This document shows, piece after piece, positions 1-64,000 of a DNA stretch of 64,000 nt. The notes below the pieces were generated by a model. The model was not told where the DNA came from, did not search any database, and saw only the letters and a list, made by a program, of their open reading frames with translations. The stretch is from contig JBBTCT010000034.1 in the NCBI GenBank assembly GCA_038060895.1, forward strand, positions 32,001 through 96,000, in the 5' to 3' direction. The stretch comes from Planctomycetota bacterium. GTDB taxonomy: Bacteria > Planctomycetota > MHYJ01 > WSZJ01. The number at the start of each line of letters is the position of its first letter. Within the stretch, counting starts at the first letter, position 1. A program made the position numbers and the translations under genes.

Positions 1-2
1 TC

Positions 3-449
3 GCCGGCGAAGCTCCGAGTGTCGTCCGCGTCTACCAGGCAACCAGCGCCATCCTCTCCAGTCTCTCCCTCTCCCCCACCGGCCGCTGGCTCATGTTCGT
101 CCAGACCGCCAAGGCCGAACCGCGCCAGGCCGCCCTGCGCCTCCTCGCCCCCGACGGCTCCGAGTTCCGCACGCTGGCCCGCGCTTCTGCCATCGACGAC
201 CCCGTCTTCTCCCCCGACAACCTCCACGCCTACTTCTCCGCCCGGGGCGCCAACGGCCTGTGGCAGGCGTGGGAGGCGGGGCTGGAGCCGGATGCCGCTT
301 CGGGAGAGATTCCCGTCCGGCGAATCGTGGAAGAGGAGAACCGGCAGTTCGTCAGGCCCGTCGTGGGACGCGATGCGAATCTAGGGTGGTTCATCCGCGA
401 GGATGCGAGCGGGAAGGGCGCGCAAATTGGGAAGGTAAAGCTGCGGTAG
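3..449 (+). CDS. TolB/WD40-like beta-propeller protein, C-terminal part (5' truncated by window)
   Basis: Frame open from the window edge; PD40-like segments LSLSPTGRWLMF and PVFSPDNLHAYF. Confidence 0.6.
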   Translation, partial: AGEAPSVVRVYQATSAILSSLSLSPTGRWLMFVQTAKAEPRQAALRLLAPDGSEFRTLARASAIDDPVFSPDNLHAYFSARGANGLWQAWEAGLEPDAASGEIPVRRIVEEENRQFVRPVVGRDANLGWFIREDASGKGAQIGKVKLR

Positions 450-474
450 AGCGGAGGGAAGAAGCGCCGCCGCC

Positions 475-1371
475 CTACTCGTCGTCCTCGACGTCTTCCT
501 GGAGAGCCTCAAAGGCGTCCTGCACGATGGTGAGGTTTTTGCCGAAGACGGCGTCGAGAGCCTTGGCCGGGCAATTCTTCAGGTAATAGGCCTGGAACTT
601 GAGGGTCTGCAGTGCCGCCGGCTCTGAGGCCACCTCGTAGTCCACGTAGGCGACGTGGTAATCGTCCACGAGTTTAAGAAGGGCCTTTTCCCAGACGCTC
701 TCGCATTTGTGGAACAGGGAGCTGGTGTCCGGCTCGATCTGCGCATCCACCACCTTGTCCACTCTCGATTTGTAAATGCGGGAGTCAAATCGGGCGCGGA
801 AGGACTTCACATCCTCGGACTTGCGCACCACGACGCTCGCGAGAATCGCGGTCTTGAGACTCTCCCCGGTGGCGGTGTTGAACGCCTGCTCGAGCGTGTC
901 CAGCGCGCCTTTCTTGACTTCAAGCACCGCGTCGACAGGCAGATCGGTGTACACCGCCATGGCGGCCAGCATCAGGTCGGCCGCCAGGTCCTTCTCCATC
1001 GCTGCCCACGCGTCGTTCGCCGCCTTCTTCGCGATATCGCCCAGCTTTTCCCCTCGCTTGCGGTACGCGAGCATTTCTTCGGTGAAGTCGACGTGCAGGC
1101 CTTTCGTCAGCTTGTAGGCCGCTTTTCCCCGGTCGACCAGCGCCTTGACCTTTTCGTCTTCCGGAAACTTCTCGGCAATCTTCTTCACTTCTTCAAGCGC
1201 CCGCGTGTCGTCCTTCGAAAGTTCGTAGAGCATCCCGTCGGCGAACTTGATTCGCGACTCGAACTCGCGCAGGTAGTAATCCACTTTCGAGATTTCCGAG
1301 GCGGGCGCCTGGGCGAGGGAGGAAACCGCGCAGGCGAGGGCGCAGAGCAGGACCGGGAACGGTCGGATCAT
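475..1371 (-). CDS. Secreted hypothetical protein
   Basis: 298 aa ORF, signal peptide (LLCALACAVSSLAQA), GGAGG upstream. Confidence 0.7.
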   Translation of the reverse strand: MIRPFPVLLCALACAVSSLAQAPASEISKVDYYLREFESRIKFADGMLYELSKDDTRALEEVKKIAEKFPEDEKVKALVDRGKAAYKLTKGLHVDFTEEMLAYRKRGEKLGDIAKKAANDAWAAMEKDLAADLMLAAMAVYTDLPVDAVLEVKKGALDTLEQAFNTATGESLKTAILASVVVRKSEDVKSFRARFDSRIYKSRVDKVVDAQIEPDTSSLFHKCESVWEKALLKLVDDYHVAYVDYEVASEPAALQTLKFQAYYLKNCPAKALDAVFGKNLTIVQDAFEALQEDVEDDE

Positions 1372-1533
1372 CGGGTGGCCTCCGGCAGGTGAGCGCCAAA
1401 TGCTAATGAATCGGGTTGGGCTGTCGTCATGAAATTCAGCGACTGCATTCGGATGGTGGCAGCAGCAACCGGCGCAGGTCAGCCTCCGCAGCCTCCCCGG
1501 TTCGCGCGTGAACCTCTCCCTGGCCTCACCCGC

Positions 1534-4320
1534 TCATCCCACAGGCCTTACGACCGGTCTAACTCCATAGATCCATCGAAGCGTCGTCGGAAAATCCGCA
1601 CGCCGGTCCGCGGCCCTCGCGTTCGGTCCCGACAACGCCCACGCGCCGCCGCGCATGCACCGCCATTCGCGAAACGGAACCTGCGGCGCGTTGGCGCACC
1701 AGGTTTCCATCCCTCCCGACAGGTCGCGGATGCCGTAGACGGATTCGTCGGTGGGGAATGTGCCGACAGGCAGGACCACGCCTCCGCCCTGCCTGGAGGA
1801 AGTCGAGTGCGCGTAGGCGGCGTCGTATTCGTTGCCGAAGGAGAAGACGCGTCCGTCCACGCCGCGGCAGCTCTTTTCGTATTCCTCTTCGTGAATGAGC
1901 TCGAAGAGCAGGCCGGTCTGCGCTGACTTCCACTGGCACCACGCCAGCGCGTCCTTCCAGCTGACGGAGAAGACGGGCCATCGCGGATCCCACGCAAACC
2001 TGGTGTCTTCCTGCCGCGTCGGGAACCGGAAGCGCCCTTCGCTTTCGATCCAGTACTTCTTCTCGCCCTCGCGCGGCTGATGCCGGCGGGCCTCCTCGAT
2101 CCGCCCGCGCGCCGCGAGGGAGTTCAGGAATTCCAGGTAGTCGGCGCAGGTCGCCGGGAAGCGCGCGACAAACAGGTCCTGCGTCGTCAGTACTTCCCGG
2201 GGTGCGCCGCCCGCCCACTCGCCGCCGAAGATGAAGGGCCCGCCCGGGACATAGCAGAAGCCGGGAGGAATGTCCGCAGGGCGGTAGAGCGTGACGTCCT
2301 GGGACCAGGTCAGGCCGCGATCGATCCGGAACGGAAGCGTCACGGGAGCGAATCCCTCGGCCCGGAGAGTGCAGACCCACGAGCCGGACTCAAGCATCAC
2401 GGGGGCCAGCGGCGTCTTCCCGACCGCGCGTTCGGGGCCTGCGACGAGGCGCTTGTCGCGCTCCTCGATCTTCGCGATCGAGACTTCCACGCCGGCGACG
2501 TCATGGCGCGGACACGACGCCGTGTGACCGAACTTCACGCCCTCCGGGAGTGTCGAGATTTCCGGGACGGGTCGGTCGGTGTCCAGGAGCGCGAGGTCGG
2601 CCCGGCGCCGGCCGTCGCGCCAGGGCACCCTTGTGGCCTCCTCGATCTGCACGCGCCACTCCGGGTGCTTCACCGGGCGCAGGCAGTCGCACGCATAGGC
2701 CTTTGTCCGCACCGAAAACGTCCCGGGCGCCTCGAGGAGCGCCTTGTACCGGCCTTCGCGGTCGAACTGGGCCAGCGTGTTCCGGTGGAGGTGCATGTCC
2801 TCCGTGTGGCGCTTCGCCTCCGCCTCGAGAAACCGGTCGAAGAACAAGTCGCAGATCCCGTCGGAGGCTTCAACGCAGTCCGGATCCACGACGAGAGCCT
2901 GCGCGAAGTCCGCCCACGCCCGCGAAAACGCGTCGATTCGCTCCTCCTGGAGCGATCGCAGGCGCGTTTCCGCTGCCCAGAGCGGCTGTTTTTCGGCGGC
3001 CGGCTGCCACGGCTGGATTTTCGAACCCCACTCCCCGACCGCGGTCGCCTGCCGGGCGATCTCGTCTTTCAGCGCCGCGAAGCGAGCCGCGTGGACTCGT
3101 CCGTTGCCGACGCGATGGACCGCCTCTCTCTGCTTCTGCTCCCGCTCCTTGACGCCGTCGAGGAAGACCTGGATGTCGTCGTGCAGGTCCATCGCGGACT
3201 GGAAGCGGTCCTCGGGGCGGAAGGCGAGGGCCTTCCGGCAGAGGGCGTCCAGTTCCGGCGGAATCGGTTCCTCGGCCACGAGCGGCGCCAGGGCCCTTGC
3301 AGGTCCTTCCGGATCCCCGGGAACCCGCGCGACATGCCGGGTGGGCTTCGAGAACTTCCCGCTCTTGATCCGGGTGTTGCGATCCCCGGACTCGTCTCCC
3401 TCGAAGGGCGGCTGATACGTCAGGATCTCGTAGAGGATGGCGCCCAGCGAGAAGACGTCGCTTCGGGAATCGAGCTGTCCGACTTCGCCGGCGGCCTGCT
3501 CGGGAGACATGTACGCCATCGTGCCTTCAATCTCGCCCGAGTTCGGCGCGCCAACCTTGTCCGAGATCACCTGCGCCAGTCCCCAGTCCACGATCAGCGT
3601 TTCCCCGTACTCGCCGATCATCACGTTCCCGGGTTTCAGGTCGCGGTGAATCACGCCGCGGTCATGCGCGTAAGCGACGCCGAGGCAGACCTCCTGGAAA
3701 ATCCCCAGGAGCCGCGTGCGCGAATAGCTCTTCCGCGTCTCCTCGTCCCCGCGCGCCAGGTCCTGCAGCAGCTTCCCCAGGTCGCGGCCCGCGATTTTCT
3801 TCATGCAGAGGAACATCCGGAGATTTCCCGGCAGCCTCCCGAAGTCATGGATCGGGACGATGTTCGGATGCTCCAGCCGCGCCGTCAGCTTCGCTTCCTT
3901 CTCGAACACCTCGGCAAACGCCGCAGGCAGGTCCTCCCGCACCAGCTTCACCGCGACGGTGCGCGCGAGCGCGCTGTCAAACGCCTCCAGGACCTGCCCC
4001 AGTCCGCCGCGCGCGAGTTCCGGCCCGAGCCGGTAGCGGCCCTCCGCCGCCTCCGGCGGTCCGCCTGCGGGCTTGTCCTTCAGGTCCGGCGTCGCAAAGG
4101 TCGTCATGGCTGCCGTCGAAGAGGGACGGCGACGCGCTTCCAGCAGCCGCTTCACCTCCGCACATTGCGCGCCGCTCAGCATGCCGCGGCTCATAAGCGC
4201 GGCCTCGACGGACTTCCCAGGGTCGCGCGAGCACTCGAGGAGCTGCTGCTGTGAGATCAGCCGCAGTTCCAGCGCCGCCTGGCCAAAAAGCATGTCCAAA
4301 TCGTCGGGCACGAAGGTCAA
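1534..4320 (-). CDS. Ser/Thr protein kinase fused to C-terminal formylglycine-generating-enzyme (SUMF1)-like domain
   Basis: LARGGLG, VAVK, HRDLKPGN, DWGLA, GTMAYMSPEQ; C-terminal EEEYEKSCRG, YGIRDLSGG, RGGAW. Confidence 0.9.
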   Translation of the reverse strand: MTFVPDDLDMLFGQAALELRLISQQQLLECSRDPGKSVEAALMSRGMLSGAQCAEVKRLLEARRRPSSTAAMTTFATPDLKDKPAGGPPEAAEGRYRLGPELARGGLGQVLEAFDSALARTVAVKLVREDLPAAFAEVFEKEAKLTARLEHPNIVPIHDFGRLPGNLRMFLCMKKIAGRDLGKLLQDLARGDEETRKSYSRTRLLGIFQEVCLGVAYAHDRGVIHRDLKPGNVMIGEYGETLIVDWGLAQVISDKVGAPNSGEIEGTMAYMSPEQAAGEVGQLDSRSDVFSLGAILYEILTYQPPFEGDESGDRNTRIKSGKFSKPTRHVARVPGDPEGPARALAPLVAEEPIPPELDALCRKALAFRPEDRFQSAMDLHDDIQVFLDGVKEREQKQREAVHRVGNGRVHAARFAALKDEIARQATAVGEWGSKIQPWQPAAEKQPLWAAETRLRSLQEERIDAFSRAWADFAQALVVDPDCVEASDGICDLFFDRFLEAEAKRHTEDMHLHRNTLAQFDREGRYKALLEAPGTFSVRTKAYACDCLRPVKHPEWRVQIEEATRVPWRDGRRRADLALLDTDRPVPEISTLPEGVKFGHTASCPRHDVAGVEVSIAKIEERDKRLVAGPERAVGKTPLAPVMLESGSWVCTLRAEGFAPVTLPFRIDRGLTWSQDVTLYRPADIPPGFCYVPGGPFIFGGEWAGGAPREVLTTQDLFVARFPATCADYLEFLNSLAARGRIEEARRHQPREGEKKYWIESEGRFRFPTRQEDTRFAWDPRWPVFSVSWKDALAWCQWKSAQTGLLFELIHEEEYEKSCRGVDGRVFSFGNEYDAAYAHSTSSRQGGGVVLPVGTFPTDESVYGIRDLSGGMETWCANAPQVPFREWRCMRGGAWALSGPNARAADRRADFPTTLRWIYGVRPVVRPVG

Positions 4321-4381
4321 CCTCTCGAGGGGACCTCAATCATAACCTGTGGCCGGCGACTCCTCTCCCAACTCCACCCCC

Positions 4382-4624
4382 TCAACGTCCACTCCCATGG
4401 CACTTGCTGCAACTCCCCGTTCCGTTGCAGTGGCTGCAACTGCGCCCCGAACCTCCGCTTCGCCGGGTCCCCTGGCAAGTGCTGCACTTCCCGCTTCCGT
4501 GGCACCGCGTGCAGGCCCGGCCCCCGTGATCCACCATGCCGGAGCCTTCATAGGGGGTGGCCGTGCACCCCGGGAATGCGACGCCGACGCAAAGGACCAG
4601 AAAAGCCGCTACTGCCTTGCGCAT
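4382..4624 (-). CDS. Small lipoprotein with DnaJ-type zinc-finger (CxxCxGxG) repeats
   Basis: MRKAVAAFLVLCVGVAFPGC lipobox-like; CTRCHGSG, CSTCQGT, CSHCNGTG, CSKCHGSG. Confidence 0.65.
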   Translation of the reverse strand: MRKAVAAFLVLCVGVAFPGCTATPYEGSGMVDHGGRACTRCHGSGKCSTCQGTRRSGGSGRSCSHCNGTGSCSKCHGSGR

Positions 4625-4707
4625 GATGCCGTCCCTCATCGGGGCCACGCCTACGACCATAGCGGAACGGGCGGTTTGCCGGAAGTGCGCCCTCTCAGGG
4701 GAAGCGT

Positions 4708-6171
4708 TTAAGGCGGCCCCTCGTCGAGCGCCGGAACGCCGGCCTGGGCGCAGGCGGCCCGCATTTCCTCCGCGGAAATCTGGAGTTTCGCGGCGGCGCC
4801 GATCCCGCGGAGGATCTCTGCCGCATCCCGCCAGAGTCCGCGAGCCTCCGCGACGCTCCCCTGCACCAACCGGAGCAGGGAGAATTCCAGGAGGTGCAAT
4901 CCCTCGCAGACGCGATTGCCGGTCTCGCGGTGGATCGCGAGAGCTTTCTCGAGATGTGGTTCCACCGGTTCCCTGCTGCCGGCGCGGCGCAGGATTCCGG
5001 CCAGGTTCCCCAGGGCCACTCCCGCGTGCCGTCGGTCCCCGACCTCCAGGAATATCGCGAGCGCCTCCCGGCAGGCCCGCTCGGCTTCCCCCGACTTCCC
5101 CGCTTCGTCGTACACCGTCGCCAGGTTGCCCAGCGCCACGCCCTCAAATCTGCGATTCCCGACCTCCCGGTGCATCGCCAGCGCTTGCTCGTGCGCCCGC
5201 TCGGCCAGCCCCGGCCTTCCCGTGTCCCGGAACACCTGGGCCAGGTTTCCCAGGGACATCCCCTCGGCGCGACGGTCTCCCAGCCCGCGGGCGATCTCAA
5301 GCGCCTCGCCCTGGGTCCGCTCCGCCTCCTCCATGCGGCCGGCAATGCGGAAGTGCGCCGCCATGTTTCCCAGGGCGATCCCCGCCGCGCCCGGATCGTC
5401 CGTCTCGCGCGCAATCGCCACCGCCTGCCGCGACATCCGCTCGGCCTCCCCGAAGCGGCGCGCCTCGGCGTAAAGAATGGCGAGGCTCCCGTACGCGAGC
5501 CCCTCGCACCGGCGGTTGCCCACCTCCCGATGGATCGCCAGCGCCTCTTCCTGCAGCCGCTCCGCCTCCGCGAGCCGCCCCGTCTCCCGCGCCAGGATCG
5601 CAAGGAACTCTATCGCCACTCCCTCCACCCGGCGCGCCCCCTGCGTCTTCGCAAGATCCAGCGCCTCCCGGAACATCGCTTCCGCCACCTTCGCCCGCCC
5701 GAGCCTCAACGCGGCGCCGCCGGCGCGGGTGATCGCCGCCGCCCGGGTCGCCCCCTCGCTGATCTCCGACAACTCCCGCCACAGGTCCTGCGCCGCCGCG
5801 GGGCGGAAGTTCCGTTCTGCGAAAAGCGCGGCGCGATGAACGTACAGCCGATGCGCGCCGGAGAGCCCGCCGCCGGCCCGCTTCGCATGCTCGGCCAGCT
5901 CCGAGGAAAACGCATCCGTCCGATGCGGCCGGTGCGTCGCCGAATCCAATTCCGGCGGAGGCGGCTCCGGTGCCCTGCCGCCGGCCAGCGCTTCGATCAG
6001 CTCGAACGCCAGCCCGTGAAGCCGCGCGCGGTCGCCGGGGAGCTGAAGCTGGTAGGCGGCGTCGCGCAGAAGAGCGTGTCGGAAGAGATACGCCGCTTCC
6101 GCTGAAGGCGGCCTGAGCGCTTCGACTCGACCAGCCTGGGCGAGCGTGAGCGAGTCGAAGGCGGCGTTCAT
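4708..6171 (-). CDS. TPR-repeat protein with N-terminal FRHALLRDAAY helical module (paralog 1 of 3)
   Basis: About 40-aa repeats ALAIHREVGNRRxEGxALGNLA; N-terminal motif typical of the post-NTPase region of AAA_16/adenylate-cyclase STAND-like proteins. Confidence 0.85.
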   Translation of the reverse strand: MNAAFDSLTLAQAGRVEALRPPSAEAAYLFRHALLRDAAYQLQLPGDRARLHGLAFELIEALAGGRAPEPPPPELDSATHRPHRTDAFSSELAEHAKRAGGGLSGAHRLYVHRAALFAERNFRPAAAQDLWRELSEISEGATRAAAITRAGGAALRLGRAKVAEAMFREALDLAKTQGARRVEGVAIEFLAILARETGRLAEAERLQEEALAIHREVGNRRCEGLAYGSLAILYAEARRFGEAERMSRQAVAIARETDDPGAAGIALGNMAAHFRIAGRMEEAERTQGEALEIARGLGDRRAEGMSLGNLAQVFRDTGRPGLAERAHEQALAMHREVGNRRFEGVALGNLATVYDEAGKSGEAERACREALAIFLEVGDRRHAGVALGNLAGILRRAGSREPVEPHLEKALAIHRETGNRVCEGLHLLEFSLLRLVQGSVAEARGLWRDAAEILRGIGAAAKLQISAEEMRAACAQAGVPALDEGPP

Positions 6172-6273
6172 GGACGGAGTATGCCTCAGGCGGCCCTCGG
6201 CCGAGCCGATTCCGACCGCCGGGCCTCGGTGATGATCCGATAGACTGTGCCCGGATCATTTGCGGAGGACTCC

Positions 6274-8919
6274 ATGACACTTCGAGCTGCCCTTGCCCTT
6301 TTGCTTTTCTGCATTTTCTCCGGCGCTTCCCGCGCCGACGGCCCGACTGCCCTGAAGTATCTCAACGAGTCCAACGCGGCGATCGAGCGCGGGGAATACG
6401 AAGAGGCGGAGAGACTCGCGACGCGGGCGGTCGAGGAGGCGCCCGGGGAGCCGGACTTGTGGTGCCAGCGCGCCGTGACGCGGATCTACCTGGAGCGGAT
6501 CCCCGGCGCGTACGAGGACCTGGCCCGGTCCGAGGCGCTCGAGAAAGCCCGGCCCGAGCCGCGAAACTCCCTGCTCGGCAACCTGGCGAGCGCGCGTTGC
6601 TCGATCCTCACGGGCCAGGGACGGTACCGCGAGGCCCTGGGGCAGGCGGACGAGGCGATCCGCCTGCGCCCGGACGACGCGGGCAACGTTGCGGTCCGGG
6701 GCAGAATCCTCGTGCTCCTCGGCAATCCCGAGGAGGGAATCCCCCTCATCCGGAAGGTCGCCGACCTGGACCCGGGCTGGTGCCCGAGCTACTGCAGCGC
6801 CATGGTCTGGCAGGCGGACTGGCAGGCGGTGCTGGACTATGCGCTGAAGGGCGAAAAGGGCGGCAACACCGTCCATATGGCCGAGTTCTTCAAGGGCGTG
6901 GCCGGAACCCACCTCGGGCACGCAGAAGAATGCCTCCAGCTGGGGGTGGACCTGACCGCCAGCGGCAAGGACCTCGGCGTCGGGCGCGCGCTGCAGGGTT
7001 ACGTCCTGTCCACCCCGGGGCACTCGAAGTCGAACCCGGTCGAGGGCCTCGCCATCATCCGCCAGGCCTCCGGCCTGCCGGACGTGCCGAACGTCGAGGC
7101 CATCATCGCACGGTCCTTTTACTACGCAGACCGCTGCCAGGACGCCATCGATCACCTCGCCTCCCGGTCCGACGGGCCCACCTTTCTCAGCCTGTTCTGG
7201 CGCGGCGCCGCGGAATGGAAGCTCGAGAGATTCGCCGACGCCCGCGCGACGTTCTCCGACGCTCGCCGGATGAATCCGCACATGACGAAGTACGCGCAGC
7301 AGATCCCGGGCCTGCCGGAATTCCTGACATCGATCGACCGCGTGATCGCGTCCGAGCTCGCGTCAGGCGCGAAGCTCGGCCGGCTCGACGCCGAGCGCAC
7401 GACGTGGATCTTCACCTTCTCGGAAATCGCGACGCTCGTCCGCCGCTACGAATTCACGCGCGCGGCGAAAGAGTACGAAAGGCTCATCCCGACGATCGTG
7501 TCCCCCGTCCTCAAGTCGCTCATCGAGGGACGCCTCGCCGACGTCAAGGGGATGGGCGCGACGCACGACAAACTGGTTGCGGCCGTGAACAAGAAAGGCT
7601 TCGACGGCCAGGTCAAGGTCGCCGGCCTGGACCTCGTCATCGTGAAGGCCGACGACCGGGCCTTCGATTTCAAGATCCCACGGGGCTCCGGCAAATTCCC
7701 GTGGGCCTACCTCGACCCGATGGACTATTGCCGCCTCGCCGCACCGCCCGGCATCACGCCGGCCGATCGCTACGCCCTCGCCGTCCTTCTCTGGGACTCC
7801 GAAGAGGATCTGAAGGCCCAGCAGGCCCTCGCCGAGGCCGCCAAGGACCCGGCGCTCAAGGCTCGCGTCGACGGCCTCGTCTCCCGGAAGCGCGGCCTCG
7901 ATACTCCGGCCGGCGGCTTCGTCACGTTCAAGGGCCGCTTCGTCACGCCCGAGGAAAAAGAAAACCTCGAGAAGGGCCTCGTGCGCTTCCAGGGCAAGTG
8001 GGTGACGCCGGCCGACAAGGACAAGCTGGCGAAGGGAATGGTGAAGGTGGGGGACAAATGGCTCCCCGGGGACGAGAAGAAGCTGGCGGAGGCGGGATAC
8101 CGGAAGTTCAAGGACACGTGGATGAGCGCCGAGGACTACGCGGAAGCGCGCTCCGCCTGGGAGAACGCGTTCGAGCAGGAGACGGCGCATTTCAAGATCC
8201 GCTCCAACGCCGGCGAACAGTTCACGCAGGACCTCGCGGAGGTCGCCGAACTCGGGTACGCGGAGATGAAGAAGTTCTGGGACGGCCGCGAGCCGAAGCT
8301 CGCGAAGGACGAGAAGCTCACGCTCTACGCCTTCGGCGGCTTCAACGACTACCGCCGCCACTGCGCGGAGCGGAAGGCCGACAGCAACATCAACGCTGCC
8401 GGATTCGCCACCTCGGACTCCCCCGTCGTCGCGGGCTGGAACAAGACCGGCAATCACCAGAACTTCCTCAAGACGATGGTCCACGAAGCCGCGCACCTCT
8501 ATTACTTCCGCACTTCCACCCCCACCGGCCTCAAGTCGTGGCACGCCGAGGGGCTCGCGACGTACTTCGAAGGCTTCCAGCGCAAGGACGGCAAGTGGCT
8601 GTTCACGTACGCCAACACGGAGCGGCTCGCGTTCGCCAAGCGGGCGTTTTCGGACGGAAGCGCGTTGTCGCTGAAGGACCTGATGGCCGCGGACGCCCTG
8701 GTGCTGATCAACAGCGACGGCCAGAAGGCGCTGACGTTTTACGCGCAGTGCTGGTCGCTGAACTACTTCCTGTCGCAGACCAGCGACGAGGCGTATCGCA
8801 CGGCGTACAAGGAGTATCGAATGAGCGTGGAGGCGGGGAAGTCGGACCCGCTGTCGAAGTACGTGAAGGACATGGCGGCGCTGGAGAAGGAATGGAAGGC
8901 GTACATCGCGTCGCAGTAG
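6274..8919 (+). CDS. Secreted TPR protein with C-terminal DUF1570-like zinc metallopeptidase (paralog 1 of 2)
   Basis: GGAGG RBS, signal peptide, TPRs, repeated GLVRFQGKWV units, HEAAH plus WHAEGLATYFE, FYAQCWSL. Confidence 0.85.
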   Translation: MTLRAALALLLFCIFSGASRADGPTALKYLNESNAAIERGEYEEAERLATRAVEEAPGEPDLWCQRAVTRIYLERIPGAYEDLARSEALEKARPEPRNSLLGNLASARCSILTGQGRYREALGQADEAIRLRPDDAGNVAVRGRILVLLGNPEEGIPLIRKVADLDPGWCPSYCSAMVWQADWQAVLDYALKGEKGGNTVHMAEFFKGVAGTHLGHAEECLQLGVDLTASGKDLGVGRALQGYVLSTPGHSKSNPVEGLAIIRQASGLPDVPNVEAIIARSFYYADRCQDAIDHLASRSDGPTFLSLFWRGAAEWKLERFADARATFSDARRMNPHMTKYAQQIPGLPEFLTSIDRVIASELASGAKLGRLDAERTTWIFTFSEIATLVRRYEFTRAAKEYERLIPTIVSPVLKSLIEGRLADVKGMGATHDKLVAAVNKKGFDGQVKVAGLDLVIVKADDRAFDFKIPRGSGKFPWAYLDPMDYCRLAAPPGITPADRYALAVLLWDSEEDLKAQQALAEAAKDPALKARVDGLVSRKRGLDTPAGGFVTFKGRFVTPEEKENLEKGLVRFQGKWVTPADKDKLAKGMVKVGDKWLPGDEKKLAEAGYRKFKDTWMSAEDYAEARSAWENAFEQETAHFKIRSNAGEQFTQDLAEVAELGYAEMKKFWDGREPKLAKDEKLTLYAFGGFNDYRRHCAERKADSNINAAGFATSDSPVVAGWNKTGNHQNFLKTMVHEAAHLYYFRTSTPTGLKSWHAEGLATYFEGFQRKDGKWLFTYANTERLAFAKRAFSDGSALSLKDLMAADALVLINSDGQKALTFYAQCWSLNYFLSQTSDEAYRTAYKEYRMSVEAGKSDPLSKYVKDMAALEKEWKAYIASQ

Positions 8920-8960
8920 GGGGGATGGGAAGGCTGGGGGGGCGGGAAAACGGCCAGGAC

Positions 8961-8995
8961 AAATCCCAACCCCAACTCCAACCCCAAATCCCAAC
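8961..8995 (+). repeat. Short degenerate hexamer tandem repeat (CCCAAC-like) after a G-rich gene end
   Basis: aaatcccaaccccaactccaaccccaaatcccaac. Confidence 0.5.
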
Positions 8996-9020
8996 GGCGG
9001 ACTCGCTTCGCTCGCCCGTC
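8996..9020. repeat. REP-like short element (core GACTCGCTTCGCTCGC)
   Basis: Same core occurs in the inserts at 27592-27623 and 33937-33968. Confidence 0.55.
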
Positions 9021-9241
9021 AACCCGCGAAGGCATCCCAGATGGCATGAGGGTCCTGCAGTTTTTCAGCGATCGCCATCGGGAAACGACGGCGGACGTAT
9101 TCGTCGAAGAGCCTTTTCCGTTCGACAAGGGCGGAGACCGCCCGGAAGCTGGGACCTCCGCCCCGTCATCGGACGCGGAAACCAAGCCGCTGAGTCGCGC
9201 GACTTCCATTTCCGGACATCTCTCATTCGCGCGGCGCACGA

Positions 9242-9697
9242 TCACAGTCGGCCAAGAGGCAGCATGAGCAGTGTGAAGAACGCGAACGCATACACCGCGA
9301 CTGCCAGCAGACCGAGACCCAGCAGGCCCCAGGGAACCCACCGAGCCTTGAGGGGCGTGAGTCTTCGCTGGACGAGCCAGATTCCGCCGAGGAATGGAAT
9401 GAAGAAAACAGCCCAGAGGAATCCTGAAGACAGGCAGGGATCGGCGGTCTTCCACACGGCGTGGGCGACGGGGCGATATCGATCCAGGTAAGGATCGTCC
9501 ATGTCCTGTCCCCAGATCTCCGCCAGGATCGAATTCGACTCCCTGTGAATCTCCGTCATCGACCACGCGAGAAAAAGCGTCCACGCCGCGACGATCCAGA
9601 ACGCCACGCGACCAGCCGAAGCGCCCGCGCGGCCAACCCGTTCTTCGGTGAGCGCTCCCGTCGAATCCGTGAAGGCGGCAAGATGTTCAGGGGTCAC
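9242..9697 (-). CDS. Hypothetical membrane protein
   Basis: 151 aa, three hydrophobic segments; TAGAGT -10-like box 8 nt before GTG. Confidence 0.6.
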   Translation of the reverse strand: MTPEHLAAFTDSTGALTEERVGRAGASAGRVAFWIVAAWTLFLAWSMTEIHRESNSILAEIWGQDMDDPYLDRYRPVAHAVWKTADPCLSSGFLWAVFFIPFLGGIWLVQRRLTPLKARWVPWGLLGLGLLAVAVYAFAFFTLLMLPLGRL

Positions 9698-9789
9698 GGA
9701 CTTTCACTCTATCACCCGAAAGCGCGTGGCCCGACGTCGTTCGAGCGAACCTTTCCCCGGCCGAAACGATCGACTACATTGCGCCCCCC

Positions 9790-11046
9790 ATGGGAATCCA
9801 GGCACCGCTAGGGTTCGAAGACCACCTCCCCGACCGCATGCCGGTCTGGCGTCGCATTGAAGAGGCCGCAAAGCGCGTCGCCGAGACGTATGGCTACCGC
9901 GAGATGCGCACTCCCCTTCTCGAATCAACCGAGCTCTTCATCCGCTCCGTCGGCGAGGTCACCGACATCGTCGAGAAGGAGATGTTCACCTTCGATAAAG
10001 GCGAAAAGGACTCGCTCACCCTCCGCCCCGAGCTCACCGCCTCCTTCGTCCGCGCCTGCGTCGAACACGGCCTCTTCAAGAAGAAGGCCTTCCAGAAACT
10101 GTTCTACATCGGCGCCAACTTCCGCAAGGAACGCCCGCAGAAGGGCCGCCTGCGCCAGTTCCACCAGTTCGGCGTCGAGGCCCTCGGCGCGACCGATCCC
10201 CTGCTCGACGCCGAGACCGTCCTCCTCGCGCTCCGCTTCTTCGAGGAGCTCGGCGTCCCCGGCGTGAAGACCAAGGTCAACTCGATCGGCTGCCCCAACT
10301 GCCGCCCGAAATACCGCGACGCCCTCAAGGCGAAGTTCGCCCCCATCATCGGCCAGTTCTGCGAGAACTGCCGGCGGCGCTTCGACCGCAACGTCTTCCG
10401 CATCCTCGACTGCAAGGTCGAGAAGGACGTCGCCCTCACCGCCGACGCCCCGCGCGTCCAGGACTCCCTCTGCGCCGACTGCCTCGCCCACGACAAGGCC
10501 TTCGTCGACGCCCTGTCGCGCGCCGGCGCTCCCTTCGCCCAGGACCCCCGCCTCGTCCGCGGCTTCGACTACTACACCCGCACCGTCTACGAGTTCACCG
10601 CCCCCGGCCTCGGCGCCCAGGACGCCATCGGCGGCGGCGGCCGCTACGACAACCTCATCGAGGAAATGGGCGGCGACAAGGCCGGCGCCGTCGGCTTCGC
10701 CATCGGCCTCGAACGCGTCGTCATCGCCCTCGAAGCCGCCGGCAAGGCCCCCGAGGAGGAATGGTTCTCCACCCGCGTCTTCGTCACCCACATCGGCCCC
10801 GAAACCCGCGTCCCCGCCTTCGACCTCGTCCGCCAGCTCCGCGCCGACGGCATCGCCGCCGACATGGACTACGAGGGAAGGTCGCTCAAGGCCCAGATGC
10901 GAAGCGCGAACCGCGTGAAGGCGCCGTGGGTTGTGATCATCGGCGGGGATGAGCTGGCGAAGGGGGTGGTGAAGTTGAGGGATATGGGGAAGAGTGTGGA
11001 GGTGGAGGTGAAGCCGGGGGAGTTGGGGGAGAGGGTACGGGGCTAA
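9790..11046 (+). CDS. hisS: Histidine--tRNA ligase
   Basis: [63 protein letters not shown]-terminal anticodon-binding domain. Confidence 0.98.
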
Positions 11047-11200
11047 GTCGGCGCCGGGGCCGACTTCGCTGTTCCACTTTTTGGCTGCTCCGCCCCAATT
11101 TCAAGCGCCACTCTGGTTGATCGCTCGGCGCAGCTCGCCTCGAACTGACGTTCACGGCCGGGCACCATTGCCGTCGACGCTCAGAATCTGACAATGCCCC

Positions 11201-11241
11201 TTGCGCAATAGTGTTATCTATGGTAACTTATTTTATAACAC
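11201..11241 (+). promoter_or_regulatory. AT-rich sigma70-like promoter with inverted-repeat operator
   Basis: TTGCGC-17 nt-TAACTT; inverted repeat GTGTTAT (11211-11217) / ATAACAC (11235-11241) straddling the -10. Confidence 0.55.
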
Positions 11242-11262
11242 ATTCTATAAGTGAGAACAGCG

Positions 11263-11823
11263 ATGACGAAGTCGACCGTGATTACAAAGGAGTTCGACGC
11301 AATCAAGACAGCGTTAGAAGTCTTGGAGCCGCTAGACGCCAAGCAGCGCCAGTTTGTCGTGGGAATGATCCTCTCACGGCTCGACATGGCAGCGCCGGTG
11401 GCGAACGAAGTGGCCGGCGAATCGTCCGCGGGGAGCGGCGCTGAGCATGCGGGGGCCGCGTCGACCAAGGCACCCGGTGTGCGCGATTTTCTCAAGAGGA
11501 AGAGTCCGGCCACGGATCTCGAACGATTTGCCTGCCTCGCCTTTTACCTGACGCAGCACATGGGGTCAGCCGCGTTTACTACGCGCGACATCACAAAACT
11601 CAATGGCGAGGCAGGCGGGCAAGACTTCTCAAATCCGGCCGCCACGGCCATGAATGCGACGCGCCAGAGCAAGCTGCTCAGCAAAGCGGGCGGCGGCAAG
11701 AAGCGCATTACCATTCACGGAGAGGATCTCGTCAATGCCTTGCCTGATCGGGTGAAGGTAAAGGAGGTCATGAAGTCCAAGACCGTTCGGAAAAGGACGG
11801 CCCGGAAGCCGTCCAAGAAATAG
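11263..11823 (+). CDS. Hypothetical protein with probable C-terminal winged-helix domain
   Basis: FLKRKSPATDLERFACLAFYL...KKRITIHGEDLV wing-like pattern; first gene of a two-gene unit. Confidence 0.7.
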   Translation: MTKSTVITKEFDAIKTALEVLEPLDAKQRQFVVGMILSRLDMAAPVANEVAGESSAGSGAEHAGAASTKAPGVRDFLKRKSPATDLERFACLAFYLTQHMGSAAFTTRDITKLNGEAGGQDFSNPAATAMNATRQSKLLSKAGGGKKRITIHGEDLVNALPDRVKVKEVMKSKTVRKRTARKPSKK

Positions 11824-11837
11824 GACGAGGCAACGGA

Positions 11838-12611
11838 ATGATCGCGACAATCAGACAAGGTCTCGCGGCCGCTCTAGATAGCAGTCTCGTCGACGAGTTG
11901 CTCGCGGCACACCAGGAGGCGAAGAGAAATTACTACCTCGGCGGCTTGCGGCTAAGCGCAGTAGAGGGCGGCCGCTTCTGTGAGGCGGCGTTTCGACTGC
12001 TCCAACAGCGGACATCGAAAACCTTCGACAGACTTGGTGTCCAACTCGACACAGAGAAGCTCATCAAGCAGCTCGGCAACATCCCTGCCGCTCAGGAGCT
12101 CGACGCTGTGCGGCTTCACATACCACGGGCGCTTCGCGTCGTCTACGACATCAGAAACAAGCGTAACAATGCCCACCTCGCGGACGGGATCGACCCGAAC
12201 TTGCAGGATGCGACGCTGGTCATTGGAGTCATAGATTGGGTTCTCGCTGAATTTGTTCGGCTCTACCACGCTGTTCCGGCCAACGATGCAAGGCAGATGG
12301 TGGAAAACATCGTCACTCGTTCTGCGCCCGCCATTCAGGACTTTGAGGGATTTCAAAAGGTCCTGCGTACCGATCTTAGCGCCAGCAATTTCGTCGTCCT
12401 TCTCCTTTACGCGAAAGGAAGTGCCGGCGCCAGCATCGAGCAGGTCGAGGGGTGGGTTCGTCCAAAGATGAGAGCCAACCTCCTGCGCACCTTGCATCAG
12501 CTGGAGCATGAGAAGGCGTTCATTCACCGGCGAGAAGGGATGCTGTTTATCACCCACTCAGGACAAAAACATGTAGAAGCGAATCGCCTCATGGCTCCGG
12601 AGCCTGCGTGA
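11838..12611 (+). CDS. HEPN-like RNase domain plus C-terminal winged helix (putative Abi/toxin)
   Basis: GRFCEAAFR early Glu helix and RNKRNNAH R-x-H motif; C-terminal LFITHSGQKHVE wing. Confidence 0.65.
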   Translation: MIATIRQGLAAALDSSLVDELLAAHQEAKRNYYLGGLRLSAVEGGRFCEAAFRLLQQRTSKTFDRLGVQLDTEKLIKQLGNIPAAQELDAVRLHIPRALRVVYDIRNKRNNAHLADGIDPNLQDATLVIGVIDWVLAEFVRLYHAVPANDARQMVENIVTRSAPAIQDFEGFQKVLRTDLSASNFVVLLLYAKGSAGASIEQVEGWVRPKMRANLLRTLHQLEHEKAFIHRREGMLFITHSGQKHVEANRLMAPEPA

Positions 12612-12693
12612 CCCGGAGTCTGAACCCCTGATGCGACGCGGGCATCTTGCGCCGGAAACTCGAAGATGCCACCCAGCGGTGACTCTTACCAAC

Positions 12694-15600
12694 CTACTTG
12701 ATCCACCACCCCTTGTTATTCGCGAACTTGAAGCCGAGTTCTTTCAGTCGTGCTGCCACGGGTCCTTCCGTACCAAGGTGGTAGACCCAGAGTGCGCCCA
12801 ACTTTGCGCGGTGATCCGCCGATTTCAAATTCTGTCCTCGGCATAGTTGCTCTACCTCCCGCAGCATCTTGGGATCAAGGTCATCGCTCTCCCGTCTAGA
12901 GAACAGGGTCTGCTGAGCATCTAGCGGCGCGGCCGTCCGCTCAGCGGCGGGGCGATCCGTGGCGGTGACACTTCGGAGAGGAGGGGCCACGAAATCGGCT
13001 CTGGCGCCCTGTGGTCCGACGGGAGGAATCTCGCTCGAAGTCGCGACTGTCGGACACTCTTGGAAAGCGTTGAGGGTGGCACGCTTTTCCATGGATGGCG
13101 AAACCGTCCGCCGTTCGGTGTGAATGCTTCTGCGGGCCCCGGCAGCGCCCACAGGTTCTATTCCGCGCTCCCGCAGACTCTTCTGCAGGTCTTCGATCAC
13201 GTGTCCTCGCCGACGGAGGAAGGCGGACGCAAAACAACGCCAGAATACCCAGCCTGCTCGTTCGAGTACGCGTTGGCGTCGCATGTCACTCGCCCATTGG
13301 TCAGCCCCGTGATACTGATCGCCGTCACACTCGATCGCTAGCCTCTCGTCGTTGCCTCCCTCCACGACCAGGTCGATTCGATACTGGCCGACGCCGACCT
13401 GCGGCGTGACGAGATACCCGCGCGAAATCAGTTCGTCATACATCTCCCTCTCAAAAGGTGACTCGCAGAGTTTGCGCAGATCGGCTGCACGAACCTCGTC
13501 CTGGGCGAAGGGTGAGGAAAAGTGTGCGATCAAACTTCGCCGCAGCTTGTCGGCGTCGCTGAGGTTCTCCGGCCCTACAGAGCGCACCAGGTACATTCGG
13601 TCACGCGCCCGCGACGCCGCCACGTTGAACCTCTGTTCAAAGGTTGCGCGAGTCGGCGGGGCGCCGACATCGTTCGGCGCGGACACCATCGAGAGAAACA
13701 TGATGTCACGTTCTTTTCCCTGGAACGTCCGAGCGTCTCCGCACGCAATCTGGTGACGCCTGATCACGTCGGGACCTACTTCTGCCGTCAACCGCTCCCA
13801 AACCGCGAAGGCCTGTTTGTCAGCCAGGAGCGATACGACTCCGATCGACCGATCCTTCATCCTCGGATCTGCGACGATATGCCTGATTTCATCGACGATG
13901 AAGCGGACCTCCGGCAAGTTCACGTCCTCCGTGCGGAATCCGTTCTCCACGACGACATCAATGAGGGGTGGATCCAATCGCTCCGAGGCCCTGGGAATTC
14001 TCAGGGGACGCAGTTCGTGGTTGTAGAACTCTCGCTTTGAGTACTCGATGATCGACGTCACGCACCGGAAGTGCTCTTTCAGCGTGACCGAGCTGCCAGC
14101 GAACACGACCTTGAAGAGGTCGTACATGGAACGATCAGGCGCCATCTGTGGGCCGAATGTTGGAACCTGGTCCGCGAGGAATCGACCCATCAGGTTCCGG
14201 ACCTTGTCTTCTTCCAAGCCAACTCCTTCGGGCGATACCTGCTTGTCATCTCCGACTACAAGAATCTTCTTTGCTCGAAGCATCGCAGGAAGTGCAGTCA
14301 GGTCTGATTGCGAGGCTTCGTCGATGACAACCAGGTCAAAGCAGCCAATTCGTGGAGGTAGCGATTCCGACACTCGATAGTGCGGCATGATCCAAGCGGG
14401 GACCGCGGGATTGGCCAATTCAGCCGCCTTGCGAGCGTCCTGGCGATAGCGAACGGCACGTTTGCCGGTCCCCTTGCCGATCTTCATGATCGCGTTGAGG
14501 TACCCCTGCAGCGCAGCGCGAACGCTGTGTGACGCGTTTTGAGTGAGATTCAGCCACGTTCGCTTTCCTACGATGTCGCGGTAGGCGCGCGCAAGATCTG
14601 TGGAGAGTTCTTCTCGCTCCCTTGCAAGTTTCTTCAGTGCAAGATGGGCATCGATGGAATCCAGGTGGCTCGCAAGGCGTCTCACTCTCCAGACCGATTT
14701 CAGGTTGTCCGGCAAGAGTGGGTCATGTGCGCCCTGGAGGGGCTGCCTGAGGGACTCCGCGAATTGCGACGCCCCCGAATCCTCGATGAGCGCACATACA
14801 TCTCGCACCGTCGCCAAGGCGGATTTGAGAGCCAGCACTCGTGAGAGCTCGGTCATCAATGCTGACCAGGTAGACTGAAGTGTCGCCTCTGAAACTTGCG
14901 AATTCCCAAGCGTTTCCTTCAAGAACCGACGAAGGTCCTCCACGACGCGACCTTGACGCCCGTCGAGGACCTTTGAAAATCTCCCCATCGTGTTCCAGAC
15001 ATTTGCCAGTCGGTTCTTCGCCAAGTGATGGCGCAACGCTCTCTCAAGATCGTCAAGCTTCTCCGCGTCTTCGGAGACAAGTCGGTGATGCGGCCATCGT
15101 GGAAACACACGCACCGCCTGATCCCGAAGGTCTGACTCCGCCTGCACGATCGCTCTGACCTTGGCGTAAAGTCCGTACAACTCAGCGGCCTTCAGGCCGC
15201 CTTCCGCGGCATCTCCAGGAACTGGCGCAAGTCCGATCGGAGCTGCCAGCTGATTCCAGCGAAGCGCAAGGGCACGCAGCCGCTGCAGGTGATCAAGGAA
15301 TGCCAGAACCTGTCTCCAATCTGCTGCGGACGCGGGAGGATTGCCAAGGATGAGAATTCCCCGCAGCCGTCTCTTCTGTTCGGACTTTCCGAGCAAACCA
15401 GCGATGAGTCCGAATGGGCTTCTTCCTTCGGCCAGGTTCCCGATGGCTGCCCGGACTTCCAGATCCCGCTCGACCTCCCCGGGAGTTTCCACCGGTCGCG
15501 CCAGGAATGATTTCTGAGCCGCGGACTCGGCGTTCAGCTCGGCACCGAGCGCTTCCAGCATCTTGAAAAGTTCGGCCTTTTCTTTTCTTCGCAGGTTTTC

Positions 15601-17679
15601 CCGGGCGTCGTTTGTCCAGGCCTGATTTGCCCTCACCACCTCTTCACGAAGGCCTCTCAGCGTTTCCACGAGAACTGCCAGGTTGGCCGCTCGAGCGAGC
15701 GTGTCCGGACCCGAATCCGCCAGAGTAGGGACCTCGCCCCGTTCGATACCGAGTTTCAGCTTTTCGAGTTCACATAGGTCAACGTGGGCGTCGAGCAGCG
15801 CGCGAGCCTCGGGAAACTCGACTAGTTGCGGAAGAGATGCGTGCAGGTAGTCGATGTCAATACCCAACTCCCGGCGAGCCTCTCGCAACTGAACAATTTC
15901 GGAATCGGAGAAGCGAGGAGCGAATGTCGGAGCAACACCGATCTCGTCCGGAATCAAGCCAAGAAGTGCCTCGTTGCTAACGACCTCGCGCGCAGCGTCT
16001 TGTGGGTCGATCTCCTGGTCATCTAGTCGGATCTTTGCGAGATTTCGTCTGGCCCAATCAGAAATCTTGCGGTCAATTCCTGCCAGGCTGCCGTGCAACG
16101 CTTCGATCCGTTCTTGCAGACGAAGTATCTCTCGTTTCGTGGCGCCTAGGTCGAGCGACTGTACTTCCGATGCGATCTTGTGGATCGCGTGCTCGAACTG
16201 CTTCATGCCACCGTGTTCACTGGCTAGAAGAGCAATCGAGAGCGGTCGGATCTCTTCCGGCAACTGCTCCTGAAGGACCGCGAGCGCCGGATCCTTCATC
16301 GACGTCACAAGGACGCGCTTGCCGTTCGCAAGAAAGTGGCAAATGACATTTGCAATCGTATGCGTCTTGCCTGTCCCAGGAGGTCCCTGTACGACGACGC
16401 CGTTGAAGACCTCTAGCAGCTGGACGATCCGGACCTGTTCGTCGTTGAAGGCCTTTGGAAAGTAAAGGTCTCGCACCTTGGACTTGGGTGACGAGGAGCC
16501 ACTTTCGCCAGCGTAGGCAACAGACAAGCCGCGGAACTCAGGCAAGTCAATTTCGCGGCTGGTGGTTTCCGGATCCGTCACCAGAGCTTTGACGGCGGGG
16601 GGAAGCTCTTCCTTTCCCTCAGACTCCTGAATCGCTTCCTTCAGCTTTTCCAGGTCCTGCAAAAAGACGCCTTGAGTTCTGGGGCGTGCGAAAACTACCC
16701 ACGTATTTGTCACCTTGAGGTGCTCATCGGCGTCAGGAATGCTGCGATCTTCGGAAGGCACCGTTTCGGGCCAGTAGACCCCGTGCGCGTCCAGGGTAGT
16801 TGCCGCCGAGCGGAGTAAGGATTCAAAGGTGCTCTGATCGAATGGAGAGAAAGTGGTCGTGACCGCCGCAAAATGGTCCTTTGCTGTCTTCTCCAGAACG
16901 CTTACTTCGCAATTCTCTACGCCGGAGCACCAGTCGATTTCAAGTCGAGCATCTGCCTGTCTTGGCCTCACCTTCAAGTTCCCGTTTTCGGGGTCGAGTG
17001 CCAGCTCCACAAGGCGAGTGACTAGCGGGTACGCCACGCGCATCCCATCACAATTCCAGACGCAGATGCCTGCGCCCCATACGAGCTCGATTTGTGACTC
17101 GACGATCCCCCCCTCAAGCTGTTGTTTCAGCGTGAAGAGCTTCGAGTAGAGTTGGATCGATCGCCTTCGCGGCTTCTCCCGTTCTGCCCAAGGCCTCCAC
17201 TCTGAGTCGAGGTAGTCGGAAAATTGGGACCTGACGATCGATGCCTTCGCGAAGTCAGCCAAGGAGACGAACGACAACGAATCTCCGACCTTAGCGCCCG
17301 CACTCGATGTGATACCTGCTTTCGAGTTCTGGCCGGTCTCTGGCGCGGCAGTCGTCGCCCCCAGAAACCTAAGATCAATCTGGCCAAGCAATTTGGGAGG
17401 CTCGGTCGGCAGGTCCTGGACTTCAACCCAGGGTCGGAGGATCTCACTTTTGATTCTCGGCGGCGGGTCCGGATGGAGTCGTTCCACCGAGAGCCACACT
17501 TCGTCATCGCCCTCGGCATCGTGAAGATCTAGATGGATCCCTGGCAGACCCTGAATCTCATGCTCGTGCATCGAGAAGAGTCGGTGCTGCGCGACGCTCG
17601 AAACGAACTTGCTCCGCAGGCGCGCAGATTGCTGCGCGAACTCGATCAGTGAGACCAAACGATCATGGGCGGAACTCAC
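12694..17679 (-). CDS. Large UPF1/DNA2-like SF1 helicase with C-terminal Vsr/MTES_1575-like endonuclease (Hhe-like defence candidate)
   Basis: QGPPGTGKT, IDEASQ, VGDDKQ, EHFRC, FQGKERD, FNVAASRAR; ESPFERE...YRIDLVV...IECDGDQYH...RQRVLERAGW; start uncertain (17679 or 17736). Confidence 0.9.
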   Translation of the reverse strand: MSSAHDRLVSLIEFAQQSARLRSKFVSSVAQHRLFSMHEHEIQGLPGIHLDLHDAEGDDEVWLSVERLHPDPPPRIKSEILRPWVEVQDLPTEPPKLLGQIDLRFLGATTAAPETGQNSKAGITSSAGAKVGDSLSFVSLADFAKASIVRSQFSDYLDSEWRPWAEREKPRRRSIQLYSKLFTLKQQLEGGIVESQIELVWGAGICVWNCDGMRVAYPLVTRLVELALDPENGNLKVRPRQADARLEIDWCSGVENCEVSVLEKTAKDHFAAVTTTFSPFDQSTFESLLRSAATTLDAHGVYWPETVPSEDRSIPDADEHLKVTNTWVVFARPRTQGVFLQDLEKLKEAIQESEGKEELPPAVKALVTDPETTSREIDLPEFRGLSVAYAGESGSSSPKSKVRDLYFPKAFNDEQVRIVQLLEVFNGVVVQGPPGTGKTHTIANVICHFLANGKRVLVTSMKDPALAVLQEQLPEEIRPLSIALLASEHGGMKQFEHAIHKIASEVQSLDLGATKREILRLQERIEALHGSLAGIDRKISDWARRNLAKIRLDDQEIDPQDAAREVVSNEALLGLIPDEIGVAPTFAPRFSDSEIVQLREARRELGIDIDYLHASLPQLVEFPEARALLDAHVDLCELEKLKLGIERGEVPTLADSGPDTLARAANLAVLVETLRGLREEVVRANQAWTNDARENLRRKEKAELFKMLEALGAELNAESAAQKSFLARPVETPGEVERDLEVRAAIGNLAEGRSPFGLIAGLLGKSEQKRRLRGILILGNPPASAADWRQVLAFLDHLQRLRALALRWNQLAAPIGLAPVPGDAAEGGLKAAELYGLYAKVRAIVQAESDLRDQAVRVFPRWPHHRLVSEDAEKLDDLERALRHHLAKNRLANVWNTMGRFSKVLDGRQGRVVEDLRRFLKETLGNSQVSEATLQSTWSALMTELSRVLALKSALATVRDVCALIEDSGASQFAESLRQPLQGAHDPLLPDNLKSVWRVRRLASHLDSIDAHLALKKLAREREELSTDLARAYRDIVGKRTWLNLTQNASHSVRAALQGYLNAIMKIGKGTGKRAVRYRQDARKAAELANPAVPAWIMPHYRVSESLPPRIGCFDLVVIDEASQSDLTALPAMLRAKKILVVGDDKQVSPEGVGLEEDKVRNLMGRFLADQVPTFGPQMAPDRSMYDLFKVVFAGSSVTLKEHFRCVTSIIEYSKREFYNHELRPLRIPRASERLDPPLIDVVVENGFRTEDVNLPEVRFIVDEIRHIVADPRMKDRSIGVVSLLADKQAFAVWERLTAEVGPDVIRRHQIACGDARTFQGKERDIMFLSMVSAPNDVGAPPTRATFEQRFNVAASRARDRMYLVRSVGPENLSDADKLRRSLIAHFSSPFAQDEVRAADLRKLCESPFEREMYDELISRGYLVTPQVGVGQYRIDLVVEGGNDERLAIECDGDQYHGADQWASDMRRQRVLERAGWVFWRCFASAFLRRRGHVIEDLQKSLRERGIEPVGAAGARRSIHTERRTVSPSMEKRATLNAFQECPTVATSSEIPPVGPQGARADFVAPPLRSVTATDRPAAERTAAPLDAQQTLFSRRESDDLDPKMLREVEQLCRGQNLKSADHRAKLGALWVYHLGTEGPVAARLKELGFKFANNKGWWIK

Positions 17680-17825
17680 GCCCAGCCATGCAACATCGCT
17701 GACATCATGTCGGTCAAGGGTACTGTAGACTTCCACCGCGGAGTGACGACTCGCCCCGTTGCCGGTCTGCGACGCCTAGCAGTATTCCGGCCTCCGATCG
17801 AAGTGTTGCCGCCTCCAAGGACACG

Positions 17826-18428
17826 ATGGACAACCCAGCTCCCACACACGCGCAGGCGATTCGAAAACCGGCGACCATCGATCAGGCTTTCGTCCGTGAA
17901 GTCGTCGGCGAGTTTCCGCATGGAAGCTGGAAATCCCTGCGAGGTTCAAACCTCAGCTCGTCGACCGAAGCCAACTCAAAAGCACGATCTTGGAAGTGCG
18001 TGCGATGCCTCCATAAAGTCGGAGGCGTCTACGCATTCTTGTTTCCGGAGAGCCACTTTCTCGAAGAGCGCGAAATCTCACTCGACGGACCGCTGAAGCG
18101 AAGCATCCCATTCAGATTTAGTCACAAGACTCACCCTGCACACGAGGGGTACGTCGTGGCCTACGTCGGAAAAGCCACGAACCTGAGTCAGCGATTCAAG
18201 TTGCACTTCAGCAGGACCGAAAGGAGCACCGTCGTGCAGGTCAGAGCCGGTCTCGTCAAGTCGGGTTTCTGCGTGGATCGCCACCTTGCGCTGGATTTCA
18301 TGCTCCAGCACGCGGTGATCAGGTATCGAGAACTGACAGGAGATGAGCACGCCGCCAACCGCGACCTCCTGGAGTTGTCGCTGTGCGCGCGCTTCGCGCC
18401 ACCGTTCAACATCAAATCTGAACGGTGA
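17826..18428 (+). CDS. GIY-YIG family nuclease
   Basis: GGVYAF...AYVGKATNLSQRFKLH...LLE...PPFN. Confidence 0.75.
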   Translation: MDNPAPTHAQAIRKPATIDQAFVREVVGEFPHGSWKSLRGSNLSSSTEANSKARSWKCVRCLHKVGGVYAFLFPESHFLEEREISLDGPLKRSIPFRFSHKTHPAHEGYVVAYVGKATNLSQRFKLHFSRTERSTVVQVRAGLVKSGFCVDRHLALDFMLQHAVIRYRELTGDEHAANRDLLELSLCARFAPPFNIKSER

Positions 18429-18576
18429 GCTCTCGTCGAACTTGCAGAGCACGAGACTTGAGTGGCGCGGTGTCTCGGTGGGCTTGCTTTCACCACACCG
18501 GAGGCTACGATTCCAGTTTGATGCAGTTCACGGCCCGCGAGCCGCACTAATCCGCAGGCTCTCCGGAGAGTGAAAG

Positions 18577-19587
18577 TTGAGCGAACGTCATCGCCTGCTC
18601 GAATCGATCGCGAAGATAACGTCGGACTACCGCACCGGCGAAGTCGCAGCTCCTTCTCCGGAGCACGTCGAGAGGTGGGTCGCTCAGTTCGATCCAAAGG
18701 TTCGCGATCCGCTCCTCGCCGAGATGGAGCACGTCCTGCGGCGCAGTTACCTGAGTCGCAAGACCGTCACGACCTTCCTGGGGAAGCAGGTGATGAACAA
18801 CAAGCTCGCAGGCGCTTCACCCTGCGCCTTCTGGAAAGCCGCGCACTTCCTCAGGATCCAGAAGAACGGTCACAGCCAGGAGGAGATGCTCGACCTGTTC
18901 GCCGACTGCCTGAAGTCTCAGTGCAGCATCGACCTGGCTGACTGCGGCAGCGCGGAAGGAGCCTACATCTACCTCGATGACGCGTCGTTCAGCGGCAGCA
19001 GGATGGGCAGCGACCTCGAAGAGTGGATCCTCACGAAGGCTCCCAAGAAGGCAACCGTCCACGTTCTCGTCATCGCGGTCCACGCCCTCGGCGAGTTTCT
19101 GGCAACCAACCGCCTGGACAAGGCCGCGGATCGAGCCGGGAAGAAGATCGACTTCCACATCTGGCGGGCGATCACGATCGAGAATCGCAAAGCGTACCGC
19201 CACTCGTCCGAGGTTCTGTGGCCGGTCAGTCTGCCGAGGAACAAGGACGTGCAGGCCTACGCCGACGAGGAGGACCGGTATCCGTTCGAACCAAGGACTG
19301 CCATTCCCACGAGCACGCAGACCTTCTTCACGTCCGAAGCTGGACGCCAACTCCTCGAGCGAGAAATGCTCCTGGCAGGTGTACGAATCCGCTCGATGAG
19401 CGCGAACCCAAAGAAGATCATGAGGCCGTTGGGCTTCAGTGCCTTCGGGTTGGGCTTTGGGTCGATGATCGTGACGTTCCGAAACTGTCCGAACAACTGT
19501 CCGCTCGCCTTGTGGTGGGGTGACCCGGACTCGACTTCGGAAGGACCGCTGAACTGGTATCCGTTGTTTCCCCGCAAAACCTACTAG
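18577..19587 (+). CDS. Phosphoribosyltransferase-fold conflict protein (PRTase-CE/ShosT-like)
   Basis: PRPP-loop-like YIYLDDASFSGS; C-terminal FRNCPNNCPLALWW...WYPLFPR; TTG start after GGAGAG. Confidence 0.75.
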   Translation: MSERHRLLESIAKITSDYRTGEVAAPSPEHVERWVAQFDPKVRDPLLAEMEHVLRRSYLSRKTVTTFLGKQVMNNKLAGASPCAFWKAAHFLRIQKNGHSQEEMLDLFADCLKSQCSIDLADCGSAEGAYIYLDDASFSGSRMGSDLEEWILTKAPKKATVHVLVIAVHALGEFLATNRLDKAADRAGKKIDFHIWRAITIENRKAYRHSSEVLWPVSLPRNKDVQAYADEEDRYPFEPRTAIPTSTQTFFTSEAGRQLLEREMLLAGVRIRSMSANPKKIMRPLGFSAFGLGFGSMIVTFRNCPNNCPLALWWGDPDSTSEGPLNWYPLFPRKTY

Positions 19588-19602
19588 AGTACGGTGGTGG
19601 TC

Positions 19603-20241
19603 ATGAATCCATCGGGCGCAAAGCGACGTTCGGAGACACGCACCTACCGGCGTTCCGCTTGCGTCGTTTTCTGCAAGACGGCTGAGGAATTCGGTGGTCT
19701 GTCGAACATGGCGGGAGGCTTCCCGCTGGAGATAAACGGGATTCCGATCCTCACTGCAGAGGCCCTGTACCAGGCCTGCAGATTTCCGCACCGTCCCGAG
19801 ATTCAGCGCCTGATCATCGATCAAAAGAGTCCCATGACGGCGAAGATGAAAAGCAAGCCACATCGCGCGGACTCAAGAAGTGACTGGGACGCTGCGCGAG
19901 TCACGATCATGAGGTGGTGCGTGAGGGCGAAGCTCGTGCAAAACCGGTCGAAGTTCGGACCGCTTTTACTATCGACGCTGGATCGCCCCATCGTTGAGGA
20001 ATCGCGGAGAGATGACTTCTGGGGCGCGCAACCCGTCGATGCGGAGGTTCTGGTCGGATCCAATCTCCTTGGCAGGCTGCTGATGGAACTTCGGCAGCAG
20101 TTCCGCGAGACGAATGGGGATGGTTTCAAGCACCTCGACCCTCCCAGAATCCCGAACTTTCAGATTTACGGTGAGCCCATCCGAGTCGTCACGCCACCTT
20201 CGCCGAAGCGGCGGCGCGGTGGAGACTTGTTCGGGAGTTAA
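19603..20241 (+). CDS. NADAR family N-glycosidase (YbiA/DUF1768-like)
   Basis: LSNM...TAEALYQACRF...DWDAARVTIMRWCVRAK...LLST...IVEESRRDDFWG...GSNLLGRLLMELR. Confidence 0.85.
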   Translation: MNPSGAKRRSETRTYRRSACVVFCKTAEEFGGLSNMAGGFPLEINGIPILTAEALYQACRFPHRPEIQRLIIDQKSPMTAKMKSKPHRADSRSDWDAARVTIMRWCVRAKLVQNRSKFGPLLLSTLDRPIVEESRRDDFWGAQPVDAEVLVGSNLLGRLLMELRQQFRETNGDGFKHLDPPRIPNFQIYGEPIRVVTPPSPKRRRGGDLFGS

Positions 20242-20394
20242 CGGGCTCAGCTTGAATGCACATTCCTCCACGACGACTCCATCACAGAGCGGCGAACTTC
20301 GAGCTCGATCGCTGTGGGGCGCGTCGAGCCGCTCGGATCAACCAGCTCGGCGACCACGAAAGCAATATTCGAATTCAAGGAGGCTCAATTCACG

Positions 20395-20988
20395 ATGGGC
20401 AACAAGACAGACTTTCACCGAAAGTTGGATGACTTGTGGAGCCGTCGAACCGAAGAGCTTCGGGCCCTTGTAGGAATTCGTCATCGCGGTCCAAGACTGA
20501 AATTTAACAAGAAGATCCGCGAACAGCGGATCCGGGAGCTCACGGAGCTGGCGACAGAGATTCTGAGGGAAGACGCTAAGGACGAAATCGAAGCTCGCCT
20601 AAACCAAACCGGACGGAGACACATTCGTGGGTACGGCATTCAGGACAGATTCGATCGCATCTGGGACTGGGCCGAATCCTGGATTCGCGGGCCGATCGTG
20701 TATCTCTTCTGGAAAGGAAGTCGCTGCCTCTACGTGGGAAGGGGAAATTCCTGGAAGCGGCTGGGAAGCTACGAAAAGTCGTGGTACCTGAAGGAGGCTG
20801 ACTTGCTGGAAGTCCTTTGCGTCGCAGGAAAGAGCAATCTTCCGTTGGTGGAGTGCCTTTGTGTCCATCTCTATGAACCTCGGGACAACAAGTCGAAGCC
20901 GGCCAACAAAAAGTGGGGCAAGTCCTGCCCAATCTGTCTCACTCACGACCGAATCCAGGACGAATTGAGGTTCGTCTTTGCAACCTGA
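20395..20988 (+). CDS. Divergent GIY-YIG-like nuclease
   Basis: AAGGAGG RBS; PIVYLFW...LYVGRG...KRL...VE...EPRDN. Confidence 0.6.
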   Translation: MGNKTDFHRKLDDLWSRRTEELRALVGIRHRGPRLKFNKKIREQRIRELTELATEILREDAKDEIEARLNQTGRRHIRGYGIQDRFDRIWDWAESWIRGPIVYLFWKGSRCLYVGRGNSWKRLGSYEKSWYLKEADLLEVLCVAGKSNLPLVECLCVHLYEPRDNKSKPANKKWGKSCPICLTHDRIQDELRFVFAT

Positions 20989-21014
20989 GAGTTCGTTGCC
21001 CTCCCCACACCTCC

Positions 21015-21180
21015 CTACTCCATGTCCTCCGCCTCCACGATCTCCGTCCTCGGCTTGCCCGTAGCCTTGCTCTTCATGTTGAGCACCTCGAACGTGTACT
21101 TCCCTTTGTGGGCGACGTCGGCGGGGAAGGTCGCCTGGCCGACGCCGTTGAGCGCCTTCAGCACGCGGTTCGTTCGACTC
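21015..21180 (-). pseudogene. Orphan 3' fragment of an unknown gene
   Basis: Coding-like RVLKALNGVGQATFPADVAHKGKYTFEVLNMKSKATGKPRTEIVEAEDME-stop with no credible start. Confidence 0.4.
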
Positions 21181-21214
21181 GCCCGCTTCCACGGCGAGCG
21201 GCCCGCAGTTCCCA

Positions 21215-21573
21215 CTCGTGAAACAGCCCGCACGATCCGTTTCCCGCCGCGATACCATTCGCAACGCGTTCGATCCGGCGTCCCAGTGAGGCGGCATGCT
21301 GCGGAAGACATGGCTGGCACTTCTCCTCTGCGCGGCCCCGCTCGCGGCCGAGGAGGGCTACGACGCGGGCGACAGCTGCCCCGACTTTGAGCTCTTCAAC
21401 ACGGACGGCCGCGCCGTCCGGCTCTCCGAATTCCGCGGGCGCGTCGTGGTGCTTCACCTGTTCGCCACGTGGTGAGGCGGCTGCCAGGCGGGCGGGGCGC
21501 CGATCGCGCAGTTCGCGCGGGAGATGAAGGACGACGGGCGGGTGGCGTTCGTCGAGATCGCGGGCGGGGAGAC
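21215..21573 (+). repeat. 359-bp direct repeat, copy 1 (upstream region plus 5' part of a TlpA-like redoxin gene)
   Basis: Near-identical to 29089-29447. Confidence 0.95.
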
Positions 21574-21652
21574 GCCCGAAGCCGCGGCGGAGCGCGAGAG
21601 TTCGACTATGATCACGGGCGATGGAAGTCTCCCTCCACGCGAACATGTGTGA
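21296..21652 (+). pseudogene. Truncated TlpA/redoxin family putative selenoprotein (W-U-G-G-C), copy 1
   Basis: Signal peptide, GDSCPDFELFNTDGRAVRLSEFRGRVVVLHLFATW-TGA(21473)-GGC; redoxin-like sequence lost after about 21590. Confidence 0.75.
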
Positions 21653-22091
21653 CGCGACAACAAGTCGAATCGCTCACGCTCTTCGCGCTCCCTTCAAGTC
21701 TCTTGGCAGCGCCCTGAGCAAGGATTACGGCGGGACGATGAAGAATCTGTGGATTGACCTGGAATTGATCGAGTCGCGCGCGAAGCCTCGGCCCTTTCGC
21801 TTCCAGAAGAAGGTGGGTGGAAGTTCACCGGACAAGCTCACGGGATTACCCAGAGAAGTTCATGAGAATGTCGGCCACTACAGCGTCTGCCCTGACTTCG
21901 AGAAGCTTCGCCAACTCCCGCAAGACTCGGTTGTCAGCTACGTGCTGGGTGTCGTCTACGTCTCGACTTCGGTACTCCTCGACAAAAGGAAAAAGCTCGG
22001 AGGACTCGATGCCGAGCGATTCCGCGCCGATTTCGTCACGGCCTGCGAACAGCTCGGCCATGCGGTGATCGCGGAGAACGGGCCGGGCTAG
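21621..22091 (+). CDS. Hypothetical protein (possible immunity-type protein)
   Basis: 156 aa ORF; TATGAT 8 nt before ATG. Confidence 0.6.
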   Translation: MEVSLHANMCDATTSRIAHALRAPFKSLGSALSKDYGGTMKNLWIDLELIESRAKPRPFRFQKKVGGSSPDKLTGLPREVHENVGHYSVCPDFEKLRQLPQDSVVSYVLGVVYVSTSVLLDKRKKLGGLDAERFRADFVTACEQLGHAVIAENGPG

Positions 22092-22329
22092 CCTACAGAG
22101 GGCAGCCTCCGTCGACAGGACTTACTCGACGCTCTCGGCGCCTCGACGCGAAGCCCCTCTCGTGTCGGCCTCGAAGTCCTTCCGCTTGATCTTCGCCCGC
22201 CGGCCATCGGGGTGGCGAAAGACGATGCCCTCCGCAAGGTGCCCGGGCGAGGACCGAGCACCGGGCGCTGGGCGGCGGCCATGGATTCCTTCTGAGGCGA
22301 GGGAGAAGCGAAAACGCTAGATTCGCGGC

Positions 22330-23283
22330 ATGCGAAACGTCCGAACGGGACCGGCGCCCCGGAAAAGGGTGCCGGAAGTCTGGCTCGTGGCCGCGGAGAC
22401 ACCCGAGGGACTCATCGAGTACAGGACGTTCGGCACGCGGCGCGAAGCGCTGGCCTGTCATCGCGAAGAGCCGACAGTCCAGTGGGGAGACGAGACTTTT
22501 CGCACGGTTGTCGTCCGGGACTCGCCGGACCTGGTTCTCCGCACCAACGACATCCGGCTGAAACGGGGCTTCGACGTGACGCGGCGCGAAATCTGGCTGA
22601 AGCGTTGCGCGCCATGGCTCAAGGGCCTGCAATCGAGCGCGCGGACAACGCGGGTCTTTGTGTGGGAGGACGTCCCGCCGAAGGGCTTGCTCGAGACGCG
22701 CCTCGGCGGGCCACCTCTTCTGCGGTATGGCGAAACCCATCCCCGGTGCGCGGACTGCAGCAGCATGATGTCGTTCGTGGGCGCCCTGGACTTCCGCGGA
22801 TCGCAGTTCCGACGCCAAGCCGGCGGCGACCTGCTCGCAGCCTGGTTCTGTTTCGAATGCGGCGCTTCCCCGAGCCACGCCGCGCGCTGGTACTCGCGCG
22901 GCGACGCGATCCTGGAGGCGTGCACGCCGCTAGAAGCCAAGTCGTTTCCGTGCCGAGCCGGCCGCGCCGTGACGACGATCGACCTGCCCGCGCGGATGGG
23001 CGACGAGCGGCATCCCTACTGGAATCCCGCGACGCAGGATCACTTTCTCGTCGGGCGGAGCGCCTACGGTAAGGTCACGGCCTGGGGGACGAAGATCGGG
23101 GGGCACCAGTTCTGGGTTCAGGGAGAGCAAGTCCCGAAGTGCCGCTGCCGGAAGCCGATGAGGTGGCTCGGGCAATTCTCGAGCGCCTTCGAAGTGCAGA
23201 TGGATGACGCCGGGATCATGTACATTTTCTTCTGCGCGAAAGGGCGCTGCGGGCTTACCACACTGGTTACGCAGGGGTTCTAG
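22330..23283 (+). CDS. YwqG/DUF1963-like protein
   Basis: TRLGGPP...CADC; TKIGGHQFWVQ...CRC...WLGQ...DAGIMYIFFC. Confidence 0.65.
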   Translation: MRNVRTGPAPRKRVPEVWLVAAETPEGLIEYRTFGTRREALACHREEPTVQWGDETFRTVVVRDSPDLVLRTNDIRLKRGFDVTRREIWLKRCAPWLKGLQSSARTTRVFVWEDVPPKGLLETRLGGPPLLRYGETHPRCADCSSMMSFVGALDFRGSQFRRQAGGDLLAAWFCFECGASPSHAARWYSRGDAILEACTPLEAKSFPCRAGRAVTTIDLPARMGDERHPYWNPATQDHFLVGRSAYGKVTAWGTKIGGHQFWVQGEQVPKCRCRKPMRWLGQFSSAFEVQMDDAGIMYIFFCAKGRCGLTTLVTQGF

Positions 23284-23398
23284 AAAGACACGAATCCCCG
23301 GCGGCGCCGCAGAAGGCGGTTGCGAAGCTGCGATTGTTTCATGAACTCTGGAGTGGCGGTTTCGTTAGCGTGATGAGGCCCGCTTTGGAGCCACATCA

Positions 23399-25648
23399 AT
23401 GCCGCTTTGTCCACGTCTGCTGACGGGCGTCCTGGCCTCGAGCCTCTTTCTGCTGAGTCCTGTCCATGCCGAAGATGCCTCGCCCAAGGTGACGGATTGG
23501 CGTGGGGGCGCGAAACTCGCGGGGCTGACCGACGCCGAGGTCGAGCGGCTCGCGAAACAGAAAATCCTGATCGCCGGCCCTCAGCGACTGCAGGTTTTTC
23601 AGGTCTACGAAGGCTCGAGGGTGCCTACCTTCGTCACGTCCGATGCGGTGCTCAACGCCTTCCACGTCCTCTTTGAAGAGAGCGTGGTCCGCCTTGAGAG
23701 GTCGCGTTCAGAACGGCTTGCGGGCGTGCTGCGTCCGATCTGGGACGGCATCCCGGAGGCGATCAAGCGATTCGAATGGCCGGAAGACGAGAAGCAGGAT
23801 GCCGTTCGTCGCGCGCAGATCACGATCGGCGTGGGGTTGCGCCTGCTCGGCGCGGAATCGCCGGGAGCCTCGAAGGATGTCCTGGATGCGATCGAGGCCG
23901 AAATCGGGCGCGTCCTCGCGGGGAAAGAGCGCCTGCGACCGGAATGGCTCGGCCCGCATGACGACGGATTTCCGTTCATCGACTACAGCCGGTTCGAGCC
24001 GCGCGGTTTCTACACGCGCGACGAACGCCTCCGGGCCTACTTCCGCGCGTCCGCCTGGCTGCAGGCCGTTCCCTTCAGGACCGGACAGGACCGCGAGATA
24101 CTGACAGCGGCGGTGATTTCCGAAGCGATCGGAGACCGCGCTGGACGGTGGGAGTACGAGCACTTCAATCGCGTCCGGACATCACTCCTCGGCCGCTACG
24201 GGGACCTGACGATCCCTTTCCGCGCGTTTTCAGACCGGCCGTGGTCGAAGGAGGACCTCAGGACTTATCGCAAGGATTGCGAGGAATCCTGGAAAAGCGC
24301 AAATCCACAGAAGGACGACCCTGTGGACGCCCTGGCTCCGCGCTTTCACGGGTTTGAGCCATGCCTGCGGGTCTTCCCCGCCGCCTTGTTGCCGGAGGGA
24401 CGGCTCTTCGATCTCTGGTGCGACCCGCGCGTGCAACCCACCAGGGAGCCGTCGGGATTGTTCGTCGCGGCCGCGCTGGGCGGAGACTTCGCGCGCGCGG
24501 AGGCCCTGGCGCATCGAACGCCGGGCGAAGCGGAGGAACTGGCCCGAGTCATTGACGCCTGCCGGTCCCTTCCGAGTTGCGGCGGCCTCTACGGCGACTA
24601 TCTGCATTGCCTCGAAGCGCTTCTCGACGAAGCCGAGCCCGATGCTCCGGCATTCGTGTCGTCAGACCCATGGAAGCGCAAGAGCACGAATGCAGCCCTG
24701 GCGGGCTGGGCGCAAGCCCGGCACACATGGGTTCTGCAGGCCCGTGAAGACGTCATGTGGGGCGGAAAGGAAGACACGCTGGCCGGGTTCGTCGAACCTG
24801 ACCCTGAGTTCTTCTCGAGGCTGGCCGAACTCATCGAGAGAAGCTCGACGCTTCTGGAGAAGGAGGGTGCCTTCGATGAAAGCCTGTCACGGCAGGAATT
24901 CCTGTGGCTCGCGAAGGATCTCGCCGAATCGCTTCGCGGCGGTGGCAGCCCGCGAGCCTGGACGGAGATCGAGGGGATGGTGATGTATGGTCGAAAGTCC
25001 GGGATTGTGGACTGGTTCTCCTGTCTGCGATCGGGCGAGGAGTTCGCGGGGATTCCGAGCCAGCAAGAGCTCACCCCTGAGGAGCTTCCGAAGGTCCTGA
25101 AGGCGGTGGAACGGGACATCAAGCTCCTTGAAGGAAGCGATCCCCTGCCTCGCTTGCTCGCTTCGTGCGTTTCGGACATCACGCCGCCGCTTCAGCTCAC
25201 CTGGCGAAGGCTCGAAAGGCTCTGCAGGCGTCTCGAAGCGATGTCCCAGAAGCAGCTGAGGGGCAGGCCCTGGGACCAGGAAGAGCGGCATTTCCTGTTG
25301 AACTTCGGGCCCGAGTTGGGCGCGGCGATGCTCTACGAAGGAAATTCCTACGAACACCCCAACGACGACGCGCCTCGCGTGTCGTCGGTGTACGCTGACC
25401 TGCGTGACCCGCGGGCGCCTCGTTACTTCCAGGCGGGAATCGCACGGCCTCGTGCGCTGTACGTCCTCTACCCGTGGAACGGTGAGGAGTGTCTCTGCCG
25501 CGGCGTGGTCGTGCCCTACCGCGAATTCGTCGGCCCGAATCGCCTCGGCGACGCGGAGTGGCGGGCGCTGCTGGACTCGAAGGATGCGCCTCCGTCCCCG
25601 TCGTGGATGGAGCCCGTGGTTTCGCCAGAACCGCCCGGGAAGAAATAG
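23399..25648 (+). CDS. DUF3160 family secreted protein
   Basis: FVTSDAVLNAFHVLF, DYSRFEPRGFYT, ALAGWAQARHTWVL, GFVEPDPEFF, RGVVVPYREF. Confidence 0.85.
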   Translation: MPLCPRLLTGVLASSLFLLSPVHAEDASPKVTDWRGGAKLAGLTDAEVERLAKQKILIAGPQRLQVFQVYEGSRVPTFVTSDAVLNAFHVLFEESVVRLERSRSERLAGVLRPIWDGIPEAIKRFEWPEDEKQDAVRRAQITIGVGLRLLGAESPGASKDVLDAIEAEIGRVLAGKERLRPEWLGPHDDGFPFIDYSRFEPRGFYTRDERLRAYFRASAWLQAVPFRTGQDREILTAAVISEAIGDRAGRWEYEHFNRVRTSLLGRYGDLTIPFRAFSDRPWSKEDLRTYRKDCEESWKSANPQKDDPVDALAPRFHGFEPCLRVFPAALLPEGRLFDLWCDPRVQPTREPSGLFVAAALGGDFARAEALAHRTPGEAEELARVIDACRSLPSCGGLYGDYLHCLEALLDEAEPDAPAFVSSDPWKRKSTNAALAGWAQARHTWVLQAREDVMWGGKEDTLAGFVEPDPEFFSRLAELIERSSTLLEKEGAFDESLSRQEFLWLAKDLAESLRGGGSPRAWTEIEGMVMYGRKSGIVDWFSCLRSGEEFAGIPSQQELTPEELPKVLKAVERDIKLLEGSDPLPRLLASCVSDITPPLQLTWRRLERLCRRLEAMSQKQLRGRPWDQEERHFLLNFGPELGAAMLYEGNSYEHPNDDAPRVSSVYADLRDPRAPRYFQAGIARPRALYVLYPWNGEECLCRGVVVPYREFVGPNRLGDAEWRALLDSKDAPPSPSWMEPVVSPEPPGKK

Positions 25649-25849
25649 CTCGAGTCGCAAGGTCTTGTTCGTGGTCCTGCGCGTCCTGTCCAGATGCCCG
25701 CCTCCCGTGCCCCGTTGCACGGGCTCGCCGTTGCGGCGGAAACGGCGGCTTCTAAGTTCGTAACTGTAAGGGCGGTCAAGATCGGCGAGCGATCGTGTAC
25801 CGTAACGTCGGCTCGTTGACAGGTGCATCCCGTGCTTCGGAGGAAGTCC

Positions 25850-27403
25850 ATGAACGCGCTTCGCCGGCTCACACTCGCCTCCGCCGTCGCCGTCGCTGTG
25901 CTCGCGCCGCTTCCCACATCCGCCTGCCTGGGCGAGTACCGGAGCCTGGACTGGATGGTGGGGCACGCCACGCTGATCTTCGTTGGGACGGTGGAATCGG
26001 TAGAGAAGGCGCCTTCGGGGCGGGAAGACGCGCGGAGAGGCCCCTCGCAGGACGGGCCGACAGTGGCGACGGTGAAAATCGTGCGCGTGCTGCATGGCAC
26101 GGCGCCGGACGCGACGATCCGGCTCCGGTCCGGGCCGGTCGCGTCCTGAGCACCGGAGGCCATCTACTTCGGTTTCGAAGTCGGTCAGACTTCGATTTTC
26201 ATCCTGATCGGTTCGACGTCCAGCGGTACGGCAACGCTGTCGCGGGGCGCCTGCGTGCAGGGCTTGGAAGACCTGGAGGCCTTGCGGTCGCGCATCGTCC
26301 GCGCAAAGGCGTGGCGGGCGGAGCACCTCGAGCAACTGCGAAGGACGGACCCGAAGCTTTTCGAGGCGGCCGAGGCGCTCAACGCAGAGATGAGGAAGGC
26401 AGTAGAAACGGCGCCCTTTCCCGATCCCAGGGATGATGGCTCGTCGTTCGAGGCTACTCATGAGGCGGTCGAAAAGCTGACGAAGCGCCTCGCCGAAATT
26501 GAACCGCAGGTCGCGTTCGAGGCCCTGGCGATGGATTGGCTGGACACGACGAAAGGGCACTGGTCCGGTGACGAATACAGTGTTTGGGGAAATGCGGTCA
26601 GGGATGCTTTCCGCGACCGCGAGAAAGAAGTAGCGACACTTCAGAAGAACGAAGCCGAACGCCTGCTTCTCCGTGCCGGCCTCTCGAAGACCCAGGTCGC
26701 GGAGTACATCGCGGCGGTGGACAGCGGCTTCGGAAGATCCCCCGAGTTCCCCCTTGATCCGCCGAACGGCTACCGACTCGACAAACTTTCGCCGGAGATC
26801 GCGACCACGGACTTCATCCTCCGCTGCGAAACGTACGACCGCGGGGCGATCTACTTGCTCTACGGCATGTGGGGAGAACGGCTTGCCAAGATCCTCCCCG
26901 CGCGCGTCCAGGACCGGATCCCGTCCATGCTCTCCAGCCCGGACGGCGACGCGTGGGTCGCGGCGCGTCTGATCGAGGAAGTGAAGGGATTCCACTTCGT
27001 CGATGAGGTCCTCCGTCGCCAGGTGGCCGGGGAGAGGCCGGGCGTGTTCCTCTTCCTCAACGCGGACGACAAGAACTGGAAAACCGATGTCCTCAACGAG
27101 ATGTTCAAGCGGGCAAGAACCGGGTACTCCCTCTGGGGAAGATCCCGGCTCTGGGACTCGTTGGGGACAAGCGGGATCGATGACCCCGTGTGCATCGGCG
27201 CTGCAATTGCGGATCTCGAGAACGAAGAAAAGGCCGGGAAGCGCACGGAGGATGAGGAACGCTGGGCCTCCGGGTTTCGCGATTCGCTTCGGCGTTATCT
27301 CACCTTCGCCCAGTCCGCCCGAAGCGCACAGGGGGACGCAAAGAAGTCCGCCGCGGAGTGGAATGAGTGGTTCGAGAAGAATCCGGCTCCGGCGAAAAAG
27401 TGA
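25850..27403 (+). CDS. Secreted protein with N-terminal TIMP/NTR-like OB domain and one in-frame TGA (codon 100; putative selenocysteine)
   Basis: GGAGG RBS; ORFs 25823-26149 and 26255-27403 share a frame with only TGA 26147-26149 between them; AC...IFVGTV...VRVLHG...AS-U-...FEVGQ...AC pattern. Confidence 0.65.
26150..26186 (+). promoter_or_regulatory. Candidate bacterial SECIS hairpin
   Basis: ACTTCG-GTTT-CGAAGT perfect 6-bp stem with GU-starting loop 22 nt after the TGA; outer GGCC/GGTC pairing. Confidence 0.5.
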
Positions 27404-27486
27404 TCGGTCGGGGCGAGGCCAGGACGAAGCGCGGCGTCTTTCACAACCGAACCGTCATTGCTTCGGCTGGAAAACGAACCGCGGTT

Positions 27487-27638
27487 GGCTTCACCGCCGA
27501 CATGGACTACGAGGGCCGGTCGCTCAAGGCCCAGATGCGAAGCGCCAACCGCGTGAAAGCGCCGTGGGTCGTGATCATCGGCGGGGATGAGCCGTTCGAC
27601 TCGCTTCGCTCGCTCACTGTGGACTGGCGAAGGGGGTG
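27487..27638 (+). repeat. Degenerate hisS 3' fragment, copy 1, with 32-bp REP-like insert
   Basis: Aligns to hisS 10849-10968 plus insert 27592-27623. Confidence 0.95.
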
Positions 27639-27713
27639 CTGATGTTGGGCCGGTGTCGGATACAGTAGTCAGCGACTGGCCGTTCCCCTTCTACACGGTT
27701 CTACGCACACACC

Positions 27714-29009
27714 ATGAAAACAATCGGCTTCCTATCCTGCGTCCTCGGCGTTGCCATGTCGCTCCCGGCATACGCCCAGGGTGCTCCCGTATCAATCCCG
27801 ATCCGCACAGGAGTGCTTGGCGCCACGGAGCTCGGCTACCAGGGATACGCCGATGGGATCGAGCATCCCATCGAGGGGCAGAGCTTCGAAGCCTATGGCC
27901 ACGAAATCACACTCGATCGCAACGGTGCTCAGCCGACCGTGACAGTCGCGGGCAAGGCCACGAAGATCGCACGATTTCCGTGGATTCTCAAGCTGGGCTC
28001 AGGTGGCGAGGCCCGCGCAATCGAGATCGTGAGCCACGGCGAACGCCTGATGTGGACCAGCCATTGGGGCGCGACGTTCCAGCTCGACCAGCAGCCGTTC
28101 GCCGTCATCGATGCGGACGGCGACGGCGTGCTCTGGGAAATCGGAGAGGACGCGATTATCGGTCCCGACAGCTCGACGGCGACCCGCTACACGGGTGGGG
28201 CGTGGACCACGAAAGGCGGCTGGACCCTCGCGCCCGATGGCCCCCGGCTCCGGGCCTCCGCGATCGCGCTGTCATGTCCCCCGGAAATGCACAAGGCCTG
28301 GTGCCGATTCAACGTCGAGCGCCAGGCCGCGGGTTGCCAACCGGTCGCCTGGGACGAGGAGCTCGCGCGCGGTTGCCGCGCCCACGTCGCCTACTTGGCG
28401 CGCAACGACGTCCGCGGTCACGACGAAGATCCCAGCAAGCCCGGGTTCACCGAGATAGGTCGGACCGCCGCGAAGCAGTCCGTCCTGGGGTATCAATACG
28501 CCGACCCGCTCGAGGCGATCATCGAGCAATTTCGCACTGCCTACCACCTCGAGAATGTCATGAAACCCGGGCTCTTGAGCTCGGCGATGGCGATCCAGGG
28601 CACTCACTTCGCCTGCAACACCGAGGGTGGTAAGTCGGAGTCCGTCCAATCGGGATCGGTCGCCTGGGTCTGGCCTGCTCACGGCCGCCGCGATGCGTTT
28701 CGCGTGTTCAACGCGGGTGGCGAACAACCGATGCCAGTGCCGGGCCACGAGAAGGATTACCAAATGACCTTGGGGCAGGTCGTGTGCGCCAAGGTGACCC
28801 CGGGCAAGTGGGATCTGGTCGTCGAGACCGCCGCGGGCCAGCGCATCGAGGGCGTGCTGACCTTCCCCGGAAAGGGCATCGCCGGCAAGCCGGACAACGA
28901 CGAATTGGTGATCCTGGCGCCAGCGGCCTCGCTTCCCGTCGGCATGCTCCGCGCCACCTTGTCGCGCGACGGGGCGATCGAACGCCGGTGGTGGTTCGCC
29001 ACGCGTTGA
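27714..29009 (+). CDS. Secreted CAP/SCP domain protein
   Basis: Signal peptide; FNVERQAAGCQPVAWDEELARGCRAHVAYL...GHDE...TAYHLENVM. Confidence 0.75.
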   Translation: MKTIGFLSCVLGVAMSLPAYAQGAPVSIPIRTGVLGATELGYQGYADGIEHPIEGQSFEAYGHEITLDRNGAQPTVTVAGKATKIARFPWILKLGSGGEARAIEIVSHGERLMWTSHWGATFQLDQQPFAVIDADGDGVLWEIGEDAIIGPDSSTATRYTGGAWTTKGGWTLAPDGPRLRASAIALSCPPEMHKAWCRFNVERQAAGCQPVAWDEELARGCRAHVAYLARNDVRGHDEDPSKPGFTEIGRTAAKQSVLGYQYADPLEAIIEQFRTAYHLENVMKPGLLSSAMAIQGTHFACNTEGGKSESVQSGSVAWVWPAHGRRDAFRVFNAGGEQPMPVPGHEKDYQMTLGQVVCAKVTPGKWDLVVETAAGQRIEGVLTFPGKGIAGKPDNDELVILAPAASLPVGMLRATLSRDGAIERRWWFATR

Positions 29010-29088
29010 ACAGCGACGTACAAGAAGCCCCTGTCGAGCACGAAACCATCCTCTTCCGCATCGTCTACTACGCGTCCTGCGCTTCCTG

Positions 29089-29447
29089 CTCGTGAAACAC
29101 CCCGCACCATCCGCTTCCCGCCGCGATACCATTCGCAACGCGTTCGATCCGGCGTCACAGGGAGGCGGCATGCTCCGGAAGACATGGCTGGCACTTCTCC
29201 TCTGCGCGGCCCCGCTCGCGGCCGAGGAGGGCTACGACGCGGGCGACAGCTGCCCCGACTTTGAGCTCTTCAACACGGACGGCCGCGCCGTCCGGCTCTC
29301 CGAATTCCGCGGGCGCGTCGTGGTGCTTCACCTGTTCGCCACGTGGTGAGGCGGCTGCCAGGCGGGCGGGGCGCCGATCGCGCAGTTCGCGCGGGAGGTG
29401 AAGGACGACGGGCGGGTGGCGTTCGTCGAGATCGCGGGCGGGGAGAC
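29089..29447 (+). repeat. 359-bp direct repeat, copy 2
   Basis: Near-identical to 21215-21573. Confidence 0.95.
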
Positions 29448-29450
29448 CCC
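29170..29450 (+). pseudogene. Truncated TlpA/redoxin putative selenoprotein, copy 2
   Basis: Same sequence with TGA at 29347-29349 in W-U-G-G-C. Confidence 0.75.
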
Positions 29451-29484
29451 TTCGTGGTTCGACGCGCCTGATATACTTGCACCC

Positions 29485-29799
29485 ATGAAAGCGAATGGCT
29501 CCACGCACAAGTCGTCGCCGGCGGCCGAAGTGGCCCGGCTGCGGCGGCTGATCGAGCGAGTTGAGAAGAACCTGAGTGCCAAAATCGCACACCTTGAAGA
29601 GAAGCTCGAGGCTGGCGCGCGGGGCGGCGCTTCTGCACGGCTCCGCGAACGCAACGAGCTACGGGCGCGGGGCGGCGTGGCGCGCCTCCAGTCGGACCTG
29701 CGAACGCAGTACGAGATGGGCATCATCGATCGACAGGGCCGCCGGGTCCGCACGGGCTGGCCGGACAAGAAGCTTGAGCGCGGCTCCGACGTGGTGTGA
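29485..29799 (+). CDS. Small basic coiled-coil protein, putative antitoxin partner of the downstream kinase
   Basis: TATACT 7 nt before ATG; GTGA overlap with the next gene. Confidence 0.6.
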   Translation: MKANGSTHKSSPAAEVARLRRLIERVEKNLSAKIAHLEEKLEAGARGGASARLRERNELRARGGVARLQSDLRTQYEMGIIDRQGRRVRTGWPDKKLERGSDVV

Positions 29800-30434
29800 G
29801 CGCTTCAGCTCAAAAGCGGCCGCCGGTCATGGACCTCGTGGCGGGACCCCAGGGGAGCGGCAAATCCACGTTCTTCCCCGTCAGGGAGAGCGGCGTTGCG
29901 GCGTTCAACGTCGACGAACACCGCAAGAGCCTGAATCGCGGATCCTCGGAGAACATTCCCGAACACGTGCTGCGGAGAGCCCTCGCGGACTACGAGGCGT
30001 TCATCGAGGGGCACATCCGGGCGAAAGAGAGCTTCTCAATTGAAGTCACCCTGGGGAAAGACATCACGTTCCAGCAGGCGCGAAAAGCCAAGCGCGCGGG
30101 ATTCAGCGTGGAAATGACGTTCGTCGCCGCAGAGTTACAGGACTGCCTTGCGCGCGTAGCCAAACGACTGGAGGCCGGCGGGCACGGAGTTCCGCCCGAG
30201 GTCATCACGGCCACGCACGAGGCCAGCATGAAAAACCTGCCCCGCGCCCTTGCGCAATTCGACGCCGTGGTGGTCTACGAAAATGCCGGGCTCGCGGGGC
30301 CGGAAATCGATCCCGCTTCCCTGTTCCCTCGCCTGGTCCTTGAGGCGCAGTCGGGCCGGGTCACGTTTGTCGCCGAGGGGCCGCCGGAATGGCTGCGGAA
30401 GGCATTGGCGGGCAGCCGCTTCGAATTGAAGTAG
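29796..30434 (+). CDS. Zeta-toxin-like P-loop kinase/ATPase (COG4185-like)
   Basis: AGPQGSGKST, SFSIEVTLG, RVAKRLEAGGHGVP. Confidence 0.8.
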   Translation: MSASAQKRPPVMDLVAGPQGSGKSTFFPVRESGVAAFNVDEHRKSLNRGSSENIPEHVLRRALADYEAFIEGHIRAKESFSIEVTLGKDITFQQARKAKRAGFSVEMTFVAAELQDCLARVAKRLEAGGHGVPPEVITATHEASMKNLPRALAQFDAVVVYENAGLAGPEIDPASLFPRLVLEAQSGRVTFVAEGPPEWLRKALAGSRFELK

Positions 30435-30461
30435 ACGCCCGTTCGCGCTTAACTTGAGCGC

Positions 30462-31112
30462 ATGCCTAAACTCGTGGTCCGCAGTTTCGCCATCTCCCTG
30501 GACGGCTTCAGCGCCGCTCCCGGGCAGAGCCAGAAGGAGCCCTTCGGGAAGAACGGCCTGAGGCTCATGGGGTGGGCCTTCGCCACCAAACACATGACCA
30601 CCCTGTTCGGCGGCACGGGCGGCGCCGAGGGCATGGACAACGACTTCCTGGCCCGATCGGACGAGAACATCGGCGCCAGCATCATGGGCCGCCACATGTT
30701 CGGCCCGCCCCCCGACGCCAAGGACAAGGAGTCCTGGAAGGGCTGGTGGGGCGAAAACCCTCCCTACCACCACCCCGTCTTCGTGCTGACCCACGAAAAG
30801 AAAGCCCCCCTCCCGATGGAAGGCGGCACTCGCTTCACCTTCGTGAACGACGGCATCGAATCCGCCCTGAAACAGGCCCTCGCCGCCGCCCAAGGCAAAG
30901 ACGTCCGCCTGGCCGGCGGCGCGGCCACCGTCCGCCAATACCTGAAAGCCGGCCTCATCGACGAGCTCCACCTGGTGCAGGTGCCCCTCCTGTTCGGCCA
31001 GGGGGAACGCATCTTTGAAGACCTGGGGGGCGTGGAGAGCCTGTACGAGTGCGTGGAGTTCACGCCTTCCAGGGCGGTGTCGCACTTGCGGATCGTCAGG
31101 AAGGCCAGGTAG
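30462..31112 (+). CDS. Dihydrofolate reductase/RibD C-terminal family protein
   Basis: ISLDGF, GASIMGRHMF, WGENPPYHHPVFVLTH, GGAATVRQYLKAGLIDELHL. Confidence 0.9.
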   Translation: MPKLVVRSFAISLDGFSAAPGQSQKEPFGKNGLRLMGWAFATKHMTTLFGGTGGAEGMDNDFLARSDENIGASIMGRHMFGPPPDAKDKESWKGWWGENPPYHHPVFVLTHEKKAPLPMEGGTRFTFVNDGIESALKQALAAAQGKDVRLAGGAATVRQYLKAGLIDELHLVQVPLLFGQGERIFEDLGGVESLYECVEFTPSRAVSHLRIVRKAR

Positions 31113-31199
31113 GGAATCACCGCCGACATGGATTACGAGGGAAGATCGCTCACGGCCCGGATGCGAAACGCCAACCGCGTGAAGGCGCCGTGGGTCGTG
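31113..31199 (+). repeat. Degenerate hisS 3' fragment, copy 2
   Basis: Aligns ungapped to hisS 10849-10935; starts immediately after the upstream stop codon. Confidence 0.95.
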
Positions 31200-31231
31200 G
31201 AGCCGCGCCGGCGCGGGACATCACGGGCCGC

Positions 31232-31260
31232 TTGACTTCACAAAGCCACACAACTATGAT
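31232..31260 (+). promoter_or_regulatory. sigma70 promoter of the TA operon
   Basis: TTGACT-17 nt-TATGAT; GGAGG RBS follows. Confidence 0.75.
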
Positions 31261-31285
31261 ATTTGCACTACTTGGAGGACTTCCC

Positions 31286-31558
31286 ATGATCCAGCATGTC
31301 TCCCCGCTGCACCTCCGCCAGAAGCTCGGCGACGTCCTGAACCGCGTCGCGCTTCGGCAGGACGAGTACGTCATCGAGCGCAAGGGGCATCCGCTCGCAG
31401 CGCTGGTGTCAGTCGAGAAGATGCGATCCCTCGTGGAGGCGGCGCGGCTGCACCTGCTGGCGGCGCTTCCGGCGCGCCGCACGAAACTCCCGCAGGCCGC
31501 GGCGGACGCGCTTGCGGACGAGGCCAAGCACCGGTCGCGTCCGAGGCGGAGGAAGTAG
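31286..31558 (+). CDS. Phd/YefM family antitoxin
   Basis: LRQKLGDVLNRV...YVIERKGHPLAALVS. Confidence 0.85.
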   Translation: MIQHVSPLHLRQKLGDVLNRVALRQDEYVIERKGHPLAALVSVEKMRSLVEAARLHLLAALPARRTKLPQAAADALADEAKHRSRPRRRK

Positions 31559-31561
31559 CCC

Positions 31562-31999
31562 GTGATTCGGGCCGTGCTGGACGCCAACGTCCTGGCGAGC
31601 GCGTTCATCCGCCCTCAAGGACATTCCGGGCAGATCCTGCGCCGGTTTCTCGAGCGGGGTGAATTCGACCTCGTGCTCTCGCGGCCGATCCTGGATGAGC
31701 TGGAACGGGTGCTCTTCTACCCGCGCCTTCGCAAGGAGTTGGCCGTGACGGACGACGAAATCCGGGCGCGCGTCGCCCACCTCGGGGTGCTGGCCGTGCT
31801 CGCGGAAGGCGAGGCGGGCGAGAGGATCGTCGAGGCGGATCCCGACGACGACAAGTACGTCGCGGCTGCGCTTCATGGGCAGGCGTCCTTCCTCGTCAGC
31901 GGCGACCGCCACCTGCTGGACCTCAAGGATTCCCGCGGGGTGCGGATCGTCAAGCCGAGGGAGTTTCTGGACGTCCTCTCTTCGACGCGCCCGGCCTGA
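31562..31999 (+). CDS. PIN domain toxin (COG1569-like)
   Basis: AVLDANVLASA, ILDELERVL, DPDDDKYV, LVSGDRHLL. Confidence 0.9.
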   Translation: MIRAVLDANVLASAFIRPQGHSGQILRRFLERGEFDLVLSRPILDELERVLFYPRLRKELAVTDDEIRARVAHLGVLAVLAEGEAGERIVEADPDDDKYVAAALHGQASFLVSGDRHLLDLKDSRGVRIVKPREFLDVLSSTRPA

Positions 32000-32161
32000 T
32001 TCGCAGGCCCCCGCCACATGCGGAGTTTTGAAACCGCCCGCGCCGCGCGACGGTAGAAACCGGCACGCCCGACACGGGGGCCCCATGAAACTCATCGCCG
32101 CTCGAACGCGGGCACCGACGTCACGTCGCCCCTCTTCAGGAAGGAGTCCAGGTCGGCGACG

Positions 32162-33697
32162 CTACTCCAACGGCGGTACGCCCGCCCTGGCGCAAGCCTC
32201 GCGCATGGCCTGCAGGTCGCTTCCGAGTTCGGCCGTGTCCTGAAGCTGTTTCAGCAGTGCCGCTCCCGCGCTCCAGTCGGCGCGAGCCTGTTCCATGAGT
32301 CCTTGCCTCAAGCGCAAGAGGGCGCGGCGGCAGAGCGCGAAGCCCTCGGCGCGCCGATCGGGGACTTCGCGGAGGATGGCGAACGCATGCTCGAAAGCGC
32401 GCTCGGCCAGCCCGATCCGCACGGTGTCTGTGTAGATCTTCGCGAGATCTGTCAGGACGACGCTCTCGGAGCGCCGGTTGCCGACTTCACGATGGATGAC
32501 CAGCGCCTGCTCAAAGGTGCGTTCGGCCTGCTCGATTCGCCCCGCATCCATGTACAGGTTCGCGAGATTGGTCAGCCCGTTTCCCTCATCCCGCCGGTTG
32601 CCGACTTCGCGGTCGATGGCCAGCGCCTGCTCGTTGCTGCGCCCGGCCTGCTCGATCCGCCCGGTCCGCATGTACAGAACCGCAAGATTGCCCAGCGCGA
32701 TGCCCTGGCCCCGTCTTTCGCCGACGTCGCGGTGGATGGCCAGCGCCTGCTCGAAGCTGTGCTCGGCCTGCTCGATCCGCCCGGATTCCATGTACAGGAG
32801 CGCGAGATTGCCCAGGAGGATGCCCTCGGAGCGCCGGTTGCCGGCTTCGCGCTGGATGGCAAGCGCCTGCCCGAAGGCGCGTTCGGCCTGTTCCATCCGC
32901 CCCGTTTCCATGTAGAGGATCGCCAGATTGCCCAGCACGACGCCGTCGGGCCGCCGGTCGCCGACTTCGCGGTCGATGGAGAGCGCCTGGTCGTAGCTCC
33001 GTTCAGCCTGCTCCATCCGCCCGGTGTCCGCGTACACGCTCGCGAGACTTCCCAGTGTATGGACCTCTTCCCGCCGGTTGCCGACTTCACGGTGAATGGC
33101 AAGGGCCCGGTCAACTTCGCTCTCGGCCTGCTGGAGCCGCCCGGTATGCATGTACAGGCTGGCGAGATTGCCAAGGATGGTGCCTTCGAAGCGCCGGTTA
33201 CCGACCTTGCGCTGGATGGCCAGCGCCTGTTCGTAGATGCGCTCGGCGTGGGAACTCCTGCCAGAATTGTGCATCACCACACCTGCCCTCCGCATCGCTT
33301 CACCACGCGCAGAGCCCTCCAGCAGCGGCGTCAGCGACTCCCAGGCGTCAATCGCGGTCTCATTCTGGAAGTGCTTCTCCGCGTGTTCGGCTGCGCGGCG
33401 CAGATAGAGCTTTTGCAGTCCACCGCTTTCGGCGGCTTGAGGGCCGCTGACGGCCTCGAGCACCTGCCGCGCGTGCGCGGCCAGTTCGTGTGCGATGGCA
33501 TCCGTGGCATGCGGCTTCATTTTCGGGGGGTCCATGGCGTCCAGCGGCGGCTGTTCGGATGCCCGGCCGCCGTGAAGCTGCTCGATGATTTCGAACGCCA
33601 GCGAATGCAGCCTGGCGCGGTCGCCGGGAAGCTGAAGCTGATACGCGGCATCCCTGAGCAACGCATGTCGGAAAAGGTAGGCGGTCTCGGCGTGCAT
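32162..33697 (-). CDS. TPR-repeat protein with FRHALLRDAAY module (paralog 2 of 3)
   Basis: MHAETAYLFRHALLRDAAYQLQLPGDRARLH; regular 40-aa repeats. Confidence 0.85.
   Translation of the reverse strand: MHAETAYLFRHALLRDAAYQLQLPGDRARLHSLAFEIIEQLHGGRASEQPPLDAMDPPKMKPHATDAIAHELAAHARQVLEAVSGPQAAESGGLQKLYLRRAAEHAEKHFQNETAIDAWESLTPLLEGSARGEAMRRAGVVMHNSGRSSHAERIYEQALAIQRKVGNRRFEGTILGNLASLYMHTGRLQQAESEVDRALAIHREVGNRREEVHTLGSLASVYADTGRMEQAERSYDQALSIDREVGDRRPDGVVLGNLAILYMETGRMEQAERAFGQALAIQREAGNRRSEGILLGNLALLYMESGRIEQAEHSFEQALAIHRDVGERRGQGIALGNLAVLYMRTGRIEQAGRSNEQALAIDREVGNRRDEGNGLTNLANLYMDAGRIEQAERTFEQALVIHREVGNRRSESVVLTDLAKIYTDTVRIGLAERAFEHAFAILREVPDRRAEGFALCRRALLRLRQGLMEQARADWSAGAALLKQLQDTAELGSDLQAMREACARAGVPPLE
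32400..33250. repeat. Intragenic 120-bp tandem repeats (TPR units similar at DNA level)
   Basis: gccggttgccgacttc...gatggccagcgcctgctcg recurs every two 60-nt lines. Confidence 0.8.
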
Positions 33698-33893
33698 GGA
33701 CTTCCGATTGTCGAGTGACAGATTCCCCTTGTCGATTGCTTCTCCCGGTTTGCGGTTCGCTGCTGTCCCTGGGTCGCAGCAGCAGGGCGGCTCCTTCACG
33801 CCGGCGGTCCCGCGCCTGCGCCGGCGTTTTCGTGCGGAAGAGGATGATCGCCATCGCGGTCTCGCTCTCGTCCGTCTCATGTCGATTTCGCCT

Positions 33894-34061
33894 CCGCGTG
33901 AAGGCGCCGTGGGTCGTGATCACCGGCGGGGATGAGCCGTTCGACTCGCTACGCTCGCTCACGGTGGACTGGCGGAGGGGGTGGTGCAGCTGAGGGATAT
34001 GGGGAAGAGTGAAGAGGTGGAGGTGAAGCCGGGGGAGTTGGCGGTGAGGGTAAGGTGCTGA
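33894..34061 (+). repeat. Degenerate hisS 3' fragment, copy 3, running to the stop codon, with the same 32-bp insert
   Basis: Aligns to hisS 10911-11046 plus insert 33937-33968. Confidence 0.95.
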
Positions 34062-34323
34062 TTCCTCGATCGAGAAGTCATCCAGCACGCCAGGCGCCGT
34101 CCCGCGCTCCGTCTCAGGCGCTCGATCGGGCTTGTTTCGAGCCCGTCCGGGGTCTAGATTGGCCGTTCCGTATGCGCCCCCTACCGGCGAGCCTTGTCAT
34201 CCTCCCCGGATTGCCCTCTCGAAGGGTGACCCACGGCGGTCCAACGCGAACACCGCGTGGTAGAGGGCCCGGCAAGCGGACTCAAAGTTCACACGCGCTA
34301 TTCTCAACCGAGCGATAAGCCCT

Positions 34324-35088
34324 GTGAGCGCCTTGATCATCCCTTGCTTCATCCGGACCCAATGGGATCTCGATTGCCTTAACCGCTTGCTCGACAGCGT
34401 CCAGGCGCAGTCCAAGCCGTTCGACAAGGTCTATCTGGTCGACGATGCCAGTCCGCTGAAGTACGAGCTCGGGCACGGCTTCGCGGAACTTGTCATCCTC
34501 GATAAGAACGGCGGTCCGGCCCGCGCTCGCAACATAGCCATAAACAAGGCCTTGCAGGTCGGCATCGAAGACCTCTTGTTTGCAGATCATGACTGCATCC
34601 TCGACAACGACTGGAATCAGGAAATGACCGCGTTCCTCTCTGGAACCGAGTTCGCTGCCGTAGGTGGAATGACCTACTCGTGGGGCAAGACCTTGCTGGA
34701 TTACTACCACGACATCAATGGCACACTGGCGGGCAAGTGGCTCCTGCCCGACCGGAAGGAACTCTGGTACATGCCGTCTTTGAACTTCGGGATGAAGGCC
34801 TTCGCGGCAGAGCAATTTCCATTCGACGAAAGGTTCCCTAACGCCGCCGGCGAAGACGTCGACCTATGCCTGCGATTGCGGAGTAAATACCGCATAGGCT
34901 TCTGTCCGGCAGCGAAACTCTGGCACGACTATGGGTACAAGAGCTCAATTACCGGTTTCATTCGCTTCTTGAAGCTGTTCAAGAAGTACAAAAGCTCCAG
35001 TGCCACGCTCTACGAAGGTCACACCGTGTTGATGTGGGATTCCTCCGAGTCGATCTACCAAGGGAACATGCATGAGCCTCATCTATAG
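34324..35088 (+). CDS. Glycosyltransferase family 2
   Basis: ALIIPCF, LVDDAS, NGGPARARN, FADHDC, FDERF...GEDVDLCLR. Confidence 0.9.
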   Translation: MSALIIPCFIRTQWDLDCLNRLLDSVQAQSKPFDKVYLVDDASPLKYELGHGFAELVILDKNGGPARARNIAINKALQVGIEDLLFADHDCILDNDWNQEMTAFLSGTEFAAVGGMTYSWGKTLLDYYHDINGTLAGKWLLPDRKELWYMPSLNFGMKAFAAEQFPFDERFPNAAGEDVDLCLRLRSKYRIGFCPAAKLWHDYGYKSSITGFIRFLKLFKKYKSSSATLYEGHTVLMWDSSESIYQGNMHEPHL

Positions 35089-36094
35089 ACTAAGGCCGAC
35101 CCAATCTAACTTCACCCACGGCATCCAGGACTACCTGGGGGAGATAGTGCCATTCGCCCGTCGCGTGAAGAACCCCTTCTTGAAAATCCCCCTGGTCGCG
35201 CTCAAGTCTATCGAGTGGGGCATCTATCGCTGGCACAAGACGTCGATCCGCCGGTTTTATGGGATCAAAAGCAACGAGTTGATCTACATGATCACCAACG
35301 CCTGCAACGATCGTTGTCCAAAGTGCGGAATCTGGGAAAGGCCTGAGCCGAAACGCCAGCATCTGATGATTCAGCACTTCATCACTTGCCTCAAACGACT
35401 CCACCAGAATCTGTTCCAGGTCACCTTGACCGGCGGAGAACCGCTCCTGTTCAAGCGGGACGTCATGCTGATCGCCGAGGAGGCCAGGAAGCTGGGGGTG
35501 CCGATGGTTATCGTGACCAACGCGCGGCTCGTCGACGAGGCATTCCTCACGAGGTATAAGGAATTGGGCCACGTCTTGGTGATCTCTATCGACTCGGTGC
35601 AGCGTGAAAAGTGGAACGAGTTCCGAGGTACCAAGAGCTTCGATATCGTTATGCCCAGAATCCTGCTCGCAAAGCAGATTCTGGGAGACCAATTGCGCGT
35701 CCAGTCCGTGCTTTCCAGGGAGTCGGCCGAAGAAATCCCCAAGGTCATCGCGTGGTGCAAGCAGCTCGGCATCCAGCACAGCGTTCAACTCTACCAGGAT
35801 TTCGGGGCGTACAACTGGACCGCCGCCGCCTCTTCTCAGGCGATGATCGATGACGGCACCCCTTGCGCTGCCCGAAAGAACATCTGCATTTATCCCAATG
35901 GCGACGTGGTGAAGTGTTTCGACCATCGCCGGATTCCTCTGGCAAAGGAACCGCTAGGTAACATCGCCCGTCAGGACATCATCGAGATTCTTTGCACCAA
36001 ACGGTCAACGGAAGTATCCAAGATCATGAAGACGTGCAATTTCCCGTGCAAGAACATGTCCTGCAACAAGCCGCGGGAACTCTTGTTCAAATGA
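35072..36094 (+). CDS. Radical SAM protein with SPASM/twitch domain
   Basis: CNDRCPKC, LTGGEPLL, IVTNA, ISIDS; CAARKNICIYPNGDVVKC and C-terminal Cys cluster. Confidence 0.9.
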   Translation: MSLIYRLRPTQSNFTHGIQDYLGEIVPFARRVKNPFLKIPLVALKSIEWGIYRWHKTSIRRFYGIKSNELIYMITNACNDRCPKCGIWERPEPKRQHLMIQHFITCLKRLHQNLFQVTLTGGEPLLFKRDVMLIAEEARKLGVPMVIVTNARLVDEAFLTRYKELGHVLVISIDSVQREKWNEFRGTKSFDIVMPRILLAKQILGDQLRVQSVLSRESAEEIPKVIAWCKQLGIQHSVQLYQDFGAYNWTAAASSQAMIDDGTPCAARKNICIYPNGDVVKCFDHRRIPLAKEPLGNIARQDIIEILCTKRSTEVSKIMKTCNFPCKNMSCNKPRELLFK

Positions 36095-36693
36095 AATCGA
36101 ACCCGTTAGACGTGATTATCATCGCGGGGGCACCCGGGACGGGCAAGTCCCAGGCGGCCAGGTGCCTAACTTCCTATTTTCGCGACGGAGTAAAGGTCGA
36201 GGTGGACGTCCTGCGCAGCATGGTGATTTCCGTCGACTGGAAAAACCAGCGGGAACATGTAGACCTCTTGCAAGTGGCGGCACGATTGACGCATGAATTC
36301 CATGTCTTCGGATTCAGGCCTGTGATCGTCGTCGATACTTTCAGCGGGGACAAGATACATGGATTCCTGGAAACCCTTCGACGGCTGAACGAAGCGCTCA
36401 TCATCAGAATCTTCGGACTCCATGTTTCAGACGAGGCCTTGCTGAAGCGCTTGAAGGAACGGCCAGCTGACGAATTCAAGGACTTCGGCATCAGCAAGAA
36501 GCTGAATGCCGACGTCTTGAGGCATGGCCATCGGGGCGGGCAATTGGTCGACACCTCCGAACTCACTCCGGAGGAGACGGCCGGCGAGATCTACAAAAGG
36601 CTCATTCTGACAGGTTCCGCGTGGCCCCCTACGGGTCCGGGTAGCATGATTGACACGGCACTACGATGCCGTATGCACAAGAGCCCCCGATGA
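36091..36693 (+). CDS. P-loop nucleotide-kinase-like protein (AAA_33-like)
   Basis: IIIAGAPGTGKS, IVVDT, LLKRLKER lid, VDTSELTPEE; ATGA-coupled to the radical SAM gene. Confidence 0.8.
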   Translation: MKSNPLDVIIIAGAPGTGKSQAARCLTSYFRDGVKVEVDVLRSMVISVDWKNQREHVDLLQVAARLTHEFHVFGFRPVIVVDTFSGDKIHGFLETLRRLNEALIIRIFGLHVSDEALLKRLKERPADEFKDFGISKKLNADVLRHGHRGGQLVDTSELTPEETAGEIYKRLILTGSAWPPTGPGSMIDTALRCRMHKSPR

Positions 36694-37355
36694 AACGACT
36701 CGCCCTGCTCGTCCTGCTGTTCCCGCTGGGCTGCGGCCCTTCCGCCCCTCCGCCGCCGTACGTCCGCCCGAGCGACCGCCCGCTGGTGCGCCCGGATGCT
36801 CCCGAGATGAAGACCCAGGCGCCCGAGCGCTTCAAGGCCCGCTTCACCACGTCCCAGGGCGACTTCACGATCACGGTGGTGCGCGCCTGGGCTCCGCTGG
36901 GCGCGGACCGCTTCTACAACCTGGTCCGCGGCCGCTTTTTCGAAGAGGCGCGCTTCTTCCGGGTCATGAAGGGCTTCATGTGCCAGTTCGGAATCGCCGC
37001 CGACCCCGCCGAGTCGGCTCTGTGGAAGGACGCGACGATCGCGGACGATCCGGTCAGGGAGAGAAACACGCGCGGAAGGGTCACGTACGCAACGTCCGGC
37101 AAGGGAACCCGGACGACCCAGATGTTTATCAATTACAGCAACGGCAACAAGCGCCTGGACAATAAGGGATTCGCTCCGTTCGGCGAGGTCACCGAGGGGA
37201 TGGACGTCGTGGACAAGCTCTACTCGGGATACGGCGAGGGCGCCCCGAGCGGCAGCGGTCCCAACCAGGAGCGGTTGGAGGCCCAGGGAAATCCCTACCT
37301 GGAGGCCGACTTCCCGAAGCTCGACTACATCAAGAAGGCCGAGATCGTGGAGTGA
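36690..37355 (+). CDS. Cyclophilin-type peptidyl-prolyl isomerase, lipoprotein
   Basis: LGC lipobox; WAPLGADRFYNLV, FFRVMKGFMCQFG, RTTQMFIN, FAPFGEVTEGMDVVD. Confidence 0.92.
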   Translation: MKRLALLVLLFPLGCGPSAPPPPYVRPSDRPLVRPDAPEMKTQAPERFKARFTTSQGDFTITVVRAWAPLGADRFYNLVRGRFFEEARFFRVMKGFMCQFGIAADPAESALWKDATIADDPVRERNTRGRVTYATSGKGTRTTQMFINYSNGNKRLDNKGFAPFGEVTEGMDVVDKLYSGYGEGAPSGSGPNQERLEAQGNPYLEADFPKLDYIKKAEIVE

Positions 37356-37436
37356 CCGTTCCCGCCGCCGCACGGTCCCCAGACTCGATCCGGCCCGAAG
37401 TTCACTCTACGTCTTCCCGTCCTTCGCCACATTCTC

Positions 37437-37477
37437 CTCCATCGGCTGTCCCAACTGCCGCCCGAAATACCGCGACG
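37437..37477 (+). repeat. Internal hisS fragment
   Basis: 39/41 identical to hisS 10281-10321 ([13 protein letters not shown]). Confidence 0.9.
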
Positions 37478-37536
37478 TGTCCTGGGCAAATCCGGAATTC
37501 CTTACTTGCGCCGCCGCCCTGCCGGATTCGTCCTGT

Positions 37537-38163
37537 GTGAACCGCAGACGCCACACGGCGATCCTTGTCCTCCTCCCGGTGCTGTTCTTCGCCTGCGGAT
37601 GTTCGACCTATCGGGGGGAGGCCAGGGACTTCGACCCGTCGGAGCTCCGCGAGCCCGGCTGGATCTCCGCCCACGGCGTCGAGCCCGTCCTCCAGGAGCG
37701 GCAGGACGATTGCGGAAGCGCCGCCCTCGCGATGATGCTCCGGTTCTGGGGGCAGCCCGCGTCGATCGAGGAGATCTCGAAGGCGTGCGCGCTCGACGAC
37801 GGGAAGGGCATCCGCGCGGGGGCGCTCCGCAATGAAGCCCGCTCCCGAGGCCTCAAGGCGTACGTCCTCACCGCCTCATTTCCCGACCTCGTCCGCGAGC
37901 TGGGCCTCGGCCGCCCGGTGCTCGTCGGGCTCGTGAAACCGTACGCCAGCGGCGGCTTCGCGCACTTCGAAGTCGTCGTCGCCCTCAACCCGGGCCTCGA
38001 GCGGATCGTGACGCTCGACCCGGGATCCGGCTGGCGCAGCTCGTCCTTCGAGGGCTTCGCCGCCGAATGGCGCCCCTCGGGCTGCCTCGCCCTCGTCATG
38101 TTCGCTTCCCCCCGCAACCTCGCCGGGCCTCCGCAGGCAACGGCATCAGGAGAAAGACGATGA
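37537..38163 (+). CDS. Peptidase C39-like lipoprotein
   Basis: QERQDDCGSAALAM, GRPVLV, HFEVVV, TLDPG (Q/C/H/D catalytic set). Confidence 0.85.
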   Translation: MNRRRHTAILVLLPVLFFACGCSTYRGEARDFDPSELREPGWISAHGVEPVLQERQDDCGSAALAMMLRFWGQPASIEEISKACALDDGKGIRAGALRNEARSRGLKAYVLTASFPDLVRELGLGRPVLVGLVKPYASGGFAHFEVVVALNPGLERIVTLDPGSGWRSSSFEGFAAEWRPSGCLALVMFASPRNLAGPPQATASGERR

Positions 38164-38627
38164 ATCGCGTCTGGCTCGTGATCGTGCTCTCGCTGACGAC
38201 CCTGTTCTATCCCGTGTCCTCCATCGCCCTGGCCGACGGCACCGCCGGGACCGCGGCGGAGGAGAAATCTTACGAGGAGCGTGAAGCGGCCTCCGGAGAC
38301 TCGCTGATGTCGTTCCAGGGAGGATTCGTCGAGGTCATCCTCATCGCCGCGGCGGTGTGCGCCATCGCGCTTCTGATCATCCTGCTCCTGCCCAGCGATG
38401 GAGGCGGCGGCGGGGGTGGCGGCGGAGGCGGCGGTGGGGGCAGCGATGGGGACTACAGCTCGCCGTCCACGGACTCTTCGCAGCCTTCCCACTCGCGGTG
38501 CGTCTTCTGCAGCGGACAGGGTCAGGTCAGGCACCAGGACTACCGGGGGACGAACCCGGACGGCAGTCTCAGGGACGAGTGGCACTGGGAACGCTGCTCG
38601 CACTGCGGCGGCACCGGCCAGGACTAG
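38160..38627 (+). CDS. Double-glycine precursor-like membrane protein with poly-Gly linker and zinc finger
   Basis: Signal peptide, YEEREAAS...LMSFQGG, hydrophobic helix, Gly run, CVFCSGQG...CSHCGGTG. Confidence 0.7.
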   Translation: MNRVWLVIVLSLTTLFYPVSSIALADGTAGTAAEEKSYEEREAASGDSLMSFQGGFVEVILIAAAVCAIALLIILLLPSDGGGGGGGGGGGGGGSDGDYSSPSTDSSQPSHSRCVFCSGQGQVRHQDYRGTNPDGSLRDEWHWERCSHCGGTGQD

Positions 38628-38694
38628 GCTCTCCCACCCCCTGGGGAATCCCCCAGGAAATTGAAAACCTCGTCCGGACAAGGAGGCAAGCACG

Positions 38695-39183
38695 ATGGAT
38701 TGCATGAGAACGGTTGGGGCGGTCGCCGCCGCGGCAGGGCGGACCAGGAACCGGGTGCCGTTCGCGCTGGTCCTGGTCGGGCTCGCTCTTCTCGGCTGCG
38801 GGGCCAGGCACAGGGGCGTGAACGGGACCACCGACTCGCAGGGCTGGGAGCTGGTGGGTGGGGGGTATCGCGATACGGTTCCGTACGGCAGGCAGATGAA
38901 CTTCAAATTCGAAGTGAAACGGTCGGCAACGTGCCGGGTGGAAGTCAGCGTGTCCGACGGGCAGGTGGTTGACGAATATCTCCTCACCGACGCCCAGATG
39001 CAGCGGGTGTTGACGGGCCGTCGGCCGGAAGGGCCGGGAGACATGATTCACCGGAACCAGAAGACGATCAAGTGCGAGTCCACGGAATCGCTCGATCCCG
39101 GCGTCTACTGGCTCATGGTCGACAACCAGTACGTGGACAGCCCGCGCCCTGTCGATATGAAGGTTTACCTGAAGGCCCGGTAA
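38695..39183 (+). CDS. Hypothetical lipoprotein (beta-sandwich-like)
   Basis: AAGGAGG RBS, LALLGC lipobox, LDPGVYWLMVDN. Confidence 0.65.
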   Translation: MDCMRTVGAVAAAAGRTRNRVPFALVLVGLALLGCGARHRGVNGTTDSQGWELVGGGYRDTVPYGRQMNFKFEVKRSATCRVEVSVSDGQVVDEYLLTDAQMQRVLTGRRPEGPGDMIHRNQKTIKCESTESLDPGVYWLMVDNQYVDSPRPVDMKVYLKAR

Positions 39184-39205
39184 TGCGAGCGGGGATTCCA
39201 GGGGC

Positions 39206-39229
39206 AGGCCGACTTCCCGAAGCTCGACT
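39206..39229 (+). repeat. 24-bp copy of a segment near the PPIase gene 3' end
   Basis: aggccgacttcccgaagctcgact identical to 37303-37326. Confidence 0.85.
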
Positions 39230-39287
39230 TCCCTGCGGCGAAGGCTTGCTTCTTGATGGTGGCGCCGGGGGTTGGCGTTGGCGTGGT

Positions 39288-41702
39288 TCAGTCCTTCAGC
39301 AGTCGCAGCGCGCGGAGCGCCATTCCCGTGCCGTAGTGCCGCCCCACGCTCGGGCTGTCGCAGAACGCGCCGTCCTCGAGGACCGTTTTCAACAGGTCCT
39401 CCGCCAGGGCCTCCCGGTACTTCGCGCGTTCCTTTTCCGGCAACTCCCGCACCGCCTCCGCCGCGAACGCGTAACCGAAAATCAGGTAGTAGGAGGCCGT
39501 CCCCTCGGGGCCGGTGTGGCTGAGCCCCTTGCCCCGCTCCCTTCGAACGTGCTTGTGATGCTTCAGGTAGATCTCGAGCGCCGCGCGAATCCCTTCGACG
39601 TCGCCCTTTCTCGCCCGTTTCAGCGCGAAGGCGACCAGCGGGCTCCGAAGCGACGCTTCGGCCTCCCGCTCGTCTGCAGATCCGGCCATCTGCCGCCTGT
39701 AGGCGAACGCGCCCTGGGGGGTTCGAAGGGCGGCGAGGGTATCGGCGGCCTTGTCGACGAAGAATTTCGGGACTTCCGTGCCGGCGGATTTTGCTTCGTG
39801 AAGAGCGCACAGGACGGCGGCGGTGACGAACCCGATCGAGGCGTCCTCGCGGCTTTCGAGCTTGAGGTAAGACCAGCCTCCACCGGCGCGGCGGGATTTC
39901 CTGATGCCGGAGACCAGGTCGTTCATCCTTGCGAGGAGTTTTTCACGATTGCCGACTTTGGCCTGGACGCTGGCAGCGAAAAATCGGAGGGCAAAGCACT
40001 GGGCCCAGATCGTGTGGTCGAAAAGTCGCGCTTCGTCTGGTGTGAGGGTCGCCGCGAGCGTGAAGTCGAGCGCTTCGAGGATTGCGTCGTCGGCGCCGGC
40101 GGCGTCGCGGTGCGCGAGGAGAGATTCACCGCAGATGGCGGTGATGCCGACGGCGATCGCGCCCTGGGGGTCGATGAGGGACATCGGCGAGGGCCACGAG
40201 CCGTCGGGGAGCTGAGTCAGCAACAGGAAGCGCGCGCCGTCGCGCTCCGCCTGCGCCATGTCCGACGGTGCCTTCCGTCCCGGCTGCAGGCACGCCGCGA
40301 TCCGCCTTTCGTCCGGCCATTTCGCGTGGTCGAATGCCGACGCCGCGCTTTTTCCGCTCAGCATCGCGACTCCGCGCCACGCCCAGCGGTCGTCGGAGTG
40401 CGCGACGGCGAGGTCCTGCAGCTCCTTGCGGATCGGTTCAATCCCGAGCTGCATCCCGTGGGCCAGCGCCCGCCAGTAGCAGGACTCCGCATCGCCGCGG
40501 CCCGCGAGCAGCTTTCCCGCCTCCGCGAACTGCCCCATTCTCAGCCGGACGACCGCCTCCTTCGGGTCCACTCCCCGTATCCTGAATTTGCGGGCCTTCG
40601 CGATCGCCTGAAGCGCCTCATCGCCCTTGCGCAAGCGCCGCAAGAGATCGGCCTTGAGCAGGTATTCGTCGGCCGTCGAGGGCGAGGCCAGGAGTTCTGC
40701 GGCCCGGTCGAGCTCCCCGCGGCGCAACCATCCCTCAGCATCGATCGATTCTTCTGTCGGCGTCCCGGGATGCCGGCGCAGCACTTCGCGGGCGTGATCG
40801 TAAAAGTAGAACGGATCGAACGAGACGCCGCACGACACCACGCGGCCGTCGGGTTTCACGAAGAGCGTCCCCTGGCCGAACGTGCCCGGGCCCACGCCGT
40901 ACACCTTCGGCTTCTCGAACGGCGCGTTCATCCCGGGCATCCAGATGAGGCCGACGAAGCGCTCGTTCATCAGCTCGACGACATCGGTATCCATGAAGAG
41001 CGTCAAAGGCGCGCAGTGCTCGATATTGAGGCCGCGGTACTCCTCGAACACCACGACGACGAGCTTGTCTTCCTTCAACGCGCGATCCGCCGCTTCCTTC
41101 CACGACGACGCCCACGGGATTTCGCTCCCGCAATTCGCCGTCATCCTCTTCAGCAATGACCTCCATCCCCGCGCGGACAGGTCGGCGGACTCCAGGAACT
41201 GGAAGCTTGCGGCGATCCTCGCAAATTCCTGCATCGATTCCTTGAACGTCTCCTCGGGGCCGGAGAACTGGATGATGAAAATGGCGTCATGATGCACCAG
41301 GAAGTGCTGCCTCACCGTGTACGGCTTGCCGTTATTGTCGAGCGTGAAGGTCACCGCATGAACTTCTTCCCCGGCGATCTCCCCCACCCCTCTGTAAACT
41401 CCGGAATGCCCGGGCTGCCCCTCCTTCGCCGTCATCGCCGCATCCCGGGCGACGTACGGGTCCGTGATCCCGTTTTCGTCCGTGACGTAGACGATCACGC
41501 TGGTCTCGTCGCCCTCGCCGCCCCGCGCGACTTTTGCGGCGAAGCGCGTCCCGGAGATCGCCGGGACCTCCCCGATGCTCCACGAATCGTCCGGCCGCTC
41601 GATGCGGAAGCCTTCCTCCTTGCTTTCGAAGATGCCGCTATCCTCGGCGAAAGCGAGGGCGGGAAGCAGAAGGAGCAGGACCGGGACCACGACACGACGC
41701 AT
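39288..41702 (-). CDS. Secreted multidomain protein: thioredoxin-like, TPR and prenyltransferase/squalene-cyclase-type repeats
   Basis: Signal peptide; IPWASSWKEAADRA...LMNERFV; FLLLTQLPDGSW, GGGWSY, QGAFAY, EDGAF repeats. Confidence 0.75.
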   Translation of the reverse strand: MRRVVVPVLLLLLPALAFAEDSGIFESKEEGFRIERPDDSWSIGEVPAISGTRFAAKVARGGEGDETSVIVYVTDENGITDPYVARDAAMTAKEGQPGHSGVYRGVGEIAGEEVHAVTFTLDNNGKPYTVRQHFLVHHDAIFIIQFSGPEETFKESMQEFARIAASFQFLESADLSARGWRSLLKRMTANCGSEIPWASSWKEAADRALKEDKLVVVVFEEYRGLNIEHCAPLTLFMDTDVVELMNERFVGLIWMPGMNAPFEKPKVYGVGPGTFGQGTLFVKPDGRVVSCGVSFDPFYFYDHAREVLRRHPGTPTEESIDAEGWLRRGELDRAAELLASPSTADEYLLKADLLRRLRKGDEALQAIAKARKFRIRGVDPKEAVVRLRMGQFAEAGKLLAGRGDAESCYWRALAHGMQLGIEPIRKELQDLAVAHSDDRWAWRGVAMLSGKSAASAFDHAKWPDERRIAACLQPGRKAPSDMAQAERDGARFLLLTQLPDGSWPSPMSLIDPQGAIAVGITAICGESLLAHRDAAGADDAILEALDFTLAATLTPDEARLFDHTIWAQCFALRFFAASVQAKVGNREKLLARMNDLVSGIRKSRRAGGGWSYLKLESREDASIGFVTAAVLCALHEAKSAGTEVPKFFVDKAADTLAALRTPQGAFAYRRQMAGSADEREAEASLRSPLVAFALKRARKGDVEGIRAALEIYLKHHKHVRRERGKGLSHTGPEGTASYYLIFGYAFAAEAVRELPEKERAKYREALAEDLLKTVLEDGAFCDSPSVGRHYGTGMALRALRLLKD

Positions 41703-41727
41703 GAGAATTATCCTCCGGCTTCATCAT

Positions 41728-41769
41728 AGCCTGCTCGAAACGGGGAAACCGCTGGAGCTTTCCGAGCAG
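41728..41769 (+). repeat. 42-bp degenerate copy of the SRPBCC gene 3' end
   Basis: agcctgctcgaaacggggaaaccgctggagctttccgagcag vs 49254-49295 agcctgctcgaaacggggaggccgctggagcttgccgagtag. Confidence 0.85.
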
Positions 41770-41819
41770 GGTCGGGAGTGTGGGCCGCGGCGAACGGCAG
41801 CAGGGAGGCGTCCGGCCCA

Positions 41820-42662
41820 TCAGTCCTGGAATTGCTCCCACGACCCGGAAAACGCGACGACATTCTCGAGCCGACGGCCCACGCAATGACTCTCCAGGTG
41901 CTCGCAGCAGTTCCAGGCCATCGCGCGGTCGGCACACTCCACTCTCGCCACGGCCTTGTCAGCGCGGTCGAGTTCAACAGCGATCGCTGTTTCCTCGTGC
42001 CGGAATCCCTTCGCCGCATCGTGCGCGGAATCCGGCGGGCAGGTCCACTGGAGCAGCTTCCGGCGCGTGAGCCGGTCTCCCCGCATTTCCCGGGCGGTCC
42101 ACGTCTGCACGAACATAGACAGTTCGTGCGGACCCATCTCATGAAGCCGCGGCGCCAGTGCCGCGGCGAGTCTCTCAGCGAGCTCGTCGGCGACCAGCAG
42201 GATCTCATAGGGGTCCTTGCTGCCCGCGAAGGTAACGGCCACCTGGCGGCCCTTCTGCGAGATCTCGAGGCCGGGGCCGTACATCTGGTTCGAGGAGGTC
42301 GAGCGCTCGAGGATGCCTTCGAAGCCGGCGCCGGTCCGCGGTCCCCAGACGGCCTCGATGCCCGCGACCGGATCCTCCAGCCCGTTCCACCAGGCTCTCA
42401 ACGACTGCACCGCGGCGTCGCTGGATCCGCTCACGGGAAGCAGCTTTGCCGTCGTCGGATCCAGCCTCTGCGCCCGCGGGTGGAGGCCGAGCAGGGGCTT
42501 CCAGGGACCGAACCCGCCGGGATAGGCGGCGGGACGCGCGATGCGTGGCGGACCGCCGGATCCGCTGATGTCTTCCCGCCGCACCTGCGGCCTCCGGACC
42601 TCGCGGCGAAGCGTCATCGCCAGGTCGTGCGCCTCTCGCGGGATGTCCGGCGGCTCTGGCAT
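41820..42662 (-). CDS. Hypothetical protein
   Basis: Long ORF, GAGG RBS before ATG at 42662. Confidence 0.55.
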   Translation of the reverse strand: MPEPPDIPREAHDLAMTLRREVRRPQVRREDISGSGGPPRIARPAAYPGGFGPWKPLLGLHPRAQRLDPTTAKLLPVSGSSDAAVQSLRAWWNGLEDPVAGIEAVWGPRTGAGFEGILERSTSSNQMYGPGLEISQKGRQVAVTFAGSKDPYEILLVADELAERLAAALAPRLHEMGPHELSMFVQTWTAREMRGDRLTRRKLLQWTCPPDSAHDAAKGFRHEETAIAVELDRADKAVARVECADRAMAWNCCEHLESHCVGRRLENVVAFSGSWEQFQD

Positions 42663-42949
42663 GGTCGAGTTCCTCAGGTCCGCACCCGGTCGCGGTGCGT
42701 GGAGTCTAGGGCGCGGCCGGGCTTTCGAAAGAAGTACCATCGGAGGATCGCGGAACAACTGCGGAGGCCCCATTGCCGGTAATCCTCGAGGACTCGGACG
42801 CGCCGCCGCGATTTAAGGACCTCGTGCGGGCGGGGCTGGCGGGCGGTCCCGCTTCCCGTAGGAGTCATCCGCCTCTAACCTCTCCCTGACGCGGTCGACA
42901 GTCGCCGCGATGACGGCTTCTTCTGGCAGAAACAGCCGCGGGGGAATCG

Positions 42950-43687
42950 ATGGGAAGCGGCCAACCGGCCGGTGACGGACGCGCGGGAGTCGAGCGGTGC
43001 CTGTTGACAACAGGCCTTGTGGCGCTGTTCTCGGCGGGCTATCTCTGCGCCGGATTGACGGCGGATCCCGCCCGGGCCCGCGATCTGATGACCGCCCTGG
43101 ATACGCGGGTTCCGTTTCTGCCCGGGTCCATCTGGATCTACCTCTGGGTGTTTCCAGCGGCGTTCGCGCCGCTGTTCGTGGTCCGCTCGCGGAAGCTGTT
43201 TCGCAAGGTCGTCGTCGCCTACGCGATCGTGATGCTGGTCTCCTTCCTGTGCTTCGCCCTCTTCCCGGTCACTTCGTCGCAACTCCGGGTCGCCGCGGGG
43301 GGACTGGACGAGGCGCGTTTCTCCCAGTGGGCCGTGGCGGTGCTCTATCGGATCGATCCACCGTTCAACCTGTTTCCGTCTCTTCACCTCTCGATCGCCG
43401 CGCTCGCGGCGCTGGCCTGCTGGAAAGCGGACCGGCGCATCGGTGGCTGCATGGCCCTGGGCGTGGCGCTGGTCGGCGTATCGACCTGCACGGTCAAGCA
43501 GCACTTCCTGCTCGACGGGATCGGCGGGCTGGCGCTGGCCGGCCTGGTCTTCGCCTTCACGTTCCGGAAGTTTCAACCCGCGCCGCTGGAGCGCGTCGCC
43601 TTTAACACGCGCGGGCCCGCCGCCTACGTCCTCTTCCTCGCGCTCACGTACGTCGGCTTCTACCTCGCGTTCCGCTTCGCCCGCTGA
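42950..43687 (+). CDS. PAP2-superfamily membrane protein (inositol-phosphorylceramide-synthase-like)
   Basis: NLFPSLH and STCTVKQHFLLDG motifs, multiple TM helices. Confidence 0.8.
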   Translation: MGSGQPAGDGRAGVERCLLTTGLVALFSAGYLCAGLTADPARARDLMTALDTRVPFLPGSIWIYLWVFPAAFAPLFVVRSRKLFRKVVVAYAIVMLVSFLCFALFPVTSSQLRVAAGGLDEARFSQWAVAVLYRIDPPFNLFPSLHLSIAALAALACWKADRRIGGCMALGVALVGVSTCTVKQHFLLDGIGGLALAGLVFAFTFRKFQPAPLERVAFNTRGPAAYVLFLALTYVGFYLAFRFAR

Positions 43688-46600
43688 GGCGCCCCGGCGC
43701 CCCCTGTGGCCGCGGGCCGGGCGCGTTCGGGGATGATCCCTTCCCTGAGCATGTACTGCACCAGCCAGGAAACCGTCTGGTCGAGGCTGGGATCGGGCCG
43801 CGCCTTTCCGGTCGTGGCCCGCGCGCGGCGGTACTCCTCGTTGCTGTAGCGCTTGTGCTGCATCGCCGCGACCTTGTCCTGCGCTGCGTTGAAGAAATCC
43901 ACCAGGGGGTAGAGCAGGTCTTCGCGGGTGCAGCGCCGGTTCATCTGTTCGACGAATTCCGGGATCTCGTAGTAAGTGAAGGGATAGCCGTAGTCGCGCG
44001 TGATCGTGCGCGTGACGTCCATCATGTTGTAGTAGTCGTCCACCGTAACGTGGAACGTCTCGGCCCGGGTCTCTCGCTGGCTGAAAATCGCCGCGATGTT
44101 GTGCGCCGCGATGTCCACTGGCAGGAAGCTGATCTGGTTCCTGGCGTTGACCGCAACGCCGTGCTGGATCATGAACGAGAGCAGCCTGATCGAAATGTCG
44201 TCGCGGCCGCCGATGCCGTCCGCCGAGGCCGAGATCAGCGAGGGGCGGTAGACCCGGATCTTGAGCCCCTGCTTCCCGGCCGCGTAGACCAGCTGTTCGG
44301 CCACCCACTTGCTCTGCGAGTATCCGAAGTCGAGGTTCATCATCTCGAGGTTGTGGTCGGTTTCGAGAAGCGTCTTCTTTGAGGTCCAGCCGTGGATGAA
44401 CGTGCTCGAGACCAGGTGGAACTCCTTCGGGACGCCGGTGGCGGCGAAGCGCAGCAGCTCGCGCGTTCCATCGACGTTGTGGGGCCGCAGGGCGTCGTAG
44501 TTGAGGACATAGTTCACGAGCGCTGCGTTGTGACAGACCGCCTGCACCTGGGTGGTAAGCGCCTTCCACTGCTCCGAAGGCAGGCCGAGATTGTGGCGGG
44601 AGATGTCGCCACAGAGGATTCGCACCCGCCGCCCGAGCTGGTCCTCGACCGCCTGCGTCCAGAGGTTCGCGCGGCGCAGCACCGCACGGATCCGGTCGAG
44701 GCCGTGGACCGGGTCGGTGGCGCGCGTCAGGATGGAGTAAGTGTAGGGCGTCGCTTCCAGCAGGCTCTTGAGCAGGAAGGGGCCGAAGAAGCCGCTGGCG
44801 CCGGTCAGCAGCACGTTTGAGATCGCGGCGGGGCTTGCCGGGAGTTCGAGGCGGGGCAGGTCCAGCAGGGCGTCCGACTTCATGCAGTCGCGCTCGTAGT
44901 CCTCGTGCTCGGCCTGGTCCCTCCGCAGCATTTCCTTGAGCGCGTCCAGCGGCTCGGAGGACGACTTCTCGAACCGGTCGAGCAGGGAGAAGAACCCGGC
45001 GACGGTCAGGCGCTGCAGCAGCCGCACGTCGACCTCGTTGACCAGCGACCCGGCGCCGTGCTCCTGGAGAAGCTGCCGGATGTCCTCGAGCAGCTCCACC
45101 AGCGTTAACGAGTCGATGCCGATCTCCGCGAACGTGATCTCCTCGCGGCCCGTGAGGTTGTAGAGCTCGAGCAGGTACCGGAATCGCCCGCGCAGCCCGC
45201 CGGCCTCGGCGCCCGGCTCGGGTCGCTGCTTTGAAGTAAAGCTCGCGATCACCGGCATTTCGCCGGCCAGCCATCTCTCGCGATTGCGGCTTCGCGCCAG
45301 CTTTCCCGAGGTCGTCCTGGAAATCGTCCCGTGCGGGACGAAGACGAGCGTTCCCGGTTCCACGTAATACTGCGTCCGGATCGCGCGCATGACCTCCGCG
45401 GGATCCGGCTGCTCGGCGGCGCTGCGGATCTCCGCGATCACGACGAGCGCTTCAGTGCCGTCATCGACATCGAACGCGACCACGCCGTTCTTCCGGATCT
45501 TCGGCGAGCAGGCCTCGACGATCGCTTCAATGTCCTGCGGGTAGTAGTTGACCCCGTGAATGATGACGAGGTCCTTGATCCGCCCGCAGACGAACAGCTC
45601 CCCCTCGTGGGAAAAACCCAGGTCGCCGGAACGAAGGTAAGCACTCCTGTTTCCTGGCCGGTTGCTGACGGTTCCCCCGAAAACCTCCCGGCTCAGCTCC
45701 GGGCGATTCCAGTAGCCCGCCGAGCGGCTGGGCCCGGCGATCCAGATCTCGCCGATCTGCCCTTCGCCGAGCGAAGCGCGGGTGTCCGGGTTGACGATCT
45801 GCACGTCGACCCCGCTGACCGGCCGGCCGCAACTGACGAGCTGCACCTGGTTGTTGTTGCGCGGCGGGCCGTTCTCGAGATGAAGCGAGCGCTTCTGGAG
45901 CAGGGCCTTGTTCACGGTCACAACCCGCCGGCCGTGATTGGACACGGCCAGGGTGTTCTCAGCCAGCCCGTAGGCCACGACGTAAGCCTCGGGTCGCAAT
46001 CCATACGGCGAGAAGCGCTTCAGGAACCGGGAGAACGTCCCGGGTCGGACCGGCTCCGCCGCGTTCATCATCACGCGCACCGAGCCCAGGTCGATGCCCT
46101 CGAGCTGCCCGGACGGCAGCTTGTCCTCGCGCAGGCAGTACTCGTAGCCGAAGTTGGGTGCCGAGGCGCACGTCGCCTTGAAGCGGCTGATCATCTGCAA
46201 CCAGAGCGCCGGCCGCTTCAGGAAGCTCTGTGGCGAAATGCCGTACGTCATCCCGCCGGCAAGGATCGGAAACAGGTAGTACCCAATCAGCCCCATGTCG
46301 TGGTACTGCGGCAGCCACGACACGCCGATCGGGACGTGATCAATCATGCTTCCGCAGTTGTGGATGACGTTTTCGTGCGAGACGATCACGCCCTTCGGCT
46401 CGCTGGTCGAGCCGGAGGTATATTGCAGGAAGAGCGTGGGACCAGGGTCGTTGTCGAAGCCTGCCGGCGCGAGCCCCCGCACGTCGTCGGTCGCGACCCA
46501 CTCGAGTTTGGGCAGTCCCGGCCCGGTCCCCCAGGGTGACATGATCCCGCGCTTGTCCATCAGAGGCTGGTACGAGCGCAGGAACCGGCGAGTCGTGAGC

Positions 46601-47082
46601 GCGACAGCCGCCGCGCAGTCGTGCGCGATGAACGCCAGCTTGGACATTCCCGCCTCAAAATTCATCGGTGTCGGCGGGTAGACGGGGACGGGAATCACGC
46701 CGATGCGCGCGCAGGCGAAGAACGCCACGATCAACTCGAGCCCCGGCGGGTAAACGAGCAGCGCGCGATCCCCGCGCTTCAGACCGAATTCGCCGGCCAG
46801 GTTTGCAGCCAGATGACGGGTGCGCTCGTGGAAGGCGAGATACGAGTAGCGATCGCGCTCGTTGCCGTCCTGGTCGAGGAAGCTGAAGAGCAACCTGTCG
46901 GGTTGCAGCGCAACCCAGTGCTCAAGATAGTCGATGACCGAAACCGATGGCGCGGCGGCCCTGGCGGCCGGCGTAGGAAGAGACGAAAGTGGCACGAGAA
47001 GGCGGACCTCCGTAGTTTCCCGTCCCTGGTGGATCCAGGCGAATCGTCCACCGGCTGCCCGGACCTGACGGCTTGGGCTCAA
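43660..47082 (-). CDS. Fatty acyl-AMP ligase - ACP - thioester reductase fusion
   Basis: FLQYTSGSTSEPKG, SWLPQYHDMGLIG, YGLAENT, RSGDLGF; GIDSL Ppant site; LLTGASGFFG, NVDGT, YSQSK; start uncertain. Confidence 0.9.
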   Translation of the reverse strand: MSPSRQVRAAGGRFAWIHQGRETTEVRLLVPLSSLPTPAARAAAPSVSVIDYLEHWVALQPDRLLFSFLDQDGNERDRYSYLAFHERTRHLAANLAGEFGLKRGDRALLVYPPGLELIVAFFACARIGVIPVPVYPPTPMNFEAGMSKLAFIAHDCAAAVALTTRRFLRSYQPLMDKRGIMSPWGTGPGLPKLEWVATDDVRGLAPAGFDNDPGPTLFLQYTSGSTSEPKGVIVSHENVIHNCGSMIDHVPIGVSWLPQYHDMGLIGYYLFPILAGGMTYGISPQSFLKRPALWLQMISRFKATCASAPNFGYEYCLREDKLPSGQLEGIDLGSVRVMMNAAEPVRPGTFSRFLKRFSPYGLRPEAYVVAYGLAENTLAVSNHGRRVVTVNKALLQKRSLHLENGPPRNNNQVQLVSCGRPVSGVDVQIVNPDTRASLGEGQIGEIWIAGPSRSAGYWNRPELSREVFGGTVSNRPGNRSAYLRSGDLGFSHEGELFVCGRIKDLVIIHGVNYYPQDIEAIVEACSPKIRKNGVVAFDVDDGTEALVVIAEIRSAAEQPDPAEVMRAIRTQYYVEPGTLVFVPHGTISRTTSGKLARSRNRERWLAGEMPVIASFTSKQRPEPGAEAGGLRGRFRYLLELYNLTGREEITFAEIGIDSLTLVELLEDIRQLLQEHGAGSLVNEVDVRLLQRLTVAGFFSLLDRFEKSSSEPLDALKEMLRRDQAEHEDYERDCMKSDALLDLPRLELPASPAAISNVLLTGASGFFGPFLLKSLLEATPYTYSILTRATDPVHGLDRIRAVLRRANLWTQAVEDQLGRRVRILCGDISRHNLGLPSEQWKALTTQVQAVCHNAALVNYVLNYDALRPHNVDGTRELLRFAATGVPKEFHLVSSTFIHGWTSKKTLLETDHNLEMMNLDFGYSQSKWVAEQLVYAAGKQGLKIRVYRPSLISASADGIGGRDDISIRLLSFMIQHGVAVNARNQISFLPVDIAAHNIAAIFSQRETRAETFHVTVDDYYNMMDVTRTITRDYGYPFTYYEIPEFVEQMNRRCTREDLLYPLVDFFNAAQDKVAAMQHKRYSNEEYRRARATTGKARPDPSLDQTVSWLVQYMLREGIIPERARPAATGGAGAPQRAKRNAR

Positions 47083-47588
47083 TCCCCGGGTTTTGGCCCC
47101 GGCCCATCTCGTGGGAGCGGAACGACGGCATGACGATACCGCGGGGTTTCGCCGGGGGAACTAATGATTTCGTCCTGCCAACCGTCCGTGGCCTCAACGG
47201 CTGAAGAAACTCTGCGTCGCGGCGATTTTCGGAAGCCACGCGGCGCACGCGGGCGGCAAAGGACACGCGTCCGGCGGCACGCTCCGGAGCAACTGAGTCT
47301 TCAGGGGCTCCGCGGCGGCGCGCTCCGGCGATCCCCCTCCCAGGTCGGCCACGAGCCGAGCCAGGAGGGCGATATGCGGCGGGCGGTCGACATCAGCGAG
47401 GAAGAGGCGGTTGCCGAGAGGGCGTTCAAGATGGTGTGCCGGGCGACGATGACTGCGGTACTGTTTGCTCGCCGACGCTCCGACGCTCGCCGCCAGCCAT
47501 GCGCCCTGACAAGTTCACAATTCTCTGAAACGCCCGCGCGACTCGCCTGATCCATCCGGTAGTGACCACAACTACACTGGGCGCCCCC

Positions 47589-48305
47589 ATGACACCGCAA
47601 ACCGCCGCTTCCGTCCTCGGCGTGACAGGCGCAGAGGACGCCGCCCGGATCCAGTCGATCTACGAAGCCCAGGCGGCGGCGCTGGACTCGCGGATCGCGC
47701 AGTCCGATGGGGAGGCGCGGGCGCGATACCAGAAGGACCGAGAGGAAGTCGAGTTGGCGCGGCTGGCGCTCCTGGGCTCCGTCGCCCGGCCGACTTCGGC
47801 CCCGCCAGAAGCGGCCAGCCCGGGGCCGTCTCGAGTGCCCGCAAAGCCCGGCCAGGAGTCTTTCTACGAGGTCCTCATTCCACTCCTCGGCGTCATCCTC
47901 TTCGCGGTTCCCAGTGCCATCACGGGCTACTTCCGCCCGGGACATCACCTGTCGCCGGCGGAGATGGCCCTGAGCATGGCCTGGGCCGGCCCGCTCTGGC
48001 TGCTGCTCGGGTTTGCCGGCGTGGCAGTCGTCCACTATCCGTGCAAGGCGTTGTTCGGGAAGTCGCCCGGCGTGATCGCGATGGTCGCGTATGTGCTTGG
48101 CAGCTGGCTGATGTGCCGTCACGGTGATCCGTCCCAGTCGACGACGGACTTATTCGTCGAGATCAGCGTGACGGCATGCATGTGGATGGCGCTGGGGGTC
48201 ACCGTTCTCGCCGTCGCCCTCTCTGCGTTCGGTTTCCTCGACAGCAAACCGCCGCCAAACGAGAGCGGCTCGAACCACTCCCCCGGGCGAGGAGAGAAGT
48301 CGTGA
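47589..48305 (+). CDS. Membrane protein with degenerate J-domain-like N-terminus
   Basis: AASVLGVTGAEDAARIQSIY then four TM helices. Confidence 0.6.
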   Translation: MTPQTAASVLGVTGAEDAARIQSIYEAQAAALDSRIAQSDGEARARYQKDREEVELARLALLGSVARPTSAPPEAASPGPSRVPAKPGQESFYEVLIPLLGVILFAVPSAITGYFRPGHHLSPAEMALSMAWAGPLWLLLGFAGVAVVHYPCKALFGKSPGVIAMVAYVLGSWLMCRHGDPSQSTTDLFVEISVTACMWMALGVTVLAVALSAFGFLDSKPPPNESGSNHSPGRGEKS

Positions 48306-48506
48306 CCCTTCCCAGACCCACCGAGCGGACACGGGCTTGGGCTGTGGGATCTGGGAGAGTTGGTGAACCTGGGCGACTTCAAGGCCAGCGACCTCTACAG
48401 GAACTCGCTGAAGGACCATCCGAAGGAACGCTGACTCCGCGTCATCCCGTCGAGCGAAGCGCCTTCAGCGCGCGGATGCTTCGACTCGTCCGCCTCCGGA
48501 TTTCCG

Positions 48507-48534
48507 TTGACATGCAACCAATTGGTTGCATGAT
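48507..48534 (+). promoter_or_regulatory. Promoter with 22-bp perfect palindromic operator for the ArsR regulator
   Basis: TTGACA-16 nt-CATGAT overlapping CATGCAACCAATTGGTTGCATG (48511-48532). Confidence 0.85.
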
Positions 48535-48540
48535 CGGGGC

Positions 48541-48864
48541 GTGCCGCAACTCGACCATGACCGGGTGTTCGCCGCCCTCGCCGGCCGCAGCCGCCGGCGC
48601 CTTCTCGACCGCCTCTTCGCCGGTGACGGCCTGACCCTCGGCGCCCTGTGCCGGCGCCGCGGCATGTCCCGCCAGGCCGTCTCCAAGCACCTCGCGATCC
48701 TGGAGCGGGCCGGACTCGTGGTCGCCCACTGGCAGGGCCGCGAAAAACTCCACTACCTCAACCCCGTTCCCCTCCACGAAATCCACACCCGCTGGATCGC
48801 CAAGTTCCAGGCCCCGCGCCTGGAAGCGCTTCAAGGGCTCAAAACCGCACTCGAAAGGAAATGA
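48541..48864 (+). CDS. ArsR/SmtB family transcriptional regulator
   Basis: VFAALA...RRRLLDRL...MSRQAVSKHLAILERAGLV...GREKLHYLN. Confidence 0.9.
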   Translation: MPQLDHDRVFAALAGRSRRRLLDRLFAGDGLTLGALCRRRGMSRQAVSKHLAILERAGLVVAHWQGREKLHYLNPVPLHEIHTRWIAKFQAPRLEALQGLKTALERK

Positions 48865-49295
48865 CCGTCATGGAGAAACCGACCTTCGTCTACCGCATCG
48901 ACATCGCCACGACCCCCGAGCGGCTGTGGGAAGCCCTGACCTCCGGCGATTTCCTGGCGAAGTACTGGTACGGGCGGCGCTTCCGCACTGACTGGAAAGT
49001 CGGCTCCCCGATGCAGACCCTCACGCCGGAGGGCGGCGTCGACTGGGACGGCCAGGTGCTGGCGTACGACCCGCCCCGCCTCCTCTCGTACACGTTCCAG
49101 ATCGTCGGTTTCCAGAAGCGCTCCTCCCGGGTCGAATTCGAGCTCGCGCCGAGAGGCAAGGTCGTCCGGCTGACGCTTCGGCACTACGACATCGAGGAGC
49201 GCTGCGTGGAGGGCATCAGCGACGCCTGGCCGGCGTTCTGCTCGACCGTGAAAAGCCTGCTCGAAACGGGGAGGCCGCTGGAGCTTGCCGAGTAG
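48861..49295 (+). CDS. SRPBCC/AHSA1-like protein
   Basis: YRIDIATTPERLWEALT...DPPRLLSYTF...SRVEFEL...VKSLLETG; typical ArsR-SRPBCC pair. Confidence 0.9.
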   Translation: MTVMEKPTFVYRIDIATTPERLWEALTSGDFLAKYWYGRRFRTDWKVGSPMQTLTPEGGVDWDGQVLAYDPPRLLSYTFQIVGFQKRSSRVEFELAPRGKVVRLTLRHYDIEERCVEGISDAWPAFCSTVKSLLETGRPLELAE

Positions 49296-49376
49296 AGCCG
49301 GTCCTGAGGGCAGGATCGAGATCGCGGTGGCTGAATTTCTTCTGGTGCGATCGCGTGAACCCGCTAGCGTGCCCAT

Positions 49377-49889
49377 ATGCCCGCTTCCACCATCGCCGAA
49401 TACCTCGCCGCCCTCCCCGCCGACCGCCGCGCGGCGCTCACGGCCGTGCGCAAGGAGATCAACCGGCGGTTGCCGAAGGGCTACGAGGAGGGGATCCAGT
49501 TCGGGATGATCGGCTGGTCCGTGCCTCTCGCCGCCTATCCGGCGGGCTACGGCGGCAACAAGAAGGTGCCGCTGCCGCTCCTGACGCTGGGCTCGCAGAA
49601 GACCTCCATGGCGCTCTACATGCTGTGCTTCTACGGCAACGACGGCCTCAGGGACTGGTTCGTCGGCGAATACAAGAAGAGCGGCAAGAAGCTCGACATG
49701 GGCCAGGGCTGCGTCCGCTTCAGGACGCTCGACGACCTTCCTCTCGACGTGGTGGGCGGCACGGTGGCGCGCGTGACGCCGGCGGAGCACGCGGCGAATT
49801 ACCAGGCCGCGCGGGACGAGATGGGCAGGGGCAAGGCCAGGAAGCCTGCTGCGAAGAAAGAGAAACCCGGCCGCAAGAGCCGGACCTGA
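49377..49889 (+). CDS. DUF1801 (YdhG-like) protein
   Basis: TIAEYLAALPADRR...GYEEGIQFGMIGW...KLDMGQGCVRF. Confidence 0.85.
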   Translation: MPASTIAEYLAALPADRRAALTAVRKEINRRLPKGYEEGIQFGMIGWSVPLAAYPAGYGGNKKVPLPLLTLGSQKTSMALYMLCFYGNDGLRDWFVGEYKKSGKKLDMGQGCVRFRTLDDLPLDVVGGTVARVTPAEHAANYQAARDEMGRGKARKPAAKKEKPGRKSRT

Positions 49890-49892
49890 CTC

Positions 49893-50591
49893 ATGCACCT
49901 GGTCCTTCTGCCCGGGATGGACGGCACGGGGCGGCTGTTCGAACCGATCCTCGGCTGCTTTCCGCCCGGGCTCCGGACGGTTGTCGTCGCGTATCCGCCG
50001 GATATCGCGCGCTATGACGACCTGATGCCGATCGTCCGGGCGGCGTTGCCGCCGGACGACCCGTTCGTCATTGTGGGCGAGTCGTTCTCCGGCCCGCTCG
50101 CCGTCCGGGTCGCCGCCGGCAACCCGCGCGGGCTTCGCGCTCTCGTCCTCATCGCTTCGTTCGTGCGCCCGCCCGCCCGCTGGCCCTTCCCTGCCCTGCG
50201 CGCTGCGGTCGTCGGCCCTTCGGTCGCCGTCGTCCCCTGGCGCGTGCAGGCACGCTTCCTGCTCGGCCGCAACCCCGACCCGCAGCTCCTGGCGAGAGTG
50301 CGCGAGGTGGTGGGAAGCGTTCCGTCGGCAACGATGGCCGGGCGGATCCGCGAAGTGCTGCGAGAAGACGTTTCCGGCGCCGTGGCAGGCGTGCGCGGGC
50401 CGATTCTCTATCTCCGCGCGTCACGAGACGCCATCGTTCCCCGCCGGTGCGATTTCTTGATCGCGGAGCTCGCGCCCCACGCGCGGATCGAGGAGATCGA
50501 TGGTCCCCATCTCCTGCTTCAGGCATCTCCCGGGCTCGCAGCGGCATCGATCACGGCGTTCGTGCGGCCTCTCATGCAGAGCCAGGCGTAA
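49893..50591 (+). CDS. Alpha/beta hydrolase
   Basis: LLPGMDGTG, GESFSG, DAIV, GPHLLLQ. Confidence 0.85.
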   Translation: MHLVLLPGMDGTGRLFEPILGCFPPGLRTVVVAYPPDIARYDDLMPIVRAALPPDDPFVIVGESFSGPLAVRVAAGNPRGLRALVLIASFVRPPARWPFPALRAAVVGPSVAVVPWRVQARFLLGRNPDPQLLARVREVVGSVPSATMAGRIREVLREDVSGAVAGVRGPILYLRASRDAIVPRRCDFLIAELAPHARIEEIDGPHLLLQASPGLAAASITAFVRPLMQSQA

Positions 50592-50678
50592 CATCGCGCA
50601 GATCGGCTGGAATTCTCTAACGGGTCTCTTACGTGGCTCCTGACAATGTCGCGGCCCTTCCCTTTGGAGAAACGTCCC

Positions 50679-51707
50679 ATGAGACTCCTGATCGCCACGG
50701 CCTTGCTGCTGACCGTCTCTTCCGCCCGGGCCGAGGACGAGCCGCTCTACAAGTCCTCCGTCGTCGGCACCGACTTCGACTACATCCTGGAATCCGACCC
50801 GGACATGTTTGTCGAGCTCACGTCGAAGGGCCAGGGCAAGGCGGAGATGCCCGACAAGACGGACAATGCGGCGGCCCTCATCAAGTCCGCCTTCCTGTTC
50901 GTGTCGAATTTCAAGGACGGCACGAGCATCGACATTGCGGTCGACGCCCGATTTGAGTCGGAGGAGCCGGCCCGCAAGGAAGCGCTCCGTTACACCCCGC
51001 GGCTGGGAAAGCTCCCAACGGTGCTGCGTCGCGGCGTCAAGCGGCTGGTGATCCACAAGGGCGGAGAGGACGCCACGGGCTTCAGCGATGTGGGGCTGAT
51101 CGTCCTGTACTCCGACAACGCGACGAAGCGCATTGGAACGCACGACCTGGAAGAGACCGTTTTTCACGAGTCGGTGCACGCGGCCCTGGACAAGGAGCAC
51201 AGCGCGTCTCCCGGATGGCTGGAGGCGCAGAAGAAGGACGGCCGCTTCGTCACGAAGTACGCCCGGGACAACTCCAAGGGAGAAGACCTGGCCGAGTCGG
51301 CGCTGTTCGCCTACACGCTCCTTCACCACCCGGAGAGGATCCCCAAGGCAGATGCCGCCCGGATCCGCGGCGCGATTCCGGCCAGGATTGCGTTTGTCGA
51401 GAAGCTTCTGCCGCCGGGCAAGCCGATTCACTTCACCGTCTGCCTGGTCGACCTGACCGATCCGGGGACGTTGAGCGACGTCCTGTCCAATGCGTTGATC
51501 GGAGGCCTCGGAAAGGATGAGGTCACCGTCCAGGCGTTCCTGAAGGAGGCGCGGGGCAAGTCCTCCAAGGCGGAGGATCTCTTCAAGTCGGCGATGGAGA
51601 AATTCGGGGTCTCGGAAGCGGCCATGAAGGCAAAGGTTGAGGAGTTCCGACACTGCAACTGCAAGCACGGCGACCTGGACGCGAGTCCCCCCGGCGACAA
51701 GAAATGA
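50679..51707 (+). CDS. Secreted zincin-like metallopeptidase domain protein
   Basis: Signal peptide; FHESVH...TKYA...EDLAES. Confidence 0.7.
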   Translation: MRLLIATALLLTVSSARAEDEPLYKSSVVGTDFDYILESDPDMFVELTSKGQGKAEMPDKTDNAAALIKSAFLFVSNFKDGTSIDIAVDARFESEEPARKEALRYTPRLGKLPTVLRRGVKRLVIHKGGEDATGFSDVGLIVLYSDNATKRIGTHDLEETVFHESVHAALDKEHSASPGWLEAQKKDGRFVTKYARDNSKGEDLAESALFAYTLLHHPERIPKADAARIRGAIPARIAFVEKLLPPGKPIHFTVCLVDLTDPGTLSDVLSNALIGGLGKDEVTVQAFLKEARGKSSKAEDLFKSAMEKFGVSEAAMKAKVEEFRHCNCKHGDLDASPPGDKK

Positions 51708-52162
51708 AACCCGCGAAGAAGCCCGCTTCCCGGAAGTCGCCTGCTCCGCTCAAGGCCGCCATGACCGGCAGGGCGAGCGACGCGAAGACGGCGGTCGGCG
51801 ACGAACCGGTCTTCGCCTACATCCGCAGCCTGCCGCAGCCGCAGCGCGGCATTGCGGAACGCGTCGATGCGCTGGCGGCCAGGACGCTGCCTGGCCTGCA
51901 GCGGTCGGTGAAGTGGGGCATGGCCTGGTATGGCGTCGGCGATGGCTGGTGCTTCGCGTGCGGCGGCTTCACCGGCCACGTCAAGCTGGCCTTCGGGCAC
52001 GGCACGTCCCTCAAGCCCGAGCCGCCGGTGACGCCGATCGGCATGGGGAAACACACGCGGTGTGAGGAGCTCGCTTCCGCGAACGACCTCGACGAACGCC
52101 AGGTCGCCGCGTGGATGAAACAAGCTGCGGCGATACCCGGCTTCGGGGGGACGAAGCGATGA
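51704..52162 (+). CDS. DUF1801 family protein
   Basis: YIRSLPQPQR...VKWGMAWY...FTGHVKLAFGHGTSL...DLDE. Confidence 0.8.
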   Translation: MKPAKKPASRKSPAPLKAAMTGRASDAKTAVGDEPVFAYIRSLPQPQRGIAERVDALAARTLPGLQRSVKWGMAWYGVGDGWCFACGGFTGHVKLAFGHGTSLKPEPPVTPIGMGKHTRCEELASANDLDERQVAAWMKQAAAIPGFGGTKR

Positions 52163-52259
52163 GCCTGATCGACCGCCGACGCGGGAAGCGAGTCGAGGTG
52201 GGGCTTGTCGCCGTTGACCTGGCCCACGCCAGGCGAGAATGCCAGCGGACCCGCCGCCT

Positions 52260-53786
52260 CTACACGCCGCCCTCGTCGAAAACCGGAACACCGGCCTTGG
52301 CGCAGTCCTCTCTCATGTAGCCGCGCATCATTTCGAACTCCGGGAGGTCGCCGACTTCGCGAAGGATGGCCGCGCCCTGGCGCCACTTGACCTTCGCCTC
52401 TTCAGCTCGACCCGCGGCCAGCAGGCACAGGCACCACGCGCACAGGTGCGATCCTTCAAAGCGCCGGTTCCGGATTTCGCGGTGGATGGCAACGGCCTGC
52501 TCGAATGCCTGCTCTGCTTCCGAAAATCGGCCCGATTCACCGTACATGCCCCCCAGGTTCCCGAGCGCGATTCCCTCCGCGCGGCGGTTTCCGATCTCGC
52601 GGAGAATGACCAGCGCTTCCACGAAACCGCGCTCGGCCTCCACGGCGCGGCCGAAGGCCCTGTAGAGCGTCGAAAGGCTGACGATGGCAACGCCCTCCTG
52701 GCGCCGGTCGCCAATCTCGCGAAAGATCTCGAGGGACCGTTTGTAGATCGCTTCTGCGAGGTGGGCACGGCCTGTGCGTTCGTAGAGGATCGCCAGGTTG
52801 ATCAGCGTCATGCCTTCCACTCTCAGATTGCCGGTTGCGCGGATCCGCACGAGCGCCGCATCGAGGAGTCTCTCCGCCTGCGGGCGCCTTCCGGTTTCCT
52901 GCAGGACGCTGGCCTGGCTGACCATCAGGATTTCAGCGGAGCGTTCGTCGCCCGCGGCGCGGAAGCTGGCCATGGCCTGCGCCTGAAGCGATTCAGCCAG
53001 TTCCACGCGTCCGGTCTCATGAAGCAGATTCGAAAGCCCCGTGAGCGCCCTGCCTTCGGCGCCCCGGTCGCCTTCATCGCGGCTCAGGGCCAGCGCACGC
53101 TCGAAGCCGCGTTCCGCTTCCGCAAGCCGCCCGGATTCTTTCCAGGTGTTGGCCAGCAGGACCACGACGTTCGCTTCTGACTTCCTGTCCCCGGCGCCGC
53201 GCACAAGCTCCAGCGCCCGTTCGAAAGCTTGCTCGGATTCGCGCGTCCGGCCGGTCTGTGAGTAAAGGTTGGCCAGGTTGGCCCATCCGAGGCCTTCGAA
53301 GCGCAGTCCGCCCGCGGACTGGAGAACCGTGATGGCCTCATTGAGAAGCGGCTCTGCGCGCCGGGTGCGGCCGGCGAGCAGCGCCGCGTTCGAGGCTCGG
53401 CGCAACGATTCACCGCGCTCGATGCCGGTCGCCAATTCCGCGTGAATCCGCCACAGGCGTTCGGAAGTGTCCCCGCGAAATTGCTGGTCCGCATGCTCGG
53501 CGGCCCGGCGCATATAGAGCTTCCTCACCGCGCGCGTCGCCCGGCTGGAACTTTTCCCGGCATGGTTCGCCAGCTCCTCCGCCAGGGCGTCCGTCGGGTG
53601 CGGCGCAAAGGGCGGCGGGTCGGGAGCTTCCAGCGGCCATGGCGCCGGCGCGCGCCCCCCGAACGCCGCTTCCGTCAGCACCAGCGCCAGCTCATGCAGC
53701 TTCGCGCGGTCGCTCGGGAGCTGAAGTTGATATGCGGCGTCGCGCAGCAGGGCGTGGCGGAAAAGGTAGACAAGCTCGGAATGCAC
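52260..53786 (-). CDS. TPR-repeat protein with FRHALLRDAAY module (paralog 3 of 3)
   Basis: VHSELVYLFRHALLRDAAYQLQLPSDRAKLH; TACATT 7 nt before GTG. Confidence 0.85.
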   Translation of the reverse strand: MHSELVYLFRHALLRDAAYQLQLPSDRAKLHELALVLTEAAFGGRAPAPWPLEAPDPPPFAPHPTDALAEELANHAGKSSSRATRAVRKLYMRRAAEHADQQFRGDTSERLWRIHAELATGIERGESLRRASNAALLAGRTRRAEPLLNEAITVLQSAGGLRFEGLGWANLANLYSQTGRTRESEQAFERALELVRGAGDRKSEANVVVLLANTWKESGRLAEAERGFERALALSRDEGDRGAEGRALTGLSNLLHETGRVELAESLQAQAMASFRAAGDERSAEILMVSQASVLQETGRRPQAERLLDAALVRIRATGNLRVEGMTLINLAILYERTGRAHLAEAIYKRSLEIFREIGDRRQEGVAIVSLSTLYRAFGRAVEAERGFVEALVILREIGNRRAEGIALGNLGGMYGESGRFSEAEQAFEQAVAIHREIRNRRFEGSHLCAWCLCLLAAGRAEEAKVKWRQGAAILREVGDLPEFEMMRGYMREDCAKAGVPVFDEGGV

Positions 53787-54040
53787 GGCCGCCAATGTAC
53801 TCACACAAATTTGAACCTCGCCAGCTTCACGGGTATTCGCCTGGGACCGGCGACGCCATGGACTTCCTGGCCTTGCGGGCTCAGGCGGGAAGCTGCTTAA
53901 AGTGCCGCACGCCCGCCCTCGCGGAATTGAAATCTGCGCGACGAGGCGCCTGTTCCCGCTTGACCTGGGCCTGTGCGGAGGTCCAGAGTGGCCGTTGGTG
54001 AAGGCCTTTGACCCCCCAGGAGGGCGACGGGAGCGACCCC

Positions 54041-56662
54041 ATGAAACACCTTGCACTGGCCGCGGCCGTCCTCGTTAGCCTGGCGACCTGTGCGCTTCCC
54101 GCTCGCGCCGACCGCGCCGCCGCGGAACGCCTCTACCTGGAAGGCAACAAGCTCTTCAATGAGAACCTGCACCTTGAAGCGATCGAGAAGTTCACGCAGT
54201 CGATCGAGGCCGACCCGACGTACGCGCGGGCGAGGGCGTTCCGGGCGTGGGCGAAGGACCACGCGTTGATCCCGGGGAACGGGCTTGAAGACGTTGCCAT
54301 CGCGCTCGAGATGGAGCCAAAGAACCCGGTTTTTCTCCAGGTCCGCGTGCAGATCTACATGGGGCTGGACCGGACGACGGAGGCGATCGAGGACGCCGAG
54401 GAGCTGGTCCGGTTGAAGCCGGATGACCCGACGAATCTGCTCCTGCTGGGCCTGGCGCTGGTCCGGAGTGGGGAGATCGACGCCGGGTTCGAAAAGATGA
54501 CGAAAGCGCTTGAGGCGTCCGGGAACAACCCGGACATGCGCGTGAGGGCCGACGCCTTCCGCGCGAAGGCGGACTGGCTCGGAATGCGGGACGAGATGGA
54601 AGCGCTCCACGGGGCGGGCCGCAGGGACGGTGCTACGATCCTCCACCGCGTGATTGCTTTCACGGAACTGGGCCAGTACGACAAGGCGCAGGAAGCGATC
54701 AAGGACGCCGAGCCGGATACCTCGACGTGGGGTGCGGTGCGCGCCTACCTGGCCGCGACGCCGGAGGCGGGCGCGCTGTGCGACCCTGCGAAGGCCCTCG
54801 AGTACGCAGAGGCGGCGGCCGAGGGACGGGACGACTCAAATCTGCAGTGCGTCCTCGCTCGCACGCTGTTCCTGGGCGCTCGCCCCCGCGACTGCCTCGA
54901 CCTGCTCTCGACGAAGGGCCGCCGGACGCACTTCGAGACGATGTTCTGGCTCGGGGCCTCGAACTGGAAGCTGAACAAGTTCCCCGAGGCGATCGCGGTG
55001 CTGAAGGAGGCCCGGCGGCTGAATCCGTACCTCATCCGGCACGCGGGGAGGATCGAGGGGTTCGGGGACTTCGTGGCCTCGATCGACAAGGAGCTGCAGG
55101 CCGAGACCGGGGACCGCGGACGGCTCGGGTTCGAGCGCGCGACGCATCTCCTCACCGTCGCCGAGATCGAGGCCCTGGTGCGGCGGTACCGCTTCGACCG
55201 CGCCGCCGCCGAGTACGCGCTGCTCCTCCCTTCCCTGAAGTCCGCGATCCGCAAGGGCGAGATCGAGACCCGGCTTCCCGAAGTCAAGGGAATGGCCGGC
55301 GCGCATGCCAGGCTCCTCGCCGCCGTGAACAAGGCGCCGGGAGGGATGAAGGTAGCGCTGGGGAAAACCGAGCTGACGATCGTCAAGGCCGACACCGTCA
55401 CCTTCGACTTCAAGATTCCCAGGGGCGACGGAAAATTCCCGTGGGCCTTCCTCGACCCGTCCGCGTACGGCGAGCTCGCCGCCGCGCTGGATCTCACCCC
55501 CGAAGAAATGTTCGGCCTCGGCTGCCTCCTCTGGGACGCGGGGCTTCCCGCGCCCGCCATGAAGCACTTCGACAACGCCACGAAGAAGCAGGCGTCGCTG
55601 AAGAAAAACCTCTCGGGCTTTGTCGCGCGAAAGCGCGGCATTCCCGCGCCGGCCGGCGGGTTCGTCGCGTTCCGCGGGTCCTACGTGACGCCCGAGGAGA
55701 AGGCCAACCTCGAGAAGGGGCTCGTGCTGTTTGCCGGGAAGTGGGTTCCCGCGAAGGACAAGGAGCAGCTCGCGAAGGGCTTCATCCAGATCGACGGCAA
55801 ATGGGTCCCGGGCGAAGAAGCGGCGCTGCTGAAGCAGGGCTTCTGCAGATACAAGGACAAGTGGATGAGCCGCGAGGACTACGAAGCGCTGCGCAGCGGC
55901 TGGGACGACGCGTACACCGAAACCACGACGCACTTCCAGATCCGCACCAACGAAGGCGAGCAGTTCGCGAAGGACCTTGCCCTCGTGGTCGAGGCCGCGT
56001 ACCAGGAATGCAAGGCCTACTACGGCGGCGTCGAGCCGAAGCCTGCAGGCGGGGAAACGATGACGCTCTACGCCTTCCGGACGTACGAGGATTACCGCAG
56101 GTACTGCGTCGAGACGAAGACGGAGAATCACCTCGGCGCGGCGGGATTCGCAAAGAGCGACTCGAACACCGTCGCGGGCTGGAACAAGACGAGCAACCGC
56201 CAGCAGTTTCTGCAGACCATGGTGCACGAGATGTCGCACCTCTATTTCTTCCGGGTCTCGCCGTTGGCCCGCGCGCCGAGCTGGTACGCGGAGTCGATGG
56301 CGACGTACTTCGAAGGCTTCAACTGGGAAGGCAAGTCCTACAAGTTCACTTACGTCAGCGAGGGCCGCCTCCCTTTCGTCCGCGATGCCATGAAAGGCAA
56401 GCGCCACATCCCCCTCAAGGACGTCCTCGCCGGCGATGCCCTCCAGCTCATCAACACCGACGCGCAAAAAGCGCTGTTGTTCTACGCGGAGTGCTGGTCG
56501 CTCAATTACTTCCTCTGCCACACCGAGAACAAGGCGTACCGCGACGCCTGGGCCGAGTACCGCAAGTCAGTTGCGGGCGGCGGCGCGAAGGGGCTTCTTG
56601 AGTTTTTCCCGGACGCGGCGAAGCTGGAAGCGGACTGGATGCGGTTTGTGACGGGGTTGTGA
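54041..56662 (+). CDS. Secreted TPR protein with DUF1570-like metallopeptidase (paralog 2 of 2)
   Basis: Clearly homologous to 6274-8919 over its C-terminal two-thirds; HEMSH plus WYAESMATYFE. Confidence 0.85.
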   Translation: MKHLALAAAVLVSLATCALPARADRAAAERLYLEGNKLFNENLHLEAIEKFTQSIEADPTYARARAFRAWAKDHALIPGNGLEDVAIALEMEPKNPVFLQVRVQIYMGLDRTTEAIEDAEELVRLKPDDPTNLLLLGLALVRSGEIDAGFEKMTKALEASGNNPDMRVRADAFRAKADWLGMRDEMEALHGAGRRDGATILHRVIAFTELGQYDKAQEAIKDAEPDTSTWGAVRAYLAATPEAGALCDPAKALEYAEAAAEGRDDSNLQCVLARTLFLGARPRDCLDLLSTKGRRTHFETMFWLGASNWKLNKFPEAIAVLKEARRLNPYLIRHAGRIEGFGDFVASIDKELQAETGDRGRLGFERATHLLTVAEIEALVRRYRFDRAAAEYALLLPSLKSAIRKGEIETRLPEVKGMAGAHARLLAAVNKAPGGMKVALGKTELTIVKADTVTFDFKIPRGDGKFPWAFLDPSAYGELAAALDLTPEEMFGLGCLLWDAGLPAPAMKHFDNATKKQASLKKNLSGFVARKRGIPAPAGGFVAFRGSYVTPEEKANLEKGLVLFAGKWVPAKDKEQLAKGFIQIDGKWVPGEEAALLKQGFCRYKDKWMSREDYEALRSGWDDAYTETTTHFQIRTNEGEQFAKDLALVVEAAYQECKAYYGGVEPKPAGGETMTLYAFRTYEDYRRYCVETKTENHLGAAGFAKSDSNTVAGWNKTSNRQQFLQTMVHEMSHLYFFRVSPLARAPSWYAESMATYFEGFNWEGKSYKFTYVSEGRLPFVRDAMKGKRHIPLKDVLAGDALQLINTDAQKALLFYAECWSLNYFLCHTENKAYRDAWAEYRKSVAGGGAKGLLEFFPDAAKLEADWMRFVTGL

Positions 56663-56955
56663 ACAAGGAAATCCCGCCCTCGGCCACCGGTTAAGGATCT
56701 GCCTCGAGTGAATCGCAAGGTCGAGCCGGCACGATCGTCATGTGCCTCATACTGGGCCTCCTCATGGCGTTCATCGCGCACGGTCGGCTGGTGCTGAAGC
56801 CGATCGCCGCATGAAACCCACGATCTTCGAAGCCGCGGGCGGATCCGGCGCCTTCCACTCCGACAGGTCCTCGACACGTGCGATCCCAGGGCGCTACCCT
56901 GCCGGCGATTCGCCGCCTTGCCCGCCCCCCCTTTCCTTCCCACTCGGAGCCTCCC

Positions 56956-57933
56956 ATGTCCTCGCCGCTACGCCAGGCCACCCTGCTCCTCCTGCTGTTC
57001 GCCCTTGCCGCCGGCGCCGAGGAGCCGGCGAAGGAAGTCTCCCGTTCGCTCAAGGACTTCATCAAGGACCGGAACCTGGGCGAAGCCGATTCCGAACCCT
57101 TCATCAAAGCCGTCAGCAAGTGCAAGGGAATGAAGGTCGAGTGGGAACTGCGGGTCTTCAACGTGGAGGAGACGGGGGACGGATTCGAGACCCCGGATGC
57201 GAAGACGAGCAAGTTCCGTGAATGCGTGATCTTCATGCTCCAGAGCCTGGCGCCCGGCACCCAGGCCAAGGACATACCCCACGACCAGTTCATCCTCGTG
57301 CGATGCCTGAAGGGCCTGGGAAAGGGAGACGAACGGCTCGAAGTCGGCAAAAAGTATTACGTCGAGGGAACCCTGTGGGGGGCCACCGGGGGGAACTGGA
57401 GAACGATCTTCCTGCATGACTACACCATCCAGCCCGGCGGAAGACCCACGACGAACGAGGGCGTGAACCCCGGCCCGGAGCACGAAGTCATGGCGAAGTG
57501 GTCGGGATCGTGGGACAGGGCCATCAGGATCTGGATGAAGCCCGGCGGAAAGCCGTTCGAGATGACCAGCTCCGCCGAGATCAGGATGGTCATGGAGGGG
57601 CGCTTCAGCCGCATGACCGCCAGCAGTGACATGGGCGGAACGAAGTACTCGGGCGAATCGACGATCGGCTACGACCCGGCGACGAAGAAGTGGTCCATCT
57701 ACGCAATCGACAACATGGGCCCGGCCGCGACGCACCTTGAGGGCACGAGCGCGGACGGCGGCAAGACCATCGAGTTCAAGGGGATGATGATCGAGGCGAC
57801 GAACGGATCGGAGATTCACACGCGGTGGGTGCAGACGGAGAAGGGGCCGGATGAAATCCTGATGGAGATGTACACGGGGGAAGGGAAAGACGAGGTGAAG
57901 AAAATGGAGATCGCGAGCAGGCGGAAGAAATAA
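56956..57933 (+). CDS. Secreted protein with C-terminal DUF1579 domain
   Basis: PGPEHEVMAKWSGSW...GRF...IGYDPATKKW...DNMG. Confidence 0.8.
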   Translation: MSSPLRQATLLLLLFALAAGAEEPAKEVSRSLKDFIKDRNLGEADSEPFIKAVSKCKGMKVEWELRVFNVEETGDGFETPDAKTSKFRECVIFMLQSLAPGTQAKDIPHDQFILVRCLKGLGKGDERLEVGKKYYVEGTLWGATGGNWRTIFLHDYTIQPGGRPTTNEGVNPGPEHEVMAKWSGSWDRAIRIWMKPGGKPFEMTSSAEIRMVMEGRFSRMTASSDMGGTKYSGESTIGYDPATKKWSIYAIDNMGPAATHLEGTSADGGKTIEFKGMMIEATNGSEIHTRWVQTEKGPDEILMEMYTGEGKDEVKKMEIASRRKK

Positions 57934-58025
57934 CGAGGGCCCCCGGGACATTGAAGTGACCAAGGCGACGTACGGGACGGCGATTGAGGACTATCGCATG
58001 GTTGAGAACAAGAGGCAGGGGATCG

Positions 58026-58565
58026 TCACTTCCTGACCACGTGCTCCTTGACCTCCTTGCCACCGTCGACCGTTTCGCCGAAAAGATCGACCCAGAGCAC
58101 CTTCGGCGTCGCGCCACTCTCCTCGCTCTGGATGAAGAGCCGGGTCAGGTACGCGTCCTTGCCGTCGATCTTCGTGACGGCGTGCCACCGGGCGCCGGCC
58201 TTCGTGAGCCGGATTGGCCGGTCCTCCCAGGCGACGAGCTTCAACTCGCGTTCGTCGCCGGAGCCCGAGACTTCGAAGCCGTACGCCATCTTCCGCTCCA
58301 GGAACGTGAGATCCTCGCGGCGCCCGCCCTCGGCCTTCATGATCCAGTAGGCGACCACGGGTTCCCTGGCCAGCGCGCCGTCGGGGCCGGCCTGCACGTC
58401 GTAGTGCACTTCGTTCGCGTTCTTGTTGCGCTGGATGATGAAGAGCGTTGGACCGGAATCCCCGGGAGCGCGGCGGTGGAGGAAGATCGCGAGGGCGAGG
58501 ACCACGAGGACGACGGGGACGCCCGCGAAGAAGAGCCAGCGGACCACGCGGGACTTGCGCATCAT
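58026..58565 (-). CDS. DUF4833 family protein
   Basis: LFIIQRNKNANEVHYD...PVVAYW...LTFLERKMAYG. Confidence 0.75.
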   Translation of the reverse strand: MMRKSRVVRWLFFAGVPVVLVVLALAIFLHRRAPGDSGPTLFIIQRNKNANEVHYDVQAGPDGALAREPVVAYWIMKAEGGRREDLTFLERKMAYGFEVSGSGDERELKLVAWEDRPIRLTKAGARWHAVTKIDGKDAYLTRLFIQSEESGATPKVLWVDLFGETVDGGKEVKEHVVRK

Positions 58566-59110
58566 CGGTCGGACGGCCCGGTGATTCCCTTGCCGTACAT
58601 CCCCGACCGATCGAAGCAGCACGGCCGCCGCTTCCCTTTAGCGAGCATGTCACAGGCACCATCGATCCGGCGCGCGCGCGTCCCGGCAAGCTTGGCCGAA
58701 GTGATCCACTGGATCCAGTCGCGTCGGGCGAGAGGCGTGATGTCCGACCAGGCGGCGCGCGACTTTGAAGCGGCCTTCGCGAGGGCCTTGCGCAGGTCCG
58801 CCGGGACTTCGGGCTCCGGCTCCTCTTTCACGGGCGCGATCTCCAGCGTGACGACGTCGCCCGCCTCCGCGCCGGCTTTCTCGCGCAGCTTCCGGTCGAC
58901 CTTCAGCCAGTGGCCGCCCTGGCCGTCCGGCTCGAGGGTGGCCTGAAGGGGGACGCCGTTGAGGGCGCCGGCGACGGAGACCAGGCCACGCGAGGGGAGT
59001 TTCGCGCTGGCGTCCCGCGGCAGGGCCACGAACGTCCAGGCGGCGCTCGCAGGCTGCGTCGGCCGGGAAAGCGTGGAGCTGAAGCGAATGGTGGAATCGG
59101 TGCGGGGCAT
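58562..59110 (-). CDS. DUF1905 plus YdeI/OmpD-associated family protein
   Basis: WTFVALP...GLVSVAG...GDVVTLEI...VPADLRKAL...WIQWITSAK...TRARRI. Confidence 0.85.
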   Translation of the reverse strand: MPRTDSTIRFSSTLSRPTQPASAAWTFVALPRDASAKLPSRGLVSVAGALNGVPLQATLEPDGQGGHWLKVDRKLREKAGAEAGDVVTLEIAPVKEEPEPEVPADLRKALAKAASKSRAAWSDITPLARRDWIQWITSAKLAGTRARRIDGACDMLAKGKRRPCCFDRSGMYGKGITGPSDR

Positions 59111-59221
59111 GGAGGCGATGGGGCGTGAGCAGGACCCCGGCGGTCATTGTACGATGGCCCGTGGCGATCGCAGGCCGGCACCGGCGCCTGGCCAGTAACG
59201 AACAGGGATGTGGCCGCCTGA

Positions 59222-59491
59222 CTACCCCTTGCGCTTCACCATGAACTCGACCCAGATCGGCACGTACGGCGGCGTGCAGCCCTTCGACACCGGCCAGTCG
59301 CGATAGAGCCCGATCTTCTCGCCGATGGCGATCGCGAGCTTGTGATCGGTCTTGATCTTCTTCGCGATCGCACGGACATCGCCCATCTTCACGCCGAATT
59401 GGTTCTCCGGCGCGCCCATCTTGATGTTGTGCCTGAGTCGGGCTTTGTTGCCGAGAGACTTGAGGTTCGCGAGGATTTCCCTGGTCGTCAT
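59222..59491 (-). pseudogene. DNA alkylation repair (AlkD-like) protein with large in-frame internal deletion
   Basis: N-terminal FGVKMGDVRAIAKKIKTDHKLA joined directly to C-terminal IAIGEKIGLYRDWPVSKGCT. Confidence 0.65.
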
Positions 59492-59549
59492 GGCGGCGAT
59501 TATAGGAAGTACGCGCGCGCCGGAGGACCGCGACGCCCGCCCCGGAGGT

Positions 59550-60290
59550 TCACCGGCTCCGTCCTTCCGGCTCCCGCACTCCGACGTAGAGGCCGCGGTC
59601 GGGCATCAGTCCCCGTGTGAGAAAGCGCGCCTTCAGCCCGGCGGCGCGCATGATCGCGAGGAACCGGTCGGGCTCGAACAAGGCCAGTTCGTGCCGGTCG
59701 ACGAAGTGACGCACGGAGCCGCCCCGGTGCGCGACCAGGTAGTGCATGTCGATGATCGACAGCAGGCCGCGCACCCGGGACATCGTGACGCGCGCGATGC
59801 GGAGGTCCCCGTTGCCGAAGGTGCCGGCGAACGGCGCGCCGGGATGAAAAGCCTTGCGGGAAAACCACGGCTCGATGATCGCGACGCCCCCGGGCACGAG
59901 GTGGCGGGCGATCCCCTCGAGCGTCTTCCGAAGATTCGCATGCGTTTTCACGTAGCCGATCGAACTGAAGAGGCAGGTGATGACGTCGAACTTCCTGCCC
60001 AGGTCCAGCTTCGTCATGTCAGCGCGCCGGAACGTCACTCCGGGGACGTTCTTCCGGGCGACGGCCAGCATGCCGGGGTTGATGTCGGTCGCGGTCACCT
60101 CGAAGCGCTTCGATAGCGCCTTCGCGTGCTTGCCCGTGCCGCAGGCGACTTCCAGCAGCCGCCGGCCCGGCGAGCGCTTGTACCTGCGAATGAGAACCGC
60201 CAGCCGCGTGGCTTCGAAGTCGTAGTCCTTGAACGAGTAGATCGTGTCGTAGTAACGGGCGAGATCGCCGTAGATGCTGCGCCGCGACAT
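59550..60290 (-). CDS. Class I SAM-dependent methyltransferase
   Basis: YYDTIYSFKDY, LLEVACGTG, FDVITCLFSSIGY, HLVPGG. Confidence 0.9.
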   Translation of the reverse strand: MSRRSIYGDLARYYDTIYSFKDYDFEATRLAVLIRRYKRSPGRRLLEVACGTGKHAKALSKRFEVTATDINPGMLAVARKNVPGVTFRRADMTKLDLGRKFDVITCLFSSIGYVKTHANLRKTLEGIARHLVPGGVAIIEPWFSRKAFHPGAPFAGTFGNGDLRIARVTMSRVRGLLSIIDMHYLVAHRGGSVRHFVDRHELALFEPDRFLAIMRAAGLKARFLTRGLMPDRGLYVGVREPEGRSR

Positions 60291-60474
60291 GGAGCCTCCG
60301 ATCCGGGCCGCCCGGGCCGTCCTGCCTCAGGGCAGGTTTGGCGGCGGCTGAAGCGAGCATCCTAATCGACGCGACGACGTCCTTCGGTTTCGACGGGAAT
60401 TCCGGAATCCCGCGAAGAAATTCGGGGCGGTCCGGTCTATTCTCACGGAAGCCCGAAACCCGGAAGGATCGCCG

Positions 60475-62688
60475 ATGAACGTCTCCCCCGACCTCGTGAC
60501 GAAAGCCCAGCGCGGCGATCGCGCTTCGCTGGAAGCTCTCGTCGCGTCGGTCCAGGCCGACGTCTGGCGGCTCATGATCTCGCGGCTCGGCCGCGAGGAG
60601 GACGCCGCCGACGCGACCCAGGAGACGTTCCGGCAGGCGCTCGATTCCCTCGCCTCCCTACGCGATCCCTCCGCGTTCGCCGGCTGGCTCTGCCGGATCG
60701 CCCTGAACAAGGCCCACGACCTGAAACTGGCCCGCGACTCCGCGGCCCGGGACGTGAGAGCCCTCGGGGCACGCGCTTCCATGGAAACCAGCGAGGAGGC
60801 ATCCATGGTGGCGGAGAAAGCTGAAGCGTGCACGGCGGTGCGGGCGGCGGTGAAGGGACTGGACGAGGAGTTGAGGACGACGGTGGAGCTGCGGTACGAG
60901 CACGATTTGTCCTACGCGCAAATCGCGGAAGCGCTGGCGGTGCCGGAGGGGACGGTGGCGCGGAGGCTGCACACGGCGCACGAGCGGCTGCGGAAGGCGC
61001 TGGCGGGGGCGGGAGTGGTGATGGCGCTGGGAATGCTGGAGCGGGAGCTGGCCGCGGCGCCGCGGGTGGAGATGCCGGGGAGCGTGGCACGGCGGCTGGG
61101 CACGATGGCGCGGGGGCGGGGAGCGGCCGGCCCGGCCGTGACGCGCGGCGGCCGTGCGCGGAAATGGAGTGCCGTGGCGGCGCTCCTGCTGGCGGTCGGG
61201 GTGTTCTTCCTGCTGAGATCGCGCTTCAACCGCTCCGGCTCGTCCGAAGGGACGCCGGTCGCGTCCGCCCCGACGCCAGGCGTGGCGGACGGGGCGCCCG
61301 CGAAGACGGAGGAACCCCGTCCTCCGCAGGTTGCGCCGCCGGACGCTCCCGCGACGCCCGCCGCGACAACCGCGACACTTCACGGCAAGGTCACCGTCGG
61401 GCGCGGCGGCCCCGGTTTCGAGGGAGCGCTCCTCCTGTTCGAACGCGTCGAGGGGAAAAACGCGTGGAGGACGGTCGCGCGGACGACATCGGACGCGCAG
61501 GGCGAGTACCGCGTCGTGGTGCCCCCGGGGGACTATTTCGTCAGCATGAGCGCCCGCGGATATCCCGGAGTCATGGTCGACGCGACGCTCGGTGACACGC
61601 TCGCGGGCCTGGGATTCCGCTTCAACTCCGGTCTGCCCGGTCCCGCGATCCCCGTGGCCGCGGGGGCCGAGCTGACGCTCGACATCCCGCTCGAAGTGCG
61701 CCTCGCGCCGGCCATCGAGGTTCGCGGCCGCATCCTCGACGAACGCGGCTACCCGATCGCGGGGGCCACGATCCGTCCGCTCACGCAGCAGATGGGAGAG
61801 CGGGACCTCGAGGGGATCGCTACCTTCGGCGTCAACTACATGATCGAGGGCGAGCCCGAATACACCGGCATCACCGTCGGCGAGGACGGGCGCTTCAGCT
61901 TCCCCTGCGTTTTCCCGCGCGGCAATTTCTTCGTCGGCGTGAAGGCGAAGGGATACCCGGAAATCGAGAAGCGCATTCACCTGGCGAAGCAGGACGTGGA
62001 GATCGACTTCGTGCTGCAGAAAGGACTGTGCGTCGCGGGCCGGGTGGTGGACTCGAAGGGCCTTCCGGTCGCCGGGGCGCGCATTTTCGGCGTCGGGCAG
62101 CCTTATCAGGCGGGGAGGATGCTGCGGAACGACGGCCGCCCGCCCGCGGCGGACAAGGTGCAGGACACCGGCTGCACGACGGATGCGGACGGGAAATTCG
62201 AGGCGGAAGGCCTGGACTCGCGACTGAAGGCCATCGCGGTCCTCGCCGACGGGCACGGATGGGCGATGGCGGCTGTCCCCGCTGACCCGGCGCAGCCGAT
62301 CGAGATCGCGCTCCCGGGGGCGGACCTGTTCCTCTCGGGCGTGGTGCGCGACCCCGCGGGGGCCCCGGTGGAGGGCGCGATCGTGCAGGTCACCCAGATC
62401 TGGCTCGCCGACGGCGACGTGACAGCCTCGCTGATCTGGCCGTGCGACCTCCACCTGATTTCGCGGACGGTAAGCGGCCAGGCGCAATTCACCGGCGACG
62501 TCGAAAACGGAAAGCTCCTCGCGGCCCGCACCGGACCCGACGGGCGCTTCGCCATCCCCTCCCTCCCCGCCGGACGGCTCCGTGTCGCGGTGGGCGCCGA
62601 AGGATTCGAGGCGGAAGCGCAGACGCTGGAGCTGCCCGCGACCGCGAGCTTCTCGCTCACGCCGAAGAAGGTGCCTGTCCCGAAGTAA
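60475..62688 (+). CDS. ECF sigma-70 factor fused to TM helix and carboxypeptidase-regulatory-like repeats
   Basis: DAADATQETF, FAGWLCRIA, LSYAQIAEAL...GTVARRLH; GRVVDSKGLPVAGA-type repeats. Confidence 0.9.
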   Translation: MNVSPDLVTKAQRGDRASLEALVASVQADVWRLMISRLGREEDAADATQETFRQALDSLASLRDPSAFAGWLCRIALNKAHDLKLARDSAARDVRALGARASMETSEEASMVAEKAEACTAVRAAVKGLDEELRTTVELRYEHDLSYAQIAEALAVPEGTVARRLHTAHERLRKALAGAGVVMALGMLERELAAAPRVEMPGSVARRLGTMARGRGAAGPAVTRGGRARKWSAVAALLLAVGVFFLLRSRFNRSGSSEGTPVASAPTPGVADGAPAKTEEPRPPQVAPPDAPATPAATTATLHGKVTVGRGGPGFEGALLLFERVEGKNAWRTVARTTSDAQGEYRVVVPPGDYFVSMSARGYPGVMVDATLGDTLAGLGFRFNSGLPGPAIPVAAGAELTLDIPLEVRLAPAIEVRGRILDERGYPIAGATIRPLTQQMGERDLEGIATFGVNYMIEGEPEYTGITVGEDGRFSFPCVFPRGNFFVGVKAKGYPEIEKRIHLAKQDVEIDFVLQKGLCVAGRVVDSKGLPVAGARIFGVGQPYQAGRMLRNDGRPPAADKVQDTGCTTDADGKFEAEGLDSRLKAIAVLADGHGWAMAAVPADPAQPIEIALPGADLFLSGVVRDPAGAPVEGAIVQVTQIWLADGDVTASLIWPCDLHLISRTVSGQAQFTGDVENGKLLAARTGPDGRFAIPSLPAGRLRVAVGAEGFEAEAQTLELPATASFSLTPKKVPVPK

Positions 62689-62762
62689 GCCCTTGCGGGG
62701 TCGGAGCCGCAGCCGCCGTTTTCGTTTGTTCCGCCCCCGCGCCCCGGGCTACCCTGCCCCCC

Positions 62763-63536
62763 ATGCGTCCGACACTTCTCGCCATCGCCTGCCTCGCCGC
62801 CGCTTCCAGCGTCCTCGCGGAAACTCCCCAGCCCGCGAAAGGTGGAATCGCGTGGGAAGCGAGCTTCGACCAGGCGAAGACGAAGGCCGCCGGGGAGGGC
62901 AAGCTGCTCTTCGTCGAGTTCCTGACCGACGGCTGAAAAACGTGCGTCGAGATGGAGACGGACACCTGGCCGCGCGACGAAGTGAAGACGTTCCTGGCCG
63001 ACAAGGTGTGCGTCAAGGTCAACCCCGGGAAGGGTCCTGACCAGAAGAAGCGGATGGACGACTTCGGCGTGAAGACAGTGCCGGCGATGATCCTGATTTC
63101 GCCCGAGGGCCAGGAGCTGGTCCGCGCCGCCGGCAAGCCGGCGCCCGGCGCGTTCACCTCGTACTTCGTGAACCAGCGCTGGAACGACATGATCGCCACG
63201 GAGAAGGCGCAGGACTGGAAGGCGACCGCCGGGCATGCGTTCATCCTCAGGACCTGGTTCCCCGGCACCGAGGCCGCGAAACGCGCCGACGGCATCGTCG
63301 CTTCGCACGGCGAGCAGGCGGAATTCAAGGCGGCGCTAGAAGCGGCGAAGATCGCGAACGAGCGCGCGGTCCTGCTCGGCAAGGCCAACCTGCTGCTCCA
63401 GGACAAGAAGAAGGCCGAGGCGATCGACGCGTTCAAGGCGGTCATCGCCACGCATCCCGACAGCAAGGAAGCCGAGGCGGCGAAGGCGGCTTTGAAGAAG
63501 CTGGGGGTGAAGATGGACGCGCCTGGAAAGAAGTAG
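62763..63536 (+). CDS. Secreted thioredoxin-fold protein with TPR-like tail; putative selenoprotein (U-K-T-C)
   Basis: IAWEASFDQAKTKAAGEGKLLFVEFLTDG-TGA(62934)-KTCVEME, continuing in frame into ORF 62952-63536 (FGVKTVP cis-Pro loop). Confidence 0.85.
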
Positions 63537-63604
63537 TTGGAACTCGGGATGCAGACGCGCAGGGGTTCGCACCAATGTGGTGGAATTCTTTGGGGAGTTC
63601 ACGG

Positions 63605-64000
63605 GTGGAACCAGCGGCGCCTTCACCTGAAGCAGAGTCGTGCTCGGTTCCTCCCCCGAGCCAGTTTCACCCGATTACACGCTTCCTCCACGGCTTCTTG
63701 GCGATCGCAGGCACGCTGGCTGTTCTCCTCATGCTCTTTTGCGTCGTGCTCGAGATGACGACGACGCCCGGCGTTGCAGCGCTCAGCGTCTGGATCAGTG
63801 TCTTCTCCGCCACACTTGCCGCAGCGCACGTGTTGGGAGAGGCCAGGTCGGCGAAGCCTATTTCATGGGGTAGGTGGTTGGTCTTTGCTCTCGCTCAAGC
63901 AATCTTTGGGTACGAGCTATGGACAACCATCAGGGATACGACGGCGCAGCGAGTATTCCTTTGCGTGCTCCTTTCGGGCGGATTAATGCTGTTCATAGCC
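63605..64000 (+). CDS. Hypothetical membrane protein (3' truncated by window)
   Basis: Frame open to the window end with four hydrophobic segments; GGGGAG upstream of GTG; not in the supplied ORF track. Confidence 0.55.
   Translation, partial: MEPAAPSPEAESCSVPPPSQFHPITRFLHGFLAIAGTLAVLLMLFCVVLEMTTTPGVAALSVWISVFSATLAAAHVLGEARSAKPISWGRWLVFALAQAIFGYELWTTIRDTTAQRVFLCVLLSGGLMLFIA

Follow-up and report, generated by a model that had tools for sequence, protein, structure and literature searches.

The window (the whole stretch of DNA analysed, 64,000 nt, from an uncultured groundwater bacterium, genome G000) contains an intact histidyl-tRNA synthetase gene, hisS, followed by displaced pieces of hisS, most plausibly scars left as foreign DNA was imported time and again by ordinary recombination, and not products of a new cassette-collecting machine. 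The region from hisS to about 39.3 kb would be a hotspot of gene turnover working without a dedicated recombinase, conserved hisS being its left homology anchor; each import would use hisS as its anchor for homologous recombination, and its distal end would be joined illegitimately (rough probability 0.5). Features are collected in Table 1.

Table 1. Features of the hisS region (window positions; hisS nt, nucleotides counted within hisS)
Feature	Position	Strand	Remarks
hisS	9790–11046	+	intact histidyl-tRNA synthetase gene; ORF 418 aa; conserved, putative left anchor of hotspot
Cargo block 1	11047–21004		low-GC, defence-like island directly 3' of hisS
Small backbone gene remnant (3' part)	21005–21182	−	kept 3' of hisS in G001, G003, G004
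Thioredoxin-like 5' fragment, copy 1	21198–21576	+	379 nt; in-frame TGA
hisS piece A	27487–27647	+	hisS nt about 1060–1188; interrupted by 32-nt insert
Thioredoxin-like 5' fragment, copy 2	29072–29450	+	379-nt duplicate
hisS piece B	31113–31199	+	hisS nt about 1060/1064–1146; left edge a microhomology join
Phd antitoxin + PIN toxin pair	31249–31999	+	Pfam PhdYeFM; TIGR00305 PIN
TPR protein, 572 aa	32162–33880	−	Pfam; member of large paralogous family
hisS piece C	33894–34059/34064	+	hisS nt 1122–1255, running about 3 nt beyond stop; E 3e-32
GT2 glycosyltransferase, radical-SAM/SPASM protein, P-loop kinase	34324–36693	+	low-GC cargo; Pfam
Cyclophilin-type PPIase	36666–37355	+	Pfam; backbone gene common to G001, G003, G004
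hisS piece D	37437–37477	+	internal, hisS nt 492–532; 95.1%, E 9e-13
804-aa ORF	39288–41702	−	conserved right-hand neighbour

Displaced hisS pieces and their assembly

BLASTN searches of the window and of the entire 5.4-Mb assembly with hisS as query returned four pieces (A–D), those that an earlier sequence-only reading of the window had described; all have the orientation of hisS and are confined to the hisS contig. An independent repeat search of the window recovered the same piece families. No further convincing piece was found elsewhere in the genome (BLASTN, whole assembly); weak hits of 35 and 75 nt (C31, C12), 31 nt (8024–8054) and 27 nt (37169–37195) were taken as chance. Genome-wide self-megablast gave no comparable local array at any other housekeeping gene.

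Piece A: the main part (27487–27592; hisS nt 1060–1165, 93.4%, E 5e-41) is followed by the insert, beyond which hisS resumes (27624–27647; nt 1165–1188); weak hisS similarity reaches about 15 nt to the left of the BLAST start. Piece B: 89.7% to hisS, E 6e-28 (nt 1060–1146). The earlier statement that two copies share a start base holds only approximately, the apparent identity being a limit of BLAST extension (first 10 nt of B, about 15 nt leftward of A). That one copy ends exactly at the stop codon is to be expected anyway, because similarity among hisS alleles of the genus vanishes completely just past the stop. Piece D is an eroded relic of an older, longer displaced hisS copy; G004 holds hisS nt 629–708 after its PPIase, in the equivalent position.

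Mis-assembly, named in the sequence-only reading as what would speak against it, would mean that the assembler had merged strain variants of the metagenome or made chimeras of them at hisS-like words. All compared genomes are draft MAGs, the G001 and G005 contigs break in or near hisS, and Logan contigs of the source run break inside B. However, a chimeric switch could not give rise to the unique sequence found to the left and right of each piece, and similar structure occurs in several independent MAGs. Pieces A, C and D are spanned by a second assembler (Logan contigs, probable source run), B by contig X7 of an independent study (30982–31337, 0 differences), and the left junction of A is crossed by contig X3 of a third study (27055–27561); an artefact is accordingly very improbable.

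Cargo and comparison with same-genus genomes

Cargo block 1 encodes two unknown ORFs, a 1680-aa helicase-nuclease, GIY-YIG, PRTase-CE and NADAR proteins (Pfam), with PADLOC matches to PDC-S37, Hhe and Mokosh-like models; its GC content is 0.56–0.61 vs 0.65–0.69 for hisS. No homologue of the block was found in the relatives' hisS loci, and no hisS piece at its far end. The relatives' loci likewise lack a homologue of the cargo at 34324–36693 (GC 0.55–0.58). Between and after these blocks lie backbone genes: the remnant (80–85% nt identity to the G003, G004 and G001 loci, collinear order), the Phd-PIN pair (module common to G001; 85.9% nt identity to G001:C229, collinear) and the PPIase (85–91% nt identity to relatives). 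The 804-aa ORF shows 93.8% nt identity to G002 with divergence even along the gene; in G002 about 70 nt separate it from the sequence that here forms the left flank of piece B.

Downstream cargo differs in all seven congeners and is nearly all genome-specific, and five of the seven have pieces of the gene 3' of hisS or in a collinear setting, oriented like hisS wherever this could be judged. These data support the proposed accretion and turnover hotspot bordered by hisS; the region is genuinely hypervariable. The hisS protein is 95–97% identical to those of G002–G005. At the nucleotide level hisS is an interspecies mosaic: identity in 100-nt windows ranges from 78 to 100%, the nearest neighbour shifts, and the standard deviation is 4.5–7.0 vs a binomial expectation of 2.5–3.1 (804-aa control gene: 2.7 vs 2.4). 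Left ends of pieces across the genus fall at nt 993, 1047, 1060, 1069, 1077, 1122, 1147 and 1172 (spread about 180 nt); being scattered, they define no fixed att-like boundary. The G003 array is strikingly regular, nearly each single-gene cassette (0.7–1.4 kb) being followed by a hisS piece. Further pieces were found on other contigs: G004:C191 (nt 360–607, beside a DDE transposase), G003:C49 (nt 613–761), G005:C108 (nt 7–192) and G005:C375.

The pieces might instead derive from copies of the hisS region that arose by tandem or segmental duplication (e.g. unequal crossing-over at TPR paralogues) and eroded to random relics. The internal pieces accord with this (D; G004 nt 629–708; G006 nt 614–671 fused to 1047–1137), and D together with those of G004 and G006 shows that displaced copies were once longer and have since eroded. 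Decay of duplicates also accords with the 379-nt thioredoxin-like fragment, whose copies (96.3% identical, both truncated at the same point) lie one in the hisS-to-A and the other in the A-to-B interval; the dispersed repeat that forms the insert in A and C also has a copy just before copy 1 (21171–21203). TPR paralogues, numerous genome-wide, stand in the same orientation at the flanks of the region. Nevertheless, pieces on hisS contigs are strongly biased to the 3' end (about nine in nt 993–1257, which is 21% of hisS, three internal, none in nt 1–490; the pieces counted are not all independent), and the intervals between pieces have nothing but the 379 nt in common. Moreover, pieces are closer to alleles of other species than to resident hisS: A matches the G002 allele at 99/102 positions (resident hisS 96/102), and the right part of C is 94% identical to G003 and G001 sequences (resident hisS 90%). 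The TPR gene beside C, whose start codon is 13 nt from the piece, is about 70–75% identical to its paralogues, whereas C is about 90–95% identical to hisS. Decay of duplicates is consequently thought unlikely.

Junctions, allele switches and recombinases

The insert lies at 27593–27624 in A and at 33938–33969 in C (each +/-1) and is a copy of a dispersed genomic repeat. Since A and C carry this one derived insertion, they are copies of a single older, already dead fragment, and the three 3' pieces cannot be taken for three independent insertion footprints. At the left junction of B a 10-nt microhomology (9/10) with the upstream region of a 316-aa ORF was found; G002 holds the left flank of B unjoined, up to the 10-mer, followed by different sequence. 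The start of B is thus a microhomology join of which both parents (G002 flank and hisS), overlapping in the 10-mer, are visible.

G003 hisS differs from that of G000 at 1/81 positions in nt 880–960 and turns G005-like in nt 1000–1060 (57/61 to G005 vs 45/61 to G000). Its displaced piece f1 (start about nt 993) is G000-like (55/61 to G000 vs 47/61 to its own hisS), and the switch, at or before nt 972, is upstream of the left end of f1. G006 hisS is G000-like to nt 1121, then divergent and AT-richer, with loss of the stop codon (693-aa ORF); its displaced piece matches the G000 and G002 alleles at 74–75/91 positions vs 56/91 for its own gene. Judged from these alignments, working hisS in both genomes changes allele near the 3' end, and the downstream fragment retains the former allele.

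Campbell-type cycling would proceed by recombination of hisS with a fragment, looping out a circle of cargo plus fragment that re-inserts after transfer by a single crossover at hisS or any fragment; with no dedicated enzyme, fragments would multiply with their boundaries preserved. It accounts for the copied dead fragment with the A/C insert and for the near-equal starts of A and B, and direct repeats of 90–200 nt at 90–96% identity are adequate substrates. It would, however, preserve the left flank, yet the left flanks of A, B and C are mutually unrelated. The G003 switch, lying upstream of the fragment start, is impossible from a single crossover inside the repeat and fits linear import with a one-sided homologous anchor, not a single-crossover circle. 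No contig showed a back-joint linking two pieces, a weak point, as contigs drop rare forms; cycling is regarded as doubtful. Two apparent joints between pieces in contigs reflect the genuine contig with hisS, which maps onto A, C and D.

Classical site-specific accretion, i.e. islands inserted by integrases at an attB in the hisS 3' end, each bringing a replacement end, with the integrases lost or acting in trans, is improbable. Island borders marked by displaced, directly oriented 3' ends are its textbook footprint, and serial integration leaving partial tRNAs is described in the available part of the account of tycheposons (10.1101/2020.12.28.424599). The overlap of B and C (25 nt, hisS nt 1122–1146, identical) resembles attL/attR. 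Two breakpoints recur in other genomes: that between nt 1121 and 1122 (left end of C; G006 allele switch) and that between nt 1146 and 1147 (right end of B; left end of a G001 piece). These hint at site preference, nothing firmer (by a rough estimate, about 0.6 exact coincidences are expected by chance among about 18 ends).

Against this stand the recombinase searches. The 30 window ORFs scanned with Pfam include no recombinase or transposase, and no tRNA gene lies in the window; profile searches of genome contigs gave seven PF00589 matches, all off the hisS contig, and none to PF00239 (no serine recombinase) or PF01797. In G000 and in five congeners the contig with hisS yielded no tyrosine recombinase; among the matches listed (150 of 203; 31 genomes) G021 alone has one on that contig, 82 kb away, and none of the seven congeners showed an integrase near hisS. 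The earlier remark that no recombinase is in view was borne out, and for its option of a recombinase acting in trans neither such an enzyme nor a hisS-like attP (BLASTN with hisS) was found in the genome. The spread of fragment boundaries, the small single-gene cassettes of G003 and its allele switch upstream of a fragment start also speak against integrase islands.

Proposed course of events and related systems

Of the two mechanisms considered earlier, homologous recombination fits best. DNA of a related lineage would enter bearing the 3' part of hisS with its downstream sequence and pair with resident hisS through RecA-type recombination; the far end would be sealed by an illegitimate, microhomology-guided join (homology-facilitated illegitimate recombination, HFIR). 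Were this join to fall inside the resident hisS 3' region, a working hybrid hisS would be retained and the former end would persist on the far side of the new cargo as a dead fragment. Subsequent imports would shift older fragments outward, and additional joins, insertions and deletions could truncate, split or copy them. We infer how the DNA got into the cell, in what order events in the window followed one another, and that A, B and C arose by the process that acted in G003 and G006. ComEC is encoded, as in 10/14 control genomes; Ku was not found in the search.

Several observations weigh against import with an illegitimate join. The A/C insert implies that at least one event copied a dead fragment, and an extra step is needed, e.g. 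a fragment-carrying donor; for none of the window's events was a donor found. The coinciding breakpoints, the identical 25 nt common to B and C and the regular G003 array also count against it, and it leaves unexplained the hisS pieces on other contigs.

Integrons and CALINs are cassette arrays with structured attC sites, the IntI-type gene being absent in CALINs. The G003 array resembles them in its single genes of one orientation, a repeated element after each and no adjacent recombinase; unlike theirs, the element is a housekeeping-gene piece of variable length, not a structured attC, and the contig has no IntI-type gene. In orphan rhs/cdiA arrays of C-terminal tips and immunity genes the variable tip itself is the selected payload. 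There too, incoming DNA replaces a gene's 3' end and old ends pile up downstream with cargo, whereas at hisS the conserved gene end is essential and unrelated DNA behind it forms the payload.

Tycheposons, as far as the available part of the source describes them (10.1101/2020.12.28.424599), share the outward displacement of older arrivals and the direct-orientation partial target copies; they use tyrosine recombinases, fixed att boundaries and tRNA or gene 3' ends, unlike the present region, with no recombinase found, variable boundaries and an aminoacyl-tRNA synthetase gene as target. Many hotspots of horizontal gene transfer lack mobile elements, with elevated homologous recombination in the core genes that flank them (Oliveira et al. 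2017, PMC5635113, in the part available), and core defence hotspots are known in Pseudomonas aeruginosa (PMC10250203, likewise). As in the former, a core gene borders a variable stretch without integrase or transposase, the flanking gene is mosaic and the cargo partly defence-like. The model in that part of PMC5635113 is double homologous crossover without scars; here the distal join would often be illegitimate and inside the anchor gene, a trail of displaced gene ends is left, and hisS, on the left, is the sole clearly defined anchor.

Three transformable species are documented to undergo HFIR with joins of 3–10 bp (PMC6382021, citing de Vries & Wackernagel 2002, Prudhomme et al. 2002 and Meier & Wackernagel 2003). 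As presented in the available part of PMC6382021, it is a phenomenon observed in the laboratory with naturally transformable species, whereas here it would be read from genome scars of an uncultured lineage; serial HFIR at one gene with partial duplications is absent from that part of the account. Common to both would be a homologous anchor with a short microhomology join and foreign DNA added beside the anchor (PMC6382021); the HFIR-like traits here are the 10-nt microhomology of B and the G003 switch just upstream of the fragment start.

hisS pieces in the window

The genome carrying the window (G000; the window is C34:32001-96000) is a draft of 5.4 Mb in 47 contigs, 86.5% complete, and all genomes compared are draft MAGs; the window was checked with assembled contigs, the best-matching sequencing runs being groundwater and aquifer metagenomes. 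With hisS as query, BLASTN over the window and the complete assembly gave four pieces downstream of the intact gene and in its orientation (A to D; E-values 5e-41 to 9e-13), as the sequence-only reading had described. No comparable piece beyond these was found in the assembly, and when the whole of G000 was compared with itself, no second housekeeping gene with a similar array nearby came to light.

Pieces A, C and D were spanned by contigs of the probable source run that had been built with a different assembler; B was spanned, with 0 differences, by a contig of an independent study, and the left junction of A was crossed by a contig of a third study. Both sides of every piece are unique sequence, so that chimeric assembly cannot produce the array. 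The array is real; an assembly artefact is barely credible, the pieces being reproduced by a second assembler and by the contigs of other studies, each between unique flanks.

hisS, its pieces and the other features of the window and of the same-genus genomes
Feature	Genome	Position	Strand	hisS nt	Remark
hisS	G000	9790-11046	+		418-aa ORF, intact
Piece A	G000	27487-27592, then 27624-27647	+	1060-1188	broken by 32 nt (BLASTN)
Piece B	G000	31113-31199	+	1060-1146	BLASTN
Piece C	G000	33894-34064	+	1122 to just beyond stop	same 32 nt as A (BLASTN)
Piece D	G000	37437-37477	+	492-532	BLASTN
hisS piece	G001			1147-1254	on contig with following genes collinear with window
hisS piece	G002				one, degenerate
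hisS pieces	G003	≤4 kb from hisS		993-1261, 1172-1240, 1069-1226	three
hisS piece	G004	right after PPIase, where window has D		629-708
hisS piece	G006			614-671 fused to 1047-1137	composite
Backbone, small gene	G000	21005-21182			only this part kept in window; common to G001, G003, G004
Backbone, Phd-PIN pair	G000				common to G001
Backbone, PPIase	G000				common to G001, G003, G004
Backbone, 804-aa ORF	G000	39288-41702			common to G002
Cargo, 1680-aa helicase-nuclease	G000				related by PADLOC to PDC-S37, Hhe and Mokosh models
Cargo, GIY-YIG, PRTase-CE, NADAR, DUF3160 and CAP-domain proteins	G000				Pfam
Cargo, Phd-PIN pair; TPR protein	G000				Pfam
Cargo, GT2, radical-SAM/SPASM and kinase trio	G000				Pfam
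Cargo, cyclophilin; C39 peptidase	G000				Pfam
Defence-like island	G000	11251-20988			low GC, directly after hisS
GT2, radical-SAM/SPASM, P-loop kinase region	G000	34324-38163			low GC
Duplicated block	G000	21198-21576, 29072-29450			96% identical
Thioredoxin-like 5' fragments	G000	21296-21655, 29170-29450			cut at same point
Two-gene TPR blocks	G000	4708-8919, 52260-56662			paralogous, about 70-75% nt identity
Third TPR paralogue	G000	32162-33880			abuts piece C
Dispersed repeat copies	G000	27593-27624, 33938-33969, 21171-21203, about 6149			in window

hisS and its surroundings in the congeners

In seven same-genus genomes (G001-G007) hisS was found with 80-97% protein identity, and the genes downstream of it are almost wholly different in each. 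The few downstream ORFs of G002-G007 with a homologue in the window were the PPIase, the 804-aa ORF, the 1140-aa ORF and three more genes in G004, to which G003 adds a 69-aa ORF; a thin backbone (small gene, Phd-PIN, PPIase, 804-aa ORF) recurs in the same order among the relatives. hisS pieces recur as well, none being found in G005 (4 kb of downstream sequence) or G007 (17 kb). The pieces of G003 are separated by one unrelated gene or two (DUF4240, DUF3027-like, Sel1 and unknowns), and a possible fourth piece of about 30 nt was noted. Variable cargo, which the sequence-only reading had proposed to look for in relatives, was found; the hotspot and the recurring gene-end pieces therefore belong to the genus and not to one assembly. 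A metagenome scan with a 20-nt word of the shared core gave 12 loci, each with only 20-28 nt in common with hisS; these were rejected as chance matches in GC-rich DNA, and no relatives were added.

Stray pieces were observed on other contigs: in G004 a 248-nt internal piece (C191, locus positions 10047-10293; hisS nt 360-607, about 92% identical), directly adjoined by a DDE_Tnp_1_4 transposase gene (locus positions 10395-11816), this contig not being that of hisS; in G003 on C49 (nt 613-761); in G005 on C108 (nt 7-192) and C375 (nt 997-1083).

Between species, identity of hisS per 100 nt ranged from 78 to 100%, the nearest neighbour changing along the gene; the standard deviation was 4.5-7.0 vs 2.5-3.1 expected, and 2.7 vs 2.4 in the 804-aa neighbour gene used as control, whose divergence is even. 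Judged by these identities, hisS appears mosaic between species. In G003 the working gene follows the G000 allele at nt 880-960 (80/81 positions) and is G005-like at nt 1000-1060 (57/61 vs 45/61 to G000); the displaced piece, starting at about nt 993, is G000-like (55/61 vs 47/61 to its own gene), and the switch of allele lies at or before nt 972, upstream of the fragment start. The working gene of G006 is G000-like to nt 1121, then divergent and AT-richer, and the stop codon is lost, giving a 693-aa ORF; its displaced piece matches the G000 and G002 alleles at 74-75/91 positions vs 56/91 to its own gene. In these two genomes, therefore, foreign sequence has taken the place of the working gene's 3' end, and the end that it displaced now lies further downstream, with new genes in between. 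As for the ORF of G006 itself (C155, locus positions about 6211-8292), the last ~40 codons are replaced by divergent sequence, and its 276-aa tail is without recognised similarity.

Pieces A and C of the window are closer to the alleles of other species than to the resident hisS, as would be expected, from these comparisons of alleles, of displaced former ends. Decay of duplicated hisS copies could be read from the internal pieces and from the duplicated 379-nt thioredoxin-like fragment, but the pieces are biased to the 3' end, their affinities are to foreign alleles and the intervals between them are without paralogy, so that little probability is given to it. No piece from nt 1-490 was found on the hisS contigs.

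Ends of the pieces and possible routes of insertion

The 32-nt insertion stands at the same position in A and C and is a member of a dispersed repeat family (about 35 nt; 35 or more copies genome-wide); A and C share variants of the repeat that most other copies lack. Their common ancestor must therefore have been a single older fragment that was dead by then, and the three 3' pieces of the window cannot be taken, as they had been, for independent insertion footprints. The flank left of B is present in G002 up to and including a 10-mer, after which other sequence follows; the 10-mer occurs also in hisS with one difference (9/10 identical), and hence the left edge of B is a microhomology join of flank with hisS. 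The start of A and B at one hisS base, noted earlier, is soft for the same reason. It is correct that C reaches the stop codon (and runs just past it); this end carries no information, as hisS alleles lose all similarity directly after the stop.

In the genus as a whole, pieces begin on the left at nt 993, 1047, 1060, 1069, 1077, 1122, 1147 and 1172 (spread about 180 nt). B and C have an identical overlap of 25 nt (nt 1122-1146), and the breakpoints 1121/1122 and 1146/1147 recur in G006 and G001; roughly estimated, chance alone would give about 0.6 exact coincidences with some 18 ends.

Recombinases were searched for as follows. The Pfam scan covered 30 ORFs (essentially all sizeable genes at 11.2-41.7 kb and one upstream), and neither recombinase nor transposase was found among them; PHROGs gave nothing for ten window ORFs of no assigned function, and NCBIfam and PADLOC, ten such ORFs each, gave matches to a PIN toxin and to the defence-like helicase and none to a recombinase. 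For two of these ORFs, of 382 and 257 aa, the Atlas gave, as leads only, helical-repeat neighbours or unnamed families and not recombinases. The tyrosine recombinase family PF00589 has 7 matches in G000, 0 of them on the contig of the window; the serine recombinase PF00239 has 0 in this 86.5% complete genome, and no Y1 transposase was found there. In the window no tRNA was found, and Rfam gave zero matches over its whole length. Five congeners gave 25 PF00589 matches, 0 on a hisS contig; among the 150 of 203 integrase matches listed for 31 related genomes, a single genome (G021) had one on its hisS contig, 82 kb away. The earlier remark that no recombinase was in view thus holds for the scanned ORFs and for the contig.

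An integrase at the hisS 3' end, lost or acting in trans, would suit the B/C overlap, the recurring breakpoints and the regular array of G003. Integrase islands have a tyrosine or serine recombinase inside or beside them and, at each border, direct repeats with a fixed core (attL/attR), and the element brings its target a new 3' end; hisS of G000 is intact, and in G003 and G006 the 3' allele differs from the displaced piece, and a restored 3' end fits the recombinase-free model also. Against an integrase speak the failure to find the enzyme or an attP-like hisS copy elsewhere in the genome and the scatter of left ends across the genus (nt 993 to 1172), and it is unlikely. From the same overlap and breakpoints it was proposed that hisS nt 1122-1146 (about 25 nt) might be a true recombination site at which an unrecognised enzyme, encoded elsewhere, would insert or shuffle single-gene cassettes, an integron-like capture on hisS; such a system would show most clearly in the G003 array and, if real, would be a gene-capture platform of a new kind, but it is held to be very improbable. 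The mark of an integron or CALIN would be IntI and attI or, at the least, cassettes separated by attC sites that show the conserved paired boxes; here the cassettes are separated by hisS pieces of varying extent, on a contig without a tyrosine recombinase. None of the papers listed by a search of the openly accessible literature concerns integration at hisS.

Circles looped out and re-inserted by homologous recombination would copy dead fragments; they also predict conserved left flanks, which were not seen, and the G003 switch upstream of the fragment start, which is consistent with linear import, is not what single-crossover insertion of a circle in the repeat would give. Such circles are accordingly unlikely. 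No circular junctions were seen among contigs, which drop rare forms. None of the joints seen is a sign of excision: 27591>33969 and 37477>27487 arise where the true hisS contig maps onto A, C and D, the loose end at 34059 equals the flank downstream of hisS, and 27615>40102 has one side of just 20 nt within the dispersed repeat. In two sequencing runs of another study (X3 and X4; depth near 8), contigs connect position 27434 with 39011 across 38 other letters; a strain without the whole A-D stretch is one possible source, a spurious join another.

The reading preferred (probability about 0.5) is a recombinase-free hotspot with hisS as homology anchor and with microhomology-guided illegitimate joining at the distal side. 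Related DNA would be imported as a linear piece that pairs homologously within hisS, and its far end would be closed by a microhomology-guided illegitimate join slightly further along the resident gene; where the join fell within the 3' region of the resident gene, the former end of that gene would stay, dead, behind the new cargo. Older ends would be pushed outward, later events eroding, splitting or copying them; the internal pieces (D; those of G004 and G006) would be eroded remains of longer displaced ends, and the dead fragment of A and C was possibly duplicated via a donor already carrying it. DNA entry, the order of events in the window and this duplication are what we infer. Homology-facilitated illegitimate recombination involves natural transformation with RecA-dependent uptake of foreign DNA. 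Ku was not found, and ComEC is present but occurs also in 10/14 control genomes, so that its presence is not discriminating; neither observation separates the models.

Many hotspots of horizontal gene transfer have been described that are free of mobile elements and in whose flanking core genes recombination is raised (PMC5635113), as has homology-facilitated illegitimate recombination in transformable bacteria (PMC6382021). Of the former kind, variable genes between conserved flanks, no integrase, transposase or prophage genes and raised recombination in hisS were found here; of the latter, a homologous anchor with a microhomology join was found at one window junction (B) and in one G003 event. 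The sequence-only reading had offered a trans-acting recombinase or homologous recombination with hisS ends as anchors: the second is the better backed, by the G003 and G006 alleles and the join of B, and for the first neither enzyme nor attP-like copy was obtained. The evidence points to ordinary recombination, not to a new machine.

Hotspots free of mobile elements are believed to exchange their genes through recombination in the core genes that border them, normally without trace, and single events can therefore be neither counted nor ordered. Here a trail of displaced gene ends marks the imports, and in two relatives the scar is the old allele and the working gene the new one; the scars make otherwise invisible events readable, as a natural record of one-sided homologous and illegitimate recombination in an uncultured groundwater lineage, with defence-like and other cargo. 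Separately, mobile-element-free hotspots, one-sided illegitimate recombination and target-gene fragments from serial insertion are already known; new is that the displaced ends of one aminoacyl-tRNA synthetase gene, itself essential, form a genus-wide trail without an integrase, and that working gene and scar differ in allele in two genomes. Should this hold more widely, truncated copies of the ends of core genes could be used to find and date recombinase-free imports in other genomes.

Cargo, duplicated elements and the dispersed repeat

The 1680-aa helicase carries an MTES_1575/DUF559 nuclease domain. The low-GC island after hisS contains this helicase and the GIY-YIG, PRTase-CE and NADAR genes, and its 257-aa ORF belongs to an unnamed family present in several phyla. 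The low-GC trio of GT2, radical-SAM/SPASM and P-loop kinase genes, taken with an ORF past the PPIase that has a C39-peptidase domain, could be remains of a peptide-modification cluster.

The two thioredoxin-like 5' fragments derive from a gene for a secreted protein, of which no full-length copy was found in the genome (BLASTN); their active-site motif, W-TGA-G-G-C, is possibly a selenocysteine (UxxC) redox motif, and two tRNA-SeC genes were predicted by ARAGORN (C1:472898, C4:13533). Each two-gene block consists of a TPR protein (-) and, after it, a TPR-DUF1570 protein (+) some 890 aa long; genome-wide, TPR family members number in the dozens.

The 11-mer opening the 32-nt insert was rejected as a mark of cassette junctions, being not enriched in the window (7 matches with ≤1 mismatch vs 3.9 expected; 15/100 shuffles reach 7); it belongs to the dispersed repeat family. 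A RAYT-type Y1 transposase for this repeat was not found. Besides the copies inside A and C, one stands at the junction of two blocks; elsewhere in the genome copies were seen, e.g., at C22:195517, C10:80830, C15:128263 and C16:88184-88290, sometimes in tandem (24-nt units on C16), sometimes with an internal hairpin, and in many cases with a 12-nt unit repeated in runs behind them; the tRNA-SeC gene predicted on C4 has a copy directly beside it.

Follow-up and report, generated by a model that had tools for sequence, protein, structure and literature searches.

The window analyzed here, a 64,000-nucleotide stretch of a Planctomycetota contig, carries on its forward strand at positions 25850 to 27403 a gene with an ATG at 25850 and 517 sense codons, codon 100 of which is the single in-frame TGA. 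Direct reading of the sequence bore out the original prediction that this frame is interrupted by the TGA at 26147 alone. The locus as a whole is best explained, with a probability of roughly 0.8, as a single intact gene whose product is a secreted selenoprotein made up of two domains, with the following features.

25836 to 25849, forward strand: ribosome-binding region with GGAGGA, 5 nt before the ATG (read from the sequence)
25850 to 25924, forward strand: putative signal peptide, residues 1 to 25, ending in T-S-A and followed by Cys26 (hydrophobic N terminus, family columns)
25925 to 26269, forward strand: predicted mature N-terminal TIMP/NTR-like beta-barrel, residues 26 to 140, with Cys26 as its first residue (AlphaFold2 model)
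26147 to 26149, forward strand: UGA codon 100, very probably read as selenocysteine (TGA/Cys column, contigs X3 and X9)
26166 to 26181, forward strand: the originally proposed hairpin, ACUUCG / GUUU / CGAAGU, unlikely to be the functional element (folding energy, homologs)
26175 to 26195, forward strand: conserved SECIS-like hairpin with an 8-bp stem and the loop GGUCA (folding, RNAalifold, bSECIS model)
26270 to 27400, forward strand: predicted C-terminal all-helical, HEAT/ARM-like domain, residues 141 to 517 (structure model, weak profile and Foldseek matches)
27401 to 27403, forward strand: terminal stop, also TGA (read from the sequence)

The gene is preceded in the window by a gene for a DUF3160 protein and followed by one for a CAP-domain protein; no protease gene was found adjacent to it in the window. 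At the two homologous loci L021 and L022, no flanking open reading frame repeats the window's neighbors, and the gene neighborhood gives no functional hint. A search of the whole window against Rfam returned no family at the gathering score.

The source genome is a metagenome assembly, 86.5% complete and in 47 contigs, and a sequencing or assembly error at codon 100 is one way in which such an assembly could have produced an apparent selenocysteine (Sec) codon. The gene occurs in groundwater/aquifer communities. Support for the TGA from outside the assembly speaks against this reading. Contigs from a DNA run of a different study (X3) cover positions 26042 to 26260, and contigs from an RNA-library run (X9) cover 26023 to 26385, in both cases with the TGA unchanged and with zero differences. 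The TGA is also not unique to this assembly, as orthologs elsewhere have the same TGA, and we consider an error scarcely credible.

TGA occurs at the same column in five homologous genes from four genomes, with 24 to 47% identity to the window protein over approximately 500 residues, and a sixth homologous gene, a paralog in genome G009, has TGC there. Among 61 related genomes, homologs were found in 4 genomes at 6 places, five of them with exactly one TGA and one without, and the full set of 56 genomes in the class gave the same count. Five of the seven other genomes of the genus, which are 81 to 89% complete, yielded no copy of the gene. TGA and TGC fall within one alignment column, in the motif G-P-V-x-S-U/C, and in the five genes the reading frame stays open and conserved both before and after the TGA. 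A search of 1.84 billion proteins extended the family to 143 representatives, of which 85 have Cys at column 100, 13 have another residue, 11 end right before it, and 34 do not cover it; Cys is accordingly present in 85 of the 98 representatives that have a residue at this position. The 11 proteins that end on the residue preceding column 100 are 78 to 106 amino acids long. One of the 34 representatives without coverage, P0093, likewise ends just before column 100. For eight or nine of these truncated proteins, which are known at the protein level, TGA is a presumed stop codon. The homologs show Cys or TGA at column 100, as the original prediction required.

These data also bear on the caveat, raised with the original prediction, that the TGA is a nonsense mutation. 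The locus would then be a pseudogene or two separate genes, one for a secreted fragment of 99 residues and the other an open reading frame farther downstream that starts from GTG at 26255. TGC becomes TGA by one substitution, and gene callers do split the gene: the database holds a 382-amino-acid downstream piece of the window gene (P0008) and that of an 87%-identical relative (P0009), the only two proteins found by a word-indexed protein search, and a C-terminal piece of a homolog, 406 amino acids long, appears at NCBI under the name hypothetical protein. However, the 99-residue piece would comprise no more than three of the barrel's five strands, the downstream piece would be without a signal peptide, and eleven database lineages stop at exactly column 100. 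The caveat is contradicted by the conservation of the TGA, together with its flanks, across five genes as diverged as these, and we regard a nonsense mutation as very improbable.

A quick tree of the N-terminal domain (104 rows, 74 columns) needs seven changes, of which the well-supported branches force only one; its resolution is too low to decide between a single origin of Sec and several. Searches for further DNA copies, with a single protein in genome contigs and with two small alignments in metagenome contigs, returned no relative.

The genome that carries the gene has all four components of the Sec machinery, the presence of which had been proposed as a check. The tRNA-Sec, with the anticodon tca, exceeds its cut-off of 47 bits at a score of 71.7 bits; selB (310.7 bits), selA (541 bits), and selD (364 bits) all score above their curated cut-offs, and the selD gene has one in-frame TGA itself. 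In the three other genomes with TGA-bearing homologs (G003, G005, and G009), selA and tRNA-Sec are likewise above cut-off. Readthrough by other means, with UGA read as Trp, Cys, or Gly through near-cognate decoding or a changed genetic code, is difficult to reconcile with this complete machinery and with the hairpin of the SECIS model that follows the codon. Moreover, the window gene itself terminates in TGA, whereas the homologs G005a, G005b, and G003 terminate in TAA or TAG near the same alignment column, which argues that, in this genome, a UGA with no SECIS after it serves as a stop. The residue aligned with the UGA elsewhere is Cys, the classical Sec/Cys signature, and we consider readthrough without Sec highly unlikely. 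Taken together, the Sec machinery, the TGA/Cys column, the conserved hairpin, and the independent contigs support the original prediction that UGA100 encodes Sec, and on this comparative evidence Sec decoding is very probable.

The bSECIS model set out in PMC13188914 combines a loop of 3 to 9 nt, a stem of 4 to 16 bp, a G within the first two nucleotides of the loop, a distance of 16 to 37 nt after the UGA, and a minimum free energy at or below -7.5 kcal/mol. The hairpin first proposed as a SECIS element, in which ACTTCG (26166 to 26171) pairs with CGAAGT (26176 to 26181) around the loop GTTT, 22 nt after the TGA, is present in the sequence, but a role as SECIS is not upheld. At -5.4 kcal/mol it lies above the limit of -7.5, it is absent from the minimum-free-energy folds, and it is not kept in three homologs, where the corresponding positions have energies of -0.9, +2.9, and -2.4 kcal/mol. 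We rejected it as a SECIS candidate.

An adjoining hairpin at 26175 to 26195 and the first one are mutually exclusive, and the CGAAGT arm common to both serves as its own 5' arm. It has a stem of 8 bp and the loop GGUCA, starting 33 nt after the UGA, and at -10.9 kcal/mol it fits the bSECIS model, as do its counterparts in three homologs (-11.0 to -13.9 kcal/mol), which have the same spacing and the same loop. An RNAalifold consensus of these four genes comprises eight pairs, two of which are changed on both sides, two on one side, and none broken, a covariation signal drawn from only four sequences. One of the two compensatory pairs results from synonymous changes on both sides and the other from an E-to-Q change with an S-to-W change. 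In the fifth Sec gene the hairpin is another one, with a GUU loop 20 nt after the UGA and an energy of -8.3 kcal/mol, and no significant fold follows the column in the Cys-form gene (z of 0.27). A hairpin that fits the model follows 161 of the window's 1513 UGA triplets by chance. The hairpin at 26175 to 26195 lies in the codons of the conserved residues V-G-Q-T, so part of its conservation could be protein driven. Weighing these observations, the hairpin at 26175 to 26195 is the likely SECIS element.

New bacterial selenoprotein families are still described regularly, and nearly all of them are thioredoxin-like or have a UxxC or CxxU motif. As in catalogued bacterial selenoproteins, there is one UGA, at a column occupied by Cys in most homologs, the occurrence is limited to selABCD genomes, and a hairpin lies within 16 to 37 nt with a G at the start of its loop. 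In contrast to them, the window protein has its partner Cys 74 residues away from the Sec rather than in a UxxC or CxxU arrangement. Pfam and NCBIfam scans of the window protein returned nothing relevant, with the NCBIfam scan run at E values up to 1 and including the NF-numbered selenoprotein models. The only name seen among the 143 representatives is "hypothetical protein," and because public records split the genes at the UGA, the family is invisible to present selenoprotein annotation.

Table 1 of a 2026 review (PMC13188914) lists 119 bacterial selenoprotein families and subfamilies, and none of the descriptions in that table refers to TIMP, NTR, or HEAT. BSepDB counts 111 families (PMC13326102). 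Within the scope of NCBIfam and Table 1 of the review, then, the claim of a new family stands, supported by the absence of a match in either and with the family set apart from those in Table 1 by their descriptions; it appears not yet listed among bacterial selenoproteins. Exported selenoproteins without a thioredoxin fold are in themselves already known and figure in Table 1, namely, a TonB-dependent receptor, an MtrB/PioB-type barrel, BtuF, and multiheme cytochromes (PMC13188914).

The AlphaFold2 model of the N-terminal domain (pLDDT of 93.6, pTM of 0.87; 91.9 for pLDDT in the full-length model) predicts a five-stranded barrel across residues 26 to 140, with Sec100 in a loop 7 residues after the third strand. 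When the model was aligned to known structures with VIA-align, ranks 1 to 10 were all NTR/TIMP domains with Z scores of 7.0 to 9.1, to be read in light of the aligner's own caveat that best Z scores of 7 to 8 are common for models without true relatives. The agrin NtA domain leads with a Z score of 9.1 (rmsd of 2.3 over 91 residues) and also tops both Foldseek lists, and further matches include the C345C domain of complement C4 (8.6), C3b (8.1), and the NTR domains of PCOLCE (7.7) and meteorin (7.2). Among TIMPs themselves, N-TIMP-3 aligns with a Z score of 8.6, with model residues 2 to 115 on chain residues 2 to 102, and TIMP-1 with 7.1. Generic OB folds begin at rank 11 with a Z score of 6.7. 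The Foldseek lists agree on NTR/TIMP with a best E value of 1.7e-3 and no match that reaches E 0.001. At the level of sequence models, the TIMP and NTR models of Pfam did not match the window protein at E values up to 1 or any of 61 family members at E values up to 0.01, and a profile search of PDB sequences returned no TIMP or NTR chain at E values up to 10. The TIMP/NTR likeness that had been read from the sequence is therefore supported for the predicted fold, where the similarity is moderate, and not for sequence models.

The cysteine pattern of the family is simple. Column 26 is Cys in 87 of 96 sequences, and Cys26 and Sec100 are the only conserved Cys columns, with no other column in residues 1 to 150 exceeding 17%. 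Both columns are Cys in 69 of the 72 members that have Cys100 and cover column 26. Of the TIMP-like pattern AC...SC...C quoted in the original prediction, the N-terminal AC and the S-C/U are conserved, while the third Cys, C135, is not; the Cys-x-Cys start and the second TIMP disulfide are also absent, the third mature residue not being Cys. Polar columns near Cys26 and Sec100 include Y30 (69 of 100), S32 (89 of 101), and S99 (83 of 109).

The N terminus is hydrophobic and modeled as a helix at lower pLDDT. Signal peptidase I sites follow the -3/-1 rule, and across the family the residue at -1 relative to Cys26 is Ala in 71 and Gly in 13 of 96 sequences, small residues predominate at -3, and charged or bulky ones are frequent at -2. 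In the 87 of 96 members with Cys26, this Cys comes after a site of the A-x-A/G type. Applied to these columns, the rule points to cleavage by signal peptidase I rather than to a lipobox, and we infer that the mature chain starts at Cys26 after a 25-residue signal peptide.

The C-terminal part, about 370 residues, is helical throughout in the full-length model. A profile search matched it weakly to the HEAT-like repeats of alphaRep (E value of 7e-4), Foldseek aligns it with armadillo and alphaRep proteins at E values of 0.02 to 0.09 and low TM scores, and the sole hit of the Pfam scan was a weak one to HEAT_2 in 1 of 61 members (E value of 0.0076). Nearly invariant columns in this part are W238, L273, P301, T319, T320, R352, and L484. 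On the basis of the model, the domain resembles a HEAT/ARM-like solenoid. Proteins of the same phylum at three loci (L028, L031, and L033) share the order of signal peptide, small barrel ("LIVxGxV ... RVLKG"), and HEAT-like repeats; they match only weakly (E values of 7e-8 to 5e-5) and have neither the N-terminal Cys nor the TGA. A Cys occupies a comparable barrel position in the protein at L028 but is missing from those at L031 and L033. A look-alike search with the Cys-form homolog P0011 returned clusters of HEAT-repeat and hypothetical proteins with scores of 0.91 to 0.93 and structural TM scores below 0.3, and these were not used as evidence.

In TIMPs, Cys1 forms a disulfide with a Cys in the loop after the third strand, and a mature chain that opens with a Cys beside the barrel is characteristic of TIMPs. 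We propose that UGA100 would be decoded as Sec by the organism's own SelA, SelB, SelC, and SelD, with the hairpin at 26175 to 26195 as the signal, that removal of the 25-residue signal peptide would leave a mature chain beginning with Cys26, and that Sec100 would then occupy the topological place of the TIMP cysteine bonded to Cys1. Because Cys26 and Sec100 are the sole conserved Cys columns of the domain, a selenenylsulfide or thiol-selenol pair between them may form the functional center; the conservation pattern makes this pairing somewhat probable. Sec is known to replace reactive cysteines, so the pair may be chemically active, either redox active or metal ligating, and not merely structural.

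Like TIMPs, the window protein is predicted to have a five-stranded OB-type barrel, to be secreted, and to start with a Cys, and the second Cys, here Sec, is modeled in the loop after the third strand. Unlike TIMPs, it is bacterial, has no detectable sequence similarity to them, lacks the other TIMP disulfides, has selenium in place of sulfur, and carries a 370-residue helical solenoid where TIMPs have their C-domain. The best structural matches to the N-terminal domain, the NTR modules of agrin (NtA), C3/C4/C5 (C345C), PCOLCE, and meteorin, are eukaryotic and extracellular, several of them sit at the C-terminal end of their proteins, and their cysteine pattern is unlike that of the window protein. 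Agrin NtA and complement C345C, both NTR domains, are not known to be protease inhibitors.

There is close to an even chance that Sec is real and that the TIMP likeness reflects no more than a shared OB-type barrel, in which case the protein would be an extracytoplasmic thiol/selenol oxidoreductase, a peroxide or electrophile scavenger, or a metal-binding protein with no link to proteases. Consistent with this, sequence matches to TIMP/NTR, the Cys-x-Cys start, and a nearby protease gene are all missing, the gap in Z score between the NTR domains and the generic OB folds below them is only about 2 units, and the conserved polar columns Y30, S32, and S99 lie beside Cys26 and Sec100. The two NTR domains named above that are not known as inhibitors point the same way, and most known bacterial selenoproteins, as surveyed in PMC13188914, either are redox proteins or bind a metal through Sec. 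On the other hand, no OB class other than NTR/TIMP figures among the ten best structural matches, and the mature N-terminal Cys beside the barrel recurs in nearly all members that cover it. Taken singly, a free-standing redox function is possible but unlikely, and metal binding is improbable.

Our preferred use of the Cys26-Sec100 domain is one in which its TIMP-like ridge would dock into the metal site of a partner, for example, a matrixin-type protease of the organism itself, with the C-terminal HEAT/ARM-like solenoid as a binding platform. The genome has four matches to Peptidase_M10 above cut-off, and its matrixins include a protein of 250 residues (P0152). Protease inhibition is nevertheless a doubtful assignment, slightly behind a redox function. 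In its most specific form, the protein would be a bacterial TIMP-type inhibitor whose selenenylsulfide opens when reduced, so that the selenolate or the freed N terminus ligates the catalytic zinc of the organism's own secreted matrixins, and this version is a long shot.

If that version were true, the protein would represent a redox-gated "selenocysteine switch" and the first selenoprotein protease inhibitor; it would also be the first natural Sec at the TIMP disulfide position and would show that bacteria, too, have the inhibitory design of TIMP/NTR domains. More broadly, selenium would here be found in a secreted TIMP/NTR-like barrel, in which its sole conserved partner is the first mature residue. 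If the Cys26/Sec100 pair is reactive, this would point to a new extracytoplasmic selenium chemistry and would offer a handle on a whole uncharacterized family with 143 database representatives.

The gene under study opens with an ATG at 25850, 5 nt downstream of GGAGGA, and runs on the forward strand to 27400 as 517 sense codons with a single in-frame TGA at 26147-26149 (codon 100, hereafter Sec100). Its terminal stop is also TGA. Reading the sequence therefore bears out the original prediction of a 517-codon frame broken only by this one TGA.

The candidate selenoprotein gene and its neighbours in the window
23399-25648, upstream neighbour: DUF3160 protein (Pfam E 4e-69)
25850-27403, forward strand: candidate secreted selenoprotein; terminal stop at 27401-27403
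27714-29009, downstream neighbour: CAP / cysteine-rich secretory family protein (Pfam E 1e-8)

At the two homolog loci whose flanks were read, no flanking ORF repeats the DUF3160 or CAP neighbours. Just 3' of the gene (within 27440-27600), a peptide from about 27498 onward looks by eye like a histidyl-tRNA synthetase C-terminus; no Pfam match was found for the 195-aa ORF that includes it (27003-27590), and the stretch may be a gene remnant. Elsewhere in the window, an ORF at 18577-19587 has a full-length Pfam PRTase-CE match (PF24390, E 5.5e-55).

Homologs were found by six-frame search in 4 of 61 related genomes, at six places, five of which have exactly one in-frame TGA and one of which has none. 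All 56 genomes of the class gave no strong matches beyond the same six places, and strong matches in a 401-genome sample of the phylum were limited to the window's own genome, G003, and G009 (G005, the fourth homolog-bearing genome, lies outside the sample). The homolog proteins are 24 to 47% identical to the window protein over the full length, and their TGA or TGC codons share one alignment column within the motif G-P-V-x-S-U/C. G005 carries tandem paralogs, both with TGA, arranged head to tail with approximately 40 nt between them (G005:C84:18823-20346, L021, and 20386-21918, L024; 47% and 33% identity to the window protein). Both forms occur in G009, a Cys form of 372 aa with a shorter C-terminus (G009:C103:20802-21818, L023) and a Sec form (G009:C574:267-1358, L025). 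Distribution within the genus is patchy; the gene is absent from the search results in five of the seven other genomes (those being 81-89% complete).

A profile of six proteins was searched against 1.84 billion representatives and the matches were realigned to it, giving 143 proteins at E <= 0.001, of which 68 reach E <= 1e-30. The Sec column holds Cys in 85 of the 143 and another residue in 13, mostly low-scoring members, while 34 do not reach it, many of them C-terminal pieces starting shortly after the column. Eleven proteins of 78-106 residues end on the residue just before the Sec column, as does P0093, one of the 34 noncovering proteins. The G003 and G005 genes account for three of these 11, as their N-terminal pieces, which leaves 8 or 9 for further lineages, known from protein records. 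In public records these genes appear divided at their UGA: the database contains the 382-residue downstream piece of the window gene and that of an 87%-identical relative, and a 406-residue C-terminal piece of a homolog from a Planctomycetota genome is labelled hypothetical protein at NCBI. The Cys or TGA that homologs were expected to carry at this column is thus found in five TGA genes, one TGC gene, and 85 database Cys proteins.

The selenocysteine machinery on which the original prediction depends is present in the window's genome (5.4 Mb, 47 contigs, 86.5% complete), comprising a tRNA-Sec (71.7 bits, cut-off 47; anticodon tca), selA, selB, and selD. The selD gene (G000:C2:48628-49548, minus strand, L018) has an in-frame TGA of its own, in the motif S-C-A-G-U, with a hairpin (6 bp stem, loop GGC) 17 nt after the UGA, and is a selenoprotein gene in its own right. 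All three other homolog-bearing genomes, G003, G005, and G009, have selA and a tRNA-Sec above the cut-off.

With regard to sequence error, the TGA is spanned with zero differences by contigs of DNA run X3 (26042-26260), which belongs to a different study, and by a contig of metatranscriptome library X9 (26023-26385), and both support it as read. Since RNA libraries can contain DNA, the X9 contig gives just a hint of transcription. A contig from another RNA library (X8) fuses 26153-26364 and 26370-26468 in opposite orientations (window 26364/26468), probably because that contig was misassembled. Runs in which the gene occurs carry groundwater or aquifer metagenome labels. Organism names attached to close relatives of two of the genome's proteins point to Planctomycetota. 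As for UGA being a sense codon, the gene's own terminator is TGA and three homologs stop with TAA or TAG close to the same alignment column, so UGA acts as a terminator in this organism outside the Sec100 context.

In the window gene and three homologs the UGA is followed by a hairpin with an 8 bp stem and the loop GGUCA, which starts 33 nt past the codon (-10.9 to -13.9 kcal/mol). Only these four sequences carry it; in their RNAalifold consensus, both partners have changed in two of the 8 pairs, a one-sided change has produced G-U in two more, and no pair is broken. One double change (A-U to G-C) consists of synonymous changes in one Glu codon and one Thr codon. In the other (G-C to C-G), one arm replaces Glu by Gln and the opposite arm Ser by Trp. 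All four genes encode V-G-Q-T with this stem and loop; the family at large conserves G112 alone among the residues encoded there (89 of 95 members), a pattern that fits an extra RNA-level constraint on this region. After the UGA of the fifth Sec gene (G009, contig 574) comes another hairpin (loop GUU, 20 nt from the codon, -8.3 kcal/mol), and no significant fold is seen in the Cys-form gene (z 0.27); both behave as expected for a SECIS reading. These data fit the bacterial SECIS model set out in section 5 of PMC13188914, a model that 161 of the window's 1513 UGA triplets satisfy by chance. The stem-loop originally proposed, at 26166-26181 with loop GUUU, is present but weak (-5.4 kcal/mol), lies outside the minimum-free-energy folds, and is poor at the same positions in the three homologs (-0.9, +2.9, and -2.4 kcal/mol).

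No Pfam or NCBIfam model matches the window protein, and no TIMP/NTR match was found in 61 family members either, so the TIMP/NTR-like domain proposed for it stands as a predicted fold and not as a profile match. AlphaFold2 with 61 family sequences gave a confident two-domain model (pLDDT 91.9, pTM 0.89), and residues 26-140 modelled alone with 86 sequences (the N-domain) form a five-stranded barrel (pLDDT 93.6). In an exhaustive structural comparison of this barrel with 48,161 PDB representatives, ranks 1-10 are every one an NTR/TIMP-type domain, including agrin NtA (Z 9.1, rmsd 2.3 over 91 residues), N-TIMP-3 (Z 8.6, model residues 2-115 on chain residues 2-102), complement C4 C345C (Z 8.6), C3b (8.1), PCOLCE NTR (7.7), meteorin NTR (7.2), and TIMP-1 (7.1). 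Other OB folds start at rank 11 (Z 6.7). Foldseek placed the same families on top (best E 1.3e-3), and together these rankings support the fold assignment with moderate strength. Unlike the TIMP/NTR families, the N-domain has neither a profile match nor the Cys-x-Cys motif nor further disulfides, and judged by sequence it is not a member of either. The C-terminal 370 residues are predicted to fold into a solenoid that is helical throughout and bears a weak resemblance to HEAT/ARM proteins in profile and Foldseek matches. Weakly related secreted proteins of the same phylum (L028 in G309, L031 in G081, and L033 in G243) show a comparable layout, an N-terminal barrel with HEAT-like repeats after it, which suggests a broader barrel-plus-solenoid superfamily; all three lack the N-terminal Cys, and in L028 a Cys occupies a similar spot in the barrel.

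Table 1 of a 2026 review (PMC13188914) lists 119 selenoprotein families and subfamilies, and the whole table describes none as TIMP, NTR, netrin-like, or HEAT; its bare "hypothetical protein" entries have NCBIfam models, none of which matches the window protein. The terms "TIMP," "netrin," and "HEAT" are absent from the main texts of the deep-Sep (PMC12013277) and BSepDB (PMC13326102) papers, the latter negative covering the main text only, as the BSepDB family list is a supplementary table. Full-text literature listings gave nothing relevant on a TIMP-like selenoprotein or a bacterial NTR/TIMP homolog among the matches listed. On these grounds we consider the family an uncatalogued one among selenoproteins, as originally proposed. 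It would be one more case of a well-known kind of system, with an unusual fold and an unusual partner cysteine.

Conserved cysteines in the N-domain are confined to two columns, 26 (87 of 96 members) and 100 (85 of 98, Sec forms being additional), and 69 of 72 members have Cys at both. Signal peptidase I follows a rule of small residues at -3 and -1, and the signal peptide ends before column 26 in a small-x-small site (A or G at -1, mostly A, S, G, T, or V at -3, often a charged residue at -2), so that the mature protein would begin at Cys26. Such a start would resemble that of TIMPs, whose mature chain begins with Cys1. In the predicted model Sec100 lies 7 residues past the third strand; in TIMPs, this position bears the Cys that pairs with Cys1. 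From the co-occurrence and placement of the two residues, we infer that Cys26 and Sec100 could form a selenenylsulfide or thiol-selenol pair. Because Sec replaces reactive cysteines, whether redox or metal-ligating (PMC13188914, section 7; PMC1794560), we think that this pair would be chemically active and not merely structural. The window's genome has four matrixin-type (Peptidase_M10) matches, none adjoining the selenoprotein gene: three close together at G000:C24:221579-224584 (L041-L043), of which the L041 protein has 250 aa, a signal peptide, and the HExxHxxGxxH motif, and a fourth at G000:C14:56328-56486 (L040). The Cys26-Sec100 pair may serve in TIMP-like docking into a metalloprotease, in a free-standing redox reaction, or in metal binding.
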